A stretch of DNA of 64,000 nt from Malacoraja senta (taxonomy: Eukaryota), in the NCBI GenBank assembly GCA_038087875.1, contig CM075978.1, positions 181,536,001-181,600,000 on the forward strand. Reading direction: 5' to 3'. Shown piece after piece: positions 1 to 64,000 of the stretch. How positions within the stretch are numbered: position 1 is the stretch's first letter; each line of letters begins with the position of its first letter. The notes under the pieces were generated by a model, which had not been told where the DNA came from, made no database searches, and worked only from the letters and a program-made list of their open reading frames with translations. A program made the position numbers and the translations under genes.

Positions 1-299
1 AATTGTGAAACTGTCCAAGCAGAGTTTTGGCAAACAATAAAGCAACTAGTACAAAGAAACCTGAGCAAAAACAGATTTGTGCAGTTCATGAACTACTACA
101 TTCAACAGCTGCATAACATTCTGAGAAGGGCATTTCCCCCACAACATCCAAATGGCAGATATACACCCGCTGCCTGCCATGGAGGAGAGAGCCCTTCTGT
201 TTATTGAAATAGATCTGGACATTCTCATCACTTAGATAAATGTAAGGTGGAAGGTCCATTATGTCTCATCTAGGCCAAAGGTTATTGGTGTACTGTGTA

Positions 300-830
300 G
301 ACATAAGGAACTGCAGATTTGGGTTTACAAAAAAGGAGACACAGAGTGCAGGAGTAACTCAGCGGGTCATGCAGCATCTCTGGAGAACATAAATAGGTGA
401 CGTTTTGGGTCGGGACTCCTCTTCAGATTGTTATTAGTAGATGGAAGAAAGCAGGAAGTGAGATGGGTGTTTGGGACAAAGCCTGGCAAGTGATAGACAG
501 AGACACAATAAGCTACAGATGCTGGTCTGTGGAGATGTGAAGTCAGAGGAAGGTATATAGGTGGAAGGGGATGGGGGAAAGGGGAAAATGTTGTTGGTTA
601 ATTGGCTAAAATTGGAGAATTCTATGTTTATACTGTAGCTTACAATCCAACAGTAAGAACATTGAATTCTCCAATTTTAGGTAGGTAACCAGCAACACCT
701 CTTTTCCCTTCCCCCGATACCTACATACCTTCCTTGGACTTCACATTTTGTGTCTCTTCCCTCCATACCTCACAATCTTTTGTCTTCTTCTCATCTTTGG
801 TTTTCATCCACCCATCTGTCAATCTAGTGC
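300..830. mobile_element. Old Penelope-derived 3' fragments in inverted arrangement
   Basis: Minus-strand terminal unit (~300-430) plus inverted arms ~520-637 / ~650-790 containing the GIY-YIG C-terminal NIEFSNF remnant. Confidence 0.6.
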
Positions 831-858
831 CTGGTGTCAGCAGAGTGTCCCTCTAAAC

Positions 859-1380
859 CAATGATTCCCAAAGTGGGCATTACCATCCCCTGGGGGATGT
901 GGGATTACCTAGGGGGGTGCTAAAAGGCAAGGGGTAGAAAGGGGTTGTGGGGGCACCAGAAGCATGCGGGCATTGGGCATGATAGGTATGAGTACGCACT
1001 TGGCGTGCTTATGGGCAGTTCTAACATGCGCTTCACTGACCTTCTCTCTAAAAACGCAAACTGTTTTGCTAAATAGTATTTCTTGGAACTTTACAAAGTT
1101 ATTACATGCATATTATATAATGATTCATAAATAATTATTGAGGTAATAGTCCAAGCGGTGTTGTTAGCAAACTCACACTTGTAATTGTCACTAAGCCACT
1201 GTTTTATTTCCTTAGGAATGTTAGTAAATAGTGCTGTGCATGAGTCACAACCACTGATCTTAATGGGTCGTGCAAACCGCTATTCTGGATAATGCTTTTT
1301 ATAGGATAAGGCAGGGGGGCACTGGGAATGACTTTATGGAGCCAAGGGGGCAATGGCCCGAAAGAGTTGGGGAACCATTG
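859..1380. mobile_element. hAT-Charlie-like non-autonomous DNA transposon remnant
   Basis: Ends CAATGATTCCCAA...TTGGGGAACCATTG resemble CAGTGGTTCCCAA-type TIRs; no clean TSD. Confidence 0.45.
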
Positions 1381-1867
1381 GGCTAAGCTGTAATTGTTCT
1401 TCAAAGGTTCTAGGTAGCACGCTAGAACTCCAGTACATGCTGTGAATGGAAGAAATGAATGTTGCACGAATGGTGACATCATTAGGTGAGCATGTGATCA
1501 CACAACGCATCAGACAAGACCCAGAGAGCCCACTAAAATTTCCCAATGATTACTATTTCACACAGAAACAATTGCAAGGAAGATATTCTATAGATTAAAT
1601 CATTCTTGTCTGATTTGCTTAAAATAAATAAATGCGGATCTATCCAATTTCCAGGCTAGAGAGATTAATATGCAAAAGGAAACGGAAGCCCTTCATAATT
1701 CAGTAGAAGGGCTTACTGATTATAAAGGACAGAGTTACCCGGAATAAATAAATAAAAGGGGCAGAATAAGTGTGTGAGAATAGATTAGTGAGTAACATAA
1801 AAGGCAGCCCCAAATTCTTTTATAAACTTCTAAATTCTAAAAGGGTTTTAAAAGAAGGATAAGGCCT

Positions 1868-3755
1868 TCCTGAGCCGCCATTCGCCGTATTTCAGTCACA
1901 GTCACAGAGGCTGACGTCAGAAGATCCTTCAGGGGGGTGAACCCTCAGAAAGCGCCTGGACCTGATGGCATACCCGGTCGTGTTCTAAAAACCTGTGCGG
2001 ACCAACTGGCTGGAGATTTTACGGACATTTTCAACCTCTCACTTCTGAGGTCTGAGGTTCCCACCTGCTTTAAAAGGGCATCAATAATGCCGGTGCCCAA
2101 GAAGAGCAAGGTGACGTGCCTCAATGACTATCAACCAGTGGCACTAACGTCTGTGGTGATGAAGAACTTTGAGATGTTGATTATGGCGCATATCAACTCC
2201 TACCTCGACAAGAACCTCGACCCACTGCAGTTCGCTTACTGCCACAACAGATCAACGGTGGATGCGATCTCACTGGCTCTCCACTCCGCTCTGGACCACT
2301 TGGACAACAAAAACTCATATGTCAGGCTGTTATTCATTGACTACAGCTCAACGCCAAGGCTCGGTGGGGGAGGGCCAAAGTCTAGGGTCCTTCCGCTGCT
2401 GGACATGGGGGGCACGGTATGGTGGAGACGCCCCTCACAATAAGGGAAGGTATCCCATGCCAGGGGGCCACATGAGTGGCACGGGTGGGGGACGGATCTG
2501 TGGAATTGGAAAAAATGTATTAACTGCATTGAACAACTTGTATAGCCTCCGAAAATATCGGATGAATTTTTTGCACGGTTCACGAATTGTATATATTTAT
2601 TACTTGAATAAAGTCTATTTTGATATTAAAAAATTGACTACAGCTCAGCATTTAATACCATCATCCCCTCCAAGCTGGTTACCAAGCTCTCAGATCTGGA
2701 TCTCTGCGCATCCCTCTGCAATTGGATCCTCGACTTCCTCATCCACAGAACACAGTCTGTCCGTATTGGTGGAAATGTGTCAGCCTTGATAACAATCAGC
2801 ACGGGAGCACCTCAAGGCTGCGTGCTCAGCCCCCTGCTTTACTCACTCTATACTCATGACTGCGTAGCTGGACATAGTTCGAACTCCATCGTCAAGTTCG
2901 CCGATGACACCACTGTTGTGGGACGAATCACTGATGGGGACGAGTCAGAGTATAGAAGTGAGATCGACCGATTGACCAAATGGTGCCAGCACAATAATCT
3001 GGCTCTCAACACCAGCAAAACCAAGGAATTGATTGTGGACTTTTCAGGGGGTGGATAGGAACCTACAATCCAGCAATCAATGGGACGATGGTGGAAAGGG
3101 TCAAGAACTTCAAATTCCTGGGTGTGCATATTTCCGAAGATCTTTCCTGGTCCCAGCACACTGATGCAATTATAAAGAAAGCACATCAGCGCCTCTACTT
3201 CCTGAGAAGATTACGGAGAGTCGGTATGTCAAAGAGGACGCTCTCGAACTTCTACAGGTACACGGTAGAGAGCATGCTGACTGGTTCCATCGTGGCTTGG
3301 TTCGGGAGCAGAAAAGAATGCAGAAAGTTGTGACCACTGCCCAGTCCATCATCGGCTCTGACCTCCCCACCATCGAAGGGATCTATCGCAGTCGTTGCCT
3401 CAAAAAGGCTGTCAACATCATCAAGGACCCACCCCATCCTGGCCACACACTCATCTCTCCACTGCCATCAGGTAGAAAGTACAGGAGTCTGAAATCTGGC
3501 ACATCCAGGTTCAGGAACAGCTGCTTCCCCACAGCCATCAGGCTATTAAACACGCCATCAAACAAACTCTGAACTATAACAGCCTATTGCACTTTATCTG
3601 TTTATTTATGCGTAAATATATGGTCTATGCCATATAGACACACCGAACTGTTCTGTATTTATGCTTACAGTATTGTGTTGTGCTGCAGCAAACAAGAATT
3701 TCATTGTCCTATCTTGGACACATGACAATATACTCTCTTGACCTGACTTGACTTG
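1868..3755 (+). mobile_element. 5'-truncated Rex1/Babar LINE (RT domain to 3' UTR)
   Basis: ORFs with [38 protein letters not shown]; (CTTGA)n tail; AGGCC duplicated at 1863-1867 and 3756-3760; interrupts an old CR1 fragment. Confidence 0.92.
2351..2632 (+). mobile_element. Short polyadenylated retro-insertion (L1/Tx1-type 3' end) inside the Rex1 RT
   Basis: 15-bp TSD ATTGACTACAGCTCA (2336-2350, 2633-2647); AATAAA and A-rich end. Confidence 0.85.
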
Positions 3756-4256
3756 AGGCCAATTTGGGATGAAAAAAGTGATCTTTGAATGCAGGACTTA
3801 AATACCAAATAAATACTTGGCACTTATGTGTGACATCAACCGCATCCTCTTTAGTGAAGATGATTGTAAGGTGGTAGAGGAAATGTAAAATATGAAAATA
3901 GATAAGCAGTGGTATTTCAAATGAAGATAACATTCAGATTTTAAAATGATTCACGGAGCAAGTAAGGGTGAAATTAAGGTCCCTCTTTGGACATAAATAT
4001 TTAGATTTTGGTTCTGAACTCACACCCTAAAGTTCCGTCTACAGGATACTTACTACACAAAGATCAATCACACCACATTGGATCAGAATTAATTAAAATT
4101 AAAAAAAAGATTTTACTCAGCCAAAATGCATTTACATCTGAGATAAACACAGTTGGATTCACAAGCCAAGTTTCATTTCTGTCCAAACATCACCATGAGC
4201 TCAATAAATCACAGAATGATTGTCGTACAGTTGAATAACTGCTGATTTTCCCACAG

Positions 4257-4392
4257 GTTCCAGCCCTGAATTCCTGATTGTGATGGAGTATTGTGAGCAT
4301 GGCAGCTTGCACAGTTTTCTGGAAGGCGAGTGGCATCTCAGCTGGCAGAGTCGTGTTCACATGGCATTGGATGCGGCCTGTGGCTTGTACAG
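4257..4392 (+). CDS. MLKL: MLKL pseudokinase exon (human exon 6 equivalent): xSSPEFLIVMEYCEHGSLHSFLEGEWHLSWQSRVHMALDAACGLYR
   Basis: cccacag|GT..AG|gtag splice sites, 136 nt, phase 1->2; translation matches the MLKL hinge region (IVMEYCE.G.L...GLYR). Confidence 0.93.
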
Positions 4393-4636
4393 GTAGCTGT
4401 TCATTGTGGCGTCGTAGACTGGGGGAAATGTAGAGATTATCCTGCCTCTCAACTGAAGGCTTTATCTCTGGATACTGCTCCTTAATCCAAAGCACGGAAT
4501 ATAGACAGTGGTTTAAGGTGCTGATTCCAACATGTTGGCACTGAGTATATGACAGGAACTACAACTGTGGACCTTTTAAATTCATTAGAACATCACAGGA
4601 GCTTCTCTGCAGAGAAACAATACCAGCATTTAGAAA

Positions 4637-5832
4637 GGTACACAAAAATGCTGGAGAAACTCAGCGGGTGCAGCAGCATCTATGGAGCGAAGGAAATAGG
4701 CAACGTTTCGGGCCGAAACCCTTCTTCAGACTGATAGGGGGTGGGGAGAAGAAAGGAAAAAAAGGCGGAGGAGGAGCCCGAGGGCTGGGGGAGGGGAGGA
4801 GACAACCAGAGGGCTGATGAAGGGGAGGGGACAGCAAGGGCTAGCAGAGTTGGGAGAATTCAATGTTCATGCCCCTAAGGGTGTAGACTGCCCAAGCGGA
4901 ATATGAGGTGCATTTCCTCCAATTTACGGTGTTGCTCGCTGTGGCCATGGAGGAGACCCAGGACAGAGAGGTCAGATACGGAATGGGAGGGTGAGTTGAA
5001 GTGCTGAGCCACCGGGAGATCAGGTAGGTTATTGCGGACCGACCGGAGGTGTTCGGCGAAATGATCACCAAGCCTCCGCTTGGTCTCACCGATGTAGATC
5101 AGCTGACATCTAGAGCAGCGGATGCAATAGATGAGGTTGGAGGAGATGCAGGTTAACCTCTGTCGCACCTGGAACGACTGCTTTGGTCCTTGAATGGAAT
5201 CGAGGGGGGAGGTGAAGGGACAAGTGTTGCATCTCTTGCGGTTGCAAGGGAAAGTACCCGGGGAGGGGGTGGTACGGGAGGGAAGGGAATAATTGACAAG
5301 GGAGTTACGGAGGGAGCGGTCTTTGCGGAAGGCAGACATGGGGGGAGATGGGAAGATGTGGCGAGTGGTGGGGTCACGTTGGAGGTGGCGAAACTGACGG
5401 AGGATCACTTGTATGTGATGGCTGGTGGGGTGAAAGGTGAGGACTAGGGGGACTCTGCCCTTGTGAGTGGGGGGATGGGGAGAGAGAGCAGTGTTGCGGG
5501 GTATGGCAGAGATCCTGGTGCGAGCCTCATCTATGGTGGAGGAGGGGAACCCCCGTTCCCTGAAGAATGAGGACATTTCGGATGCCCTGGTGTCGAACGC
5601 CTCATCCTGGGAGCAGATGCGGCGTAGACGGAGGAATTGAGAGTGGGGGATGGAGTCCTTACAGGAAGCAGGGTGGGAAGAAGTGTAGTCCAGATAGCCA
5701 TGGGAGTCGGTTGGTTTATAGTGGATGTCGGTATGAAGTCTATCACCTGCGATGGAGATAGTGAGGTCAAGGAATGGTAGGGAAGTGTCGGAAATGGTCC
5801 AGGTGTATTTGAGTGCCGGATGAAAGTTGGGT
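4637..5832 (-). mobile_element. 5'-truncated Penelope-like element (RT C-terminus + GIY-YIG + hammerhead-motif terminus)
   Basis: ORF 4875-5576 with LIYCIRC..YIGETKR GIY-YIG motifs; TSD GCATTTAGAAA at 4626-4636 and 5833-5843. Confidence 0.93.
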
Positions 5833-6840
5833 GCATTTAGAAAGATGGTTTCTCATCAAAATGGTTCAAATGGAAAGCAAATTTGATCGAAGAAACCACT
5901 TTCTCTGCTTGGGGATTCCAGAATAAGAATTAGAACGGGACTATCTGGGAATTAAATTCAAAGGCACATTTTCATTCAAAGTTAGGCTAAAATCTGGAAT
6001 TATGGTCTTAAAAGTTGTGGACCAATGTTTTTTGGCATATAAATTCATGACGAGAAATAAAGAGAATTCAAGGAAACAAACTGCGGTATATATTAGTTAT
6101 GATCTATTAGAAAGGCAGAGAGGATCAATGGATTTAATTTCCAACTCCTGTTCCTAAATTATTGCTTCGAGAGAAAAAATGTAAGAGCATAATCAGCTCA
6201 GGAAAGAAAGTTACCGAAAATGGAGTTTTAACACCTGTCACTGAAGGTGGATCAAAGGGGTTTTTAGGGAGCACTGAAGGATGTGCAATAGGGCTTCACA
6301 TTGGACTGAGACTGGCTGACCATTCTCCCCCACATGGAGCCTGGGCCCTGCATTCAAACAATCTATTTTGTTGCCGCATGCCTGCATTCAGCATTGTGCA
6401 TCAATCCTGTTTCATGTACCCTGCAGTACGAGGCATTGCGTTCCTAAAACACTATCCCATTGAGCTTTTCTGCAATGGAACTCCTTTGTTCTCTTTAAAT
6501 CCCAAGTGTAGATGCATATCTACAGGAATTTTTTCTCTCAACAGTGATGTCTCTGTGGGTGTGCGGTCTACAGGCTATTGTATACTGATTGTATTGGAGA
6601 TGGAAGAGAAAGGGCTGCAGTTTTAATTAGCTGGAAATTGATGTTATGCTGTTTGATAAAGTATCATTATACAAATAGAAGTGACATTTGGCTTCCTCAG
6701 TCAATCCCATGTTTATTACACATTATTTGTAATTTACAAGAACATAGGGATCCTGCAGCTCATTCATGATTGGATTGGTTTTCCAGCAGTTAAATGGAAA
6801 CTTTTGTTTACTATTACAGTTGTGTTTTGCTTTGATGCAG

Positions 6841-6925
6841 GATGCACCAATCAACAGAGAAGTTCAAACTCCATTGCTCTATTGACAGCACCAGATTCCT
6901 GGTTGACAACGGTCTGAGAGTGAAA
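6841..6925 (+). CDS. MLKL: MLKL exon: (R)MHQSTEKFKLHCSIDSTRFLVDNGLRVK, degenerate catalytic loop
   Basis: tgcag|G..AAA|gtgag, 85 nt, phase 2->0, in frame with neighbours; HCS replaces HRD, as expected for a pseudokinase (human HGK). Confidence 0.92.
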
Positions 6926-7039
6926 GTGAGCTGATAAAACAATAAACATCCACCATTAAAATTGATTCTAGTTCTGACATTTGGCTCACTCAAGAGCACA
7001 AGAAACACTGGAGTATTTTTTTCTCTCTTCCTGCTTTAG

Positions 7040-7185
7040 CTGGGGGGCATGGACTTGGCAAAGACAGAAACCTCAATCCGACGAATCAGCACCTCCAGCC
7101 AGAAATCCCAGTTGTTGCCGTACATCTCACCACAGCAAATGAGCAACATCAACTACCAATACGACAAGCCCTGTGAGGTGTACAG
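7040..7185 (+). CDS. MLKL: MLKL exon: LGGMDLAKTETSIRRISTSSQKSQLLPYISPQQMSNINYQYDKPCEVY(S), activation loop
   Basis: ctttag|CTG..AG|gtgag, 146 nt; aligns with human LAGFELRKTQTS...YLSPQ..YQYD..EIYS. Confidence 0.94.
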
Positions 7186-7779
7186 GTGAGAGTTTAAGCT
7201 GGAGAAAATAATGCACAAATCACACCAGGTACAGATGGTATTGGAGTCATAGCTGCGAGTCTGCAAGAGGGTAGCCAGTAATGGACGTTCCGTCTTTCAT
7301 GCCACAGGTTGGGATCGATGTGTAACAGAGAAGGGCATATCTAGAGCCTATAACGACAACTATATGATTTTAAAAGGATTAATGTAGACTGTTTACTAGT
7401 ATTACCTTATAGCTGATTGTAAGGAATCAATGTGTAATGAATCGAATTGCAGGGTCAACCAATACATTAGTTTGCTGTGGAAGCTCGGGAGTGTAAGGCA
7501 AGAATCGGTGGTGGCTATTTTGCAATGATTTGGGATTTCATGGACAATAATTATCAGATAACAATCCCAATTTTATCCCCAGTCCTTGTTATCCACTGAT
7601 TTGCATTCTAAGGTCTGGTCTGCGTTCTCATGAGGTTCTTGAATTCTTTTCTAACAAAAAATATCTAAATGTACTTCTCCTAAGACCACTAGCTTGTCTG
7701 TTGGAGAAACGTGTGTGTGCCTAAGGTCCCATGAGCTACATTGTCTGAAGCTATTCTCCTGGCAGGTTCACCCATGGCG

Positions 7780-8230
7780 GCCAGGTTGAGGATGAGGTTA
7801 CTGACAAGCGTGACAAAAGAAGAATGATGAAACAAGCGGAGGGTGGGGGTTGGGTAGCAGGTGAAGCACCATCATGGTTGAGAAGGTGGAAGATGGCTGC
7901 TGCAAGGAGAGACTCCCAACCATCATGGAGTCCATGCTGATTGAACCCGGGTCTGTCGCTATCAGTGACTGTGTGGTGGCTGTCGGCACACCAGTCTCCC
8001 CACGTTAAAAGATGTCATACACAGGAATCCATATGGAGGGACATACCACCTACACATTCCAGTTAAAGACTTGTGGCGACTAGCAAATAGTGACAGAGTG
8101 ATCACCTGGCAGCTCCTAGACACAAACTGGCACACAGTCGGTCTGTGTTGGAGTCAGAGTCTTGCACTGAGGCAGAAGGAGCCCATGACTGAACAGCCCT
8201 ATTTAGGATCCACTCTTCTCACCCCCTTAG
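7780..8230 (+). mobile_element. Degenerate RTE-like non-autonomous element (same family as 15416-15820)
   Basis: Shares GTGGTGGCTGT..CACCAGTCTCCC(C)ACGTTAAA with the reverse complement of ~15480-15530. Confidence 0.5.
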
Positions 8231-8419
8231 GAGTGCAGTAAAACTCAATTAATCAGGCACACTCAAGACTTTGATGGTGCTGGACTGGAAGATGTATCCA
8301 AACTATTGGATGTTATTCCAATTAAGATGCTTTCAGTTCACTTTTTTTTCAGATGTTACGCAGTAGTATAATATTTTTTTTAATGTAATTGTGACTTTAC
8401 AGAGCGTGAGAAGGAGAAC

Positions 8420-8550
8420 AGTGAGTTTCAAGGGATCTTTGGAAACATGACCCCAGTGAGTTTAAAGGAAGTGCAGGAATTGGGCCCTCAGTGAGTTTAA
8501 ATGAAGTGCAGGAACTGTGATCCCAGTTAGTTAATAGGAGCTGTAGAATC
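8420..8550. repeat. ~35-bp tandem repeat, 3-4 copies (CAGTGAGTTTAAAnGAAGTGCAGGAA)
   Basis: Direct copies at ~8454, ~8489, ~8524. Confidence 0.7.
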
Positions 8551-9009
8551 AGCACCTGGGAGCCTGACGTCAAATCACTAAAGATTTCCGAACAATGGGA
8601 TACCGGCTATCAGAGCGTTACTGAACATGTACACAATGTACACCAATCAGTGTCCATGTAAGTATGATGATCAGCTTCCAATCCACTTGTGTGAAATGGT
8701 TCCCTTCTATTGGTATGTGTTGTTCTACTCGAGGCCAGTCTTTGTTTTCATAGCTGTACCCAATAGATTTCAAAATTAATTCATTGGAAGTTTTAATGGA
8801 AGTAGTTTGCTAGGTAATACAATTTTTTTTTAAATTTAAACTTGTTATTGAATCTATTAATGCATGTTTACATTTGTAGAATATTATAAGGCATATTTAT
8901 ATTTGGGTGATGTATTAGATATAAACTAGAAGACTTCCAAGGTATCCATGTTTTGCCCCTATCAGTCAAGGATAATGAGGATTTAGTACATCTGTTTCTT
9001 TCCTTTCAG

Positions 9010-9059
9010 TTTTGGGATTGTTCTTTGGGAGATAGCAAGCTGTAAAACACCTTTCAAAG
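9010..9059 (+). CDS. MLKL: MLKL exon: (S)FGIVLWEIASCKTPFK
   Basis: tttcag|T..G|gtaac, 50 nt, phase 2->1; kinase subdomain IX FGIVLWEIA. Confidence 0.94.
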
Positions 9060-9129
9060 GTAACAGAAAAATTTACTGTATCCTACTTATCTTTGCTTCC
9101 CTGCTGACTGGCTCTATATTTTACTCTTA

Positions 9130-9580
9130 TGCTTAATGAATGTTATCTGGTTATGGGCAATGTCACACACTGGCTGGGTATTGGATTATGTCTAATGCAT
9201 GCTATCTGGTTGTGCCTGGTGTCATACAATGGCAGGATGTTGTCTCACACTTGATGAATGGTATTAGGTTATGAGTAGTGTCATATGCCGGCTAGGGTTT
9301 GTTTCATGCCATATGAAAGATAGCTCCTTATAGATGATATCATGCACTGGCTAGGGGTTGTCTTATGCTGAATAAGTGTTGTCTGGTTTTGAGTGGTGTC
9401 CCACACTGTGGGTTAAATCTCATGTCTGATGAATGGTGTCTGGTTATAGATGGTGTCACATCGTGACTGAGTGCTTTGCTGTTTGGTTGTAGTGATGTTA
9501 CATGCTGTGGCTGGGTGTTGTGTCATGTTATTTGGTTATGTTGTGGTGTGCCAGGTGAGTGATATCTAATTGTGGGTAGT
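9130..9580. repeat. Diverged ~59-bp minisatellite, ~7 units
   Basis: Recurring TCTGGTTRT..GTGTCAYAC..GGC at ~9141, 9200, 9259, 9318, 9377, 9434. Confidence 0.7.
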
Positions 9581-10479
9581 CAAGTTCCATTGTTTTCACA
9601 CTGGGTCAATGCTTTGCATGCAAACTCCTTTAACCTTTTGCTGGGATTGAATCATTTGAATAAATTCCTTGAACCTGTGCTAGAATTCTGATATTAACTG
9701 TTGCTCGGTGTGGTGGGGTAGGGGCAATGGGTGTCAAGAAGGAGAATGTATATGCTGCATTGAAAAGAGGAACTTTTAATGTGTAAATATAGGTGTGTTT
9801 GATGTGTACACGCTAATAGAATGTCATCAATCTGAAACAGAAAATCAACCTCACATTCTGTTTTTACAGAGGTAGTCACTGCTGACAGTGGGTGGTTATT
9901 TAAGTATTTGAATGAAGCTGCATGATCTAATTGTAGAGGTTATCCTAGTTTACAGCTAGGTATATGTCTAACCACTGCTTCAGCAGGCTTGTCATCCCCT
10001 CCTTCACCCATCACCTCAACTTACCTTTTTCTCATCTCACACTGCAGCACCTTTGCACTGCAAGACTTTCTGCCTTGCGAGCAATTTTCCTGCCTTCCTG
10101 CTTGTCAACCAGTCTGTCACACAGATTGGCTGTGGATGGAAAACCCACAGAATAAATTGTCTGGCCCTAAAATAATCCTGTTGCCTCGTCGCCGAGCTAA
10201 TGTCCAGCTAAAAGCTTATGGATTTGAATCCCAAAGAGGAGATTTATGAACAGAAAATAATTTATGAACTGCCTTGATTGATGATTTCAACTTCGTAGTT
10301 AAGCTTAATTGGAGAACTAATATCAAATCTTGGCTCTCAGTGAAAAATGTAATCCACTACCATCATTTAAATTCCTGTTTGCAGCTCTTGAGATCCAATC
10401 CTTGCACCAGTTCCATTTTGTTCTAGATTCAGTTATTCGCAGCTTCCAGCAATCTCCAAATAGAACCAGAGAAAATTTA

Positions 10480-12900
10480 CCACACGGACCGAGGCCATTC
10501 AGCCCACTGTCTCTGTACCAGTTGATGTAAAGCTGACTGGGATAAACACACATCCAGCACTTGTTCTGTAGACCTATAAGCCACTGTTCTTCAAGTATAT
10601 AACAAAGTTATGTTTATATGTGATGATGGTTTCTACCTCAAACACTCTTTCAGGCAGTGAATTTCAGATCTATCTGTGAAAGATTACTTCCTCATCTCCC
10701 CTCTAATCCTTCAACCAATTACTTTCAATCCATGGTCCTGGTTTATAATCCATCTGTTGAGGGAAATAGGTCCTCCTTGTTTATTTAATCCCACTATGCT
10801 TCTTAATGTATATTTTGCAATTAATTCTCCATTCACCGTATTTCTCTCAAAGATAACAGACCTAGTTTATTAAATTTCCTCATAGCAAAAATGTTCTAGT
10901 ACTGGAAATATCCTTATACATCCCCTGTGTATCCTCTCCAGTGCAATCACGTCCTTCCTGTAACGTGGTGACAAGAACTGTAAACAGTACTCAAACTGTG
11001 GCCGAAAAAAGTTCCATATACAGTGCCCTCCATAATGTTTGGGACAAAGACCCGTCATTTCTTTATTTGCCTCTGTACTCCACAATTTGAGGTATGTAAT
11101 AGAAAAATTCACATGTGATTAAAGTGCACATTGTCAGATTTTATTAATGGCCATTTTTATACATTTTGGTTTCACCATGTAGAAATTACTACTGTGTTTA
11201 TACATAGTCCACCCCATTTCAGGGCACCATAATGTTTGGGACACATTGTTTCACAGGCGTTTGTAATTGCTCAAGTGTGTTTAATTGCCTTCTTAAGAGC
11301 TCTCAGCACCAGTCTTTCGATTACCTTTGGAAACTTTTATTGCTGTTTATTAACATGAGGACCAAAGTTGTGCAAATGAAAGTCAAAGAAGCCATTATGA
11401 GACTGAGAAACAAGAATAAAACTGTTAGAGACATCAGCCAAACCTTAGGCTTACCAAAATCAACTATTTGGAACATCACTAAGAAGAGATAACTGGTGAG
11501 CTTACTAATTGCTAAGGGACTGGCAGGCCAAGGAAGACCTCCACAGCTGATGACAGAAGAATTCACTCTATAATAAAGAAACATTCCCAAACACCTGTCT
11601 GACAGATCAGAAACACTCTTCAGGAGTCAGGTGTGGATATGTCAATGATCACTGTCCGCTGAAGACTTAATGAACAGAAATACAGAGGCATCACTGCAAG
11701 ATGCAAACCACAGGATAGCTTCAAAAAATAGTATGGCCAGGTTACAGTTTGCCAAGAAGTACTTAAAAGAGCAACCACAGTTCTGGAAAAAGGTCTCATG
11801 GACAGATGAGATGAAGATTAACTTGTATCAGAATGATGGCAAGAGCAAATATGGAGGAGAGAAGGAACTGCCCAACATCCAAAGCATACCACCTCATCTG
11901 TGAAACACGGTGGTGGGGGTGTTATGGCCTGGGCATGAATGGCTGCTGAAGGTACTGGCTCACTTAACTTCATTGATGATACAACTGCTGATGGTAGTAG
12001 CATAATGAATTCTGAAGTGTATAGACACATCCTATCTGCTCAAGTTCAAACAAATGCCTCAAAACTCATTGGCTGGCGGTTCATTCTACAGCAAGATTTG
12101 ACCCCAAACATACTGTTAAAGCAACAAAGGAGCTTTTCAAAGCTAAAAAATTGTCAATTCTTGAGTGGCCAAGTCAATTACCCGATCTGAACCCAATTGA
12201 GCATGCCTTTTATATGCTGAAGAGAATACTGAAGGGGACCAGCTCCCAAAACAAGCATAAGCTAAAGATGGCTGCAATACAGGCCTGGCAGAGCATCACT
12301 AGATAAGACACCCAGCAACTAGTGATGTCCATGAATCGCAGACTCAAGCAGTCATTGCATGCAAAGGATATGCAACTAAATACTAAACATGGCTACTTTC
12401 AGTTACATGACATTGCTGTGTCCCATACATTATGGTGCCCTGAAATGGGGGGGGGGGCTATGTATAAACACTGCTGTAATTTCTACATGGTGAAACCAAA
12501 ATGTATAAAAATGGCCTCTATTAAAATCTGACAATGTGCACTTTAACCACATGTATTTTTTTTCTCAAATTGTGGAGTACAGAGGCAAATAAATAAATGA
12601 TGGGTCTTTGTTCCAATATTATGGAGGGCATTGTAGTTCAGCATAATCTCACTGCTCAGATATTCATACCTTGCCTAATAAAGGAAATTATCCCAAATGC
12701 CTTTTCCTCCACTTTTTGAACTATTTGCTTCATTTACGGATCTATGACACACACTCTCTGTTTGAGGTATTTAAGTTTCTCTTTCTCAATATTGTCCCAT
12801 TTAATGTACATTTCCTTGATTTGTTTCACCTCCCCAAATGCACAATCTCACAAATCGCTGGATGAACAATGAATTAACTCCATTTGTCATTTTACTGTCC
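10480..12900 (-). mobile_element. Old CR1 3' fragment split by the Tc1 element
   Basis: RPQFEYCLQFLSPRYRKDVIALERI translation; CR1 sequence resumes after 12635. Confidence 0.7.
11021..12633 (+). mobile_element. Full-length Tc1/mariner transposon with disrupted transposase
   Basis: TA|CAGTGCCCTCCATAAT...ATTATGGAGGGCATTG|TA, long (~220 bp) TIRs; HTH (DISQTLGLPKSTI), WTDE and DLNPIEH motifs broken by stops and frameshifts. Confidence 0.95.
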
Positions 12901-13250
12901 AGTTAATAGACTATATACATCTTTCTACATAGTTCATCACTTCTTCATCCATGCAATTCACATTTATCGCCCCGCACTCTATACTGGGCAGTGTGCCTTG
13001 TCTTAATCCATCACATGCCAGGTTGCTGCAAATCTGGGCTTTATCATTTAGCCTGGTTCCCTCACACCATGCTCACTGGATTTGTGGAAGGAGGCCTTGG
13101 ATTATGACCCTATAGAATACGAAGTTGAACATGGTCCAGCAGGTTTTTTGCTGCTCGTGCAGTTCTGATACAAATAATGACTCGGGTCTCACAACAGTTG
13201 AAGAATAGTGAACTATCACAACTGGCTTAACGTACACCCTCTTTGAGCAG

Positions 13251-13390
13251 ATTGCAGCAGTCAAGAGATCCGCAAAAAGGTCTGTGAGGAACGAGTCGTG
13301 AGCCTCTGCCAAGTGACTGCCCCAAGGAGCTTTGTGAGCTGATTGATGAATGCCGCGCTTATGATCCCTTTGAGCGTCCAAAGGCTGGAG
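13251..13390 (+). CDS. MLKL: MLKL penultimate exon [15 protein letters not shown]-[frameshift][30 protein letters not shown]
   Basis: gagcag|AT..GAG|gtagg; both halves match the MLKL C-lobe but in different frames (exon is 140 nt, phase 1->1 needs 3n). Confidence 0.9.
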
Positions 13391-13508
13391 GTAGGCAATG
13401 CTTTTGCAATTTGGAGATTATAAATGTAAGTTTTCGGGAAGCTGCAGATAGACTAGTCTGGGCCCAAATTGAGCTGTGAGAAATTGAGACGCCAGCAGAG
13501 AGAATTTT

Positions 13509-14007
13509 TGGAAGGACATTCTTGCTATTGAGGGAGTGCAGAGTAGGTTCACGAGGTTAATTCCCGGGATGGCAGGACTGTCATATGATGAAAGAATGGA
13601 ACGACTAGGCGTGTATTCACTGGAATTTAGAAGGATGAGAGGGGATCTGAGAAACATATAAAATGATTAAGGGATTGGGCAAGCTAGATGTAGGAAACAT
13701 GTTCCCAATGTTGGGGAGTCCAGAACCAGGGCCACAGTTTAAGAATAAGGGGTAGGCCATTTAGAACTGAGATGAGGAAAAGCTTTTTCACCCTGAGAGT
13801 TATGAATTTGTGGAATTCTCTGCCTCAGAAGGCAGTGGAGGCCGATTCACTGGATGCATTCAAAAGAATGGCTAGCGGAATCAAGGGATATGGGGAAAAG
13901 GCAGGAACGGGTACTGATTGTGGATGATCAGCCATGATCACATTGAATGGCGGTCTGGCTCCAAGGGCCGAATGGCCTACTCCTGCACCTATTTTCTATA
14001 TTTCTAT
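13509..14007 (+). mobile_element. CR1 LINE 3' end
   Basis: KDILAIEGVQ..FTRLIPGM; 3' UTR GGCCGAATGGCCTACTCCTGCACCTATTTTCTAT. Confidence 0.92.
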
Positions 14008-14364
14008 CTCTTAATGGCTTCTTACATCTGATGTACTAAGAAAGTAGGCCAGCGCATGGAGCACCCCCAGAGTGGGGGAATTCCAGCTTCCCAGCATTAC
14101 TCTAGAATGACCAGAATTAAATCTTAATCTCCTGTACACTGCGGTCAGCAGCCTGGGAGAAGAATTGGACCATTTAGTTCTTTGAACACTTTATAAAAAG
14201 TCTGAGAGAGGGGCAAAAGATGTTCACTGTCAAGAAAAAAGTGTGTTTGCATTCCAAAAGGCATTGGAACATATTGGGTCATCACCAGGAGGGTGAGGTG
14301 GAACAGTTGGGAATAGGATGTCGCGTGATGAAATCTCCAGAAATGTATCCAACCGCAAGACAAT

Positions 14365-14629
14365 GGCGGCACAGTGGCGCAGCGGTAGAAATGCTGCCTT
14401 ATAGCACCAGAGACCTGGGTTTGATCCTGTCTATGATGCTGTTGGTAGAGTTTGCACATTCTCCCCATGACCGCATGGGATTTCTCCGGGTGCTCCGGTT
14501 TCCTCCCACACTCCAATGACATGCGTGTTTGTAGATTAATTGGCTTCTATAAATTGTAAATTGTCCCCAGTGTGCAGGATAGTGCTAGTGCTGGTCGGCG
14601 CGGACTCAGTGGGTCGAAGGCCCTGTTTC
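14365..14629 (+). mobile_element. tRNA-derived SINE (HE1/V-SINE-like)
   Basis: GGCACAGTGGCGCAGCGG A-box, GGTTTGATCC B-box, central GGTGCTCCGGTTTCCTCCCACA, CR1-like tail. Confidence 0.85.
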
Positions 14630-16100
14630 AAAGGTTCAAAGGTCTGTTTATTGTCACGTGTACCAATTAAGAGACAGTGAACTCGAATTACGACACAGGC
14701 ATACTTTTAAAAAAGCAACAAGACACATAACTACATAAAAGTTAACATAACATAAACATCCACCACAGCTGATTCCCCACATTCCTCACTGTGATGGAAG
14801 GCAATAAAGTCCAATCTTCTTCCTCCGACTGCGGAGGGCTCAAAGGCCCCGACCACGGGTAAACAAAGAGGGAAGATGACAAAACTTTATTGCCTTCCCT
14901 CAGAGTGGGAAACGTTGATTCCGCTGTGTGAGGATGTTCATGTTAAATTCTATCGTGTATTGTGTTATTTTTATTCATATGCCTATATGGGACCTCAAAT
15001 CTCACTGTACCAATTGGTGCATGTGACAATAAATGTAACTTGAACTTGAACTTTAGTCTCCCACGGTCGGGGCAGTCGAACCACCCGCAGTCGGGGCGAT
15101 CGAAGCTTCCGCAGACGGTGATCGGAGCCCCCACGTCAGGGCGATCGAAGCTCCCGCTTCGGGGCGGTCGAAGCTCCTGCGGCTTAGAGCTCCCGAAGTC
15201 GGTGTCTGACCAGGGACCGCGAGCTCCTTGATTTTAAAGTCCGCAGGCTCCCGCGGTTGGAGCACCCGAAGTCGATCTCCAGCAAAGGCCGTCAGCTCCT
15301 CGATCTTAGGCCACAGTGTGGACGGAGATACGATACGGACAAAAATCGCATCTCCGTCGTGGTAAGAGATATTTTTTTTAATTTCCCCCCAACACCCCCC
15401 CACATAAAACAAGCTTCTTAGGCTCCCTTCGGTCATGGCTGACCATGGGTGTCTCCAAGGTTGGAGGACGCCAGTGCATGACTTTGTTTAACGTGGGAGA
15501 CTGGTGCACAACAGCCACCACATGGTCCTTGACAGATCTGGGCCAGGATCCAGTGGAATGGAGTCCAAGACGACCCGGAGATCCTTTTCTGCTGCAGCCT
15601 TCATCCACCTTCCCAGCCGTTGTGACTCTCCACTAAGGGCCAATCATCCTCCGCCTGTTCCACCGTTGAGGCCTTGGTTGGATTGATCTTTGTCAGAGTC
15701 CTCCCCCTCGACCTTACCGCCATGGGTGGCCCTACCAGGAGCACAGCTCCAGACACCATCACTCTCAGGCTCCAGGACCACACAAGCTTCTCCACCACAA
15801 CAAGGTATCAATCCACAGGAGATGTTAAAGTCCGCAGGCTTCCGCGGTTGGAGCTCCCAAAGTCAATCTCCAGCAAAGACCACCAGCTCCTCGATGTTAG
15901 GCCACTGTGCGGACGGAGATACGATACGGACAACAATCGAATCTCCGTGTGGTAAGAATTTTTTTTTTAAAGTTTCCCCCAACCCACCCCCCACATAAAA
16001 CAAGCTAAAGAACACTAAAACATAAAAACATACGGAAAACCAACAAAGAAGGGACAAGACAGACTGTTGGCGAGGCAGCCACTGCGGCACCACCCGGTGG
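14630..16100 (-). mobile_element. Composite GC-rich non-autonomous element with Rex1-type tail, carrying nested insertions
   Basis: Tail rc(TGTGACAATAAA..) at 14630-14660; head CCACCGGGTGG.. at ~16100 shared with ~26075; nested + copy 14827-15052; RTE-like insert 15416-15820. Confidence 0.7.
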
Positions 16101-16424
16101 AATCTCCACGCTGTATCTCTAAAGTCTGAAGTAAAGTCTAAAGACAACCAAGGCTTAAACCTGATGAAAATTTCCAAACCATAATTCTCAGTAGCTTATG
16201 TACACTGTGTGCTATCCAGTTAAAACTTCAGACCAATTTCAGTGAATATGCACTACCAAAGCTAAAGAAGCAGCACATTTTGTATATCCAAGCAATGACT
16301 GTTCTGCAGTCTCCACAATGTGAATAATTTGTGTAAGGGTCTATGCCCATTACCTGGGGTGTGTGTTGATAAAACTCAGAGATTTTCTTGTATAATGACA
16401 TGCAATCTCTCTTCTTGCTTTCAG

Positions 16425-16492
16425 CTATCATGGACAGGGTGAAGAATATTCTAAAGAGAATTACTGAAATAACCAAAGAAGCAAGGGATTGA
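16425..16492 (+). CDS. MLKL: MLKL terminal coding exon (A)IMDRVKNILKRITEITKEARD*
   Basis: Polypyrimidine tract + ttcag acceptor, phase 1; helix resembling human EILKKL; TGA at 16490-16492. Confidence 0.75.
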
Positions 16493-16867
16493 ATCAAGCA
16501 TCCATCCGATCTCAATACTCCACTTATGTTTGGCTAGGTCGAAGCGATAACATTTGTTTAGGCATTCTACAAGCTTCGCTTGTGCAACCTGAATTTGGCT
16601 TTTTGCGAATTTGGCTTTGTGCCTTCCATGAAGAATTTCTCCTCTCTCCGGCGGAAGTTCTGTGAGACTCTCTCACTTCTCCTCCAGCCGCCCCCCTTCC
16701 CCACCTGTGATTCCTGCTGCTCTCCTGCTCTATGACCATGTTCTGACCCAAACTCGCTACCACAGCCATTAGTGCTTCCAGAGCTTTTTCGTCTATCCTC
16801 AGTTACACCAGCACTTTAGGTCTTTATTTATATAAACCAGCATCTGCAGTTCCTTGTATCTAACAGA

Positions 16868-16873
16868 AATAAA
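16868..16873 (+). terminator. Candidate MLKL polyadenylation signal AATAAA
   Basis: AATAAA ~375 nt after the stop codon. Confidence 0.45.
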
Positions 16874-17006
16874 ATGCATTCCATTGTCCAACTCTCTGAG
16901 AGTGACTTCCTTAATTGTTCACAGTATTTACATAATTGAGAAATTTGCAAATTATACAAAAATTGATGTTTGGTTGACAGGAAAACTTTAGATTTAAGAA
17001 AGTATT

Positions 17007-17331
17007 GATGCTGCCATACAGCGCCAGACACTCAGGTTCAATCCTGACCACGGTTGCTGACTGTACGGAGTTTGCACGTTGGGACTAGTGTAGCTGGGAC
17101 GTGTTGGCCGGTGTGGGTAAGTTGGGCTGAAGGGCCTGTTTCCACACTGTATGACTCTACGTGGGTATTCTCCAGGTGCTCCAGATTCATCCCACTCTCC
17201 AAAAATTGATAGGTTTGTAGATTAATTGGCTTCAGTAAAAATTGTAAAATTGTCCCTAGAGTGCAGGATAGCATTAGTGTACTGAAGGGCCTGTTTCTGC
17301 ACTGTACCGCTAAAGTCTTAAGTCTAAAGTC
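17007..17331 (+). mobile_element. V-SINE-like SINE with an internal second tail fragment
   Basis: Same family as 14365; (CTAAAGT)n tail. Confidence 0.75.
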
Positions 17332-18575
17332 TAGTCAATTGGTTAGAGAAACAGCAAAAGCAAGTTAATTCAGCGAAATATAAATATTTAGCAGAGGTGC
17401 ACCAAGCATGGGAAAGTGCTATAAATGGGTGGATATTGAGACGAGTAGAGTGACTCTGGGATATGTGACCAGAGATCCTTAAAGATGGCAGGACAAGTAG
17501 GTGATATGGTTCAAAAGGCAGATGGTATGCTTCACTTTACTAGCCAAAGCACAGAAGGTAAACTAGATTTTTTTCAAGAGACAGTGAGATGTTTCAGGTT
17601 TTCTCAGGCTTTGACCATATCCATGAATCTTTTCCTCTATTCACCTGGCAATCTGTTTCAGGATTTAGTGTCAGGCTTGCGAATAACGTGACCAGTCCCA
17701 CAAAGCCAGCGGAATGTTATTAGTAATTAAAGCTGGAAATGGCGACTGGGAGAAGATACTGACATTGGTTTCCTTATTCTTGCACTGAATTGGAAGGATT
17801 CTGCAGAGACAGTATTGGTGGTATCATTTCAGTACCTGTTGATTGAAGCTTACTTTCCATAATTCCGATTGCAAATAATCAGAACACATTGATTAGATGC
17901 TAATCCGAGCTCCCTTTCAGATATCAGTTATTCAACATCAGCCAGTTGAACCTCTCAGTAAGATTCTACTCCGCAGCTCACTCCACAGACGGTCAATCAT
18001 CATCTGCATTAAGACAAAACCTTTGCGTATCCTAATTAAATTCTAGTTAATTCGGGCAGATTATTTGCATACTTGTGGTGACCTAATCAGAGGTCATTAG
18101 AACCCATGTTAGAAAGAATAACACCAAAAGAATTGATATCAGGCTGCCAACCTGATTACCAGGAACAGAATCTGGGACCTTCCTGGTCCATTTTGCCCAG
18201 GTTCATATGAGCCAGGTGCTTCTCAAGGGGATGCAGAGCGTACTTTAGTGCTGATGGATACATTTGCACATCTGTCATTATACATGGGTTGTGTCTGCCT
18301 GCTATTTAAATGCATCATAGTTAAGTTATAACTCCATCACTTATAGCTCCAACCGCTTAAGTGGCTGGGCATTTTGTCAAAATATTTGAAATTCACTAAG
18401 AAATGAAGCAGAGACAAAAATGGGCCAGTCCCATTGAATAGCTAGTCTACTGCAGGAACACAACAGCGGGATCATAGACTATTGAGGCAAAAAGGTTAAT
18501 TTTCATCTCCATGAGATTTGATTCATTTGGTAGCAACTCCTGTCACAATTTCAGATTTGAAGACGTTTCAGCCAA

Positions 18576-18627
18576 CTGAGCACATAATCCAAGCTGATTA
18601 TCCAGTGCACCATTGAGAGAGCACTAA
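18576..18627 (+). mobile_element. Possible DeuSINE (SacSINE1/AmnSINE1-like) relic
   Basis: TGAGCACATAATCCAAGCTGA..CCAGTGCA..TGAGAGAGCACT resembles the DeuSINE consensus as recalled from memory. Confidence 0.35.
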
Positions 18628-18629
18628 TC

Positions 18630-19357
18630 AATAGACAATAGATGCAGGAGTAGGCCATTTGCCCCTTCGAGCCAGCACCACCATTCAATGTGATCATGGC
18701 TGATCATCCCCAATCAGTACCCCGTTCCTGCCTTCTCCCCATATCCGCTGACTGCACTATTTTTAAGAGCCCTATCTAGAGAATTCCACAGACTCACCAC
18801 TCTCTGTGATAAAAAGTGTTTCCTCATCTCCGTTCTAAATGGCTTACTCCTTATTCTTAAACTGTGGTCCCTGGTTCTGGACTCCCCCAACATCGGGAAC
18901 ATGTTTTCTGCCTCTAGTGTGTCCAAGCCCTTAACAATCATATATGTTTCAATGAGATTCCCTCTCATCCTTCTAAACTCCAGAGTGTACAAGCCCAGCT
19001 GCTCCATTCTCTCAGCATATAACAGTCCCGCCATCCCGGGAATTAACCTTGTAAACCTATGCTGCACTCCCTCAATAGCAAGAATGTCCTCAAATTAGGG
19101 GACCAAAACTGCACACAATACTCTAGGTGTGGTCTCACTAGGGCTCTGTACAACTGCAGAAGGACCTCTTTGCTCCTATATTCAATTCCTCTTGTTATAA
19201 AGGCCAACATGCCATTTGCTTTCTTCACTGCCTGCTGTACCTGCATGCTTACTTTCATGGACTGATGTACAAGGACCCCCAGATCCCGTTGTACTTCCCT
19301 TTTTCCCAACTTGACGCCATTTAGATAGTAATCTGCCTTCCTGTTTTTGCTACCAAA
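18630..19357 (-). mobile_element. CR1 LINE 3' fragment
   Basis: ORFs 18714-19067 and 19043-19453 (RPHLEYCVQFWSP; FTRLIPGM). Confidence 0.93.
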
Positions 19358-19814
19358 AATCCTGTCAGCTGCTGGCTCCAAGTTGAAACAATAAACCAGT
19401 GTGCCTTCTCTCAATGAATTTCTTCCAGGGCTTAACAAATCAGACACCAGCATGATGTAACTCGAGGCTGAGCCGCCTCGAAGCAGGAACTAGTCTCAGA
19501 ATAACACATCGGCCATTGAAGACAATTTTCTTCAGCCAGAGGGTAACAAGTCTTTAGAATTCTCTCCCAGAAGGGCAATTACAGTTCAGTTGTAAATATA
19601 TTCAGGAAAGTGTTCTATGGATTTTCAGATATGAAGGAAACCAAGGAGTATGGGATTAGTAGATGAAACAGTCATTGAGGTAAAAGATTAGCAATGACGT
19701 AATTGAGTGGCAGAGTTGGTACGTGGGGCAATTGGCCTTTGCCACCTTCTGTTTCTTATTTTCTTTGGGCTTTAGTTGATATTAAAGGCCGAATAGCACC
19801 AGTAACAAGAACAT

Positions 19815-20290
19815 ACGGGCACCGTGGTGCAGTTAATAGAAGTACTGCCTCATTGCTCCAACAATGTGCATTCAACTGATCTTGGATGCTGCCTGTGTGG
19901 AATTTGCATTCTCCCTGTGACTGTCAAGGGCCTGTCCCACTTGGGCGTTATTTCTGCGTAATTTACGCGACATAATTTACGCGTCACGACGCAACATCAT
20001 TTACACGTCACGCACATGTCGTGCCGCGCGCATGGCGTGCATGGGGCGTGGTGAGACGTGGTGTAGGCAGTCACGCGCGGCGCCCCAGGATTTTGGGATT
20101 CCTGACACCCAAGTGGGACAGGCCCTTAAGTTTCTTCCGATTACTCCAGTTTCCTCCTACATCCCATAGAAAATCCAGGTAAGTAGGCTAATTGACATCT
20201 GTAAATTGCTCCCATTGTGGAGGTGATTGGCATGATTCATTGATGGTGACAAATAGTTGGGAAGGATAAAATGGAATCAATGTAGGATTA
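19815..20290 (+). mobile_element. Old V-SINE-like SINE interrupted by a MITE
   Basis: GGGCACCGTGGTGCAG head; SINE body resumes at 20130. Confidence 0.6.
19927..20126. mobile_element. PIF/Harbinger-like MITE
   Basis: Perfect 19-bp TIR AGGGCCTGTCCCACTTGGG / CCCAAGTGGGACAGGCCCT; TCA/TAA flanks; CpG-rich interior. Confidence 0.8.
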
Positions 20291-22172
20291 ATGCTAATGA
20301 GACCTGATTAGATCTATCCCGGTTTCCGCAGTGAGCGAGCTGAGCCTACCGGGCGGGTCCTCCGTCATCGGTCCACGGCGAGCCAGGCCCGCTTGCCGGG
20401 AGTGATCCAGTGGGTTGCTTGCTGGGAGAGTCCAACAAGTAGGAGTGATATAAAAGCAAAATAATGAGGACCAGAATGTTCCTAAAAGAATGTCAAAACA
20501 AAAAAAAAGGAACTTCTGATTATTCAAATAGAAACAAAAAATGCAGGAAACATTTCTGTGGTGGTCAGGGGTGTGAGAAGTCAGAATTCCCTCAGAGAAA
20601 GGGATGGGGAGAGCAAAGTGGAAATATCTGACCACCCCCTTATATTAAAACATTTAAGACATTTGGACAGCCATATGGGTAGGGAAAAGGGACATGGGTC
20701 GAATGTATGTAAACAAAATAAGCTTAGATGGGCATGGATAAAGTAGGGCTTAAGGGCCTGCTTCCATACTATATGAATCTATGACTGAAACTTAAATAAA
20801 CTTACTTTTCTAGCTCTGATGAAAGGTACTTGACCCAAAATGTCACTTTCCTCCCCAATGGTGTGCCCCAACCTGGTGAGTGATTCCAGTGGGAATGCAA
20901 TCATGTTGAGTGGATTATGTCCCATACATGCAGCCCCATTACTTTTCTTGTCATATTTAAATGAGCTTGGATATTGGACATAAACTTCAATGTCTGCACA
21001 AATCCAGTAATTCAACAACTTCGCCGTTAATAAGCGCAGAAGGGGAAAATATCAGGTGAAAAGAGCAGATACATGACAGATTATTTAATGGAGAAATTTA
21101 TGAAGCAATGCCATTTGAGAGCTATTCTCAAAGGATTGTGAAGCCAGAGCAACGTTTGGTGTATGTTTACAAATTTTAAAGGAGGAACAGCAAGTAAGGG
21201 AACGTATAAAAGCTGGTTTTATAACAGGGAAGTGAAATAGGGAAGGATTAAGACACCACTTAAAAAAAAATATGTCTAGTTGGTTTGCAAGATAAAGAGG
21301 GAAGTATACTGTGATCATTCTTGACACAAGGGAGTTCTGTTATCTGGGAACTATGGAGATCCTGAGCTTGTTCTGAGAACAAGGCAGGCTCAGGGAAAGT
21401 ACAACACAGGTTCAATACCTTAAAAGATGTTTTAAAGCAAGAATGAAAAAACTATTTCCTTTATCAAGGAGAACAGCAACTCAAAGGATATCGTTAAACT
21501 GGGAAGGGTACAAAATAGATTCACCAGGATGTTACCAGAGTTCGAAGGCATGAGTTATAAAGAGAAGCTGGATAGGCAATGTCTTTTTGGTCTGAAGCAC
21601 AGGAGATCTTTACCCCATATAGAGGTATAGAAAATTATGAAGAGGCATCGATAAGGTGAATGGACAAGGTATTTTTTTCCAGGATAATGGAGCCCAGAAC
21701 TTGAGTGCATAGGTTTGAGAGGGGAAAGATTTAAAAGAGACCCGAGGGACAATTTCTTCATTCAGAGAATAGTGCATTTAAGGAATGAGCTGCCAGAGGA
21801 AGTTGTAGAGGCAGGTAAAATTGTGACTTTTAAAATACATTGGGTCTGAGTTGGGTCAGATTGCCCGTTTCCATGCTGCATAACACTTTGGCTCTAATTG
21901 GTGAATGAACTGGAGACAAAATGAGAACACCTTGAACACAGAAATATTGTTAAGATCTGCTACACACTGTCTGAAAGGATGAAGGAATGAAGATTTCAAA
22001 GAAACTTTAAAAGGGCGATTATACATGGGCACGACAGATCCAGTTTGCAGGATGCTAAAAGGGAAGTCGTCATGGTACAATATCGGGTTCCTCATCCAAA
22101 GATCCGAGATATGCATGACATGTTGACCAGATACCTCCGATGTAAGATTTTATATTTCTGTGAATTTTGTCG

Positions 22173-23040
22173 TCTTCTATCCTCTATCTATCTACATCGG
22201 TACACGATAGCGCTATGGCATTTCACCACCTTACCTACCATTCTCCTGTGCTCAAGTGCACCAAGTTTTGTTCCAATCGATGATATAGTTTCAAAGTTAT
22301 TAAGGTTTGAAAATCTTAAAAATCACGCATGTGCAGTTTTGGTCTCTTCTCCTGTCAGTGACCGGCACGCAGATTGGTCTCCTGTCCTGTCATTCACTGG
22401 CGGCACCCGCCTTGCACAGCATTGCCCGGTGTTGCACGGTCACAGCCACACAGCCAGTCGGCTGGAAGCGGCCAGAGGGGGTGGCCACAGCTGCCGCTGG
22501 CCACAGCCAGAGCCGCCGCGGGCCATAGCGGCAACCTCGAGATCCTGGGGAGGTGAGGAGGCAGAGTGGAGGGATTGAGGGAAAGGAGGGGGTTATGAGG
22601 GAAAGGGTGGAAAGTGGGAGAGGTGAGGATGGAGTGGGGGAGAAGGGGGAATAGGGGGGGTAGGGAGGGGAATACCTGGGGAGGTGAGGAGGGAGAGCGG
22701 GGGATTGAGGGAGAGGAGGGGGTAGGGACGGAGAGGGTGGAAAGTGGGGGAGGTGAGGAGTGGGTGATAGAGGGATAGGAGGGGGGTTGGGAGGGGAGAG
22801 GAGTTATGGAGGGTGGGGGAAAGGAGAGGGAGGGTGGGATTGGGGATGGAAGGAGGAGAGGGGAAAGAAGATGGAGGATGAAGAGAAGGGGGGGGAGTGC
22901 TGGGGGATGAGGGGAAATGAGCCGCGCCTGCGCAGTTGGGGGCTATGGGTGAGTGGTGGAGTATTGCATTGGGGAACGGGTTGCGTTGGGGGACCAGGCC
23001 TCCAGTGTAACAGGGACCCAATTGGTACCACTTAGTCTAG
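22173..23040 (+). mobile_element. Non-autonomous Helitron-like element (copy A)
   Basis: TCTATC-rich 5' end; 3' imperfect hairpin then CTAG|T; purine-rich middle; ends shared with copies B-E. Confidence 0.7.
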
Positions 23041-24221
23041 TTGTTTTATAAATTCAGTGGCTCAAAATAAGATATTTATTTTCCATCATAGTGAAGTTCT
23101 GAAGTTTTCCTAAAGGAGGGTGAAACAGTGAATCAGTTCTGGTAAAAAAAAACATTGCGCACATTAATGTAGTGTCTATGAACTGAAAAGGTAAATGCGG
23201 TCACGTTCATGCGGTGACTACAGGGGAATGCTTGAGCATTATTTGTACATTGTTACATCAGTCATGGTGGGGCAGCAATTCGCTGAATGGTTTTATCCTG
23301 AGTAATATCTTCAAGCTGCCGGGGGAGAATATTCTATCAGATTCACAACTTGTACATTGTAAAATTTGAAAGGCCTGGGATTAAAGATGGGAATTGTTTG
23401 CCACAGGAACCGCTCTTCTTACCTACAGTTGTCACCACCTTTTTTATTAAGCCCTATTAAGTTCAGAAGGTATTCCTGAAGGTCCTACTAAGTTTACGAG
23501 CATTTGTGGTCGTAGGATGATGATAGTGGTGGTTTGGCAACATGAGGAGAGCATTGTCACCAGTAAGTGGCTTCACTTCTTCAAGTAGGGAAATGTCATT
23601 GAGTGATGTGTGGATGGTGCAGATGCTATTTATCAGCCCAGACATATGAATGCCGAACCAACGGACACCTGCACATATTTGCTAACCCCATCCAATGTAC
23701 ATTTGTTTCAACGAGCAGCAGAACTAGTTTCCTCTCTCCACTTTCAATGCTTATATTGTATACAAGAGTCTTATGTAATTTTGATGCCATTCAATACAAA
23801 ACTGTGTACATATTGTTGGCATTTCAAGTGATCTTAGTGCATTTTTCTGACATGGACATAAACAACATAGATATCAGCAAACATAGAACATGTTTGTTAC
23901 CTATGGACGGCCTGTATTTGGTAATGTAGGAGTTTATAAAGCCTAATTTCTACTGGCATACACTTTGCTATGTCCTGTAACTCAGAAGGCTTATGTAATT
24001 TATGAGCTCCAGTCAAAGGTGGGACAAAGCTTGGTGATGGAATAAAATGGAAAGTTCTGTAAATACCATCAGGCCAGACAGCCTCTGTGGAGAAGCAAAT
24101 GGAGACAAGATTTCAGGTAGATGGCCTCTCATCAGTAGGCCGTTAACCTGAAATATTGTAATTAATTTATTGTAATTAATTTATTAGCCTGGTATGTAAA
24201 AACATACAAGGAATTTGATTT

Positions 24222-24760
24222 AAGAATGAACTGCACATGCTGGAAAATCAAAGGTAGACAAAAGTGCTGGAGAAACTCAGCGGGTGCAGCAGCAACCATG
24301 GAGCGAAGGAAATAGGCAACATTTCGGGCCAAAACCCTTCTTCGGAGTGATGTAGGGTGGGGTGGGGGGGGGGGGGGCGGGTAGAAGAAAGGAAGAGGAG
24401 CCAGAGGGCTGAGGGAGAGCTGAGAAGGGGAGGAGACAATAAGGGCTACCGGAAATTGGAGATGTCAATGTTCATGCCGCTGGGGTATAAACTGCCCAAG
24501 CGAAATATGAGGTGCTGCTCCTCCAATTTCTGGTGGTGCTCACTTTGGCCATGGAGGAGACCCAGGACAGAAAGTTCGGATTCGGAATGGGAGGGGGAGT
24601 TGAAGTGCTGAGCCACCAGGAGATCAGATATGTTATTGCGGACCGAGCGGAGGTGTTCGGCGAAATGATCGCCAAGCCTACGCTTGGTCTCACCGATGTA
24701 GATCAGCTGACATCTAGAGCAGCGGATGCAATAGATGAGGTTGATAGACCTTTTGTCTAC
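24222..24760 (-). mobile_element. Penelope-like 3' fragment (GIY-YIG C-terminus + hammerhead motif)
   Basis: ORF 24446-24763; 15-bp TSD CAAGGAATTTGATTT (24207-24221, 24761-24775). Confidence 0.92.
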
Positions 24761-24775
24761 CAAGGAATTTGATTT

Positions 24776-25365
24776 GCCATACAGTCATACCAAAAAAGCA
24801 ACAAGAAACATAACTAAATAAAAATTTACATAAGCATCCACTGCAGCGCACTGTGATAGAAGTCAGTAACATATTATCTTCTTCCCTCCTTTTCTCCCGT
24901 GGTCGGGGCAGTCGAACCATCCGCAGTCGAGGTGATCGAAGCTCACGCTTTGGGGCGATCGATGCTCCCGCGATCGGGGAGGTCGAAGCTCCTGTGGCTT
25001 GGAGCTGCCGAAGTCGGTCCCTAACCAAGGGACCACCAGCTCCACAATGTTGAGTCCACAGGCTCCCGCGGTTGGAGCTCCCGAAATCGAGTCCCAGCAG
25101 AGGGACTGCCAGCTCCACAATGTCAGACCGCAGTGCGGACAGAGATACGATACGGGAAAGTCGCATCTCCGTCGCGAGAAAAGAGATAAAAAATGATTCC
25201 CCAGAATCATGGCTCGAATGGCCGAATGCCCTACTCCTGCACCTATTGTCTATTTTCACGCCCCACGTAATGCAATACTAAAGATACACTAAAACATACA
25301 TTTAACAACAGACTAAACATCAAAAGACGAAAAGAACGAGACAGACCGTTGACGAGGCTTACCAA
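24776..25365 (-). mobile_element. GC-rich non-autonomous element (family of 14630-16100)
   Basis: Shared GGACGGAGATACGATACGG-type and GAGCTCCCGAAGTCG-type blocks. Confidence 0.65.
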
Positions 25366-25417
25366 ATATTAACTCTGTTTCTCCCTCCACATATGTTGCC
25401 TAACAAAATGAGCATTT

Positions 25418-26075
25418 CAAGTTCAAGTTCGCGTTTGTCATTTAACCAATTAAAGTACAGTGAAATTTGAGTTACCATACAGCCATACTAAGTGAAAAGC
25501 AACAATACACACAGCCACATAAAATAAAGTTTAACATAAACATCCACCACAATGGAATCAACTTTCCTCACTGTGGTGGAAGGCAATAAAGTTCAGTCAT
25601 CTTCCTCCTTTGTTCACCCATGATCGGGGCCGAACCCTCCGCACTTGCCACTGCCGACGGTCCGATGTTCAAACCCTCGCGTCGGGATGATCGAAACTCC
25701 AGCGTCGGGACGGATCAGAACACTCTGCATGGAGCATGGAGCTCCCGAGTCGGCTTCTTCTAACCGGAGACTGTGGCTTCACAGAGTTAAAGTCCACAGG
25801 CCCCACGGTCGGAGCACTTTCGCTGGCGTTCCTTGGCAAAGGAACGCCCACTCCGCGGTCTCCAGGAAGGGCCACACCACTCCACGTTGTAGGCCGCAGG
25901 GGAGACGGAGATACGACAGGTAAGTGACTGAAAAAAGTTTCCCCCAATAACCCCCCCTCCCCACAAAACATACAAAGAATCTTTAAAACATACATTTAAG
26001 ACATAGTTAAAATAATAAAAACAGAGAAAAACAGACTGTTGGCAAGGCGGCCATTACGGGCGCCACCCGGTGGTA
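25418..26075 (-). mobile_element. Related non-autonomous element with (TTGAAC)n tail and CCACCGGGTGG head
   Basis: Tail aagttcaagttc at 25419; head at ~26060-26075 matches ~16085-16100. Confidence 0.65.
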
Positions 26076-26546
26076 GCCACTACTTACCTTCTGAATTTCA
26101 GCATAGGCAGTTTTGTTTTCTTCTGGATATTTTTAGATAATGGAAGATGCCTGCAATATTATCCTCTCCTACTTTCCTGAGAAGAAATCAAATTTGTAAA
26201 TGAGGCAGAAACCTCTCATGTGCTGCTTTAACAAATGACCCTTGTGCTTCTGTGCTCTTTGCTGTCAGCTAATGATTACAAAGCTGTCAAGTTTTTAACT
26301 GCGATGGAGAGGTTTAAAATGGAATTCTAAAGCAAGTACTGTGTAGCAAGCAGTTACTCACTTGGCCAATGCCGATTTTGATGTTGATGCCAGCTGGCAA
26401 AATTAGGCTTATTGGTGAGAAATATGACTATTTTGGACAATTGATTTCCAATTCTGTAGAAGATGGTGAACTTTATGGAGGATTTAAACCCTTCCAGTCA
26501 GAACACACCAATTGAAAATGGGGAATCCTATATAGAATCTATTACA

Positions 26547-27326
26547 TCTATCTTCTATCTATACTATTACTAAAACTCTCATCTTGTCCTCTTTCGGTTT
26601 GTGTTTTTTTTTTAATTTGCGCAAAATTGGTACACTATATCACTAGGATTTTTTCGCCACCTTACTCACCGTTCTCTTCTGCTTCAAGTGCACCAAGTTT
26701 TGTTCCGATCGGTGGAAGATTACAAAAGTTATGGTTTAAAAAATCGTGATATTAGCAGATTGGTCTTCTCGCTTGTCAGTCACCATGAAGGTAATGCCTC
26801 TTCTGGCACCCGCTGTTAATCACCAGGCGGGGCGAGGAGAATAAAGCCCTGTAGGTGGGGCTGAGTCCGTGAGCCATGCTGATTGAGTCCACGAGCCGAG
26901 CGGAGAACGACCAGCGAAGCGGCCAGTGAAGCGCCCAGCGCCCGCTGTGAGTCCCCATCGCACCACCAACCCCTTCCCCTCTGATCCCCCCGCTGGCTCC
27001 TGCCCCCCTCCCCCGTAATACCGCACTCTCCCAATTGGCTCTTCCCCGTCTTTTCTCCGAGCTCTCTCCCCCCCTGCCCACACACCCCAACCCACCCCCC
27101 CCACATACACCCCTCCCTCCCACACACCCCTCCCTTCCACACACCCCTCACAACCCTCCCCCTGCTCACACACACCCCGAGCACTCTTCCCCCCTGCGTC
27201 TTTACTGCAGCTTCAGGAGACTCTGGGTGGCCTGATCAAGCCACCCCTCCCCCACACACCCCCTCCCCCACACCCTCCTCCCCCATTCCTCCTCCTCCCC
27301 ACCCACCCTACCCCCTCCCAAACTAG
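26547..27326 (+). mobile_element. Non-autonomous Helitron-like element (copy B)
   Basis: 5' TCTATATACTATTACTAAAACTCTCATCTTG; 3' CTAG|T at 27323-27326; C-rich middle shared with copy E. Confidence 0.65.
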
Positions 27327-27628
27327 TTTAGTTTACAGATACAGCGAGGAAACAGGCCCTTCGGCCCACCGAGTCCGCACCGACCAGCGATCCCCACACA
27401 TTAACACTACCCTACACACATTAGGGACCATTTTACATGTATACATTTATACCAAGCCAAATAACCTACGTCTTCGTCTTTGGAGTGTGGGAGGAAACCA
27501 AAGATCTCAGCGAAAACCCACAGTCATGGGGAGAACATACAAACTCTGTACAGATAAGCCACCCATTGTTCGAATTGAACCCGGGTTTCTGGCGCTGTAA
27601 GACAGTAGCTCTACCACTACTCCACCGT
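27327..27628 (-). mobile_element. V-SINE-like SINE
   Basis: Reverse complement of the 14365 family. Confidence 0.8.
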
Positions 27629-28194
27629 ACTTCTCAAAATGAAGAATTTTCCCCTAAATTCATTATTGGATTTGTACATCTCAATAGTTTCCTTTGGTCT
27701 TGCCTGCATTATTTTTAAACAGCCACCAAGCTGGAGAGACAGATTCCCCTCTCTTTTATCGGTGATATTCTGAACATTTTGCTACCGAATGAACATGGCA
27801 GAGGGTAAACAAGCGGAGGGAACGTTTAGCACCCCTCTCCCCCCCTCTCCCCCTCTTTTGACCTTAAGCTAACTAGATCTTTAACTCTTTCGGACTGAGC
27901 AACAGGCTAACTATATTGTTAGGTGTTTCAACAGAAACTGTTCATCAGTGAACCATGAGGTGTTTCAGTTAATTGAGCTTAATTGACAGAGTTAATGATG
28001 TCCCATTATAGTCAGTGGGAAAACTCTTCAGTGGGTAAATACCTTTCGTATTCATGATTACAATAACATTTCTTTGTCCCTGCCTAACCTCTTTGGGAAT
28101 TATGCTTCCTTTTTGTTGATGTGTGTTAGCTAATCCCATGCTTTGTTTTAGACCTCTACTTTCTTAGATACTTAGATTCAGCACCTCACCAAAT

Positions 28195-28480
28195 ATTCAA
28201 ACAAATTTCTGGAGGTACATTGTAGCATGTATCCCGACTGGTTGCATAAGGACTGATATGCCAGTTCCAACACAGGAATGTAAGAGGCAGTGGAGAGTGG
28301 TGGACTCAGCTCTTCCCACAAAAAAGGCAGCATCTACCATCAATCCCCACCATCCGGGTAAGGTCCTCTTCTCGCTACAATAGTCAGCAGGAGGGACACA
28401 AGCCTAAAGTTCCACACCATCAGGTTTAGAAACATCTACTTTCCTACTACTATCAGGCTTTTTAACTGACCTGAATAACC
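28195..28480 (+). mobile_element. Degraded Rex1 3' fragment
   Basis: Similar to 3245-3560. Confidence 0.55.
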
Positions 28481-29097
28481 ATAACCCTAGTGGCCATTAT
28501 CTAAGGGTTTGACTAAATTGGGCATTTAGTTGTTTCTGAGTACTGGAGGCAATAATAGGATTGGTTATTGACTGTGGATTGGATGTGGGATCTGGCAAGA
28601 TTAGGGACAGGGAATTGTTATATCTTGATGCAGAGTCTCAATTTGCAGCCTGACATGCTGAGTCCCTCCAGCAGTTTTTTTAATTCTCCAGATTCCAGCA
28701 TCTGCAGTCTCTTGTGTCTCAACTGTGACATCTTGATTGGGCAATGATACTAGGACATGTTTATTATGCTTAATGGAAAGGAAAACAAGTTGTGGACTAA
28801 AACAGACAGCTATTTTGTAATTGCTTTCTTCCTGCCCAGCAATGAATTTGTAAATTAGCCTCCGGTTCTCCTTTGGATACTCTAGGGTTATGCACTTATT
28901 ACTTCTGAGCATGTCCTGTTTACTCACATCCATTTAAACCAACATGTATGAGTAAAAGAAAATTATTTCCAGTATGGGAAATTGTTGCCTTAACTAGAAG
29001 AATAAGTCATGGATTTAAGAAGAGGAACCTATTTTTTGGATGGAAAAGCCAGAGTTGGGTGTGATATGTCCTGTTTCAGGGTTTCAACCGGAAACAT

Positions 29098-29436
29098 TAA
29101 TAATAATAATAATGGATGGGATTTATATAGCGCCTTTCTAATATTCAAGGCGCTTTACATCGCATTATTCATTCACTCCTCAGTCACACTCGGTGGTGGT
29201 GAGCTACTTCTGTAGCCACAGCTGCCCTGGGGCAGACTGACGGAACGTGGCTGCTAATCTGCGCCTACGGCCCCTCCGACCACCACCAATCACTCACACA
29301 CATTCACACGCAGGCATAGGTGGGTGAAGTGTCTTGCCCAAGGACACAACGACAGTATGCACTCCAAGCGGGATTCGAACCGGCTACCTTCCGGTTGCCA
29401 GCCGAACACTTAGCCCATTGCGTCATCTGTCGTCCC
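29098..29436 (-). mobile_element. Young tRNA-derived SINE with (ATT)n tail
   Basis: rc head has A-box TGACGCAATGG and B-box GGTTCGAATCC; AACATT duplicated on both flanks. Confidence 0.85.
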
Positions 29437-31333
29437 TAACATTGACCATCTCTTTGTCTCCCCCGATGCTAATAGACCCGCTGCATTCTTCCAGCAGTTT
29501 ATTTTTTGCTCCGTATTCTAGCAGCTGCAGGCTCTTGAGTCACCAGGCCTTGATCTACACTGATGTGTACCAGGCACGGCAAGGCCTGGCTCACACACCA
29601 GGGAACCGGGAACAGGCCTGAAGTGGAAGCCTCATCCGAGGCTTGTCTCCTGCTCGACTCCAAAGGCAGGGGAACTGGTAAGGATGGTAGAGGGAGTTGG
29701 CAGCGGACGCTGGACAAAGGCCTGATGTCAAGATGGTGGCAGACGGAGAAGAGGATCGGGAAGTGAGCTGAGGGCTCACCTCCTGCGCTCTTGGAGGCAC
29801 AAAAGGATCTATTGGTGTAATCTGTTGTTCTCCAACATCCAGACTGTAGTCTGGTCCACAATTGCTTATTATCCCTCACCAATGCCCACCTTACGTCAAC
29901 TGTCTCTTTTGGCTGCTTTCTGTTTTTCTCTCTTGTTTCTCAGTGTCACAGCCAGCTGCAATGCCCTCCCCTAATATCCCTTCAACTGAATAGCCTTCTG
30001 TTATAAAATGCCACTTTAAGACATTTAAGAGTCAACCATATTGCAAATGGATCCAGGGTTACAACTAGATCAGAGCAGGCAAAGGAGTAACTATACACAG
30101 ATTGAGCATTCCCTCAAGACAATTAGTGACCGGATGGGTTTTAATGACAGCCTGGTGGTTTTATGATCATTATTAATAGTATTAGTTGATTATTCCAAAT
30201 TATTTAAGTAACTATATTGTATTAGTGCCCTCTGACATCCTGCCCGTCCATACCATTTCTGTTGCTTATTCCTGAAGTTTGCAATTTGCAGCCCATACTT
30301 TTTAATTCCTATTTTGAGTTTGGGCGATCTTTCCCTCTCGTTTCCCTTTCTCCTGACTTTGTCTGAAGAAGGGTCTCGACCCGAAACATCACTTATTCCT
30401 TTTCTCCAGAGGTGCTGTCTGACCCGGTGAGTTACTCCAGCTTTTTGTGTCGTGCTTCTGTTTTGTTCTCAAGCAAGTATGTCTATTATGGTCCTCCCTT
30501 GAGTTTATATTAAGTTTAAAGCAGTTATTTGATTTTACATTTCACATTTACAGTCTATTTTTATTTTGTGATGAATCTTGGCAATGCACATAATTAAAGA
30601 GTAATTGATACATGCTGGCAACAGGTGAAAGTGGTTAAGATAATATTTTGGTGAACACTTTGGAGTTGGTCATATCTTTTGCATTTTAGCTGGAAGCTCT
30701 TAAAATACATGTTGTTGGAAATGTTGCAGAATAGTGGTAAATATTCATGGATTAACTTGACGGAAAACAGTGCAAAACGAAGCAAAAAATGCTCCAGCAC
30801 AATAAAGACAGCAACATTTCTCCCCAAGACATGGACAAAGTTTCTATGAACTTTAACTTACTTAGACAGGTTTGGCCAAAAAGGGATATAACTTAGTACT
30901 ATCTGTGTTGGTGAGGTTTTCTGAGAATTACTAGCTGCAAGCAACCATTCTGTACAAAAGGTCTAATTTTAATAGGAGATGGCAGGATGCTGGCAAATGG
31001 TGGGATCAATAGAGAAGCGTTGCAAAAAACAGCTGGGGATTGTGACTTTTGTGCAATTATGCCTACAGAAATAGGCAGAAACAGACTGGAATGTGTTATT
31101 ACACACTACAGGGTAGAAGAAAGATTGTTTTGAGAACTAATCTGAATTTATGGAAATCAGATTAAGTATATCATGTGGCAGAAAGCTTGGAGGTTCAATT
31201 TAAGGTAATTTTTTGTGTCCACAGGACAGAACGTGGGTACGATACATTAACTCGGAGAGATATCAGAGGATGACAGAAAAAAACCTGTAAACTAAAAAAT
31301 ACCAAGGATATCAGAGGGGAACAGGAGAGAATT

Positions 31334-31463
31334 GTCTGAAGAAGGGTCTCGACCCGAAACGTCACCCATTCCTTCGCTCCAGAGATGCTGCCTGTCCCGC
31401 TGAGTTACTCCAGCATTTTGTGTCTACCTTCAATTTAAACCAGTATCTGCAGTTCTTTCCTAC
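31334..31463 (+). mobile_element. 130-bp Penelope-terminus insertion with a minimal hammerhead motif
   Basis: CTGAAGA-A-GGGT CTCG ACCC-GAAAC-GTC at 31336-31363; TSD ACAGGAG(A/G)GAATT 31321-31333 / 31464-31476. Confidence 0.85.
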
Positions 31464-33246
31464 ACAGGAGGGAATTATTCCCTGTTTATGCTAAAACATG
31501 AGCAATGAGCAGATAAAAAGCAGGCATATGCAAAGAAATGCTATGGAATAGCATAATCTATACATAAGCAGACAGAGTAATTGATGATGAATGAGGAACA
31601 ATGTATTTTGATATCAGTGTGGTTTGGTGCTTTTGGTTTGGATAATGAGGAGTGTGTTTCACCTGGAGTTGCTCTTGAGCCCAATATATTCTAATTCCTT
31701 TTCACTTACAAAGAAAGCAACAACAGATTCTACACTTGCAAAAGTGAAATCACGAATCTATGATTGCAGCTTATGGTGGCTTGCTTTCACGTTAGAGGTC
31801 AGGTACAACTGTTGGTTTATTGAGGTGACTACAGATGCAAGTTGGAGTGAGTTTTGGCTGGCCTGGCTTTATAACCTCTGCTGGGCGATAAGGTACAGTA
31901 TGTTTCAGTTTGGGACATTATAATGATGCAATTATAGAACACCATGTGCTGGTATCAAGTTGGAGCCCCGTGAGTCGATGGAGCCTGGGTCGACAGAGCC
32001 TGCGGCTGGGGCCTGGGTCAGTGCCATGGAGGCGTCAGGAGAGGACCCGGCGGTGAGGTCGGTCAGGCGGTCGATGAGGACGCCAACCGACGAACGAGAA
32101 CGGACCACATGGGAGTGAGGACGCTGCTTGCCAGGGGGAGGAACAAAGGAGGACCCGGCATGGGGGGACTGCCGTGAAGGAGGGGGGAGAACAATGGGGA
32201 CCCGGTGTGCGGGGACAGCTGCGACTCTTGGTTCTGGACTCCAACATCGGGAACATTTTTCATGCATCTAGCCTGTGCAATCCCTTAATAATTTTATATG
32301 TTTCTATAAAATTAGGAATAGGAATACTTTATTGTCACATGTGACGAGGCGCAGTGAAATTCTTTGCTTGCATACCCAATGTATACAAATAGCAGCCACC
32401 AACCGCGCTGACAAAGTTACCAAGCACGCCGGCTCCTCCTTGAGGCATAGACAGAATAGACAACCAGACCCTTTCCCAGGGTGGAAATGTCAAATACTAG
32501 AGGGCGTAGCTTTAAGGTGAAATGAGCAAAGTTTAAAGATATGTGAAATAAGGTTTTTATTGAGGGTGGTGGAGCATGCTGCCAGGGGTGGTGGAGTAAA
32601 TACGATAATGGCATTTAAGAGGCTTCTTGATAGGCACATAGATATACAGGGAATGGAGGGATAGAGATCACAATATTGAGGGTGAGATCAGAAACCTACA
32701 AAACTTTTTTTTTGCTTCAAGTAATCACATATCTTTTTTATTTAAATCACTGATCTATTTTATTTCCCGTTTACAAGTACAATCAGAATTTTCTGTTAAC
32801 AAATGGCAGCTATCGCCCGAACTCACAACCGATACCTCTTCTACATGCTGCTGTTGGGAGGCTAGTCAGTGCCAATAAAGTATTGTTTTCATAGCAACCA
32901 TACAGGTTCAGTAGGAAATGACCGGGACATCACATAATTGACCAGTGACTGCCCAGCCTTAATCAATTCAGGGTTATTTTATACTTTCCAAGGCAAATTG
33001 TGCAAGGTTGCAATATTTAGAGTTGTGCACATTGCATCGAGTCAGTGATGTTTATCATTATTTCCTTGGTGAAAGTATCAGGAAATAAAAATGAACAGTG
33101 CTTATAAAACAATGTCTCTGTGAGGATCATTCAATTTCCAAATGGTACCATGGCATGGTGTATGTTTTGCTATTTGTTTAATTGTGAGTGATTTGATCAT
33201 CCCTGAGACTTTCCACGTGAGATGGTTGTAGAGACATAGATGGTTG

Positions 33247-34934
33247 GAAGACATAAATAATCTGCCGGAAATAGCAGGGGACCGCGGGTCAAAGGAGATG
33301 GAGGAACTGAGTGAAATCCAGGTTAGTCGGGAAGTGGTGTTGGGTAAATTGAATGGATTAAAGGCCGATAAATCACCAGGGCCAGATAGGCTGCATCCCA
33401 GAGTACTTAAGGAAGTAGCCCCAGAAATAGTGGATGCATTAGTGATAATTTTTCAAAACTCCTTAGATTCTGGAGTAGTTCCTGAGGATTGGAGGGTAGC
33501 TAAAGTAACCCCCCTTTTTAAAAAGGGAGGGAGAGAGAAAATAGGAAATTACAGACCAGTTAGTCTAACATCGGTAGTGGGGAAACTGCTAGAGTCAGTT
33601 ATTAAAGATGGGATAGCAGCACATTTGGAAAGTGGTGAAATCATTGGACAAAGTCAGCATGGATTTACGAAAGGTAAATCATGTCTGACGAATCTTATAG
33701 AATTTTTCGAGGATGTAACTAGTAGAGTGGATAGGGAAGAACCAGTGGATGTGTTGTATCTGGACTTTCAGAAGGCTTTCGACAAGATCCCACATAAGAG
33801 ATTAGTATACAAACTTAAAGCACACGGTATTGGGGGTTCAGTATTGATGTGGATAGAGAACTGGCTGGCAAACAGGAAGCAAAGAGTAGGAGTAAACGGG
33901 TCCTTTTCACAATGGCAGGCAGTGACTAGTGGGGTACCGCAAGGCTCAGTGCTGGGACCCCAGCTATATACAATTTATATTAATGAGCTGGATGAGGGAA
34001 TTGAAGGCAACATCTCCAAGTTTGCGGATGACACTAAGCTGGGGGGCAGTGTTAGCTGTGAGGAGGATGCTAGGAGACTGGAAGGTGACTTGGATAGGCT
34101 GGGTGAGTGGGCAAATGTTTGGCAGATGCAGTATAATGTGGATAAATGTGAGGTTATCCACTTTGGTGGCAAAAACAGGAAAGCAGACTATTATCTAAAT
34201 GGTGGCTGATTAGGAAAAGGGGAGATGCAGCGAGACCTGGGTGTCATGGTACACCAGTCATTGAAAGTAGGCATGCAGGTGCAGCAGGCAGTGAAGAAAG
34301 CGAATGGTATGTTAGCTTTCATAGCAAAAGGATTTGAGTATAGGAGCAGGGAGGTTCTACTGCATTTGTACAGGGTCTTGGTGAGACCACACCTGGAGCA
34401 TTGCGTACAGTTTTGGTCTCCAAATCTGAGGAAGGACATTATAGCCATAGAGGGAGTGCAGAGAAGGTTCACCAGACTGATTCCTGGGATGTCAGGACTT
34501 TCATATGAAGAAAGACTGGATAGACTTGGTCTATACTCGCTAGCATTTAGGAGAGGGGATCTTATAGAAACGTACAAAATTCTTATGGGGTTGGACAGGC
34601 TACATGCAGGAAGATTGTTCCCGGTGTTGGGGAAGTCCAGGACAAGGGGTCACAGCTTAAGGATAAGGGGGAAATCCTTTAAGACCGAGATGAGAAAAAA
34701 CTTTTTCACACAGAGAGTGGTGAATCTCTGGAACTCTCTGCCACAGAGGGTAGTTGAGGCCAGTTCATTGGCTATATTTAAGAGGGAGTTCGATGTGGCC
34801 CTTGTGGCTAAAGGGATCAGGGGGTATGGAGAGAGGGCAGGTACGGGATACTGAGTTGGATGATCAGCCATGATCATATTGAATGGCTCGAAGGGCCGAA
34901 TGGCCTACTCCTGCACCTATTTTCTATGTATCTG
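33247..34934 (+). mobile_element. Young 5'-truncated CR1 LINE with nearly intact RT
   Basis: 321-aa and 209-aa ORFs (KSPGPD, YLDFQKAFD, GVPQGSVLGP, KFADD) in the same frame, separated by one TGA at 34207. Confidence 0.96.
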
Positions 34935-36619
34935 TTTGAAGAACAATTCCCATTTGAAAACATCATCTGTCCATTCCCTCCATGGACGCTGGCTGGCCTG
35001 CTGAGTTCCTCCAGCGCTTTGTGCTTTGCTCAAGATCCTTTCATCTGCAGTTTCCTGTGTCTGACTTTCTTTCTTTGTCTACTTTCACCTATCACCCACT
35101 TGCCTATGATAGACATAAAATCTGAAGTAACTCAGCGGGTCAGGCAGCATCTCTGGAGAAAATGAATAGTTGATGTTTTGGGTCAGGATCCTTCTTCAGA
35201 CCCAAAACGTCACCTATCCATTATCTCCGGGGATGCTGGCAGACCCGCTGAGTTTCAAGCATTCCAACATTTTGTGTGTATCTTTGGTATAAATCAGCAT
35301 CTGCGGTTCCCACCTGCCTGTGTCTGCCAACTCCATTCCACTCCTTTCACCCACCTAGATCCATCTTTCCATTGTCCTCTACCCCTCTTGGTCCACCTAT
35401 CACCTACTCATCCCGTTTCACCCCTCCCGCTCTCCTTCTCCTCATGATACTGGCTATCCCCCCTCTCCATTATCAGTCCTGAGGCAGAGTCTTAACCCAA
35501 ATGTCGAAAGTTTCTACCCCCACCCCCCCAACCAACCCACCCACTCAGTTCCTATAACGTTTTCTGTGCCCTAGATCTGCAATTCCAACATTGGCAGTCC
35601 TTGTATCTCAAGATCACCAGATGTGTTTATAAAGAGTGCAGGGTAAAACTGATCATTTAGCATCGAATTGTTTGAAATACTATGGTTGGACATTCATTTA
35701 CTTGTTGATCTGGCCTGTGAATGAGAGGTTCAGAGTGCAGGATCGACGTGGGAGCTTGTAGGCTTGAAGTGAATGTTAGCGGGCATTACTTTTTTTGGCA
35801 TTTAGGATTTTCTGTTTTTTTCCCCTTATCTTGCCAGCATAAATCTAGCCTGTGAGGCGTGTCCCACCCATCTTACCCTTAACAACTCATTGCACAGACC
35901 GAAGAAGTTGAATGTGCTGATAACTGACCCCATTATGGCATTTCGACTCATCATGGACACTCCCTCAGTTCCATACACGCTTCCCCCACTTCTATCTAAA
36001 ACAAACACGAAACTCACTATTTCCCAGTTATGACCAAAGTTGAGTGTTTCTCATTCCACAGAAACTACCTGGCCTGTTGAGTTTTACCAGCATTTTCTGT
36101 TTTTGTTTCTTGTGTTTTCTTTAAGCAGTGCAATTGCCAATATAGAGTTGAAGATGTTGGCCTTTGTTTGAAAATTTTAATTTACCATGAAAGCAGCTCT
36201 TGACTAATAAAATTAGGCCAATTTAAGGAACTGTGAGCATGATACTTTTTATCCACAAAATGAATATACATTAAGGAAGAGCTGGAGAATGTTTCAAATA
36301 TATAATTTCTTCAAAGTTGTCTGATAATTGGGAATAGAAAGGTGGTGAAGCAGAAGCATAATATATTGGAAGCATATTGTGAAGGTTGGGGTAAAAGATA
36401 ACAGGGCTCTGGTTGGGTACGAATCCAACAGTTGTGAAGAAAACACTGGTTGGGTACGAATCCAACACTTGTGAAGAACGAGAATTATTAGAGATATAAA
36501 AATGCATTGCAAAGGAAAAACAAATTATTTCCATTTAATTTTCACTTACAGAAAGCCAATCGGATTAGCAAAAATAGTTTTGTGTAGGAGTTCTTAGAAA
36601 GTATTTGGGATAGTCTCCT

Positions 36620-36945
36620 GAAGTTGAGTTGAGTTTAGTTTATTGTCACGAGTTTCCGAGGTACAGTGAAAAGCTTTTGTTGCGTGCTAACCAGTCAACG
36701 AAAAGACAATACTTGATTACAATCGAGCCATTCGCAGTGTTCGGTTACATGATAAAGGGAATAATGTGAATGATGTTTGGTGCAAGATAAAGCCAGTAAA
36801 GTCCGATCAAAGCATAGTTAAAGTAAGAAATTTTGCGGTAGGAGTAGATATTTAAAAGTGTGGAGCGATTATAACTTGTGATCGCAAATGCACTTCTGTG
36901 ATTAGCACATAAATAGTCGACTGGGTTGGGCGCCATCTTGGAAGT
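36620..36945 (-). mobile_element. Short bipartite non-autonomous element (CAAGATGGCGCC head, Rex1-type tail)
   Basis: rc head CTTCCAAGATGGCGCC at ~36930-36945; tail GTGACAATAAACTAAACTCAACTCAAC. Confidence 0.55.
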
Positions 36946-37972
36946 AACACATATTTGAATCAAATATGGAACAAGCTACCTAATGTGTCATGAGACAGTG
37001 TGAGTTAGCAATATCATATTAAACGATCCTCAAGGGAGAAGATAAGTTTATATTCTGTTCAAGACGAACCCACTATCATCAGAAACTAGAGCTCTTAACT
37101 TAAACAACGGCGATTACAAAGATGTGACAGAGAATTAGCCAATGTAGATTGAGAAATGAAAGTTAAAAAACCTCAATAGCTAAAGATTTTGTTGCAACAA
37201 TCAGTAATATGTTCCATTTAGAAATAAAAACTACATGAAAAGTCAAACATCCATGATTAACCAAATAAATTAAAGCTAATATTGGATTAAAACAAAACAT
37301 GTTAAATGTCCGCCAAGCTTCACAGCCGCGTATCTGTGGCTTCTTAAAATTGTCTCCACTCCTTCTCTTTTAAAGGACTTACCGTATACTGTGCTTGAGC
37401 CGTCTTTTTACAGTGCCAACGCAGTGTGTGTGTGTATCACCTTGGCTTTGCATCGTGTGAATTTTTTAGACAGGGCAAGTGGGGTGAGCGCTTCGACCCG
37501 AAACGTCACCAACTCCTTTTCTCCATAGATGCTGCCTCACCCGCTGAGTTTCTCCAGCATTTTTTGTCTACTTTCGATTTTTACAGCATCTGCAGTTCCT
37601 TCTTAAACAAAATGTCTCTAAACAATAATCAGCTTATCAGGGAACCTCCTTGCCTAAGGTCATCTGTTGCCAGCCCTGATTTATCCTGCTTTTATTAGTT
37701 TCCAGTTTATTTCCCGCTCTCTCTACTACAATTAGGCTCAAGAGGGATCTCGATCCAAAATGTCACTTATGTATTTTCTCCAGAGATGCTGTCTGATCCG
37801 CTGAGTTACTCCAGCAATTTGTGTCTATCTTAGGTTTCTTAGGTGTGGAGGCATGAACAATGTATTGGGGGAATAAACAAATGGGAAAGGCATGAAACAA
37901 ATATTTTTATCTTAACTGTACAATAAAAATGCCAGAAACAGAGGGGAACCAAAACTTAAAACACAATAAAGA

Positions 37973-38261
37973 GTTTTAGTTTTTCGTTTTAGAGATACCG
38001 CTTGGAAGCAGGCCCTTCAGCCCACCGAGTCTGCGCCGACCAGCGACCTGGTTACATTAGTTCTATCCTACACACAAAGGATAATTTACAGAAGCCAATT
38101 AACCTACAGACCTGTACGTCTTTGGAGTGTGGGAGGAAACTGGAGCATTTGGAGAAAACCTAAGCGGTCACAGGGAGACAGACAACACCCGTAGTTAGGA
38201 TTGAACCTGGGTCTCTGGCACTGGAGGGTAGCAACTCTACCGCTGCACCACTGTGCCGCCC
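37973..38261 (-). mobile_element. V-SINE-like SINE inside a degraded CR1 (~37040-39200)
   Basis: rc GGGCGGCACAGTGGTGCAGCGGTAGAG head. Confidence 0.85.
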
Positions 38262-39734
38262 TAGAGTTGCAGCTTTATTTCCTGCATTCTAAAAGAGATG
38301 GCTACACAAGTAGTGGATGGACTAGTGATAATCTTCCTACATTTCCTAAATCGTGAACTGCCTTACATGGAACTGCCTTATATATTGCATCACTTTCAGG
38401 AATGTGGTTTATGTTGACATCAATTGTTGGCAAAACATTCTCATGGATATGGTGACAAGATACTTAGAAATCATAACATGATAAGGCAGAGACAATGTAG
38501 TTTTATGAAAGGAAAATCATCTGGTTAATCTATGAGAGCTTTTCAGAATGTAATTAGCAGGGTTGGAGGAGTTCACAGCAACATGAATAAAAATTGATTA
38601 AAGGACAGAAAACAAAGGAATAAACAAGGTATTGTTCTTGGGGTGCCGCAGGGATTAGTATTTGTTTACTTCATAGTTAACATTAATTGTTAAAAAAAGT
38701 AGAATGCAACATATCCAGGTTCGCCTATGATTCAGAGGAGGGTGGCAAAAGTGAACTGTGATGAGGATACAAAGATTTATCAGAGGGATATAAACAGGTG
38801 AAGTAAGTGGGCACAGAGCTGGCAGATGGCATATAATGAAGTTATTTATTTTGAGAAGGAAAAGCAGAAATACCAGGAACTGTTGCTACTGGTTTATTAA
38901 AAATATATACATAGTGCTGGAATAACTCAGCGGGTCAGGCAGCATCTCTGGAGTACGCGGATAGTTGACGTTTCAGGTCAGGACCTTTCTTCAGACTGAA
39001 GGATAAATAGAATTATTAAAGTGATGAGATATTGCAAATGATGACAATCTTGCTGCACTCATTCATGAAAAGCAGAAAGTAGATAAGCAGAAGCAGCACA
39101 CAATTAACAGGTTAATAGAATGCAGGGATTTATTGCAAGGGGTTTGGAATACAAAAATAATGAATATTTAGAGAACAGTACACAGTTTTGAGCTCCATTC
39201 TTGAGGAAGGATTCCCAACCCACTTTCTCCTGCCTGTGTCTACCCCCCCCCCCCCCCTGCCCAGTGCACACCCATTTCTCTATCTCTCACTAATCCAGTC
39301 ACCGAGCTACTTTCCCTTCTTCCATACACTAATTTCCCATCCTGGAGTCCCTCATTTCCCTTTTATCCACCCCCCCTTTTTCCATTACCCCCCTTCCACC
39401 CATATCCCTCTGGATTTATTCCACCCATCTGCCAGTCAACCCCCCCACCCCCCCCCCACCACCTGTATCCACCTATCACTTGCAAAGCCTTTGTGCTGGC
39501 TCACCTCTCTTTTCCAACTTTCTTCCCCCTACTGGTATGAAGAAGGGATCTAACCAGAAAAATTATTTGCCAATTCCCTCGACAGATGTTGCCTGAACTG
39601 CTGAGTTCTTCCGGTGCTTTGTGTTTTGCGAAGGATATACTGTACACGTACCTAGTCTGGGGTTTACATGGTGTAGATTTACTGGGCTACTGCTGGGATG
39701 AACACGTTTTCCAATGAGGAGAGATTGTGTAAGA

Positions 39735-40800
39735 TTAGTCTGCACTTGAATTTTAGGGCACCCGGATCCCGGCGGCAGGGCCCGAGTACGGGGGGGGAGT
39801 GGTCGGGGGGTGGGGGGGTGTGACGTCACTCGTAGCGCGAGCAAGAAGACAGCAGCTTTTTTTCCCCAAAGTCTTTTCAGATTTTTTTTACATTTTCATT
39901 AATAACTGGAGAAATAAAGCATGAATTTTTAAGATAATGTGATCTTGGAGTCCAGGGTGGAAATCTTTACCGGAATATGTAAAAATGTTACCGTTAGAGT
40001 GTCGGTTTTTTCGTGAAAATGTGATTACACACAAACACACACACACATCCAAGATCAGAGTTTTAATAGTTACTAGACCAAGTGGGACCTGTTTGTTCAC
40101 ACACACGCTAACCATCTCCCCCCCACATACATACACTAACCACCCCCCTTGATATTATATTAATATTATTCATTTGCTCCTTTTACCCCATCTGCGCCCT
40201 ATCCACTCACCTATAGCTCCCAACGCGCAGGCGCGTCTTGAGAGGGAGGGGGGTAGAGATACAGGGCAGAGAGAGAGGGAGGGGCAGAGAGAGAGGGAGG
40301 GGCAGACAGAGAGAGGGGGAAGAGAGGGGGGAGAGAGAGAGAGGGGAGAGAGAGAGGGGGAGAGGGGAGAAGGGGAGGGGGAGAGTGGGGGTGCGAGAGG
40401 GGGAGAGAGAGGGGGAGGGGGGAGGAGAGAGAGAGGAGAGGGGGGAGGATAGAGGGGGGGAGAGAGGGGGAGGGGCAGGGAGAGGGAGAGGACGGACTTG
40501 AACTCAGCGAGCGGGGCAGATGCTGAGCGGGCGGGGCGGGGTGGACGCTGAGCGGCGGGGCGGATGCTGAGCGGGCGGGGCAGGGCGGACGGTCGGCCGA
40601 GCGGGGCGGATGGCGAGCGGGCGGGGCATGCGGCGGGCGGGGCGGATGGCGAGCGGGCAGCGAGCGGCTGCCGACCAAAGGACTGCGAATGGGGGGGGGG
40701 GTGGGGGTTTGAAGTCACTCGCAGAGTGTAACTTTATCGTTAGCACGTCGTTTTTTCGAGAAGATGTGATTATAGACAAACAACAAATACACACACAAGC
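39735..40800 (-). mobile_element. Two head-to-tail Helitron-like copies (C, D) with a polypurine middle
   Basis: CAAGATCAGAGTTTTAATAGT (5' end of C) abuts CTAG at 40073-40076 (3' end of D); (GA/GGGA)n tract 40240-40490. Confidence 0.6.
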
Positions 40801-41213
40801 CACAAGTAGCCACAAGCAGAGACTATTTCCCAGGATGGGAATATCAAATAGTAGAGGGCATAGCTTTAATGTGAGAGGGGCAAAGGAGTACTACAACACA
40901 TAACAGGATATTAATAATTGTAATTGATAAATAATTGTAAATTAAGTTCAAAACAGATGAATGTAAGGAAGAACATTCGTGAAGAAAAAGGTAATTTATT
41001 GCTGGAAATATGTAAATATTAAGAAATCACCGAAAGTTGCCATACACATTTGCATTACTATAAAAAGAATGTTTCAATCTCGAGCGTAAGATTGGAAGAG
41101 TGGGGAAATTACACGAAAAACTAATATTGAATCTCTGTCCAGTTTTTTTTTCCATACTATAAAAATAATATGGAGGCATAGGAGAGGTTGACAGATTAGA
41201 TTTATAAATTTAA

Positions 41214-42425
41214 CTAGACTAAGCTGGACCCGTTGGGTCCCAGTCACACAGGAGGCCTGGTCCCCCAACGCAACCTGTTCCCCAACACAATATTCCACTA
41301 CTCAGCCGTTCCCCCAATGCAATCCGTTTCCCTAACGCAGTAGTGGGGGGATAGGGGGGGAGTAGTGGGGGTGTGTGTGGGCGAGGGAGGGGGTGTGTGG
41401 GGCGCAGAGAGCACGGAGAAAAGACGGGGGAAGAGTCATGGGGGAGTGGGGGTATCACGGGGGAGGGGGACAGGAGCCAGGGAGGGGGACCAGAGGGGAA
41501 GGAGCTGGAGCTTGTGGGCCAGTGCACCCAGCCCCACCAACGGCCAAAATCACCAGCTCCTGGCCTCGGCCCCACCAGCGCCAGGCCCCATCCTCACCAG
41601 CGCCCGGCCTCACCAGCACCCGGCCTCAGCCCCACCAGCGCCCGGCCTCACCAGCGCCCGGTCCAGGCCTTACCAGTGCCCGGCACTGGCCACACCAGCG
41701 CACGGCCCCACCAGCGTTCGGCCCCGAACCACCAACGCCTGGCTCCGGCCCCACCAGCGCCCGGCCCCACCAGCGCCTGGCCTCACCAGCGCCCGGTCCC
41801 ACCAGCACCCTGCCCCACCAGCGCCCAGCCCGGCCGCACCAGCACCCGGCCCCACCAGCGCCCGGCCCCACCAGCGCCCGGCTCCCTCAATCCCCCCATT
41901 TTCCCTCCTCACTTCCCAGGATCTCTAGGTTGCTGCAGTCGGCCAGGCTCTGGGCCGCTCCGCACTGCTCACTCCGCTCCTTCAGCTTTATTGTGACAGA
42001 TAAAGCTGAAGGAGCGGCCAATCGGTGTGGCGATGGTGCGCCGGAAGGGAGGTCGCCGTCCCGGCCTGGGTGGTGACGTCCTGGGTGATTGACAGGAGAG
42101 GAGACCAATCTCCTGACAGGAGAGGAGACCAATCTGCATATGCACAGTTTTAAAGATTTTTAAGCCTCGCTAACTTTTACAATATGCCACTGATTGGAAC
42201 GAAACTTGTTGCACTCGCAGCACAGGAGAACGGTGAGTGAGGTGGCGAAAAATCATAGCATTATCGGGTACCGGTTTTGCGCAAATAGAAAAACCGTGCA
42301 AACCGGAAGAGCACAAGATCAGAGTTTTAGTTATGTGTAAAAAAAATAAAAAATAAAAGAATAGAGAAGATAGAGGTAGATAGTAGATGGATGGATGGAT
42401 GGATGGATAGATAGATAGATAGATA
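41214..42425 (-). mobile_element. Non-autonomous Helitron-like element (copy E) with an internal 17-bp tandem array
   Basis: 3' CTAG|T at 41214-41217 with hairpin GGACCC-GTT-GGGTCC 41226-41240; CCCCACCAGCGCCCGGC array ~41570-41882; 5' end in (GATA/GGAT)n. Confidence 0.72.
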
Positions 42426-42611
42426 AAAGGAGTAATATTTGCTTTGATATAAGGAAGCTTAATTGTGATCTAATATAGATCTTTAAAATTATGTAAAGGT
42501 TTGATCGAATGAACACTGTGAAAATATTTCCACGTGAAGAAAATCATAATTATGGCCTATCAATGTTGGATAGTGTCAAGAAATCTAAAATGGATTCAGA
42601 AAACATTTTGG

Positions 42612-42840
42612 ATGCCACAGCGCCAGAGATGTGGGTTTGATTTTAACCTCGGGTGCTGTTTGTGTGGAGTTTGCAAGTTCTACCTGGGACTGCATGGTTT
42701 GTAGGTTACTTGGCTTCTATAAATTATCCCTCATGTGTAGGGAGTGGTGGAAGGTTTAATAACATAGCATTTGTGTGGACGGGAATCAACGGTTGCTATG
42801 GTCTCAGTGGCCCAAAGAACCTGTTTCCATGCTGTATCTT
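42612..42840 (+). mobile_element. Old V-SINE-like SINE
   Basis: CACAGCGCCAGAGA..GTGTGGAGTTTGCA..CCTGTTTCCATGCTGTATC. Confidence 0.65.
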
Positions 42841-42974
42841 TGGCTGCAAGAGGAGCAGGGCAGGGAACTGAATATTCAGGCCTATCGAAAAGACAGGTGG
42901 GCAGAGAGGGTGGGGTAGCTCTGTTGGTAAGGAAAGAAATTCAGTCCCTTGCGAGGGTTGGCATAGAATCTAAC

Positions 42975-45900
42975 ATGAGTTCTCCAACATGAGTTCAGAG
43001 AGTTGGGAAGAAGACTGAAAAGCCGGACTTCTAGGGTGGTTATCTCTGGATTGCTTCCAGTACCTCGTGCGAGTGAGGACAGGAACAGGGAGATAGGGGA
43101 TCTGAATGTGTGGCTGAGGGGCGGGAGCAGGGAGCAAGGATTTAGATTTATAGACCACTGGGATCTCTTCTGGGGTAGGGGTGACCTGTACAAAAGGGAC
43201 GGGTTAAACCTTAACTGGAGGGGAGCCGACATTCTGGCAGGCAGGTTTGCTAGGGCTACACTTGTGGGTTTAAACTAAATAGTGGGGGGGGGGAGGGATT
43301 GATAAATTGGGAGTATAAAGATGGAGTTGAAGGGGAAGTGACTACAGGAAAAATTACAAAAGATTCTCAAATTAATGGGAAGGAAAGCTCGAGAAAGGAC
43401 AACAGAGTAAGGTCAGGACCAATTGCGAGCGGTGCGAGGGGGGAAGTGAATACGGAGGTCAAAGTACTGTATATGAATGTGCAAAGTATAAGGAATAAAG
43501 TGGACAAGCTTGAGGCTCAGTTTGAAACTGGCAAGTATGATGTTGTGGGAATTACTGAGACATGGCTGCAAGAGGGCCAGGGCTGGGAACTGAATATTCA
43601 AGGGTATACCTCCTATCGAAAAGACAGACAGGTGGGCAGAGGGGGTGGGGTTGCCCTGTTGGTGAGGAATGAAATTCAGTCCCTTGCAAGGGGTGACATT
43701 GAAACAGGAGATGTGGAGTTAGTATGGATAGAACTAAGGAATTGTAAGGGTAAAAAGACCCTAATGGGACTAATCTACAGGCCCCCAAACAGTAGCCTGG
43801 ACATAGGGCGCAAGTTGAATCAGGAGTTAAAATTGGCATGTAGCAAAAGTAATGCTGTGGTTGTTATGGGAGATTTCAACATGCAAGTAGACTGGGAAAA
43901 TCAGGTTGGTACTGGACCCCAAAAAAGGGACTTTGTAGAGTGCCTTCGTGATGGATTTTTAGAACAGCTTGTATTGGAGCCTACCAGGGAGAAGGCAATT
44001 CTGGATTTAGTGTTATGTGATGAACCGGATTTGATAAAGGACCTCGAGGGTTAATGAGCCATTAGGAGGCAGTGACCATAACATGGTCAGCTTTAATCTA
44101 CAATTGGAGAGGGGGAAGGGTAGATCGGAGGTGTCAGTGTTGCAGTTGAATAAAGGGGACTATGGGGCCATGAGGGAGGAGCTGGCCAAAGTTGACTGGA
44201 AAGATACACTAACAGGGATGACAGTGGAACAAAAATGGCAGGTGTTTCTAGGAATAATGCAGAAGGTGCAGGATCAGTTCATTCCTAGGAGGAAGAAAGA
44301 TTCCAAGGGGAGAAAGGGACGACCATGGCTGACAAGGGACGTCAGGGACAGTATAAAAATTAAAGTGAAGAAGTACAACGTAGCAAAGATGAGCAAAGAT
44401 CATCTTTGCTACGTTGTACTTCTTCACTTTAAGAGGATTAGGTAATGTTTAAAGAACAACAGAAGATAACCAAAAAGACAATACGGGGAGAAAAGATGAG
44501 GTACAAAGGTAAGCTAGCCAGGAATATAAAGCAGGATAGTAAAAGCTTCTTTAGGTATGTGAAGATGAAAAAAATAGTTAAGACCAAAGTTGGACCCTTG
44601 AAGACCGAAAAAGGTGAATTTATTATGGGGAACAAGGAAATGGCAGATGAGTTGAACAGGTACTTTGGATCTGTCTTCACTAAGGAGGACACAAACAATC
44701 TTCCTGATATAGTAGTGGCCAGAGGATCTGGGGTGACAGAGGAACTGAAGGAAATCCACATTAGGCAGGAAATGGTGTTGGATAGACTGATGGGACTGAA
44801 GGCTGATAAATCCCCAGGGCCTGATGGTCTGCATCCCAGGGTACTTAAGGAAGTGGCTCTAGAAATCGTGGATGCATTGGTGATAATTTTCCAATGTTCT
44901 ATAGACTCAGGATCAGTTCCTGTGGATTGGAGGGTAGCTGAAGTTATCCCACTTTTTAAGAAAGGAGGGAGAGAGCAAACGGGGAATTATGGACCAGTTA
45001 GCCGGACATCGGTGGAGGGGAAGATGCTGGAGTCAATTATAAAAGATGATAGCGGCACATTTGGATAGCAGTAACAGGATCGGTCCAAGTCAGCATGGAT
45101 TTACTATGGGGAAATCATGCTTGACTAATCTGGGATTTTTTTAGGTTGTATCTAGGAAAATGGACAAGGGAGAGCCAGTGGATGTAGTGTTCCTGGACTT
45201 TCAGAAAGCCTTTGATAAGGTCCTACATAGGAGATTAGTGGGAAAAATTAGAGCACATGGTATTGGATGTAGGGTACTGACATGGATAGAAAATTGGTTG
45301 GTAGACAGGAAACAAAGTGTAGGGATTAACGGGTCCCTTTCAGAATGACAGGCAGTGACTAGTGTGGTACCGCAAGGCTCGGTGCTGGGACCGCAGCTAT
45401 TTACAATATACATTAATGATTTGATGAAGGGATTCAAAGTAACATTAGCAAATTAGCAGATGACACAAAGCTGGGTGGCAGTGTGAACTGTGAGGAGGAT
45501 ACTATGAGGATGCAGGGTGCCTCGGAATGGTTGGGTGAGTGGGCAGATGCATGGCAGATGCAGTATTTTGTGGATAAATGTGAGGTTATCCACTTTGGTG
45601 GCAAGAACAGGAAGCAGATTATTATCTGAATGGTGTCAAGTTAGGAAAAGGGGAAGTACAGTGAGATCTGGGTGTCCTTGTTCATCAGTCACTGAAAGTA
45701 AGCTTGCAGGTGCAGCAGGCAGTGATGAAAGCTAATGGCATTTTGGGCTTCATAACAAGAGGAGTTCAGTATAGGAGCAAAGAGGTCCTTATGGAGTTGT
45801 ACAGGGCCCTAGTGAGACCACACCTGGTGTATTGTGTGCAGTTTTGGTCTCCAAATTAGAGGAAGGACATTCTTGCTATTGAGGGAATGCAGCGTAGGTT

Positions 45901-46376
45901 CACGAGGTTAATTCCCGGGATGGCAGGACTGTCATATTATGAACGAATGGAGCGACTGGGCTTGTATACACTGGAATTTAGAAGGATGAGAGGGAATCTA
46001 ATTGAAACATATAAGATTATTAAGGGATTGGACACGCTAGAGGCAGGAAACATGTTCCCGATGTTGGGGGAGTCCAGAACCAGGGGCCACAATTTAAGAA
46101 TAAGGGGTAGGCCATTTGGAACGGAGATGAGGAAAAACGTTTTCACCCAGAGAGTTGTGAATCTGTGGAATTCTCTGCCTCAGAAGGCAGTGGAGGCCAA
46201 TTCTCTGGATGCTTTCAAGAGAGTTAGATAGAGCTCTTAAAGATAGTGGAGTCAAGGGATATGGGGAGTAGGCAGGAACGGGTTACTGATTGTGGATGAT
46301 GAGCCATGATCCCAGTGAATGGCGGTGCTGGCCCAAAGGGCCGAATGGCCTACTCCTGCACCTATTGTCTATTGTC
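42975..46376 (+). mobile_element. Long CR1 LINE: ORF1 C-terminus (SGNH esterase-like) and ORF2 APE endonuclease + RT, with frameshifts and stops
   Basis: DGLNLN motif; YMNVQSIRNK, GITETW, MGDFN (APE); KSPGPDGLHPRVLKE, FLDFQKAFD; CR1 3' tail CTATTGTCTATTG. Confidence 0.96.
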
Positions 46377-46510
46377 ATATAATTTACAACAGATTGCCAT
46401 GGTGACTGAGAGTTCCGCCACTGGTTGCTGATGGCCTGAATCGTTTGGGTTGTTCAGAGGAGCCTTCACTTCCGGACCTTCAGCACTCACTGCCTGTGGA
46501 GCAAATGCTG

Positions 46511-46890
46511 CCTTACAACCCGGCGGTATGAATATTGATTTCTCTAACTTCAAGTAACCCTTGCATCCCCTCTCTCTCTCTCTCTCTCTTCATCCCTCCC
46601 TGTGGTCCTGCTGAGTTTCACTGTTTGTATCACTCGTTATCACCTTCCCCACAGCCAACAATTGACTATTGTGGGCTCCACCTCTCCTTGATCATCGTTG
46701 CTGGCGTTGATTTGTCCTTTTGCATACATTTCATTCATTTGTTCTTTGTACCTTTTCATATCTCTCGTTTCCCACTCCCCCTGTCTCTCTCAGGCTGAAG
46801 AAGGGTCTCTATCCTAAACGTCACCCATTTCTTGTCTCCAGAGATGCAGCCCGTCCCGCCGAGTTACTCCAGCATTTTGCGCCTCCCTTC
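46511..46890 (+). mobile_element. Penelope 3' fragment in the RFWD3 proximal promoter
   Basis: LQPGGMNIDFSNFK* remnant; degenerate hammerhead 46795-46822; TSD GGAGCAAATGC(T/C)G 46498-46510 / 46891-46903. Confidence 0.85.
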
Positions 46891-46904
46891 GGAGCAAATG
46901 CCGT

Positions 46905-47400
46905 TGATTGACGAACCGATCCCACGTCTGGCTGGGCAGTGAGCGCTGATTGGCAAGTAGAGCCGCACGCTTATTGGCTTTATGTGAACATTACGAGGGG
47001 CAGCGAGCGGCGCTGTGAATCAGTGGCGCGGAGTTTTCAGTTAGAAGCTGAGAAGGAAGAGGGTGAATTATAGGCCGCGGGCCCGTGGCTTACGGGTGAG
47101 TGCCAAGCTTGGACAATAATATCGGAGGGAAGGGGACAGGGAAGGGGAAGGGGAAGGGGAAGGGTGGGGGGGGGGAAATCGCCTTCTCGTCGATACGTAG
47201 AGTTGCGGCAGAGGCCTCTGAAGCCGCGACCTGGTGTTGCAGCGAGTCTGAGCCTAGAGGCCGCCTCTCCCGGTGGCCAAGGCCTTGGTCGAGCGCCATG
47301 TCTGTCGGTTGGGTCAGACGGCGGGCTCGGGCCGTGCTCGAATGCCGACGGAATCACGAAGCAAGCGAGGCCTCTCAGCGACGGTTTGGTGCACACTAAA
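46905..47400 (+). promoter_or_regulatory. RFWD3: RFWD3 promoter / CpG island with non-coding exon 1 (donor after 47095)
   Basis: CpG-rich non-repeat DNA; inverted CCAAT boxes ATTGG at 46949-46953 and 46973-46977; E2F-like TGGCGCGG ~47024; donor CGG|gtgagt at 47095/47096. Confidence 0.75.
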
Positions 47401-48121
47401 CTAACAGGACTTCAAACCGTGGCACTTCTGTCTCCCCCTCTCCTAGGCTATGTACTTTCCTCCCCTTATCTCTGCTGCATTTTCTTCTTCGGTTCGGTTC
47501 CCTTTCACTTTGTCTATTTTAGTTTATCTTATGTTTATGTTCTTTCTCTCTGATCCCTAATCCCTCACATCCAACGAAAAGTGTTCGATCTTAAGTGTTA
47601 CCTCTGTTTACTCTGTTCATAAATGCTGACCTGCTGCGTGTTTTCAGCATTTTCTGTTTTTATTTCTTATTTCCAGCACCTGCAGTTTTTTTTCTTTCTC
47701 TTCCCAGCTTCTTTCATGCTTGACACAAAAGACTGCAGATGCTGAATCTGGAGCAAAATAAAGAGAGCTGTTGGAGGAACTCCGCTGCTCAGGCAAGGTA
47801 TTTGCAGGGAAATGGACAGTTAACTTTTTGTTTTGAGACCTCAATATGTCCCCCCATTTCTTTCTTTCTATGCAGTCTAGCAATCTTACATCCCCACTCC
47901 ATGGTTCCATTGTATCACTTTTCCTGTTGCATATTGTTCTCTTCTCCCTGTCCCTTGGAACTCCTGCTGTTGAGCTCTTATTGGGATGCTGTTTTTGGTC
48001 CTATGCTCATTTCAACATTTGTGATTTCCCATATTAAGAGTATTATTTTAAAAAAAATAACAGGAGTATTCTGTGTTTATTTCCCCTTGCCACTGACTAA
48101 CTATTTCTGTTTTTCCTAGGA

Positions 48122-48471
48122 ATGGCTCAAGAAGTAATCGATGTGGATATGCAGCTTGAGGAGGAAGGTGTCTTATCGCAGTTAAGACTCCATGACCCAG
48201 CTTCAAGGTCAACAGCACCCAGCCCTGATGACGTCCCTGGTGCCATGGAGTCGGGAGAGCTGCCATTCGCAGCAGTAGCTCCAAGTGCTCAGCGTGGTGG
48301 TCTGGAAGCTGCATTACTAACTGAGGAACTTCAGAGACTGCAAGGAGCATTGAGGACAGTAGCCCAGCATTTTTCACTTGGGCAAAGACCTGGTCGTCAA
48401 CGTAGACAGTTAAGGAGGCATAATCGTCGCCAATCAAGTGCAAGTACTTCTCAGAGATCAGTTTCATCCAG
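48122..48471 (+). CDS. RFWD3: RFWD3 first coding exon, disordered N-terminus MAQEVIDVDMQLEEE...SVSS(R)
   Basis: Branch point CTGACTAAC + ttcctag acceptor (exon starts 48120), ATG 48122, donor AG|gtaat; MAxE start resembles vertebrate RFWD3; splices in frame through to the RING exon. Confidence 0.85.
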
Positions 48472-48651
48472 GTAATCTGTAGCTGGGAAGTGACAAAGAA
48501 TTGAGAATCTAATGGCTATAATATTAATTTTTTTAACATTAAGAAACATTAACCATATTTGTTTTGATACTTTAGATGAGTTTCTGCCAGTGTTTTTCAA
48601 TCATGTTCTCAGATCTGGTAGGACTGATGTCCTATAAAGGTATTTGGTTAG

Positions 48652-48744
48652 CAAAAAATGCTGGAGAAGTGGGGTAAGGCAGGGGTGAGGCAGCATCTCT
48701 GGAGAGAAGGAATTGGTTATTTGGGTTGAGACCCTTCTTCAGAC
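48652..48744 (-). mobile_element. 93-bp Penelope-terminus insertion
   Basis: TSD TATTTGGTTAG 48641-48651 / 48745-48755; element 5' end is GTCTGAAGA. Confidence 0.8.
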
Positions 48745-49370
48745 TATTTGGTTAGGTGAATTTATGATTTCTGAGAATTTGCTGCTGTCCATGTATGGAT
48801 ATTTGACAAGATCTCAAGGCTACCAAATGATTTAAATTTTTTCTTGGTTTTGCTGCTTAGAGATTTTCTTTATTGCCTTGCTTTGTCACGCAGCTTAACC
48901 CTGCCACCCTCAAACAATCTAGAAACACTCCAATAATCAAGCTCCGGCCAAGTGTGTTTCTTAGAAAACATAGAAAAATAAGTGCAGGAGTAGGCCATTT
49001 GGCTTTTCGAGCCATCACTGCCATTCAATATGATCATTGGAATTCATATGATAATCCACTGGTTATCTTATTCTGCAAGCAACTTTTATTGACTGGTGCT
49101 ATGAATACATTTTGCTAAGATGCTCCTCTAACTTCATTAGGGAGCTTCAATTTCCTGAAGGCACATCCTGATTGAAGTAAAGTACAACTCAGAACTGATG
49201 GCACTGTCCAAGTGTCATGGTGACAAATCTTTCTGGTGGCTGGAGGGTTGAAGAAAAATTCTTCCAGATTGAATTTTGATTTGATATGTGTGTTTGTTTG
49301 ACATTTACCTTCACGATTCTGGTATCTTATGACTTGGAATAAAATTGATATGCAATTCTTTTAATTATAG

Positions 49371-49573
49371 GTCTGGAGCTTTAGATAACTACTTTCGGGT
49401 TAATAGGCAACAGCGCACAGTAACAGATGGACTTGTGCAATATGGAGCAGATGAGGTGAGCAGTGAAGATTCAAGCACTGATCAGAGCACTGATCTCAGT
49501 GAATCAGAGGAGAGTGGTAGCAGCACAGAAATAGAAGATGACTATGGAAGAAATGAGTCTGTGGCAATCTCTG
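49371..49573 (+). CDS. RFWD3: RFWD3 exon 3: SGALDNYFRVNRQQ...acidic Ser-rich tract
   Basis: ttatag|G..G|gtgag, 203 nt, phase 2->1, open frame. Confidence 0.87.
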
Positions 49574-50762
49574 GTGAGTTGAGGAGCTTTGTGTCATTGT
49601 TAATGTCAAACTGTTTCACTTATAGCAGGGTAAATCTAATGAATAATGCATACATTTTCAGTGGGGATGGAACTTTTATCCATTGAATTTTATTCCATGT
49701 TTGCATTTAATTGCCAGCCTTTCACCAGTATGAACATTTCTTCCGACTAAATAAAATTGGCTGAAGACTGGCTTCTGTAATTGGGGAAGGAAAAAGCCAA
49801 GTTGGATTCATCTATTTGGGTATACTGTTGTAGGTGATTGTAAAAGCTTAAGCCTCTTACATTTTCTTGTTTGTCTCCAACTCAATGAGGATGATGATTT
49901 AAGTGTCCAACGGGTCATTCACAACTGCAGCACTTTCAAATGATCCAGTTGTTAATGGAATCATGTAGTTTTAGCTACAGCACATAATTTCGAATCAGCA
50001 TTTATGTGTTCCTGTGCTTTGCACTGCCAGGTTGGCATCCAACTTTTGATATTCCTGATGCTGCATCTGGCCTGCAACCTTCATTAACTCTAGATTGTGC
50101 CCTTTGCTTGATGGCAATGATGGTGCAAGGTTCGTTTAATCACTAATTAATGGTGATATACAGTCTACTGTTGTATCCTCATCATGGCACTGTTTTGATT
50201 TCCTGGATCTGTTCTGCATCATCTACATTCATTATGGTGGTGGTGTGACCCAACAGTGTCCTCGCAGAAGACAAGCTGTAGAAGGACTATGCAGAATTCA
50301 GTTTGTTTTCCAATACGTTAGTGTTTATTGGTAAATCTATTCAAATTAATTTGTTTGCTTTTAAGGCAAGCTGAGGATGCTGAAATTGTGATAAACATGC
50401 ATTGTGCTTGTTTGGTTTCTAAAACCCAATGCTCGTGTTTAAATTTGATTTGCTATTTATCCAACTTTAATGTACATTTAAGCAATCAGCTATGTCTGTT
50501 TCTCCACTCTTCAATTTTGTATGTAAATGTAACACCCTTGTTTTTCCCCATGACTCTTTATTCAGCAACACCGTCTGTCTGACATTATACTAACCCTGCA
50601 CTTTTTGTTTAAGTAATTATCTTGTTCCACCCATTTCTCCTTTTAAAATAAAAATACATCTTTCATTAGTTCCAAATGTATCTGTGAATGGCGCTATTAC
50701 ATTTTCCTATATTACTTGAACTGATCTACTTTCACAAAGTTAAAGATGAGCAAAAGGTTCTT

Positions 50763-50960
50763 AAGATAGCTACAAAGTGCTGAAGTAACTGAGCAGGTCA
50801 GGCAGCATCTCTGGAGAAAAAGGATGGGTGATGTGTCGGGTTCAGACCCGAAATATTGCCCATCCTTTTTCTCCAGAGATGCCGCCTGACCTGCTCAGTT
50901 ACTCCAGCACTTTGTAGCTATCTTTGGTATAAACCAGTATGTGCAATTCCTTATTTCTTC
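50763..50960. mobile_element. Fold-back Penelope-terminus insertion (79-bp arms, 4-nt loop)
   Basis: Arms 50763-50841 / 50846-50924; TSD AGCAAAAGG(T/C)TCTT 50749-50762 / 50961-50974. Confidence 0.88.
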
Positions 50961-51529
50961 AGCAAAAGGCTCTTGTTTGATTGTGGTGTTTAAACCAGAT
51001 TAGAATTTTTTTTTTTAATTAATTCTCTGTCCTTTACCTAGTTTATTTGGTGGATTGCTTTCAAATTGGACCTTGCCAGAATTTTTTTTTCTTGTAATAA
51101 CCAACAAGATGGCAGCTTGTTATAAAAATTCAACAGATTCACTGCTCTCATCAATGTGTAGCTGCAGTCCACAGTGGATATGAAGAGGCTGATCAAGTAA
51201 CTCTGTTATACCAGTGCAAACTAGGATGGGCAACAAATACCTGGTTTGTCTGCAATTCCCACATCCTTGACTTGAATTCTTTACAATGGAGAGAATTTTT
51301 GAGGCACAAAAGTTCACTTCCATTTGTGTGAAAGTAATTGTAGCTCACATAGGTGTTCGATGACTGTGCTAAAATGTTCAGAAGAAAAATAACTAACCGT
51401 ATATTTTAATGGTTGGGATTTGTTGCAGTCGGATTTATTTCTGTGCCCGCTCATAACACAATCTGTTAAGTGTCTTTTTCTTTTACATGCAAAGAATTGC
51501 TTTAAATCTAATTCCCTCTGCCTTTGCAG

Positions 51530-51615
51530 CACCAGCTAACACTGCGGCAGTGGCGAACCCTATACCAGCACAGGGTATTGAGAATGAGGATTTGCAGTCA
51601 TTACATCAAGAGCAG
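51530..51615 (+). CDS. RFWD3: RFWD3 exon 4: (A)PANTAAVANPIPAQGIENEDLQSLHQEQ
   Basis: ctttgcag|CA..CAG|gtcag, 86 nt, phase 1->0, bridges exon 3 to exon 5. Confidence 0.75.
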
Positions 51616-52909
51616 GTCAGACATTTCTGCTAATTTTGCTGACAGATTTAAAGATGATACCTCTAACTTGTAGGATTAGTGTAAATGAAAGGTTAATGAT
51701 TGGCATGGAATTGGTGGGCTGAATGGGTGCTTTCTGTGCTGTATCGCTCTGAATAACCAATTGGAACGTAAAATCAATGGGGCAAAGAAATGAGATTTCT
51801 TTACGTTAAATAAAATTAAAGTAGACACTGGCCATATTCTACATTGGGTGGGAAAAATACAGGATTGAATAGCCTCCTGTTCCTGTAGATTGAGTTATTT
51901 AGTTGGTCTGCTTGTGATCTGTGACATTGATCTTGATCATATTAATAATTTTTCACTGAAGATAGACACAAAAAGCTGGAGTAAGTGGGACAGGCACCAT
52001 TTCTGGAGAGAAGGATTGAGTGACGTTTCGGGTTGAGACACTTCAGACTAATTAGGGATAAGGGAAACGAGATCTAGACGATGATGTAGAGAGAAAGAAC
52101 AATTAATTGAAGATATGCAAAAAAGTTACGGTGATAAAGGAAACAGGCCATTGTTAGCTGTTTGTTGGGTGTAAACGAGAAGCTGATGGACCTTGGGTGG
52201 GGAGGGATAGATAGAGGGAATGCCGGGGTATCCCTCCCGCACCCAAGTCTCTTTTCATATCCACTTTCCTGAGATATTGTTCATTCCACAGACATATCAG
52301 CATTTGGGTTTACTATTAAGTTTAATTCGCATATATAGTTATTGCAATAACCCTTTGCTAATAGCTAGTTTGACCAGAGGTTTATTACAGTAAATCTTGA
52401 ATTTGCTATCAATGTTTTTTTTATCACAGTCCAATTTTAGAAACAAACCACTTGAATTATGTGCATTTAAGGATGTAGATGTTTATTTAATTTGGTGCAG
52501 ATTAAACTGGATGGCAGAAAAGCAGTTAACAAAATTTCCCTTCTATAGGTCATTCCCACTTACCCTAATACAGGAGTTTATACTTGAGTATCTGCAGTAG
52601 GAATTGCATAACTTGTAAAGATGTTAAAAGTTTTGAATTTATGAATTAGTTGCATTTTATTCCTCACTGCTATATCCCCTGTACTTCTGCCCCTTTCCAT
52701 TAACTCCTTCTTTCAATTTACTTGCAAGCACAAAAACCCCATGCCTCTTCAACCACTCTAGAGTTAGCTGGTTAATATACAGTAAACCTTTGCTATTATG
52801 GATCTCTGTATAACGGATTTTGGTTATAGTAAACTGAGGCATTCATTATTGTTGGTTGTTGGCAGGCGGCGGGTAGAGAGCTGGCAGTAAAACACTCTTG
52901 AAGAGCATT

Positions 52910-53013
52910 CAGGTAGACAAAAATGCTGGAGAAACTCAGCGGGTGAGGCAGCATCTGTGGAGCGAAGGAAATAGGCAATGTTTCGGGTCGAAACCCTTCT
53001 TCAGACTGATTAC
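52910..53013 (-). mobile_element. ~104-bp Penelope-terminus insertion inside a Tigger-like fragment
   Basis: TSD AGAGCATT 52902-52909 / 53014-53021. Confidence 0.8.
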
Positions 53014-53324
53014 AGAGCATTGCATTGGGCACAGGTTTGCAGCGGCTGCCACAAAGTGATGTCCCGAGGTGTTGGATGCAGACGCAAAGTGCGCCATCCC
53101 GATATTGCTTTTCTTCCCAACTAGCCTTGGGTTAAACTAGTTAATATTTATCCTCTTCACTCGCTTATAGTGGACATGGAGGTAGGAGGTTGAAGGATAT
53201 CAATATAGGATTTTTTGCCACTACAAATGGATTTTTTGTACTTTCATGTACCTTACACTTTGGAAATAAAATGGGTCTGTAAAGAGTATTCACCGTGTCT
53301 ATCTCATGTAATATTTTACCCTAG

Positions 53325-53549
53325 GAAAGCCTGGCCTTGCATTCAGAAGTATTAAATGTGAAAAAAGATGACCCAAGTCCACAGGCTACCAGTATGGTCT
53401 CTGATGATGAAGGAGATACTTGCTCCATCTGTTTTGAGCCATGGACGAATGCAGGAGAGCATCGTCTTGCTGCTCTGCGATGTGGCCATCTTTTTGGGTT
53501 TACCTGCATTGATCGATGGCTGAGGGGACAAGGAGGAAAATGTCCACAG
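53325..53549 (+). CDS. RFWD3: RFWD3 exon 5, RING finger [43 protein letters not shown]
   Basis: ccctag|GAA..CAG|gtaat, 225 nt; diagnostic RFWD3 RING sequence. Confidence 0.97.
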
Positions 53550-54379
53550 GTAATTCTGCAGCAAGATATTGGGGATGAAAAGCAAAAATTTGCATCTTAA
53601 GGTTTCCAAGGGAGTACAATGGGATTATGTTCTGATTTTTTTTTTTTTTTTTTTAAACAAAGGAAATAATTTTGTTTGGTGGTTATGTTAGATTCTCAGT
53701 GACTTTCACCTGGATGGTAAAAATGGATCCATGGAGCGTTGGACTTTATGAACTGAGATGCAAAACTGCCTATCTTAGTTTTTGTCTATCTGAAGGAGTG
53801 GCCGTTCATGCAATGAGTTTACTCAAAGAAGATTGTTTGGGATATCAAGATCATTGAGTAACGTGAATAGAGCCAAAAAGAAGAATTGGGGTGAAGGTTC
53901 AACCATAATCCCACTGAATGACAAAACAAGCATAAGGGCCTTGTGATTTCCTCTCCTTTCTGTTCTTAACTATGTTACATCATACTTTGTTAAAATCTTG
54001 ATCTATAGATTTTGAGAGGGAGAGATATGAATGTATGGAGCAATCATTGATAAATGAAATGTAGCCGGAAGGTCTCTTGTGATCATGCCAGATTGGGCCA
54101 CGTCTCCAGCTTAACTGGTGCTCTACTTTATTCAGGGTCTTGCACCTTTTTAAATCAAAATGAGAATGTAATTTGAAGAAAATCAAAATTGGAGTTGCAA
54201 AACTGCCAGATGAATCATAAATTTCACATGGGTTATTGGGAAAGGATATTTAAAGATTGTGAGGGAAGACATTTTTGATTGTTTCCCTGTAAAGCCAAAC
54301 TTGGTTTGCAAAGAAAATTGAGACTAATTTTAATTACTAAACCACAACCATGCTAAAAGACTCTTTTTGGATTTTGCAG

Positions 54380-54471
54380 TGTAATAAGAAAGCTAAGAGA
54401 TCAGATGTGGTGTTACTCTATGCCCGAGTACTGACGGCTGTGGATACCAGTGAACAGGAGCGATTAAAGAG
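54380..54471 (+). CDS. RFWD3: RFWD3 exon 6: [30 protein letters not shown](S)
   Basis: tttgcag|TGT..AG|gtata, 92 nt; completes the RING. Confidence 0.96.
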
Positions 54472-55205
54472 GTATACACCAGTTGTGGGGAAATTTATTT
54501 TTGTTCCAAATGCAGAGACCAAAGGCTGCCTTTCCTCCACACCAGGGCCACCAAGATGCAGTGGGGGGATTGACAAGTGCAGTAATTAAGCAAAATGACC
54601 TAGTGTCTAAATAAAATGCAAATTGAGCCTGGCTGTAATACTTACCCGAGTAGATCAGTATAGAGGCTGAATTCAACTTTTATTGTAACACGGTGAGAAT
54701 TTGATAAAATATGTACACTAAAAAAAAAATGTTAAAAGTACCATACCTACTGGATTGGGTTAAAGGTCCAACCTTTGGCTCGAGCTCCACAGCAGTGTCA
54801 TCAATCCTTAACTGCTCTTTGAAATTCCTCAGTTACCACTCCCTTTTCAGGTACTTGTGTGGTTCAGATACTGTTTATTGCATTTATATTTTTTCCATCT
54901 GTCTGCAGCCCCTATATTTGTATTAGTTATTATGTGTCATCAAAGAGGGCCAAGTGCAAGATGACCTTGAGCAATGATTCCCGCACTTTGGTGAATATTA
55001 ATCAAAATACACTTAAAGAAAATATAATAACAGGACTCCTTAATTTGATCCCTTTTGATAACATATTTCTCTTTTTCTATCTTTCCTTCTGAGAGAAGAA
55101 CTTACCTTGTTATTGTAGGACATTTTGAATGAATGACTGGAATATCACATTTCATCTCCTGAAAGTTGAAGCTTTAAACTCTGCTCCAGGGACTTGTGCA
55201 TGCAA

Positions 55206-55311
55206 CGCACCCCCCAAAAGTCTGAAGAAGGGTTTCGGCCCGAAACGTTGCCTATTTCCTTCGCTCCATAGATGCTGCTGCACCCGCTGAGTTTCTCCAG
55301 CATTTTTGTTT
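55206..55311 (+). mobile_element. 106-bp Penelope-terminus insertion with an intact hammerhead motif
   Basis: Perfect 14-bp TSD ACTTGTGCATGCAA 55192-55205 / 55312-55325; CTGAAGA-A-GGGT TTCG GCCC-GAAAC-GTT. Confidence 0.9.
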
Positions 55312-55551
55312 ACTTGTGCATGCAATCCAGCCAATGTTGAAGGATTTTTTTTTCATGATTCTCTAATTTGCATGAAAGCTGCATTATCCAATTGCAGATA
55401 GATGCAAAAGATCCCCAATATTTGCACTGCTCTTTACGCTTTAGCTAACATTGCCAACTCCGGATAATTTCGTTATTTTCAAATTTGTGGTGATTGGCTA
55501 CTGTATTTTCCACTTTAGTGACACATTTTGAGTAATTCATTGGCTATAAAG

Positions 55552-56594
55552 TAGGTATGTTACAAAACTTACCTTCAGCGGCGCTGCAGTCTGTCACTGC
55601 CCGTGTGCGCGACTTTGGCGCCTTTGAGAGGGGGGCGGGTTTAAAATGATATTTGTGCAGTCTAATCAAATCGATGTCTGTCAGGCTGTTTAGTCGCTAA
55701 AGAAAAATCGCTTTGACTGCCGTTTTATTAAGTTTATTAAAATTAGCGCTTTATAATTTAATTGTTGGAGTAAAATTAAAATCATCTTCAAATGCCGTCA
55801 ACGCCGACAACGGGGACGGATTTCACGTAGGGGACAAGGCAAGGTACACCGTTTATTTTTTCATATAAACTTGCTTCTAAGGATGCCTTTAATAAAAATT
55901 TCAAGTTGCGAAAATGTGATTATGTAAATATACCAACCGGCAGTATTTTTCCTGCCGATATTGGGGTTTAATTCACTGCAACCACAACATTCCAAACCAG
56001 CGCGTTCCAAAAAAATCCACTCGCAAGATGATTTAAATGCCCATTAATTTACAGGAATTATACACAAAATTCCTTCCATTTGGCCTATAAATTCATGACA
56101 ATGAGATTTAAAAATCATGTTATGTTGTGAATTCTTGTGTGACTGTTATTTGGACACTTAGGCTTTTTAAAAATGTTAACCTTTTCTTAAGAAATGGATA
56201 GATGTTTAGATCTAGTAATTGAATTTTGTAATTAGCTTCAATTGGGTAACTAACTAATTATATGCTTTAATTTCAGGTCATCCAAGTAAGATTGTTTCAT
56301 ATTTGTTTCAGAATGCTTCAATCTATAATAACTGAAAATTTCATTCAGTTCCCTTAATTTTTAAGAAAGTTATGGGCTTTTGACCTGTCCTTGATCACAG
56401 CTTTTGTGTTAAGTCAATGGAAAAGCAATAGGGAACAAGATGCTAATTTCCGAGTATGAAAAAAGCCATAACTTTTTTAATACTGAAGATATGAAAGTGA
56501 ATTAGGTGTCAAATTAAACTTCTTTTTATGCTTTTTCTGATGGGATAAATTGCAGACTTGATTTTTAAAATATCAAGATTTTGTAACATTGCTA
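55552..56594 (+). mobile_element. ~1.04-kb non-autonomous TIR DNA transposon, copy 1
   Basis: TIRs TAGGTATGTTACAAAA...TTTTGTAACATTGCTA; imperfect flank duplication TATAA(A)G. Confidence 0.85.
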
Positions 56595-56785
56595 TATAAG
56601 TGCTTTAGGAATCATGAAAGCATAATAAAGTTCACCTGCGCATTCCCAGTCCAAAGTAATGAATTAAAATAGTTTTATTATGAATTTGTCACATTTGCCT
56701 GAACATAAATTAATTTAATCTTTTTGGAATTTCTTAAGAGTGTTAATTTTGTGTTGACTTTTTCCCATTCCCTTTTCCTGGACAG

Positions 56786-56900
56786 TGATTTGGAGAAGGA
56801 GCAAATGTTGCGCCGTAAGGCAGAGCTGGAATCTGCACAGTGTCGTCTCCAACTGCAGTTCTTGACAGATGAGTGTTCTAAGTTGCGTAAACAGCTGCAG
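56786..56900 (+). CDS. RFWD3: RFWD3 exon 7, coiled coil [38 protein letters not shown]
   Basis: gacag|T..CAG|gtaag, 115 nt, phase 2->0; matches the RFWD3 coiled coil. Confidence 0.96.
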
Positions 56901-56934
56901 GTAAGACTGTTTCAAATCCTCTGTTTAAAAAAAA

Positions 56935-58070
56935 AAAGGTCCTTCGATTTTCCAAAAGGCCTTTGATAAGATGATGCACGTCAGGCTACTAAATACCATG
57001 AGACCTCATGGTATTGGAGGGAAGATACTAGCATGGATAGAAGATTGGCTGAATGGCAGAAGGCAAAAAGTGAAAATAAAGGGGTCTTTTTCTGGTCGGC
57101 TGCCAGTGACTAGTGATGTCCCACAGGTGCTTTTCGCGTTGTATATTAATAATTTGGATGATGGAATTGATGGCTTTGTGGCCAGGTTTGTGAATGATAT
57201 GAAGATAGGTGGGGGGGCAGGTAGTGTTGAAGCAGGGAGCCTGCAGGTGGACTTGGACAGGTTGGGAGAATGGGCAGAGAAGTAGCAGATGGAATGCAGC
57301 GTAGCAAAGTATGCAGTCATATACTTTGGCAGTAAGAATAAAGGCGTAGACTCTACTAAATGGGAGATTATTCAGAAATCGGAGGAACAAGGGGACTTGG
57401 GAGTGCAGGTGCAGGATTCCTAAGGGGTTAATTTGCTGGCTGAATCAGTAGTAAGGAAGGCAAATACAATGCTAGCATTCATTTTATGAGGACTAGAATA
57501 TAAAAGCAAGGATGTAATGCTGAGGCTTTATAAGGCACTAGTCAGGTCACATCTGGAATATTGTGAGCACTTTTATGGTCCATTTCTGAGGAGGGATGTG
57601 CTAGTGTTTGGGAGGGTCCAGAGGTGGTTTGCGAGAATGATCCAGAGGATGAGCGTTCACAGTTCTGGGCCTGCACTCGCTGGAGTTTGGAAGGATGAAG
57701 TGGGATCTCATTGAAATTTCCAAATAATGTAAGGCCCAGATAGAGTGGATGTGGAGAGGATGCCTTCAACTAGTGGGAGAATCTGGGACCAGAGGGCACA
57801 GCCTCAGCACAGTTCCTTTAGAAAGCCAATGAGGAGGAATTTCTAGTCAGAGGGCTAGAATCTGATGAACCCGTTGCCACAGGTGGCTGTGGAGACCAAG
57901 TCTTTGGATATTGTTAAAGCAGAGATTAACAGGTTTTTGATTAGTAGTGGTGTCAATTACGGGGCTAAGGCAGGTGAATGGGGTTGAGAGGGAACGATAC
58001 ATCCGCCATGATTAAATGGTGGAGAAGACTCGATGGGCCAAATGGCCTAATTCTGCTTCTATGACATATC
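56935..58070 (+). mobile_element. Degraded CR1 RT/3' fragment
   Basis: HGIGGKILAWIEDWL, YKALVRSHLEYC; CR1 3' UTR. Confidence 0.88.
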
Positions 58071-58692
58071 AACTCATTGGCAAATGAGTTTATAGAGTCT
58101 CTAAAATTTCTGCAATATGGTGATTCTAGTTAATATTGTGCAGATCCAGATTAAAATCAGGGAGCTGATTGGTAAGAGGAGGTATGATTGTGATTTAATC
58201 ATGTGAGAGAGGAGTTGGTGCAATTGAGAACATGGATTGTGGATTACTTCCTGTAAGGTACTTTACTGTACATACCGATGGCTCCTTTGTGTGTAAATAT
58301 TTACACTGAAAGTGAGCTATGATTATGCACACAGCAAATCTGCTTGTGTATAGCAAATGAACCTGCCATTGTCCAACTGGTAAGAGGCTATTCTACTTGC
58401 TAGTTATCATCTGATCTCTGTATTGATTTAGTTGAGTGCTGAGGCTCTGTTATGTAATACTGGCACATGGTGTAGTCCCTGCCATCAGATGGACATGAAC
58501 AACGAGGGACGCCAGCTGCATGAGAATAACTCAAAATAAATTGCTGTACTTTACACAGTAGTATTTTATACATGAACCTTTAAATTGCTGGAAGTCATTT
58601 TCTTACTTTTTGTAGGATCACTCACTTCTCAATGATTTGCCATGTCCAGTAATAGCATTTAAAACATCTTATTCAAACACAATGGGTATATG

Positions 58693-59732
58693 TAGCAATG
58701 TTACAAAATTTTGAGATTTTAAAAATAAAGTCTGCAATTTATCCCATCAGATAAAGCATAAAAAGAAGTTTAATTTGACACTTAATTCACTTTCATATCT
58801 TCAGTATTAAAAAAGTTATGGCCATTATCATACTCAGAAATTAGCATCTAGTTCCCTATTGCTTTTCCATTGACTTAACACAAAAGCTGTGATCGAGGAC
58901 AGTTAAAAGCCCATAACTTTCTTAAATATTATGGTAACTGAAAGAAATTTTCAGGTATTATAGATTGAAGCATTCTGAAACAAATATGAAACAATCTTAC
59001 TTCGAAGACATGAAAGTAAAGCATATAATTAGTTAGTTACCTAATTGTAGCTAATTACAAAATCCAATTACTAGATCTAAACATCTATCAATTTCTTAAG
59101 AATAGATTAACATTTTTAAATAGCCTAAGTGTCCAAATAACATTCACACAATAATTCACAATATAACATAATTTTTAAATCTAATTTTCATGAATTTACA
59201 GGCCAAATGGAAGGAATTGAATGTTTAATACCTGTAAATTAATGGGCATTTAATTCATCTTGCGAGTGAGGATTACTGGAACGCGATCTTTTGGAACGTT
59301 CATTTGCGGTGAATTTAACCCCGTATTGGCATGAAAAATACTGCCGTTAATTCGGGGAATAAAATCACCGTGTCGCATGAAAAATTGTGAATTAAAGGCT
59401 TCTTAAGAAGCACTTTTATACATTTAAAGAAAGCACTTTCGTTTACCTGTCCATTGTGTGAAATCCGTCCCCGTTATCGGCGTTGACGCTTCAGGAGCTG
59501 CTTTTAAAATGACTGTAGCGCTGACATTGACGATTTAATAAAAATAAAAAATTCACAAATCGCCACTAGGAACGATTTTGTCAGCCAACACTTGTACTCC
59601 AACAAAATATTCCCAGGACAAGGTAGGAGAAACCGCGTTTTAACCCCGCCCCCCCTTAAAGGCGCCAAAATCACGCACACGGCCAGTGGCAGAATTACAG
59701 CGCGACTGAAGGTACGTTTTGTAACATACCTA
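58693..59732 (-). mobile_element. ~1.04-kb non-autonomous TIR DNA transposon, copy 2 (inverted relative to copy 1)
   Basis: Colinear reverse complement of 55552-56594; 7-bp TSD GTATATG 58686-58692 / 59733-59739. Confidence 0.88.
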
Positions 59733-60782
59733 GTATATGGCATCAGAGCAAAGCATTAAAATATCTGCCGACCCTAGCAAAAAACTGAATATATCATAAC
59801 TAACAAAACAAATAAATGAATTGCCACTAAAGGACTGAAGACTGAACATGATTAGTAGCGGCTTAGTAGACAAAATATTCACACAACTTTCACACAAAAC
59901 ATCCTTCTGAAAAAACAGGCTTCCTTATCTACATAGTGATTAGGATGTGTCAAGCCCCCTTGTACTGTGTACTGTGTCCCAGATTCTTATCGGTTGCTAC
60001 CTTTAGTTCACAAGTTACTCTTTGCCATAAACTTGTTCTCAAACAGGTAATGATCTTTTTTTAAACTAACCCCCATCAGTTCTCTGCAAGCCCTTACACC
60101 TGTTAAACAATTGGTTTACGGTGCAATTCAGTACTAAATACAAATAATGTAAAAAAAACTTGCGATTACATGGTGCCAAATCTTCAAAGAGTAAGCTGAT
60201 GCTAATTAGCCTACAACTGAACTGCCCTTGTCTATAAACATAAATTAAAATTATTTTCATGCTTATTTTGGATAATACTTGAATTAAAATTCACAGAGTT
60301 TATTTTCATAAGAACAAAACCTTGTGTAGTCTCCGTATTGACTGGTGTATGTGCAAGAATCTCTGGGCACAAACATCAAAGTCATTTATTGTGCATCCCT
60401 TTTCCCCCTTGAAACTGAGCTGTCGCCTTAAATTGTAGTAGCCTTTCTGATCATATTTTCAGAGTATAGTTGGGTGAAAGATTTGAGGACTTAGAACCAG
60501 TGATGTATTTCCAAGTTCAGATGGCTTGGAGGGGAATCTTTAGGTAATTGTGTTCTCATGAACCAGCTGCCATTGTCTTTCTTGGAAGTAGGAATTGTGG
60601 GTTTGAGAGATGTTGTCGATGTAAGTAACTTAACGTGCATTTTGTTTATGGTACTCACTGCTGAAGCCAATGTTTGCTGGGCTGTTATGTGCTGATGCTG
60701 AAAAGATTGACTGTTTAAGGTTATTAATGGCATGATTATAGAGTGCATTGGTTTCTCCTGGATTTCTGCCCTCTACTTCCCT

Positions 60783-61845
60783 TAAGTCAAGTCGTCACAT
60801 TTATTTATATAGCACATTTAAAAAACAACTCTCGTTGGCCAAAGTGCTTTACATTTGTTATAAGAATAGTATAAACAAACAAACTACATACATATATACA
60901 TATAGCCCTCAGAGGACGTCAAGAAAAGCTTGGGAGTATAGTTACGTTTTTAGTCTTGACTTAAAGGAGTCGATGGAGGGGGCAGTTCTGATGGGAAGGG
61001 GGATGCTGTTCCACAGTCTAGGAGCTGCAACCGCAAAGGCGCGGTCGCCCCTGAGCTTATGCCTAGACCGCGGGATATTCAGCAACCCCAAGTCAGCCGA
61101 TCTGAGGGACCTGGAGCTGGAGTGGTGGGTAAGAAGATTTTTGATGGGCAAGCCCATTGAGGGCTTTGTAGACATAGAGGAGGATCTTGAAATGTATACG
61201 GAACCGCACAGGGAGCCAGTGGAGAGAGGCCAGGATCGGGGTGGTGTGGTCCCTTTTTCGGGTGCCCGTCAGGAGTCTCGCTGCGGCGTTTTGGACCAGT
61301 TGCAGGCGGGACAGAGAAGATTGGCTGATGCCAGTGTAATGGGAGTTGCAGTAATCTAGGCGGGAGGAGATAAATGTGTGGATGATCTTTTCGAGGTCAT
61401 CAAAGTGGAGGAATTGTTTTATTTTAGCTATCGTCCGAAGCTGAAAGAAGCTTTTACCACGGCATTGACTTGTTTGTCAAATTTCATTGAGTCCGAGGGG
61501 CCGAGAAGGATGACCTCAGACTTACTCTCGTTTAGTTGGAGGAAGTTTTAGGCCATCCAACACTTTATATCCTCGAGGCAGTGGGTAAGGTTAAGCAGAT
61601 TTGATTGGTTTTGGGGATTCAGGGGGAGATAGAGTTGTGTATTGTCTGGGTAGCAATGGAAGGAAATACCGTGCCTTTCAATGACTTGGCCTAAGGGGAG
61701 CATATACAGGGAGAAGAGAATGGGGCCAAGGATGGAACCTTGTGGAACCCCACTGCAGAGATTAGCTGGGGAGGAGAAAGAGTTGCCTATGTTAGTCGAG
61801 AAACATCTACCTTTGAGGTAGGAGATGAACCAGCTTAAGAGTATT
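60783..61845 (-). mobile_element. L2-clade LINE 3' fragment
   Basis: GVPQGSILGPILFSLYM; GDRAFAVAAPRLWNSIP..FKSRLKT; short GACTT-repeat tail. Confidence 0.9.
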
Positions 61846-62312
61846 GATGCATTCTTCGTGGCCAGAGAAGAGTATGCCATCACATTCCTGATTTGTGCCG
61901 GTACAGGGAAAGGCCTTGCAGCATCATGATGCAAGTTACTTGCTGTGGCCTCTGACCTGCTCTTCTAGCCACATATTTACATGGCTCGTCAGTTGAGTTT
62001 CTGGTCATGCAAGCACATGCTGCTTCATTTAGTGAAGAGTTGGAAATGGAATTGAAAATTACGCAATGTTCGGCAAACAGCACTTCTGACCTTTATGGAA
62101 AGAAGGTCATAAAAGCAGCTGAAAATGGTCGGGCTAAGGACACTATTCTGAAGAACTCCTTCAGTGATAGCCGGGGGATAGGATAATTTGGCACCAAACC
62201 TAAAGCATCTTCCTTTTGGGTGAGGTGTGACTTCAACCATTGAATTGTATTCCCTTTGCCTGTTGACGTCTGTTTTACAAGGCTGTCTCAAAGCCATACT
62301 TGATAAACTGCT

Positions 62313-63355
62313 GGTACACAAAAATGCTGGAGAAACTCAGCGGGTGCAGCAGCATCTATGGAGCGAAGGAAATAGGTAACGTTTCGGGCCGAAACCCTTC
62401 TTCAGACTGATAGGGGGTGGGGAGAAGAAAGGAAAAAAGGAAAAGGAGGAGGAGGAGCCCGAGGGCTGGGGGAGGGGAGGAGACAACCAGATGGCTGATG
62501 AAGGGGAGGGGACAGCCAGGGCTAGCAGAATTGGGAGAATTCAACGTTCAGGCCACCAGGATGTAGACTGCCCAAGCGGAATATGAGGTGCATTTCCTCC
62601 AATTTACGGTGTTGCTCGCTGTGGCCATGGAGGAGACCCAGGACAGAGAGGTCAGATACGGAATGGGAGGGGGAGTTGAAGTGCTGAGCCACCGGGAGTT
62701 CAGGTTGGTTATTGCGGACCGACCGGAGGTGTTCGGCGAAACGATCGCCAAGCCTCCGCTTGGTCTCACCGATGTAGATCAGCTGGCATCTAGAGCAGCG
62801 AATGCAATAGATGAGGTTGGAGGAGATGCAGGTGAACCTCTGTCGCACCTGGAACGACTGCTTGGGTCCTGGAATGGAGTGGAGGGGGGAAGTGAAGGGA
62901 CAAGTGTTGCATCTCTTGCGGTTGCAAGGGAAAGTACCAGGGGAGGGGGTGGTATGGGAGGGAAGGGAAGAATTGACAAGGGAGTTACGGAGGGAGCGGT
63001 CTTTGCGGAAGGCAGACATAGGGGGAGATGGGAAGATGTGGCGAGTGGTGGGGTCACGTTGGAGGTGGCGAAACTGACGGAGGATCACTTGTTGTATGTG
63101 ACGGCTGGTGGGGTGAAAGGTGAGGACTAGGGGGACTCTGCCTTTGTTGTGAGTGGGGGGATGGGGAGAGAGAGCAGTGTTGCGGGGTATGGCAGAGACC
63201 CTGGTGCGAGCCTCATCTATGGTGGAGGAGGGGAACCCCCGTTCCCTGAAGAATGAGGACATTTCAGATGCCCTGGTGTGGAACGCCTCATCCTGGGAGC
63301 AGATGCGGCGTAGACGGAGGAATTGGGAGTGGGGGATGGAGTCCTTACAGGAAGG
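62313..63355 (-). mobile_element. Young 5'-truncated Penelope-like element with open GIY-YIG frame and hammerhead terminus
   Basis: Uninterrupted frame from the truncation point to the stop at 62522; 14-bp TSD CTTGATAAACTGCT 62299-62312 / 63356-63369; near-identical to 4637-5832. Confidence 0.95.
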
Positions 63356-64000
63356 CTTGATAAACTGCTTCCTTGATGTCAAAGCCAATCACTCTCCCTC
63401 GTCTTTTGGCATGGCTGAATTCCAACAAATTGACATTTCACTTTGAAAAATAATTAAAAGCTACTAGTTAATTAATCATACCATATACCTAAGATAATCA
63501 TACCATTCATGAAATTTCAAACTTAAATGCATTGAAATATTTAAATAGTCAATTAACAATTCTAAATTACCAGAGTCATTTCTCTTGACTGATTATGTCA
63601 TTGCATGTCATTTGGCACAGGTTAAGTGGGCAGATTCCCCAGGTTTCTGCCATGTAATGGCAGGAGAAATCAGTGCTCTGCCGCTGAACTCATTAAAGTC
63701 GCCAATGTCAGAGCTCGTGAACAATGAAGGCTGTGGGACCATTCATGAACTTTTAGATCCATGTCAATCTACCCTCCCTGCAGAAACATTGTGTTCAACA
63801 TCACTGTGCTACATCTATATAAAATAATTGTTCAGCCACAGAAACTGCACTGCATGCAGTTCTGATTAGCATACAGCATTACAGATTAGAATGTGTTCGG
63901 ATAGGGAAATTATTTGAAAGTATTGCCAGGACTGGAGCATTTTAGGCCAAGGTCGCTCTCTATGGAACAGAAAATGATAGAGGTGTAGAATTTACACTGA

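Follow-up and report, generated by a model that had tools for sequence, protein, structure and literature searches.

The locus described here raises the question whether a skate has lost the executioner of necroptosis, or whether one missing base in a single exon has another origin. Mammalian MLKL is a pseudokinase, in which phosphorylation by RIPK3 frees an N-terminal four-helix bundle to rupture membranes. The window, by which we mean the whole stretch of 64,000 nucleotides of Malacoraja senta DNA that was analysed, had originally been predicted to carry an MLKL gene with a one-base deletion in its penultimate exon, under the heading of a possibly lost or truncated necroptosis effector. The last six coding exons of MLKL were located on the + strand, at 4.2-16.5 kb of the window:

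4257..4392, + strand: MLKL pseudokinase exon SSPEFLIVMEYCEHGSL...GLYR, the first inside the window, with a CAG/G acceptor and an AG/GTAGCT donor
6841..6925, + strand: MLKL exon with the degenerate catalytic-loop region, KLHCSIDSTRFLV, found by tblastn to skate MLKL, splice sites read
7040..7185, + strand: MLKL exon with GMD replacing DFG and with the activation loop, found by tblastn, splice sites read
9010..9059, + strand: MLKL exon FGIVLWEIASCKTPFK, its 3' end being one base of the next codon, placed by alignment to skate MLKL
13251..13390, + strand: penultimate MLKL exon, 140 nt (141 nt in three other skates), from the sequence, tblastn and nucleotide alignments
16425..16492, + strand: last MLKL coding exon AIMDRVKNILKRITEITKEARD, coding to 16489, then the stop at 16490-92

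These exons correspond to about residues 278-485 of the protein, the N-terminal exons (residues 1 to about 277) being situated upstream of the window. When the exon translations were compared with solved structures, MLKL was the best match for four exons and the sole match for three of them (E = 2e-6 for exon 4257..4392, 3e-7 for the 31-residue piece from 13297 and 4e-4 for exon 7040..7185), and exon 6841..6925 gave a weak yet collinear match to solved MLKL, aligning to LH(R/G)..SS.FLV. A profile-free search of 1.8 billion proteins with the exon translation 4256-4393 led to vertebrate MLKLs, and with a bamboo-shark protein as the follow-up query annotated MLKLs of sharks, rays and skates were among the matches listed. 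The window exons are 91-100% identical to the annotated skate MLKL proteins (tblastn), exon 4257..4392 reaching 100% at the protein level with both Leucoraja erinacea and Amblyraja radiata. The orthologues contain PF22215 MLKL_N in their N-terminal part, and collinearity with the MLKL loci of three skates extends over 1-23 kb of the window. Judged by homology and by position, the gene is the skate orthologue of MLKL, an ordinary family member at the orthologous place, and in this respect the original prediction was borne out by the structure matches and by the identity to the annotated skate proteins.

The pseudokinase character of the encoded domain can be read directly from its motifs. Neither HRD nor DFG is found: LHCSID stands at the kinase HRD position, where LHCSIDSTRFLV is aligned with LH..ISS.FLV of solved MLKL, and exon 7040..7185 is aligned to human MLKL 347-396 (LAGFELRKTQ...), where LGGMDLAKTE of the skate places GMD at the GFE / DFG position. 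The activation-loop region at 7090-7125 varies between skates by in-frame 3-nt indels; compared with the window and L. erinacea, one Ser codon is missing in A. radiata and one Leu codon in Rhinoraja.

Other features of the window were also recorded. Long ORFs of LINE-type reverse transcriptase lie at 1870-3500, 33200-34850 and 43250-46230, in an MLKL intron and between genes; nearly uninterrupted ORFs of 325 and 214 residues are found in the copy at 33.2-34.9 kb. Further downstream a RING-finger exon was recognized on the + strand at 53325-53597, with a likely first coding exon at about 48.1 kb; an atlas search with the RING exon gave generic RING-finger clusters only, and the two exons are consistent with a candidate RFWD3.

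The core of the question is the penultimate exon, in which two sites had to be distinguished:

13295..13299, + strand: frame-break site, five bases where orthologues have Val-Arg codons, defined by a tblastn overlap and a one-base gap
13340..13342, + strand: premature TGA of the entry frame, 48 nt upstream of the last junction (13390)

The leftover base of exon 9010-9059 and the start of exon 13251-13390 form an Asp codon, from which the entry frame runs for 29 residues (15, then 14 foreign) to the TGA. The conserved continuation, 31 residues from 13297, is in a different frame, and the two tblastn pieces obtained against skate MLKL proteins overlap at base 13297. Since the entry and exit phases of the exon need 2+3n+1 nt, which 140 nt does not fit, the frame is broken across the exon. 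The exon is 141 nt long with an open frame in the genomes of L. erinacea, A. radiata and Rhinoraja longicauda, and its nucleotide alignment to these three contains one one-base gap, within the two codons for Val-Arg: the orthologues have a run of two bases at this point and the window a single base. Thus the predicted deficit of one nucleotide proved correct on comparison with the orthologous exons of three skate genomes, the position of the TGA and its distance from the last junction were confirmed by direct reading, and the suggestion that this stop may escape nonsense-mediated decay is supported, 48 nt being inside the 50-55-nt rule. That rule is established and is quoted also in PMC7195448.

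This difference in the length of one exon stands out against an otherwise shared architecture. The MLKL genes of L. erinacea (XP_055504610.1), A. radiata (XP_032892006.1) and R. longicauda (XP_078257806.1) share with the window all six C-terminal exons, their order and their splice sites; protein identity is 95-100% per exon, their flanking introns are collinear with those of the window at 88-95% identity, and the boundaries of the penultimate exon are shared as well. In all skate, ray and shark orthologues compared, the motif ...CEE(R/K/Q)(V/F)RE(P/S)LPSDCP... is uninterrupted, and the break point is intact in the DNA of the three other skate genomes and in the four ray proteins that were examined. 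With the A. radiata MLKL, its 90% cluster contains also the L. erinacea protein and four Logan proteins; the latter, which are L. erinacea-like and come from contigs of 1.6-1.9 kb, read ...CEERVRESLPSDCP... without a break. Searches for other sequences of this species at the site were negative: a homologue search with the 63-aa open frame across the exon gave no candidates, exact look-ups of two window ORFs spanning or flanking the break had no match on record, partial skate products sought with the C-terminal 186 residues of L. erinacea yielded only a catshark and a damselfish protein and no transcript of the window species, and an MLKL protein of the window species was absent from the protein collection searched.

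According to the original prediction, the nearby alternative AG acceptors that had been tried do not restore an open frame. This has to be corrected, since one nearby AG does, although it is very weak:

13287..13288 (exon start 13289), + strand: cryptic AG that restores the frame by skipping 38 nt, a very weak acceptor

When the carried-over base of exon 9010-9059 is joined to 13289 onward, 12 residues are read in the conserved frame. The context of this AG is GAG/G, with a G at -3, the least favoured base at that position in vertebrate acceptors; 8 of the 20 upstream bases are pyrimidines, as against 12 to 19 at the six real acceptors. It is the sixth AG downstream of the authentic strong acceptor, so that five others precede it. 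L. erinacea and Rhinoraja have an identical surrounding sequence and A. radiata departs from it at 13283 only; in each of these three skates the use of this AG would destroy the frame. No other AG between 13251 and 13300 yields the conserved frame. Removal of a tiny intron from GTGAGC at 13298 to the AG at 13312-13 was considered as well and rejected, since 16 nt is far under any spliceable intron length.

In order to place the lesion in time, four-species alignments of the window, L. erinacea, A. radiata and Rhinoraja were used, comprising about 5.6 kb of introns and flanking sequence. L. erinacea and A. radiata are grouped by 92 shared derived sites and each alternative pair by 5, so that, on these alignments, the window represents a third rajid lineage, the sister group of Leucoraja plus Amblyraja, and Rhinoraja is the outgroup. 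The window branch carries 105 non-coding substitutions (1.9% of about 5.6 kb). In 626 coding nt the same branch has 3 changes, of which two are synonymous and one replaces Leu by Val; neutral evolution would predict about 12 (Poisson P = 0.003). Coding sequence has thus changed about four times slower than the introns. The MLKL of the window differs from that of L. erinacea by four amino acids, and three of these are the ancestral state common with Rhinoraja. The codon at 13273-13275 (R of EIRKKV) encodes Arg in the window and L. erinacea and His in A. radiata and Rhinoraja; this pattern conflicts with the species tree and is homoplasy or old polymorphism in a CpG-containing codon.

All ten splice sites in the window are canonical, the sequence downstream of the frame break shows no decay, and tests for relaxed constraint or additional lesions revealed a single lesion in the six in-window exons. 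The original statement that all other exons and splice sites are intact therefore holds for the five other in-window exons and their splice sites, its reach being the six exons of the window. MLKL has been under purifying selection for essentially the whole window branch. It follows from this constraint that the frame break is either extremely young or not real, which agrees with the earlier proposal of a very recent lesion, a polymorphic allele or an assembly error in an otherwise intact gene.

The neighbourhood of the break was then decisive. With 10-kb flanks, 16 kb were aligned to both L. erinacea and A. radiata, and small indels were polarised with Rhinoraja as outgroup in the four-species blocks. 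One segment is exceptional:

12616..13296 (681 nt), no strand: patch of seven one-base run-length differences unique to this assembly, from alignments with the other skates

The patch contains six deletions (12616, 12712, 12726, 12746, 13007 and 13296, the last being the frame break) and one insertion (13058). All seven events are changes in short runs, 1 to 4 bases long; the insertion lengthens its run and the six deletions make theirs shorter. Compared with both L. erinacea and A. radiata, seven one-base differences fall in these 681 nt and 21 in the remaining 15 kb. On the window branch, block 12634-13662 has 6 one-base indels (5 deletions, 1 insertion) and 9 substitutions, and the other four-species blocks have 3 and 96, respectively (Fisher's exact P = 1.3e-4). 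A permutation scan statistic gave P = 0.016 when all events were counted and 0.004 when deletions alone were; these cluster statistics are post hoc and of moderate strength. Substitutions show no corresponding excess in the patch. Outside it the ratio of one-base indels to substitutions in the window is about 0.03-0.04, equal to that of the other lineages, hence the patch is a local anomaly and the assembly is not generally poor.

A degraded Tc1/mariner-like transposon occupies 11100-12560, in the intron before the broken exon, and is present also in A. radiata; it has transposase-like ORF pieces in three frames and inverted matches at both ends. The patch adjoins this element and may include it. 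Compared with A. radiata alone, more one-base deficits occur inside the Tc1-like element at 11578, 11849, 12098 and 12343, and the affected stretch may thus extend over about 11.6-13.3 kb. One-base differences from both L. erinacea and A. radiata also gather, in lower numbers, at two other places, four at 15498-15819, in locally repeated sequence, and three at 21584-21670. Insertions and deletions are mixed in both clumps, and the outgroup is unaligned there; they could be further weak-consensus spots or alignment noise.

Taken together, the 140-nt exon is most likely a sequencing-consensus error and not a gene loss, a reading to which we assign a probability of roughly 75%. Its main argument is that the frameshift belongs to a local cluster of one-base differences. 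Under-called runs without additional substitutions are the usual sign of weak long-read consensus, or of failed polishing, near a repeat, and we infer that the cluster is technical rather than biological. In the proposed course of events, the lengths of short runs would have been under-called several times in a poorly resolved stretch of about 11.6-13.3 kb, adjoining the Tc1-like transposon of the preceding intron, and the real exon of the animal would be 141 nt long, encoding a full-length MLKL of about 485 residues as in other skates. Two observations speak against an error: the break is in a two-base run, long homopolymers being the commonest place of run-length errors, and some clumping of one-base indels is seen at other places as well (15.5-15.8 kb and 21.6 kb). 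It should be stressed that the frame break, although present in the assembly, is most likely absent from the animal itself. The heading under which the locus was originally reported, loss or truncation of the necroptosis effector, is therefore unsupported as a property of the species: the coding sequence is constrained and the break is part of an error-like cluster.

The alternative that deserves most attention is that the one-base deletion is real, in the form of a very recent null allele, heterozygous or polymorphic or just fixed; we regard this as unlikely. The break is present in the sequence as given, the lack of decay downstream of it is in keeping with a lesion of very young age, mammals have lost MLKL repeatedly (PMC8445033), and a human frameshift in the MLKL pseudokinase domain segregates without detectable protein (PMC7195448). 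MLKL tolerates loss, so a real null allele is not far-fetched. A second MLKL copy was looked for and none was seen in the window, nor was a second skate or ray copy present among the 120 matches listed. A real deletion would, on the other hand, have to coincide with six more assembly-unique one-base differences within 700 nt without an excess of substitutions, at two indels per three substitutions in place of a baseline of about 0.035 one-base indels per substitution; it would interrupt a gene constrained along the whole window branch, at a point intact in three other skate genomes and four ray proteins. That MLKL might be a long-standing pseudogene in this skate lineage, with lineage-wide loss of necroptosis, finds its sole support in the break itself and is excluded by the coding constraint (3 changes found, with one conservative amino-acid replacement) together with the intact exons and splice sites, one lesion being all that could be found. 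Just as improbable is rescue in vivo by the cryptic acceptor at 13287-88, giving an MLKL isoform without 13 residues but with the conserved C-terminus: joining 13289 to the carried-over base does produce the conserved frame, yet the acceptor is very poor, with a purine-rich upstream tract behind a strong authentic site and five AGs, its use would break the frame in three other skates, and the skipped residues are conserved across rays and sharks.

If the deletion were nevertheless real, the following consequences would be expected. The product would have about 446 residues, 432 native ones and a foreign tail of 14 (L. erinacea numbering), and residues 433-485, the last 53, would be missing. 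These align to human MLKL 431-458 and beyond, and by established knowledge of the fold they make up the two final helices of the kinase-fold C-lobe. With its stop only 48 nt before the last junction, the transcript would probably not be subject to nonsense-mediated decay. The C-lobe would likely be misfolded and RIPK3-controlled regulation lost, so that the protein may be unstable or unregulated and is probably null in effect.

The copy number of the gene bears on this conditional case. The sharks Heptranchias, Heterodontus, Mustelus, Scyliorhinus, Cetorhinus and Pristiophorus have a second MLKL paralogue with about 45% identity to the first copy, and in three of them it is on a chromosome of the same length as that of the first copy. 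As no second copy of skates or rays was seen among the matches listed, a real null would probably remove the only executioner of the pathway. It is doubtful that the sequenced skate carries, perhaps homozygously, a null or truncated allele of what is apparently the only skate and ray MLKL gene, but if it did, the necroptosis executioner of a cartilaginous fish would have been knocked out by nature, and the allele would have been sampled as it arose or shortly afterwards. Such an allele would be a natural tool for the role of MLKL in elasmobranch immunity, and a cartilaginous fish would join the mammal, bird and marsupial lineages in which loss of necroptosis genes is reported. A broad search of the literature on MLKL in cartilaginous fishes returned nothing relevant.

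As it stands, the main value of the case is cautionary: a constrained gene with a single frameshift in a patch of one-base differences should not be counted as a gene loss. The density of lineage-specific one-base indels around a lesion, compared with sister genomes, could serve as a test for other single frameshifts in this genome.

The closest known counterpart is the human MLKL frameshift rs561839347, a small deletion in the pseudokinase domain, which occurs at 0.42% in Europeans and leaves no detectable protein (PMC7195448). In both cases the frame is shifted inside the pseudokinase domain and the C-terminal part is replaced by a short foreign tail. The human stop, however, is far upstream of the last junction, and nonsense-mediated decay is proposed by the authors as a potential reason for the missing protein (PMC7195448), whereas in the skate it falls 48 nt short of the junction and would cost only 53 residues. 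The human variant is furthermore a Sanger-verified, naturally segregating null, while the skate break is known from one assembly alone. On the scale of whole lineages, carnivores have a deletion of MLKL, and the gene is broken in cetaceans and some rodents, with repeated losses among mammals (PMC8445033), in agreement with the earlier remark on its absence from lineages such as Carnivora. The mammalian losses of MLKL or RIPK3 (carnivores, cetaceans, leporids; PMC8445033) concern the same gene and the same kind of lesion, a frameshift or premature stop. They are, in contrast to the skate case with its one lesion in one assembly and its constrained coding sequence, clade-wide, based on multiple lesions or deletion, and checked against reads.

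Follow-up and report, generated by a model that had tools for sequence, protein, structure and literature searches.

What fixes the 5′ ends of the roughly 100-bp hammerhead-bearing insertions scattered through this locus? The window is the whole stretch of 64,000 nucleotides of Malacoraja senta DNA analysed here; the hammerhead module occurs at a density of about one per 3.3 kb. The initial annotation assigned the short copies either to a discrete SINE/retrozyme-like family or to a ribozyme fold that stops reverse transcription at a reproducible point. We favor a third reading, to which we give a probability of roughly 0.55: Penelope-like elements (PLEs) gave rise to the short insertions, which are dead-on-arrival retrocopies of their 3′-terminal module made from a template with a discrete 5′ end, likely a transcription start.

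Four solo insertions with target-site duplications (TSDs) of 8–14 bp were recovered where the initial annotation had placed them, and each is a PLE 3′-terminal module consisting of a minimal type-I hammerhead and a tail of about 65–100 nt. Two of them begin exactly at GTCTGAAGA: a 130-bp unit of the long-tail form at 31334–31463 on the plus strand, with its 5′ end at G1 of this motif (13-bp TSD with one mismatch, 31321–31333/31464–31476), and a 93-bp unit at 48652–48744 on the minus strand, which starts at the same G1 and ends within a T-run (11-bp TSD, 48641–48651/48745–48755). The other two are B-type and have their 5′ ends 7 and 14 nt before G1, in spacer-like sequence, namely a 104-bp unit at 52910–53013 on the minus strand, opening with GTAATCA (8-bp TSD, 52902–52909/53014–53021), and a 106-bp unit at 55206–55311 on the plus strand, opening in C-rich spacer sequence (14-bp TSD, 55192–55205/55312–55325). 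Measured against a null of mismatched pairs (median 6, 95th percentile 8, 99th percentile 10), three of the four TSDs lie at or above the 99th percentile and the 8-bp TSD of the 52910–53013 insertion is not significant taken alone. Insertion by a TSD-making retro-mechanism, as originally proposed, is upheld.

The motif itself was identified by descriptor, the exact hammerhead core pattern matching eight times in the window against zero expected. It presents CUGANGA, helix II and the GAAA core in type-I order, and exact core and spacing are kept in 37 of 115 sampled copies. Among these 37, the stem is GGGU/ACCC or GGGU/GCCC with a G10.1–C11.1 pair, the extra unpaired nucleotide between A9 and 10.1 is A in 35, H17 is C or U in 36, and a reduced helix III appears as the palindrome ACGT in 25. 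Direct reading of the sequences limits helix I to 2 bp (G1–C32 and U2–A31). All minimal-hammerhead features of the PLE type-I class are present; self-cleavage, which in this class would take place as dimers, has left no excess of copies starting at the cleavage site (positions 30/31). Rfam returned no hammerhead match at the gathering threshold for the window and only spurious matches for the unit at E ≤ 10. Just at the 5′ edge, CAG|TCTG is conserved across all six spacer families, which are otherwise unalignable.

Long copies establish the parentage, since in them the units sit as PLE terminal modules directly 3′ of RT and GIY-YIG ORFs, the terminal-repeat location in an RT plus GIY-YIG element. 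At 62304–63388 on the minus strand, a long PLE 3′ part that continues toward the window end comprises a GIY-YIG ORF (62522–63388), a CT-rich spacer (62408–62521) and a hammerhead unit (62304–62407). A second long copy at 4635–5576, also on the minus strand, has the same order of GIY-YIG ORF (4875–5576), spacer and unit (4635–4731), and the unit of this ORF-bearing copy is identical at positions 4–92 to one short solo copy elsewhere in the genome. An older copy at 33244–35023 on the plus strand carries an RT ORF (33244–34209; RVT_1, E = 7e-33) and, 3′ of it, a terminal unit that has diverged (34958–35023). In the long copies the unit lies about 115 nt past the GIY-YIG ORF stop.

A blastn search gives 22 unit matches within the window. 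Among the further scattered units, one is a longer copy at 305–430 (minus strand) that retains at least 37 nt of upstream spacer. Longer or decayed units are found on the plus strand at 16798–16855, about 20815 (decayed and genuine), 30361–30451, 37492–37605 (5′ end inside helix II), 37734–37831 and 46790–46890, and on the minus strand at 24221–24350, 38877–38999 and 51957–52044. Two more loci are head-to-head inverted dimers. At 50763–50961, two units meet in the loop of helix II, only one arm bears the 35-nt tail and a 13-bp TSD (50750–50762/50962–50974) encloses the pair; at 35107–35309, the minus arm extends to position 1 and the plus arm starts from about position 18.

PLE-like tail fragments number roughly half a million in the genome, and about one third of them begin at the first base of the hammerhead, where the 5′ end of the template RNA is probably fixed. 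In whole-genome samples, 41–46% of the copies that keep the hammerhead start, or have a rearrangement junction, no more than 7 nt upstream of GTCTGAAGA, the mode being the G of this motif or the preceding A. Whole-genome pattern lists show solos starting at −7 to 0 in 34 of 100 A-type and 26 of 100 B-type copies (mode 0/+1), with inverted or duplication junctions at position 1 in a further 12–15 per 100. The density of 5′ ends at −5 to +1 is 6–30 times that of the flanks on either side: ends at −15 to −8 account for about 3–4 of 100 copies, positions 6–22 for only 15, and positions 25–47 for only about 8, at most two of which are at the cleavage site. Within 264 kb of unselected DNA, about 25 of some 50 solo 5′ ends fall inside one 9-nt window (binomial p about 2e-18), and 60 of the 65 ends located within 15 nt upstream in the whole-genome lists are in the proximal half (p about 2e-13). 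Plotting end positions, as the initial annotation had suggested, places the peak at the 5′ edge of the hammerhead (p about 1e-13 to 1e-18). TSD-verified solos start at G1 in four to five copies and at A0 in two, with 3′ ends spread over positions 88–140; the 3′ ends of copies are ragged, with an optional 35-nt tail.

Random 5′ truncation predicts ends with no preferred position, and this is not the pattern observed. Clustering could still be an artefact of where subfamily homology ends, given that spacers vary by subfamily and homology-only calls can therefore shorten copies. However, TSDs directly adjoin position 0/1 and the peak holds, at the p values above, in anchor-conditioned whole-genome samples and in two families, and we regard ordinary smooth truncation as extremely improbable.

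The bases just upstream of edge-starting solos are enriched in G and depleted in C (G14, T9, C1; p = 0.003). Copying of the cap as a source of an extra G was considered and set aside, an equal bias upstream of copies starting at −3/−4 making it non-discriminating; the upstream G bias probably reflects target-site preference. No EN recognition motif was evident at the TSD borders in 12 cases, and none resembled CA|GT.

A fold that stops reverse transcription is an unlikely cause of the peak. Reverse transcriptase moves 3′ to 5′ along its template, so the fold would stall it before the motif, and the peak sits beyond the point at which the whole motif has been copied. Few ends are found on the 3′ side of the motif or at the cleavage site, and the predicted fold of the unit is no stabler than that of shuffled sequence (z = 0.21). 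The cleavage site was likewise rejected as the origin of a major template class, with at most two of 100 copies starting at positions 30–33 and no excess at 30/31. A second ribozyme cutting at position 1 was also discarded: no P1-type complement to positions 1–6 was seen by eye, no Rfam ribozyme match was obtained, and UCA falls outside the NUH cleavage triplets, which counts against such a cut. Nor is splicing supported as the source of the edge, with the (Y)nCAG that immediately precedes the unit as acceptor: RNA reads of a related species show no GT..AG joint removing the spacer, and whole-genome DNA lists contain no recurrent exon-like sequence fused at position 2.

The enzyme might instead leave a long RNA once the hammerhead has been copied, or EN might resolve the intermediate at that point, as RT drop-off or a programmed template switch; the C/U-rich spacer, bound proteins, or an RT–RNA anchoring contact like the one that sets the telomerase template boundary could be the cause. 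This would give the same positional data as run-off, TERT is the sister group of PLE RTs, and resolution by EN has already been invoked for PLE tails and inverted copies (PMC8557442). Snap-back junctions at the helix II palindrome, which provokes them, are present in about 8 of 100 copies. On the other hand, 54–59% of copies continue into the spacer and few ends lie just past the peak (0.3 per nt), the fold of the unit shows no unusual stability, and the TSD borders carry no CA|GT-like target-site motif. We grant drop-off a small but real chance.

As for the discrete family, the short copies would be masters of an independent non-autonomous SINE-like or retrozyme-like lineage with its own internal promoter, possibly moving via circular RNA. 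Copy number is very high, an exact 12-mer of the unit occurring at least 179,110 times in the genome; the best 40 genome matches of the short copy at 31334 are 96–98% identical across all 130 bp; terminal branches in the A clade are somewhat shorter in short copies than in long ones; and non-LTR retrozymes have been reported as PLE derivatives (bioRxiv 10.64898/2026.07.22.740005). The tree of 55 units (90 columns, low resolution) nevertheless shows short and long copies interleaved in every subfamily, with 13 short/long label changes against 16.6 ± 1.8 when shuffled, no separate short-copy clade and, at that resolution, no subfamilies of their own apart from the autonomous partner. Because of this interleaving, we do not consider the short copies a separate SINE or retrozyme lineage. 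They have no distinct head sequence (internal A and B boxes judged by eye only), and a T4–5 run at positions 83–87, inside the copied region and upstream of 3′ ends that reach positions 95–140, argues against Pol III. Of the 81 units counted across 264 kb of unselected DNA, 30 copies form 15 inverted pairs and the others are solitary; head-to-tail arrays are absent, and adjacency is only occasional.

RNA reads from a related species, in oligo-dT/poly(A)-selected and single-cell libraries, bear on this lineage as well. As to the circular RNA that had been envisaged, poly(A)-selected reads gave no well-supported circular joint, only weak joints that go back (3–16 starts), and the matchable ones correspond to internal duplications also present as DNA. 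Antisense single-cell reads outnumber sense reads of the unit 3:1, suggesting that most of this transcription is passive and driven by the host. At the hammerhead edge, molecule starts did not pile up in these oligo-dT and single-cell reads, a weak negative. Taken with the tree and the arrangement of copies, an independent lineage appears rather improbable.

PLEs form partial tandems with pseudo-LTRs (PMC8557442), so that the unit could stand at both ends of a full insertion, the body be lost by unequal recombination and a TSD-flanked unit be left, indistinguishable from a unit-length copy. Against this, recurrent PLE body sequence follows not one of the 144 units in 360 kb, repeats of about 100 bp recombine poorly, ragged 3′ ends and a tail on one arm fit direct insertion, and the upstream repeat would itself still require a fixed 5′ end. 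Solo pseudo-LTRs are thus a very improbable source.

Run-off from a fixed RNA 5′ end, the reading we prefer, would proceed as follows. The parents are several co-resident PLE lineages, whose RT/GIY-YIG machinery would copy a module of minimal hammerhead and tail by target-primed reverse transcription. cDNA would begin at variable points in the tail, leaving ragged 3′ ends and the optional 35-nt tail, and would continue until the template stops, at a discrete 5′ end on the A/G immediately preceding UCUGAAGA; the sharp 5′ end of the copies would thereby fall on the nucleotide with which helix I opens. A free cDNA end not joined to the target may re-anneal by GUC/GAC microhomology, generating small direct duplications and snap-back inverted dimers. 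Junctions of the type CTGAAGAAGG|GTCTGAAGAAGG and inverted arms beginning at positions 19–22 fit such re-priming by a free cDNA end at position 1.

We infer that the fixed end is the end of an RNA, and its most likely, as yet unproven, origin would be transcription initiation at the conserved initiator-like TCA(+1)GTCT (core TCAGTC), which parental long copies carry at their 3′ end, below the CACCC/CT-rich spacer. The spacer would then act as the PLE pseudo-LTR promoter, a proposal drawn solely from motif resemblance. About 80% of edge-starting solos begin at G1 and not at the canonical A(+1), so the start-site reading needs a recession of 1 nt. Alternatively, 5′-to-3′ trimming may be halted at the hammerhead or RNP edge. 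More tentatively, and with odds we place below even, the vertebrate PLE hammerhead may mark the extreme 5′ terminus of a discrete RNA of the element, fired by the spacer promoter at TCA(+1)GTCT.

If so, every long copy would emit a hammerhead-first transcript; that of tandem copies would be the genomic RNA, and solo copies would give a short RNA that RT copies end to end, the resulting copies occupying about 1–2% of the genome. The ribozyme would then be a 5′-terminal module, serving RNA dimerisation, priming or end protection, and not a processing site of long precursors. To our knowledge, the role of the PLE hammerhead has been in question since 2014, the sole proposal being cleavage of tandem precursors, for which the weak activity in vitro makes support poor. 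The natural retrocopies, which number in the hundreds of thousands in this genome, constitute a record of template ends, and this record has no cleavage-site footprint and a very sharp end at the motif's first nucleotide. The commonest short repeat of the genome is accounted for without a new SINE. Were the end merely an RT quirk, the result would be a modest refinement of PLE copy truncation.

Solitary PLE minimal hammerheads (Cervera & de la Pena 2014, PMC4209133) share motif architecture and PLE terminal-repeat location with the units described here, and most genomic hammerhead motifs were there noted to be single and "probably related to truncated PLEs". We found no report in the literature that truncation is fixed where helix I opens, at its first nucleotide, and none in which such a peak is quantified. 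Metazoan non-LTR retrozymes (Cervera & de la Pena 2020, PMC7229834; Li et al. 2026 preprint) are likewise non-coding, hammerhead-bearing and PLE-related, and "monomer" derivatives have been described. They are, however, head-to-tail tandem repeats of 150–450 bp whose type-I hammerheads are canonical, having loop–loop contacts and a helix I of roughly 6 bp, and they are expressed as circular RNAs. The units described here are instead dispersed, either singly or as inverted copies; their helix I has 2 bp, and poly(A)-selected reads of a related species give no circular-RNA signal. Canonical PLE insertions (Craig et al. 2021, PMC8557442) display heavy 5′ truncation, an adjacent inverted 5′-truncated copy, variable TSDs and a 30–40 bp tail confined to one end, and the same features recur here in miniature; the commonest product here differs in being only 95–135 bp, with a sharp 5′ and a ragged 3′ end. 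The layout is also shared with D. virilis Penelope (Schostak 2008, PMC2377424; PMC4209133), whose terminal repeat contains the start site and a LINE-like, TATA-less Inr promoter (PMC2377424, PMC6765202) and whose intron extends up to the 5′ edge of hammerhead helix I (PMC4209133): in both, the terminal repeat has a TATA-less Inr promoter (putative in our case), helix I is directly preceded at its 5′ edge by a pyrimidine tract and AG, and the hammerhead would lie near the RNA 5′ end. The start mapped in D. virilis precedes the hammerhead by about 120 nt, or by 46 nt in the spliced RNA, while here the RNA would begin, judging from the copies, with the hammerhead itself.

The four insertions that the initial annotation placed at 31334-31463, 48652-48744, 52910-53013 and 55206-55311 were confirmed, each being flanked by its own direct repeat of 8-14 bp. 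The unit common to all four opens with GTCTGAAGA, whose G is numbered here as position 1 (G1; A0 is the base before it), followed by a 4-bp helix II with a CUCG or UUCG cap and by GAAACGU(C/U), with the hammerhead cleavage site after position 30. The tail beyond the hammerhead measures ~65 nt and ends near ...TTTT(T)GTGTCTACC; many units carry an extra ~35 nt ending ...CAGCATCTGCAGTTCC... The motif fits the published descriptors of minimal hammerheads from Penelope-like elements (PLEs; PMC4209133): an extra A after A9, a G10.1-C11.1 pair, helix III replaced by palindromic ACGU, and C or U as H17. Helix I has 2 bp at most, and no Rfam model reached threshold for the unit hammerhead.

In long copies the unit lies ~115 nt beyond the stop codon of a GIY-YIG-domain ORF (62522-63388 and 4875-5576, both on the minus strand), from which a CT-rich, CACCC-rich spacer separates it, and downstream of a reverse transcriptase (RT) ORF at 33244-34209 (RVT_1, E = 7e-33) lies an older unit that has diverged. 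Since such ORFs precede units in long copies, the unit is the 3′-terminal module of PLEs. The unit is common to several spacer families, of which at least one outside the B type, the CTCCCCTGACTCTCA type, is rich in long copies (40 matches, 88-90% identity over 216 nt). A recurrent G-rich sequence, AGAATGGGGGGAACA, unlike the pyrimidine spacers, is also found upstream of the unit in the whole-genome list (C1:142692, C1:1448723 and C1:4323536, for example). The ORF at 43299-44054 (+), which encodes an APE-type endonuclease domain (Exo_endo_phos) and lies near further ORFs at 44083-45068, is a fragment of a LINE and has no relation to the PLE family.

There are 20-22 units in the window and 61 in 20 pieces of 10 kb taken at random from the 1.94-Gb genome (~1 per 3.3 kb), and one exact 12-mer from the unit has at least 179,110 occurrences. 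The numbers of units are minimum estimates, since a decayed unit with a CTGATGA core at 20815-20860 (+), visible by eye, fell under the blastn threshold. Near-identical unit 31-mers are present in sequencing runs with six organism labels from eight studies.

The 5′ ends were surveyed by exact-pattern searches of the whole genome, each of which gave the total number of matches and listed the first 100 in genome order together with the bases at N positions. Every list of 100 is a sample unbiased for the sequence adjoining the anchor, classified by eye. Anchoring on positions 1-20 of A-type units (42,620 matches), 54 of the 100 listed copies had at least 10-15 nt of spacer, 34 were solos (units lacking the longer upstream part) and 12 had a junction at position 1, either inverted or of partial-duplication type. 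These solos start at -5 to 0, ~14 at G1, 11 with only the preceding A and the rest at -2 to -4. The same anchor in B-type units, the second family (19,758 matches), gave 59, 26 and 15 per 100 listed, respectively. Among 100 listed copies anchored at positions 23-34 (51,482 matches), 79 were intact to position 1, six ended at +2 to +5 and 15 at 6-22, half of the latter being snap-backs in the helix II palindrome; with positions 48-59 (179,110 matches), ~8 per 100 listed ended in 25-47 and at most two near the cleavage site. Expressed approximately per 100 copies holding positions 48-59, the density of 5′ ends per nt is ~0.35 at positions 25-47, ~0.8 at 6-22, ~1.4 at 2-5, ~4-5 at -5 to +1 (the mode being higher) and ~0.3 at -15 to -8. 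An independent 264-kb sample of 81 unselected units agrees with this profile (30 units paired as 15 head-to-head dimers, 21-25 solos whose start is at the edge, i.e., the 5′ end of helix I, 13 long copies and 10 truncated inside the unit). TSD-verified solos (TSDs of 7-18 bp) start at G1 (4-5 cases), A0 (two), -7/-8 (two) and -14 (one). The clustering at the hammerhead noted initially is real, extends genome-wide, and a chance origin is excluded (p ~1e-13 to 1e-18).

The 3′ ends are ragged and most frequent near positions 100-105 and 130-140; the 35-nt tail occurs on ~45% of B-type copies and, in inverted dimers, is confined to one arm. Head-to-head inverted dimers (window 50763-50961 and 35107-35309; sampled loci L032 5139-5333, L033 6481-6666, L034 4234-4417 and L048 7147-7343) have junctions clustering at the helix II loop or position 1, and palindromic helix II, a minor site, lies behind some snap-back dimers such as 50763-50961. 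Heavy 5′ truncation, adjacent inverted copies, ragged 3′ ends and one-arm tail features are published hallmarks of PLE insertion (PMC8557442), and because 3′ ends, tail, truncation and inverted copies match them, the short copies behave as ordinary PLE insertion products except for the fixed 5′ end. Young long B-type copies (96-100% identical) all end ...GTGTACCAGC before unique flank (window 62304-62313; loci L001-L030, ~1500-1760), and B copies that are older or short finish with ...GTGTACC(T) or with the 35-nt tail; the AGC end may reflect an internal tail deletion or a second priming site at CCAGC.

What sets this 5′ end? Reverse transcriptase moves 3′ to 5′, so a stall imposed by the ribozyme fold, one of the two origins first proposed, would be expected before the hammerhead, at about positions 23-33. 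That stretch is poor in ends, the predicted fold is no better than that of shuffled sequence (z = 0.21) and the peak lies beyond the whole copied motif, making such a stop unlikely. The major 5′ end is sharp to 1-2 nt, versus the ragged 3′ end, and this combination is the mark of run-off on a template whose own 5′ end is defined; the cDNA would run off its RNA at unit position 1. The classes of junction are as a free cDNA end there would produce: in CTGAAGAAGG|GTCTGAAGAAGG-type duplications the end (complement of G1-U2-C3) would re-anneal at GUC, positions 13-15, and in inverted arms beginning at 19-22 it would snap back onto GAC, positions 19-21.

As for the RNA end itself, CA directly before G1 is kept in all spacer families, although the spacers are mutually unalignable; TCAGTCT fits the initiator consensus (YYANWYY; Drosophila TCAKTY), with C-rich CACCC boxes upstream. 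Penelope of D. virilis offers a precedent: its terminal repeat contains the start site and a TATA-less, LINE-like Inr promoter (PMC2377424, PMC6765202), and the 5′ edge of hammerhead helix I is exactly where an intron ends (PMC4209133). On these grounds our preferred reading is that transcription starts at the hammerhead edge of parental long copies and that RT then copies the short transcript as far as its end. The same DNA pattern would arise from a 5′-to-3′ exonuclease, or an RNP footprint, that halts at the hammerhead, and the exonuclease would arrive from the correct side. Pol III transcription of the unit is unlikely given a T4-5 run inside the copied region. The pyrimidine tract and CAG before the unit also resemble a splice acceptor.

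For a related species, raw RNA reads from oligo-dT and single-cell libraries were mapped to positions 62200-62900 of the window, where depth is ~3,500 over the unit versus ~10 over the spacer. These reads showed no pile-up of molecule starts and no GT..AG joint removing the spacer; joints that go back are weakly supported, the matchable ones corresponding to DNA-level duplications, and single-cell reads are biased 3:1 towards the strand antisense to the element. For these reasons the signal looks like mostly passive host transcription, and it speaks neither for nor against a start site used in the germline or a short RNA that lacks poly(A). The bias may point to selection, within transcribed regions, against copies in sense orientation. 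Recurrent joints going back 33-34 nt at 62353-62401 (unit position ~40 to ~7) match partial direct duplications of the hammerhead region in the whole-genome DNA lists. At least a quarter of the reads crossing the edge (62408) continue upstream into one shared, non-CT-rich sequence, ...CCGATACCTCTT, which could represent either a spacer family particular to that species or an exon fused upstream.

A tree was built over unit positions 4-92 from 32 long copies and 23 that start at the edge, its resolution being limited to 90 columns. It required 13 label changes versus 16.6 ± 1.8 for shuffled labels (18 of 500 shuffles as low), the slight clustering coming mainly from near-identical long B copies. 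Both kinds of copy are present in every subfamily, and one short copy is identical over positions 4-92 to the ORF-bearing copy 4635-4731. This 55-copy tree of 90 columns thus gives no sign of a separate short-element lineage or of short-only subfamilies.

In the literature searched, minimal hammerheads that occur singly are described as "probably truncated PLEs" (PMC4209133), and PLE-derived retrozymes and their monomers are documented as well (PMC7229834; bioRxiv 10.64898/2026.07.22.740005); no report was found there of a fixed truncation point at nucleotide 1 of helix I, nor of a cleavage site leaving no footprint. Of the SINE/retrozyme-like family first suggested, mobilisation by a PLE is borne out by parentage and insertion hallmarks, and a lineage of its own is contradicted by the interleaved tree and by the comparison with both models. 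Retrozymes have tandem arrays and a canonical helix I, whereas the units here have neither; SINEs have a head, Pol III compatibility and their own lineage, and the units have none of these. The fixed 5′ end adds a new regularity to a kind of element that is already known, and offers a concrete handle on the role of the PLE hammerhead.
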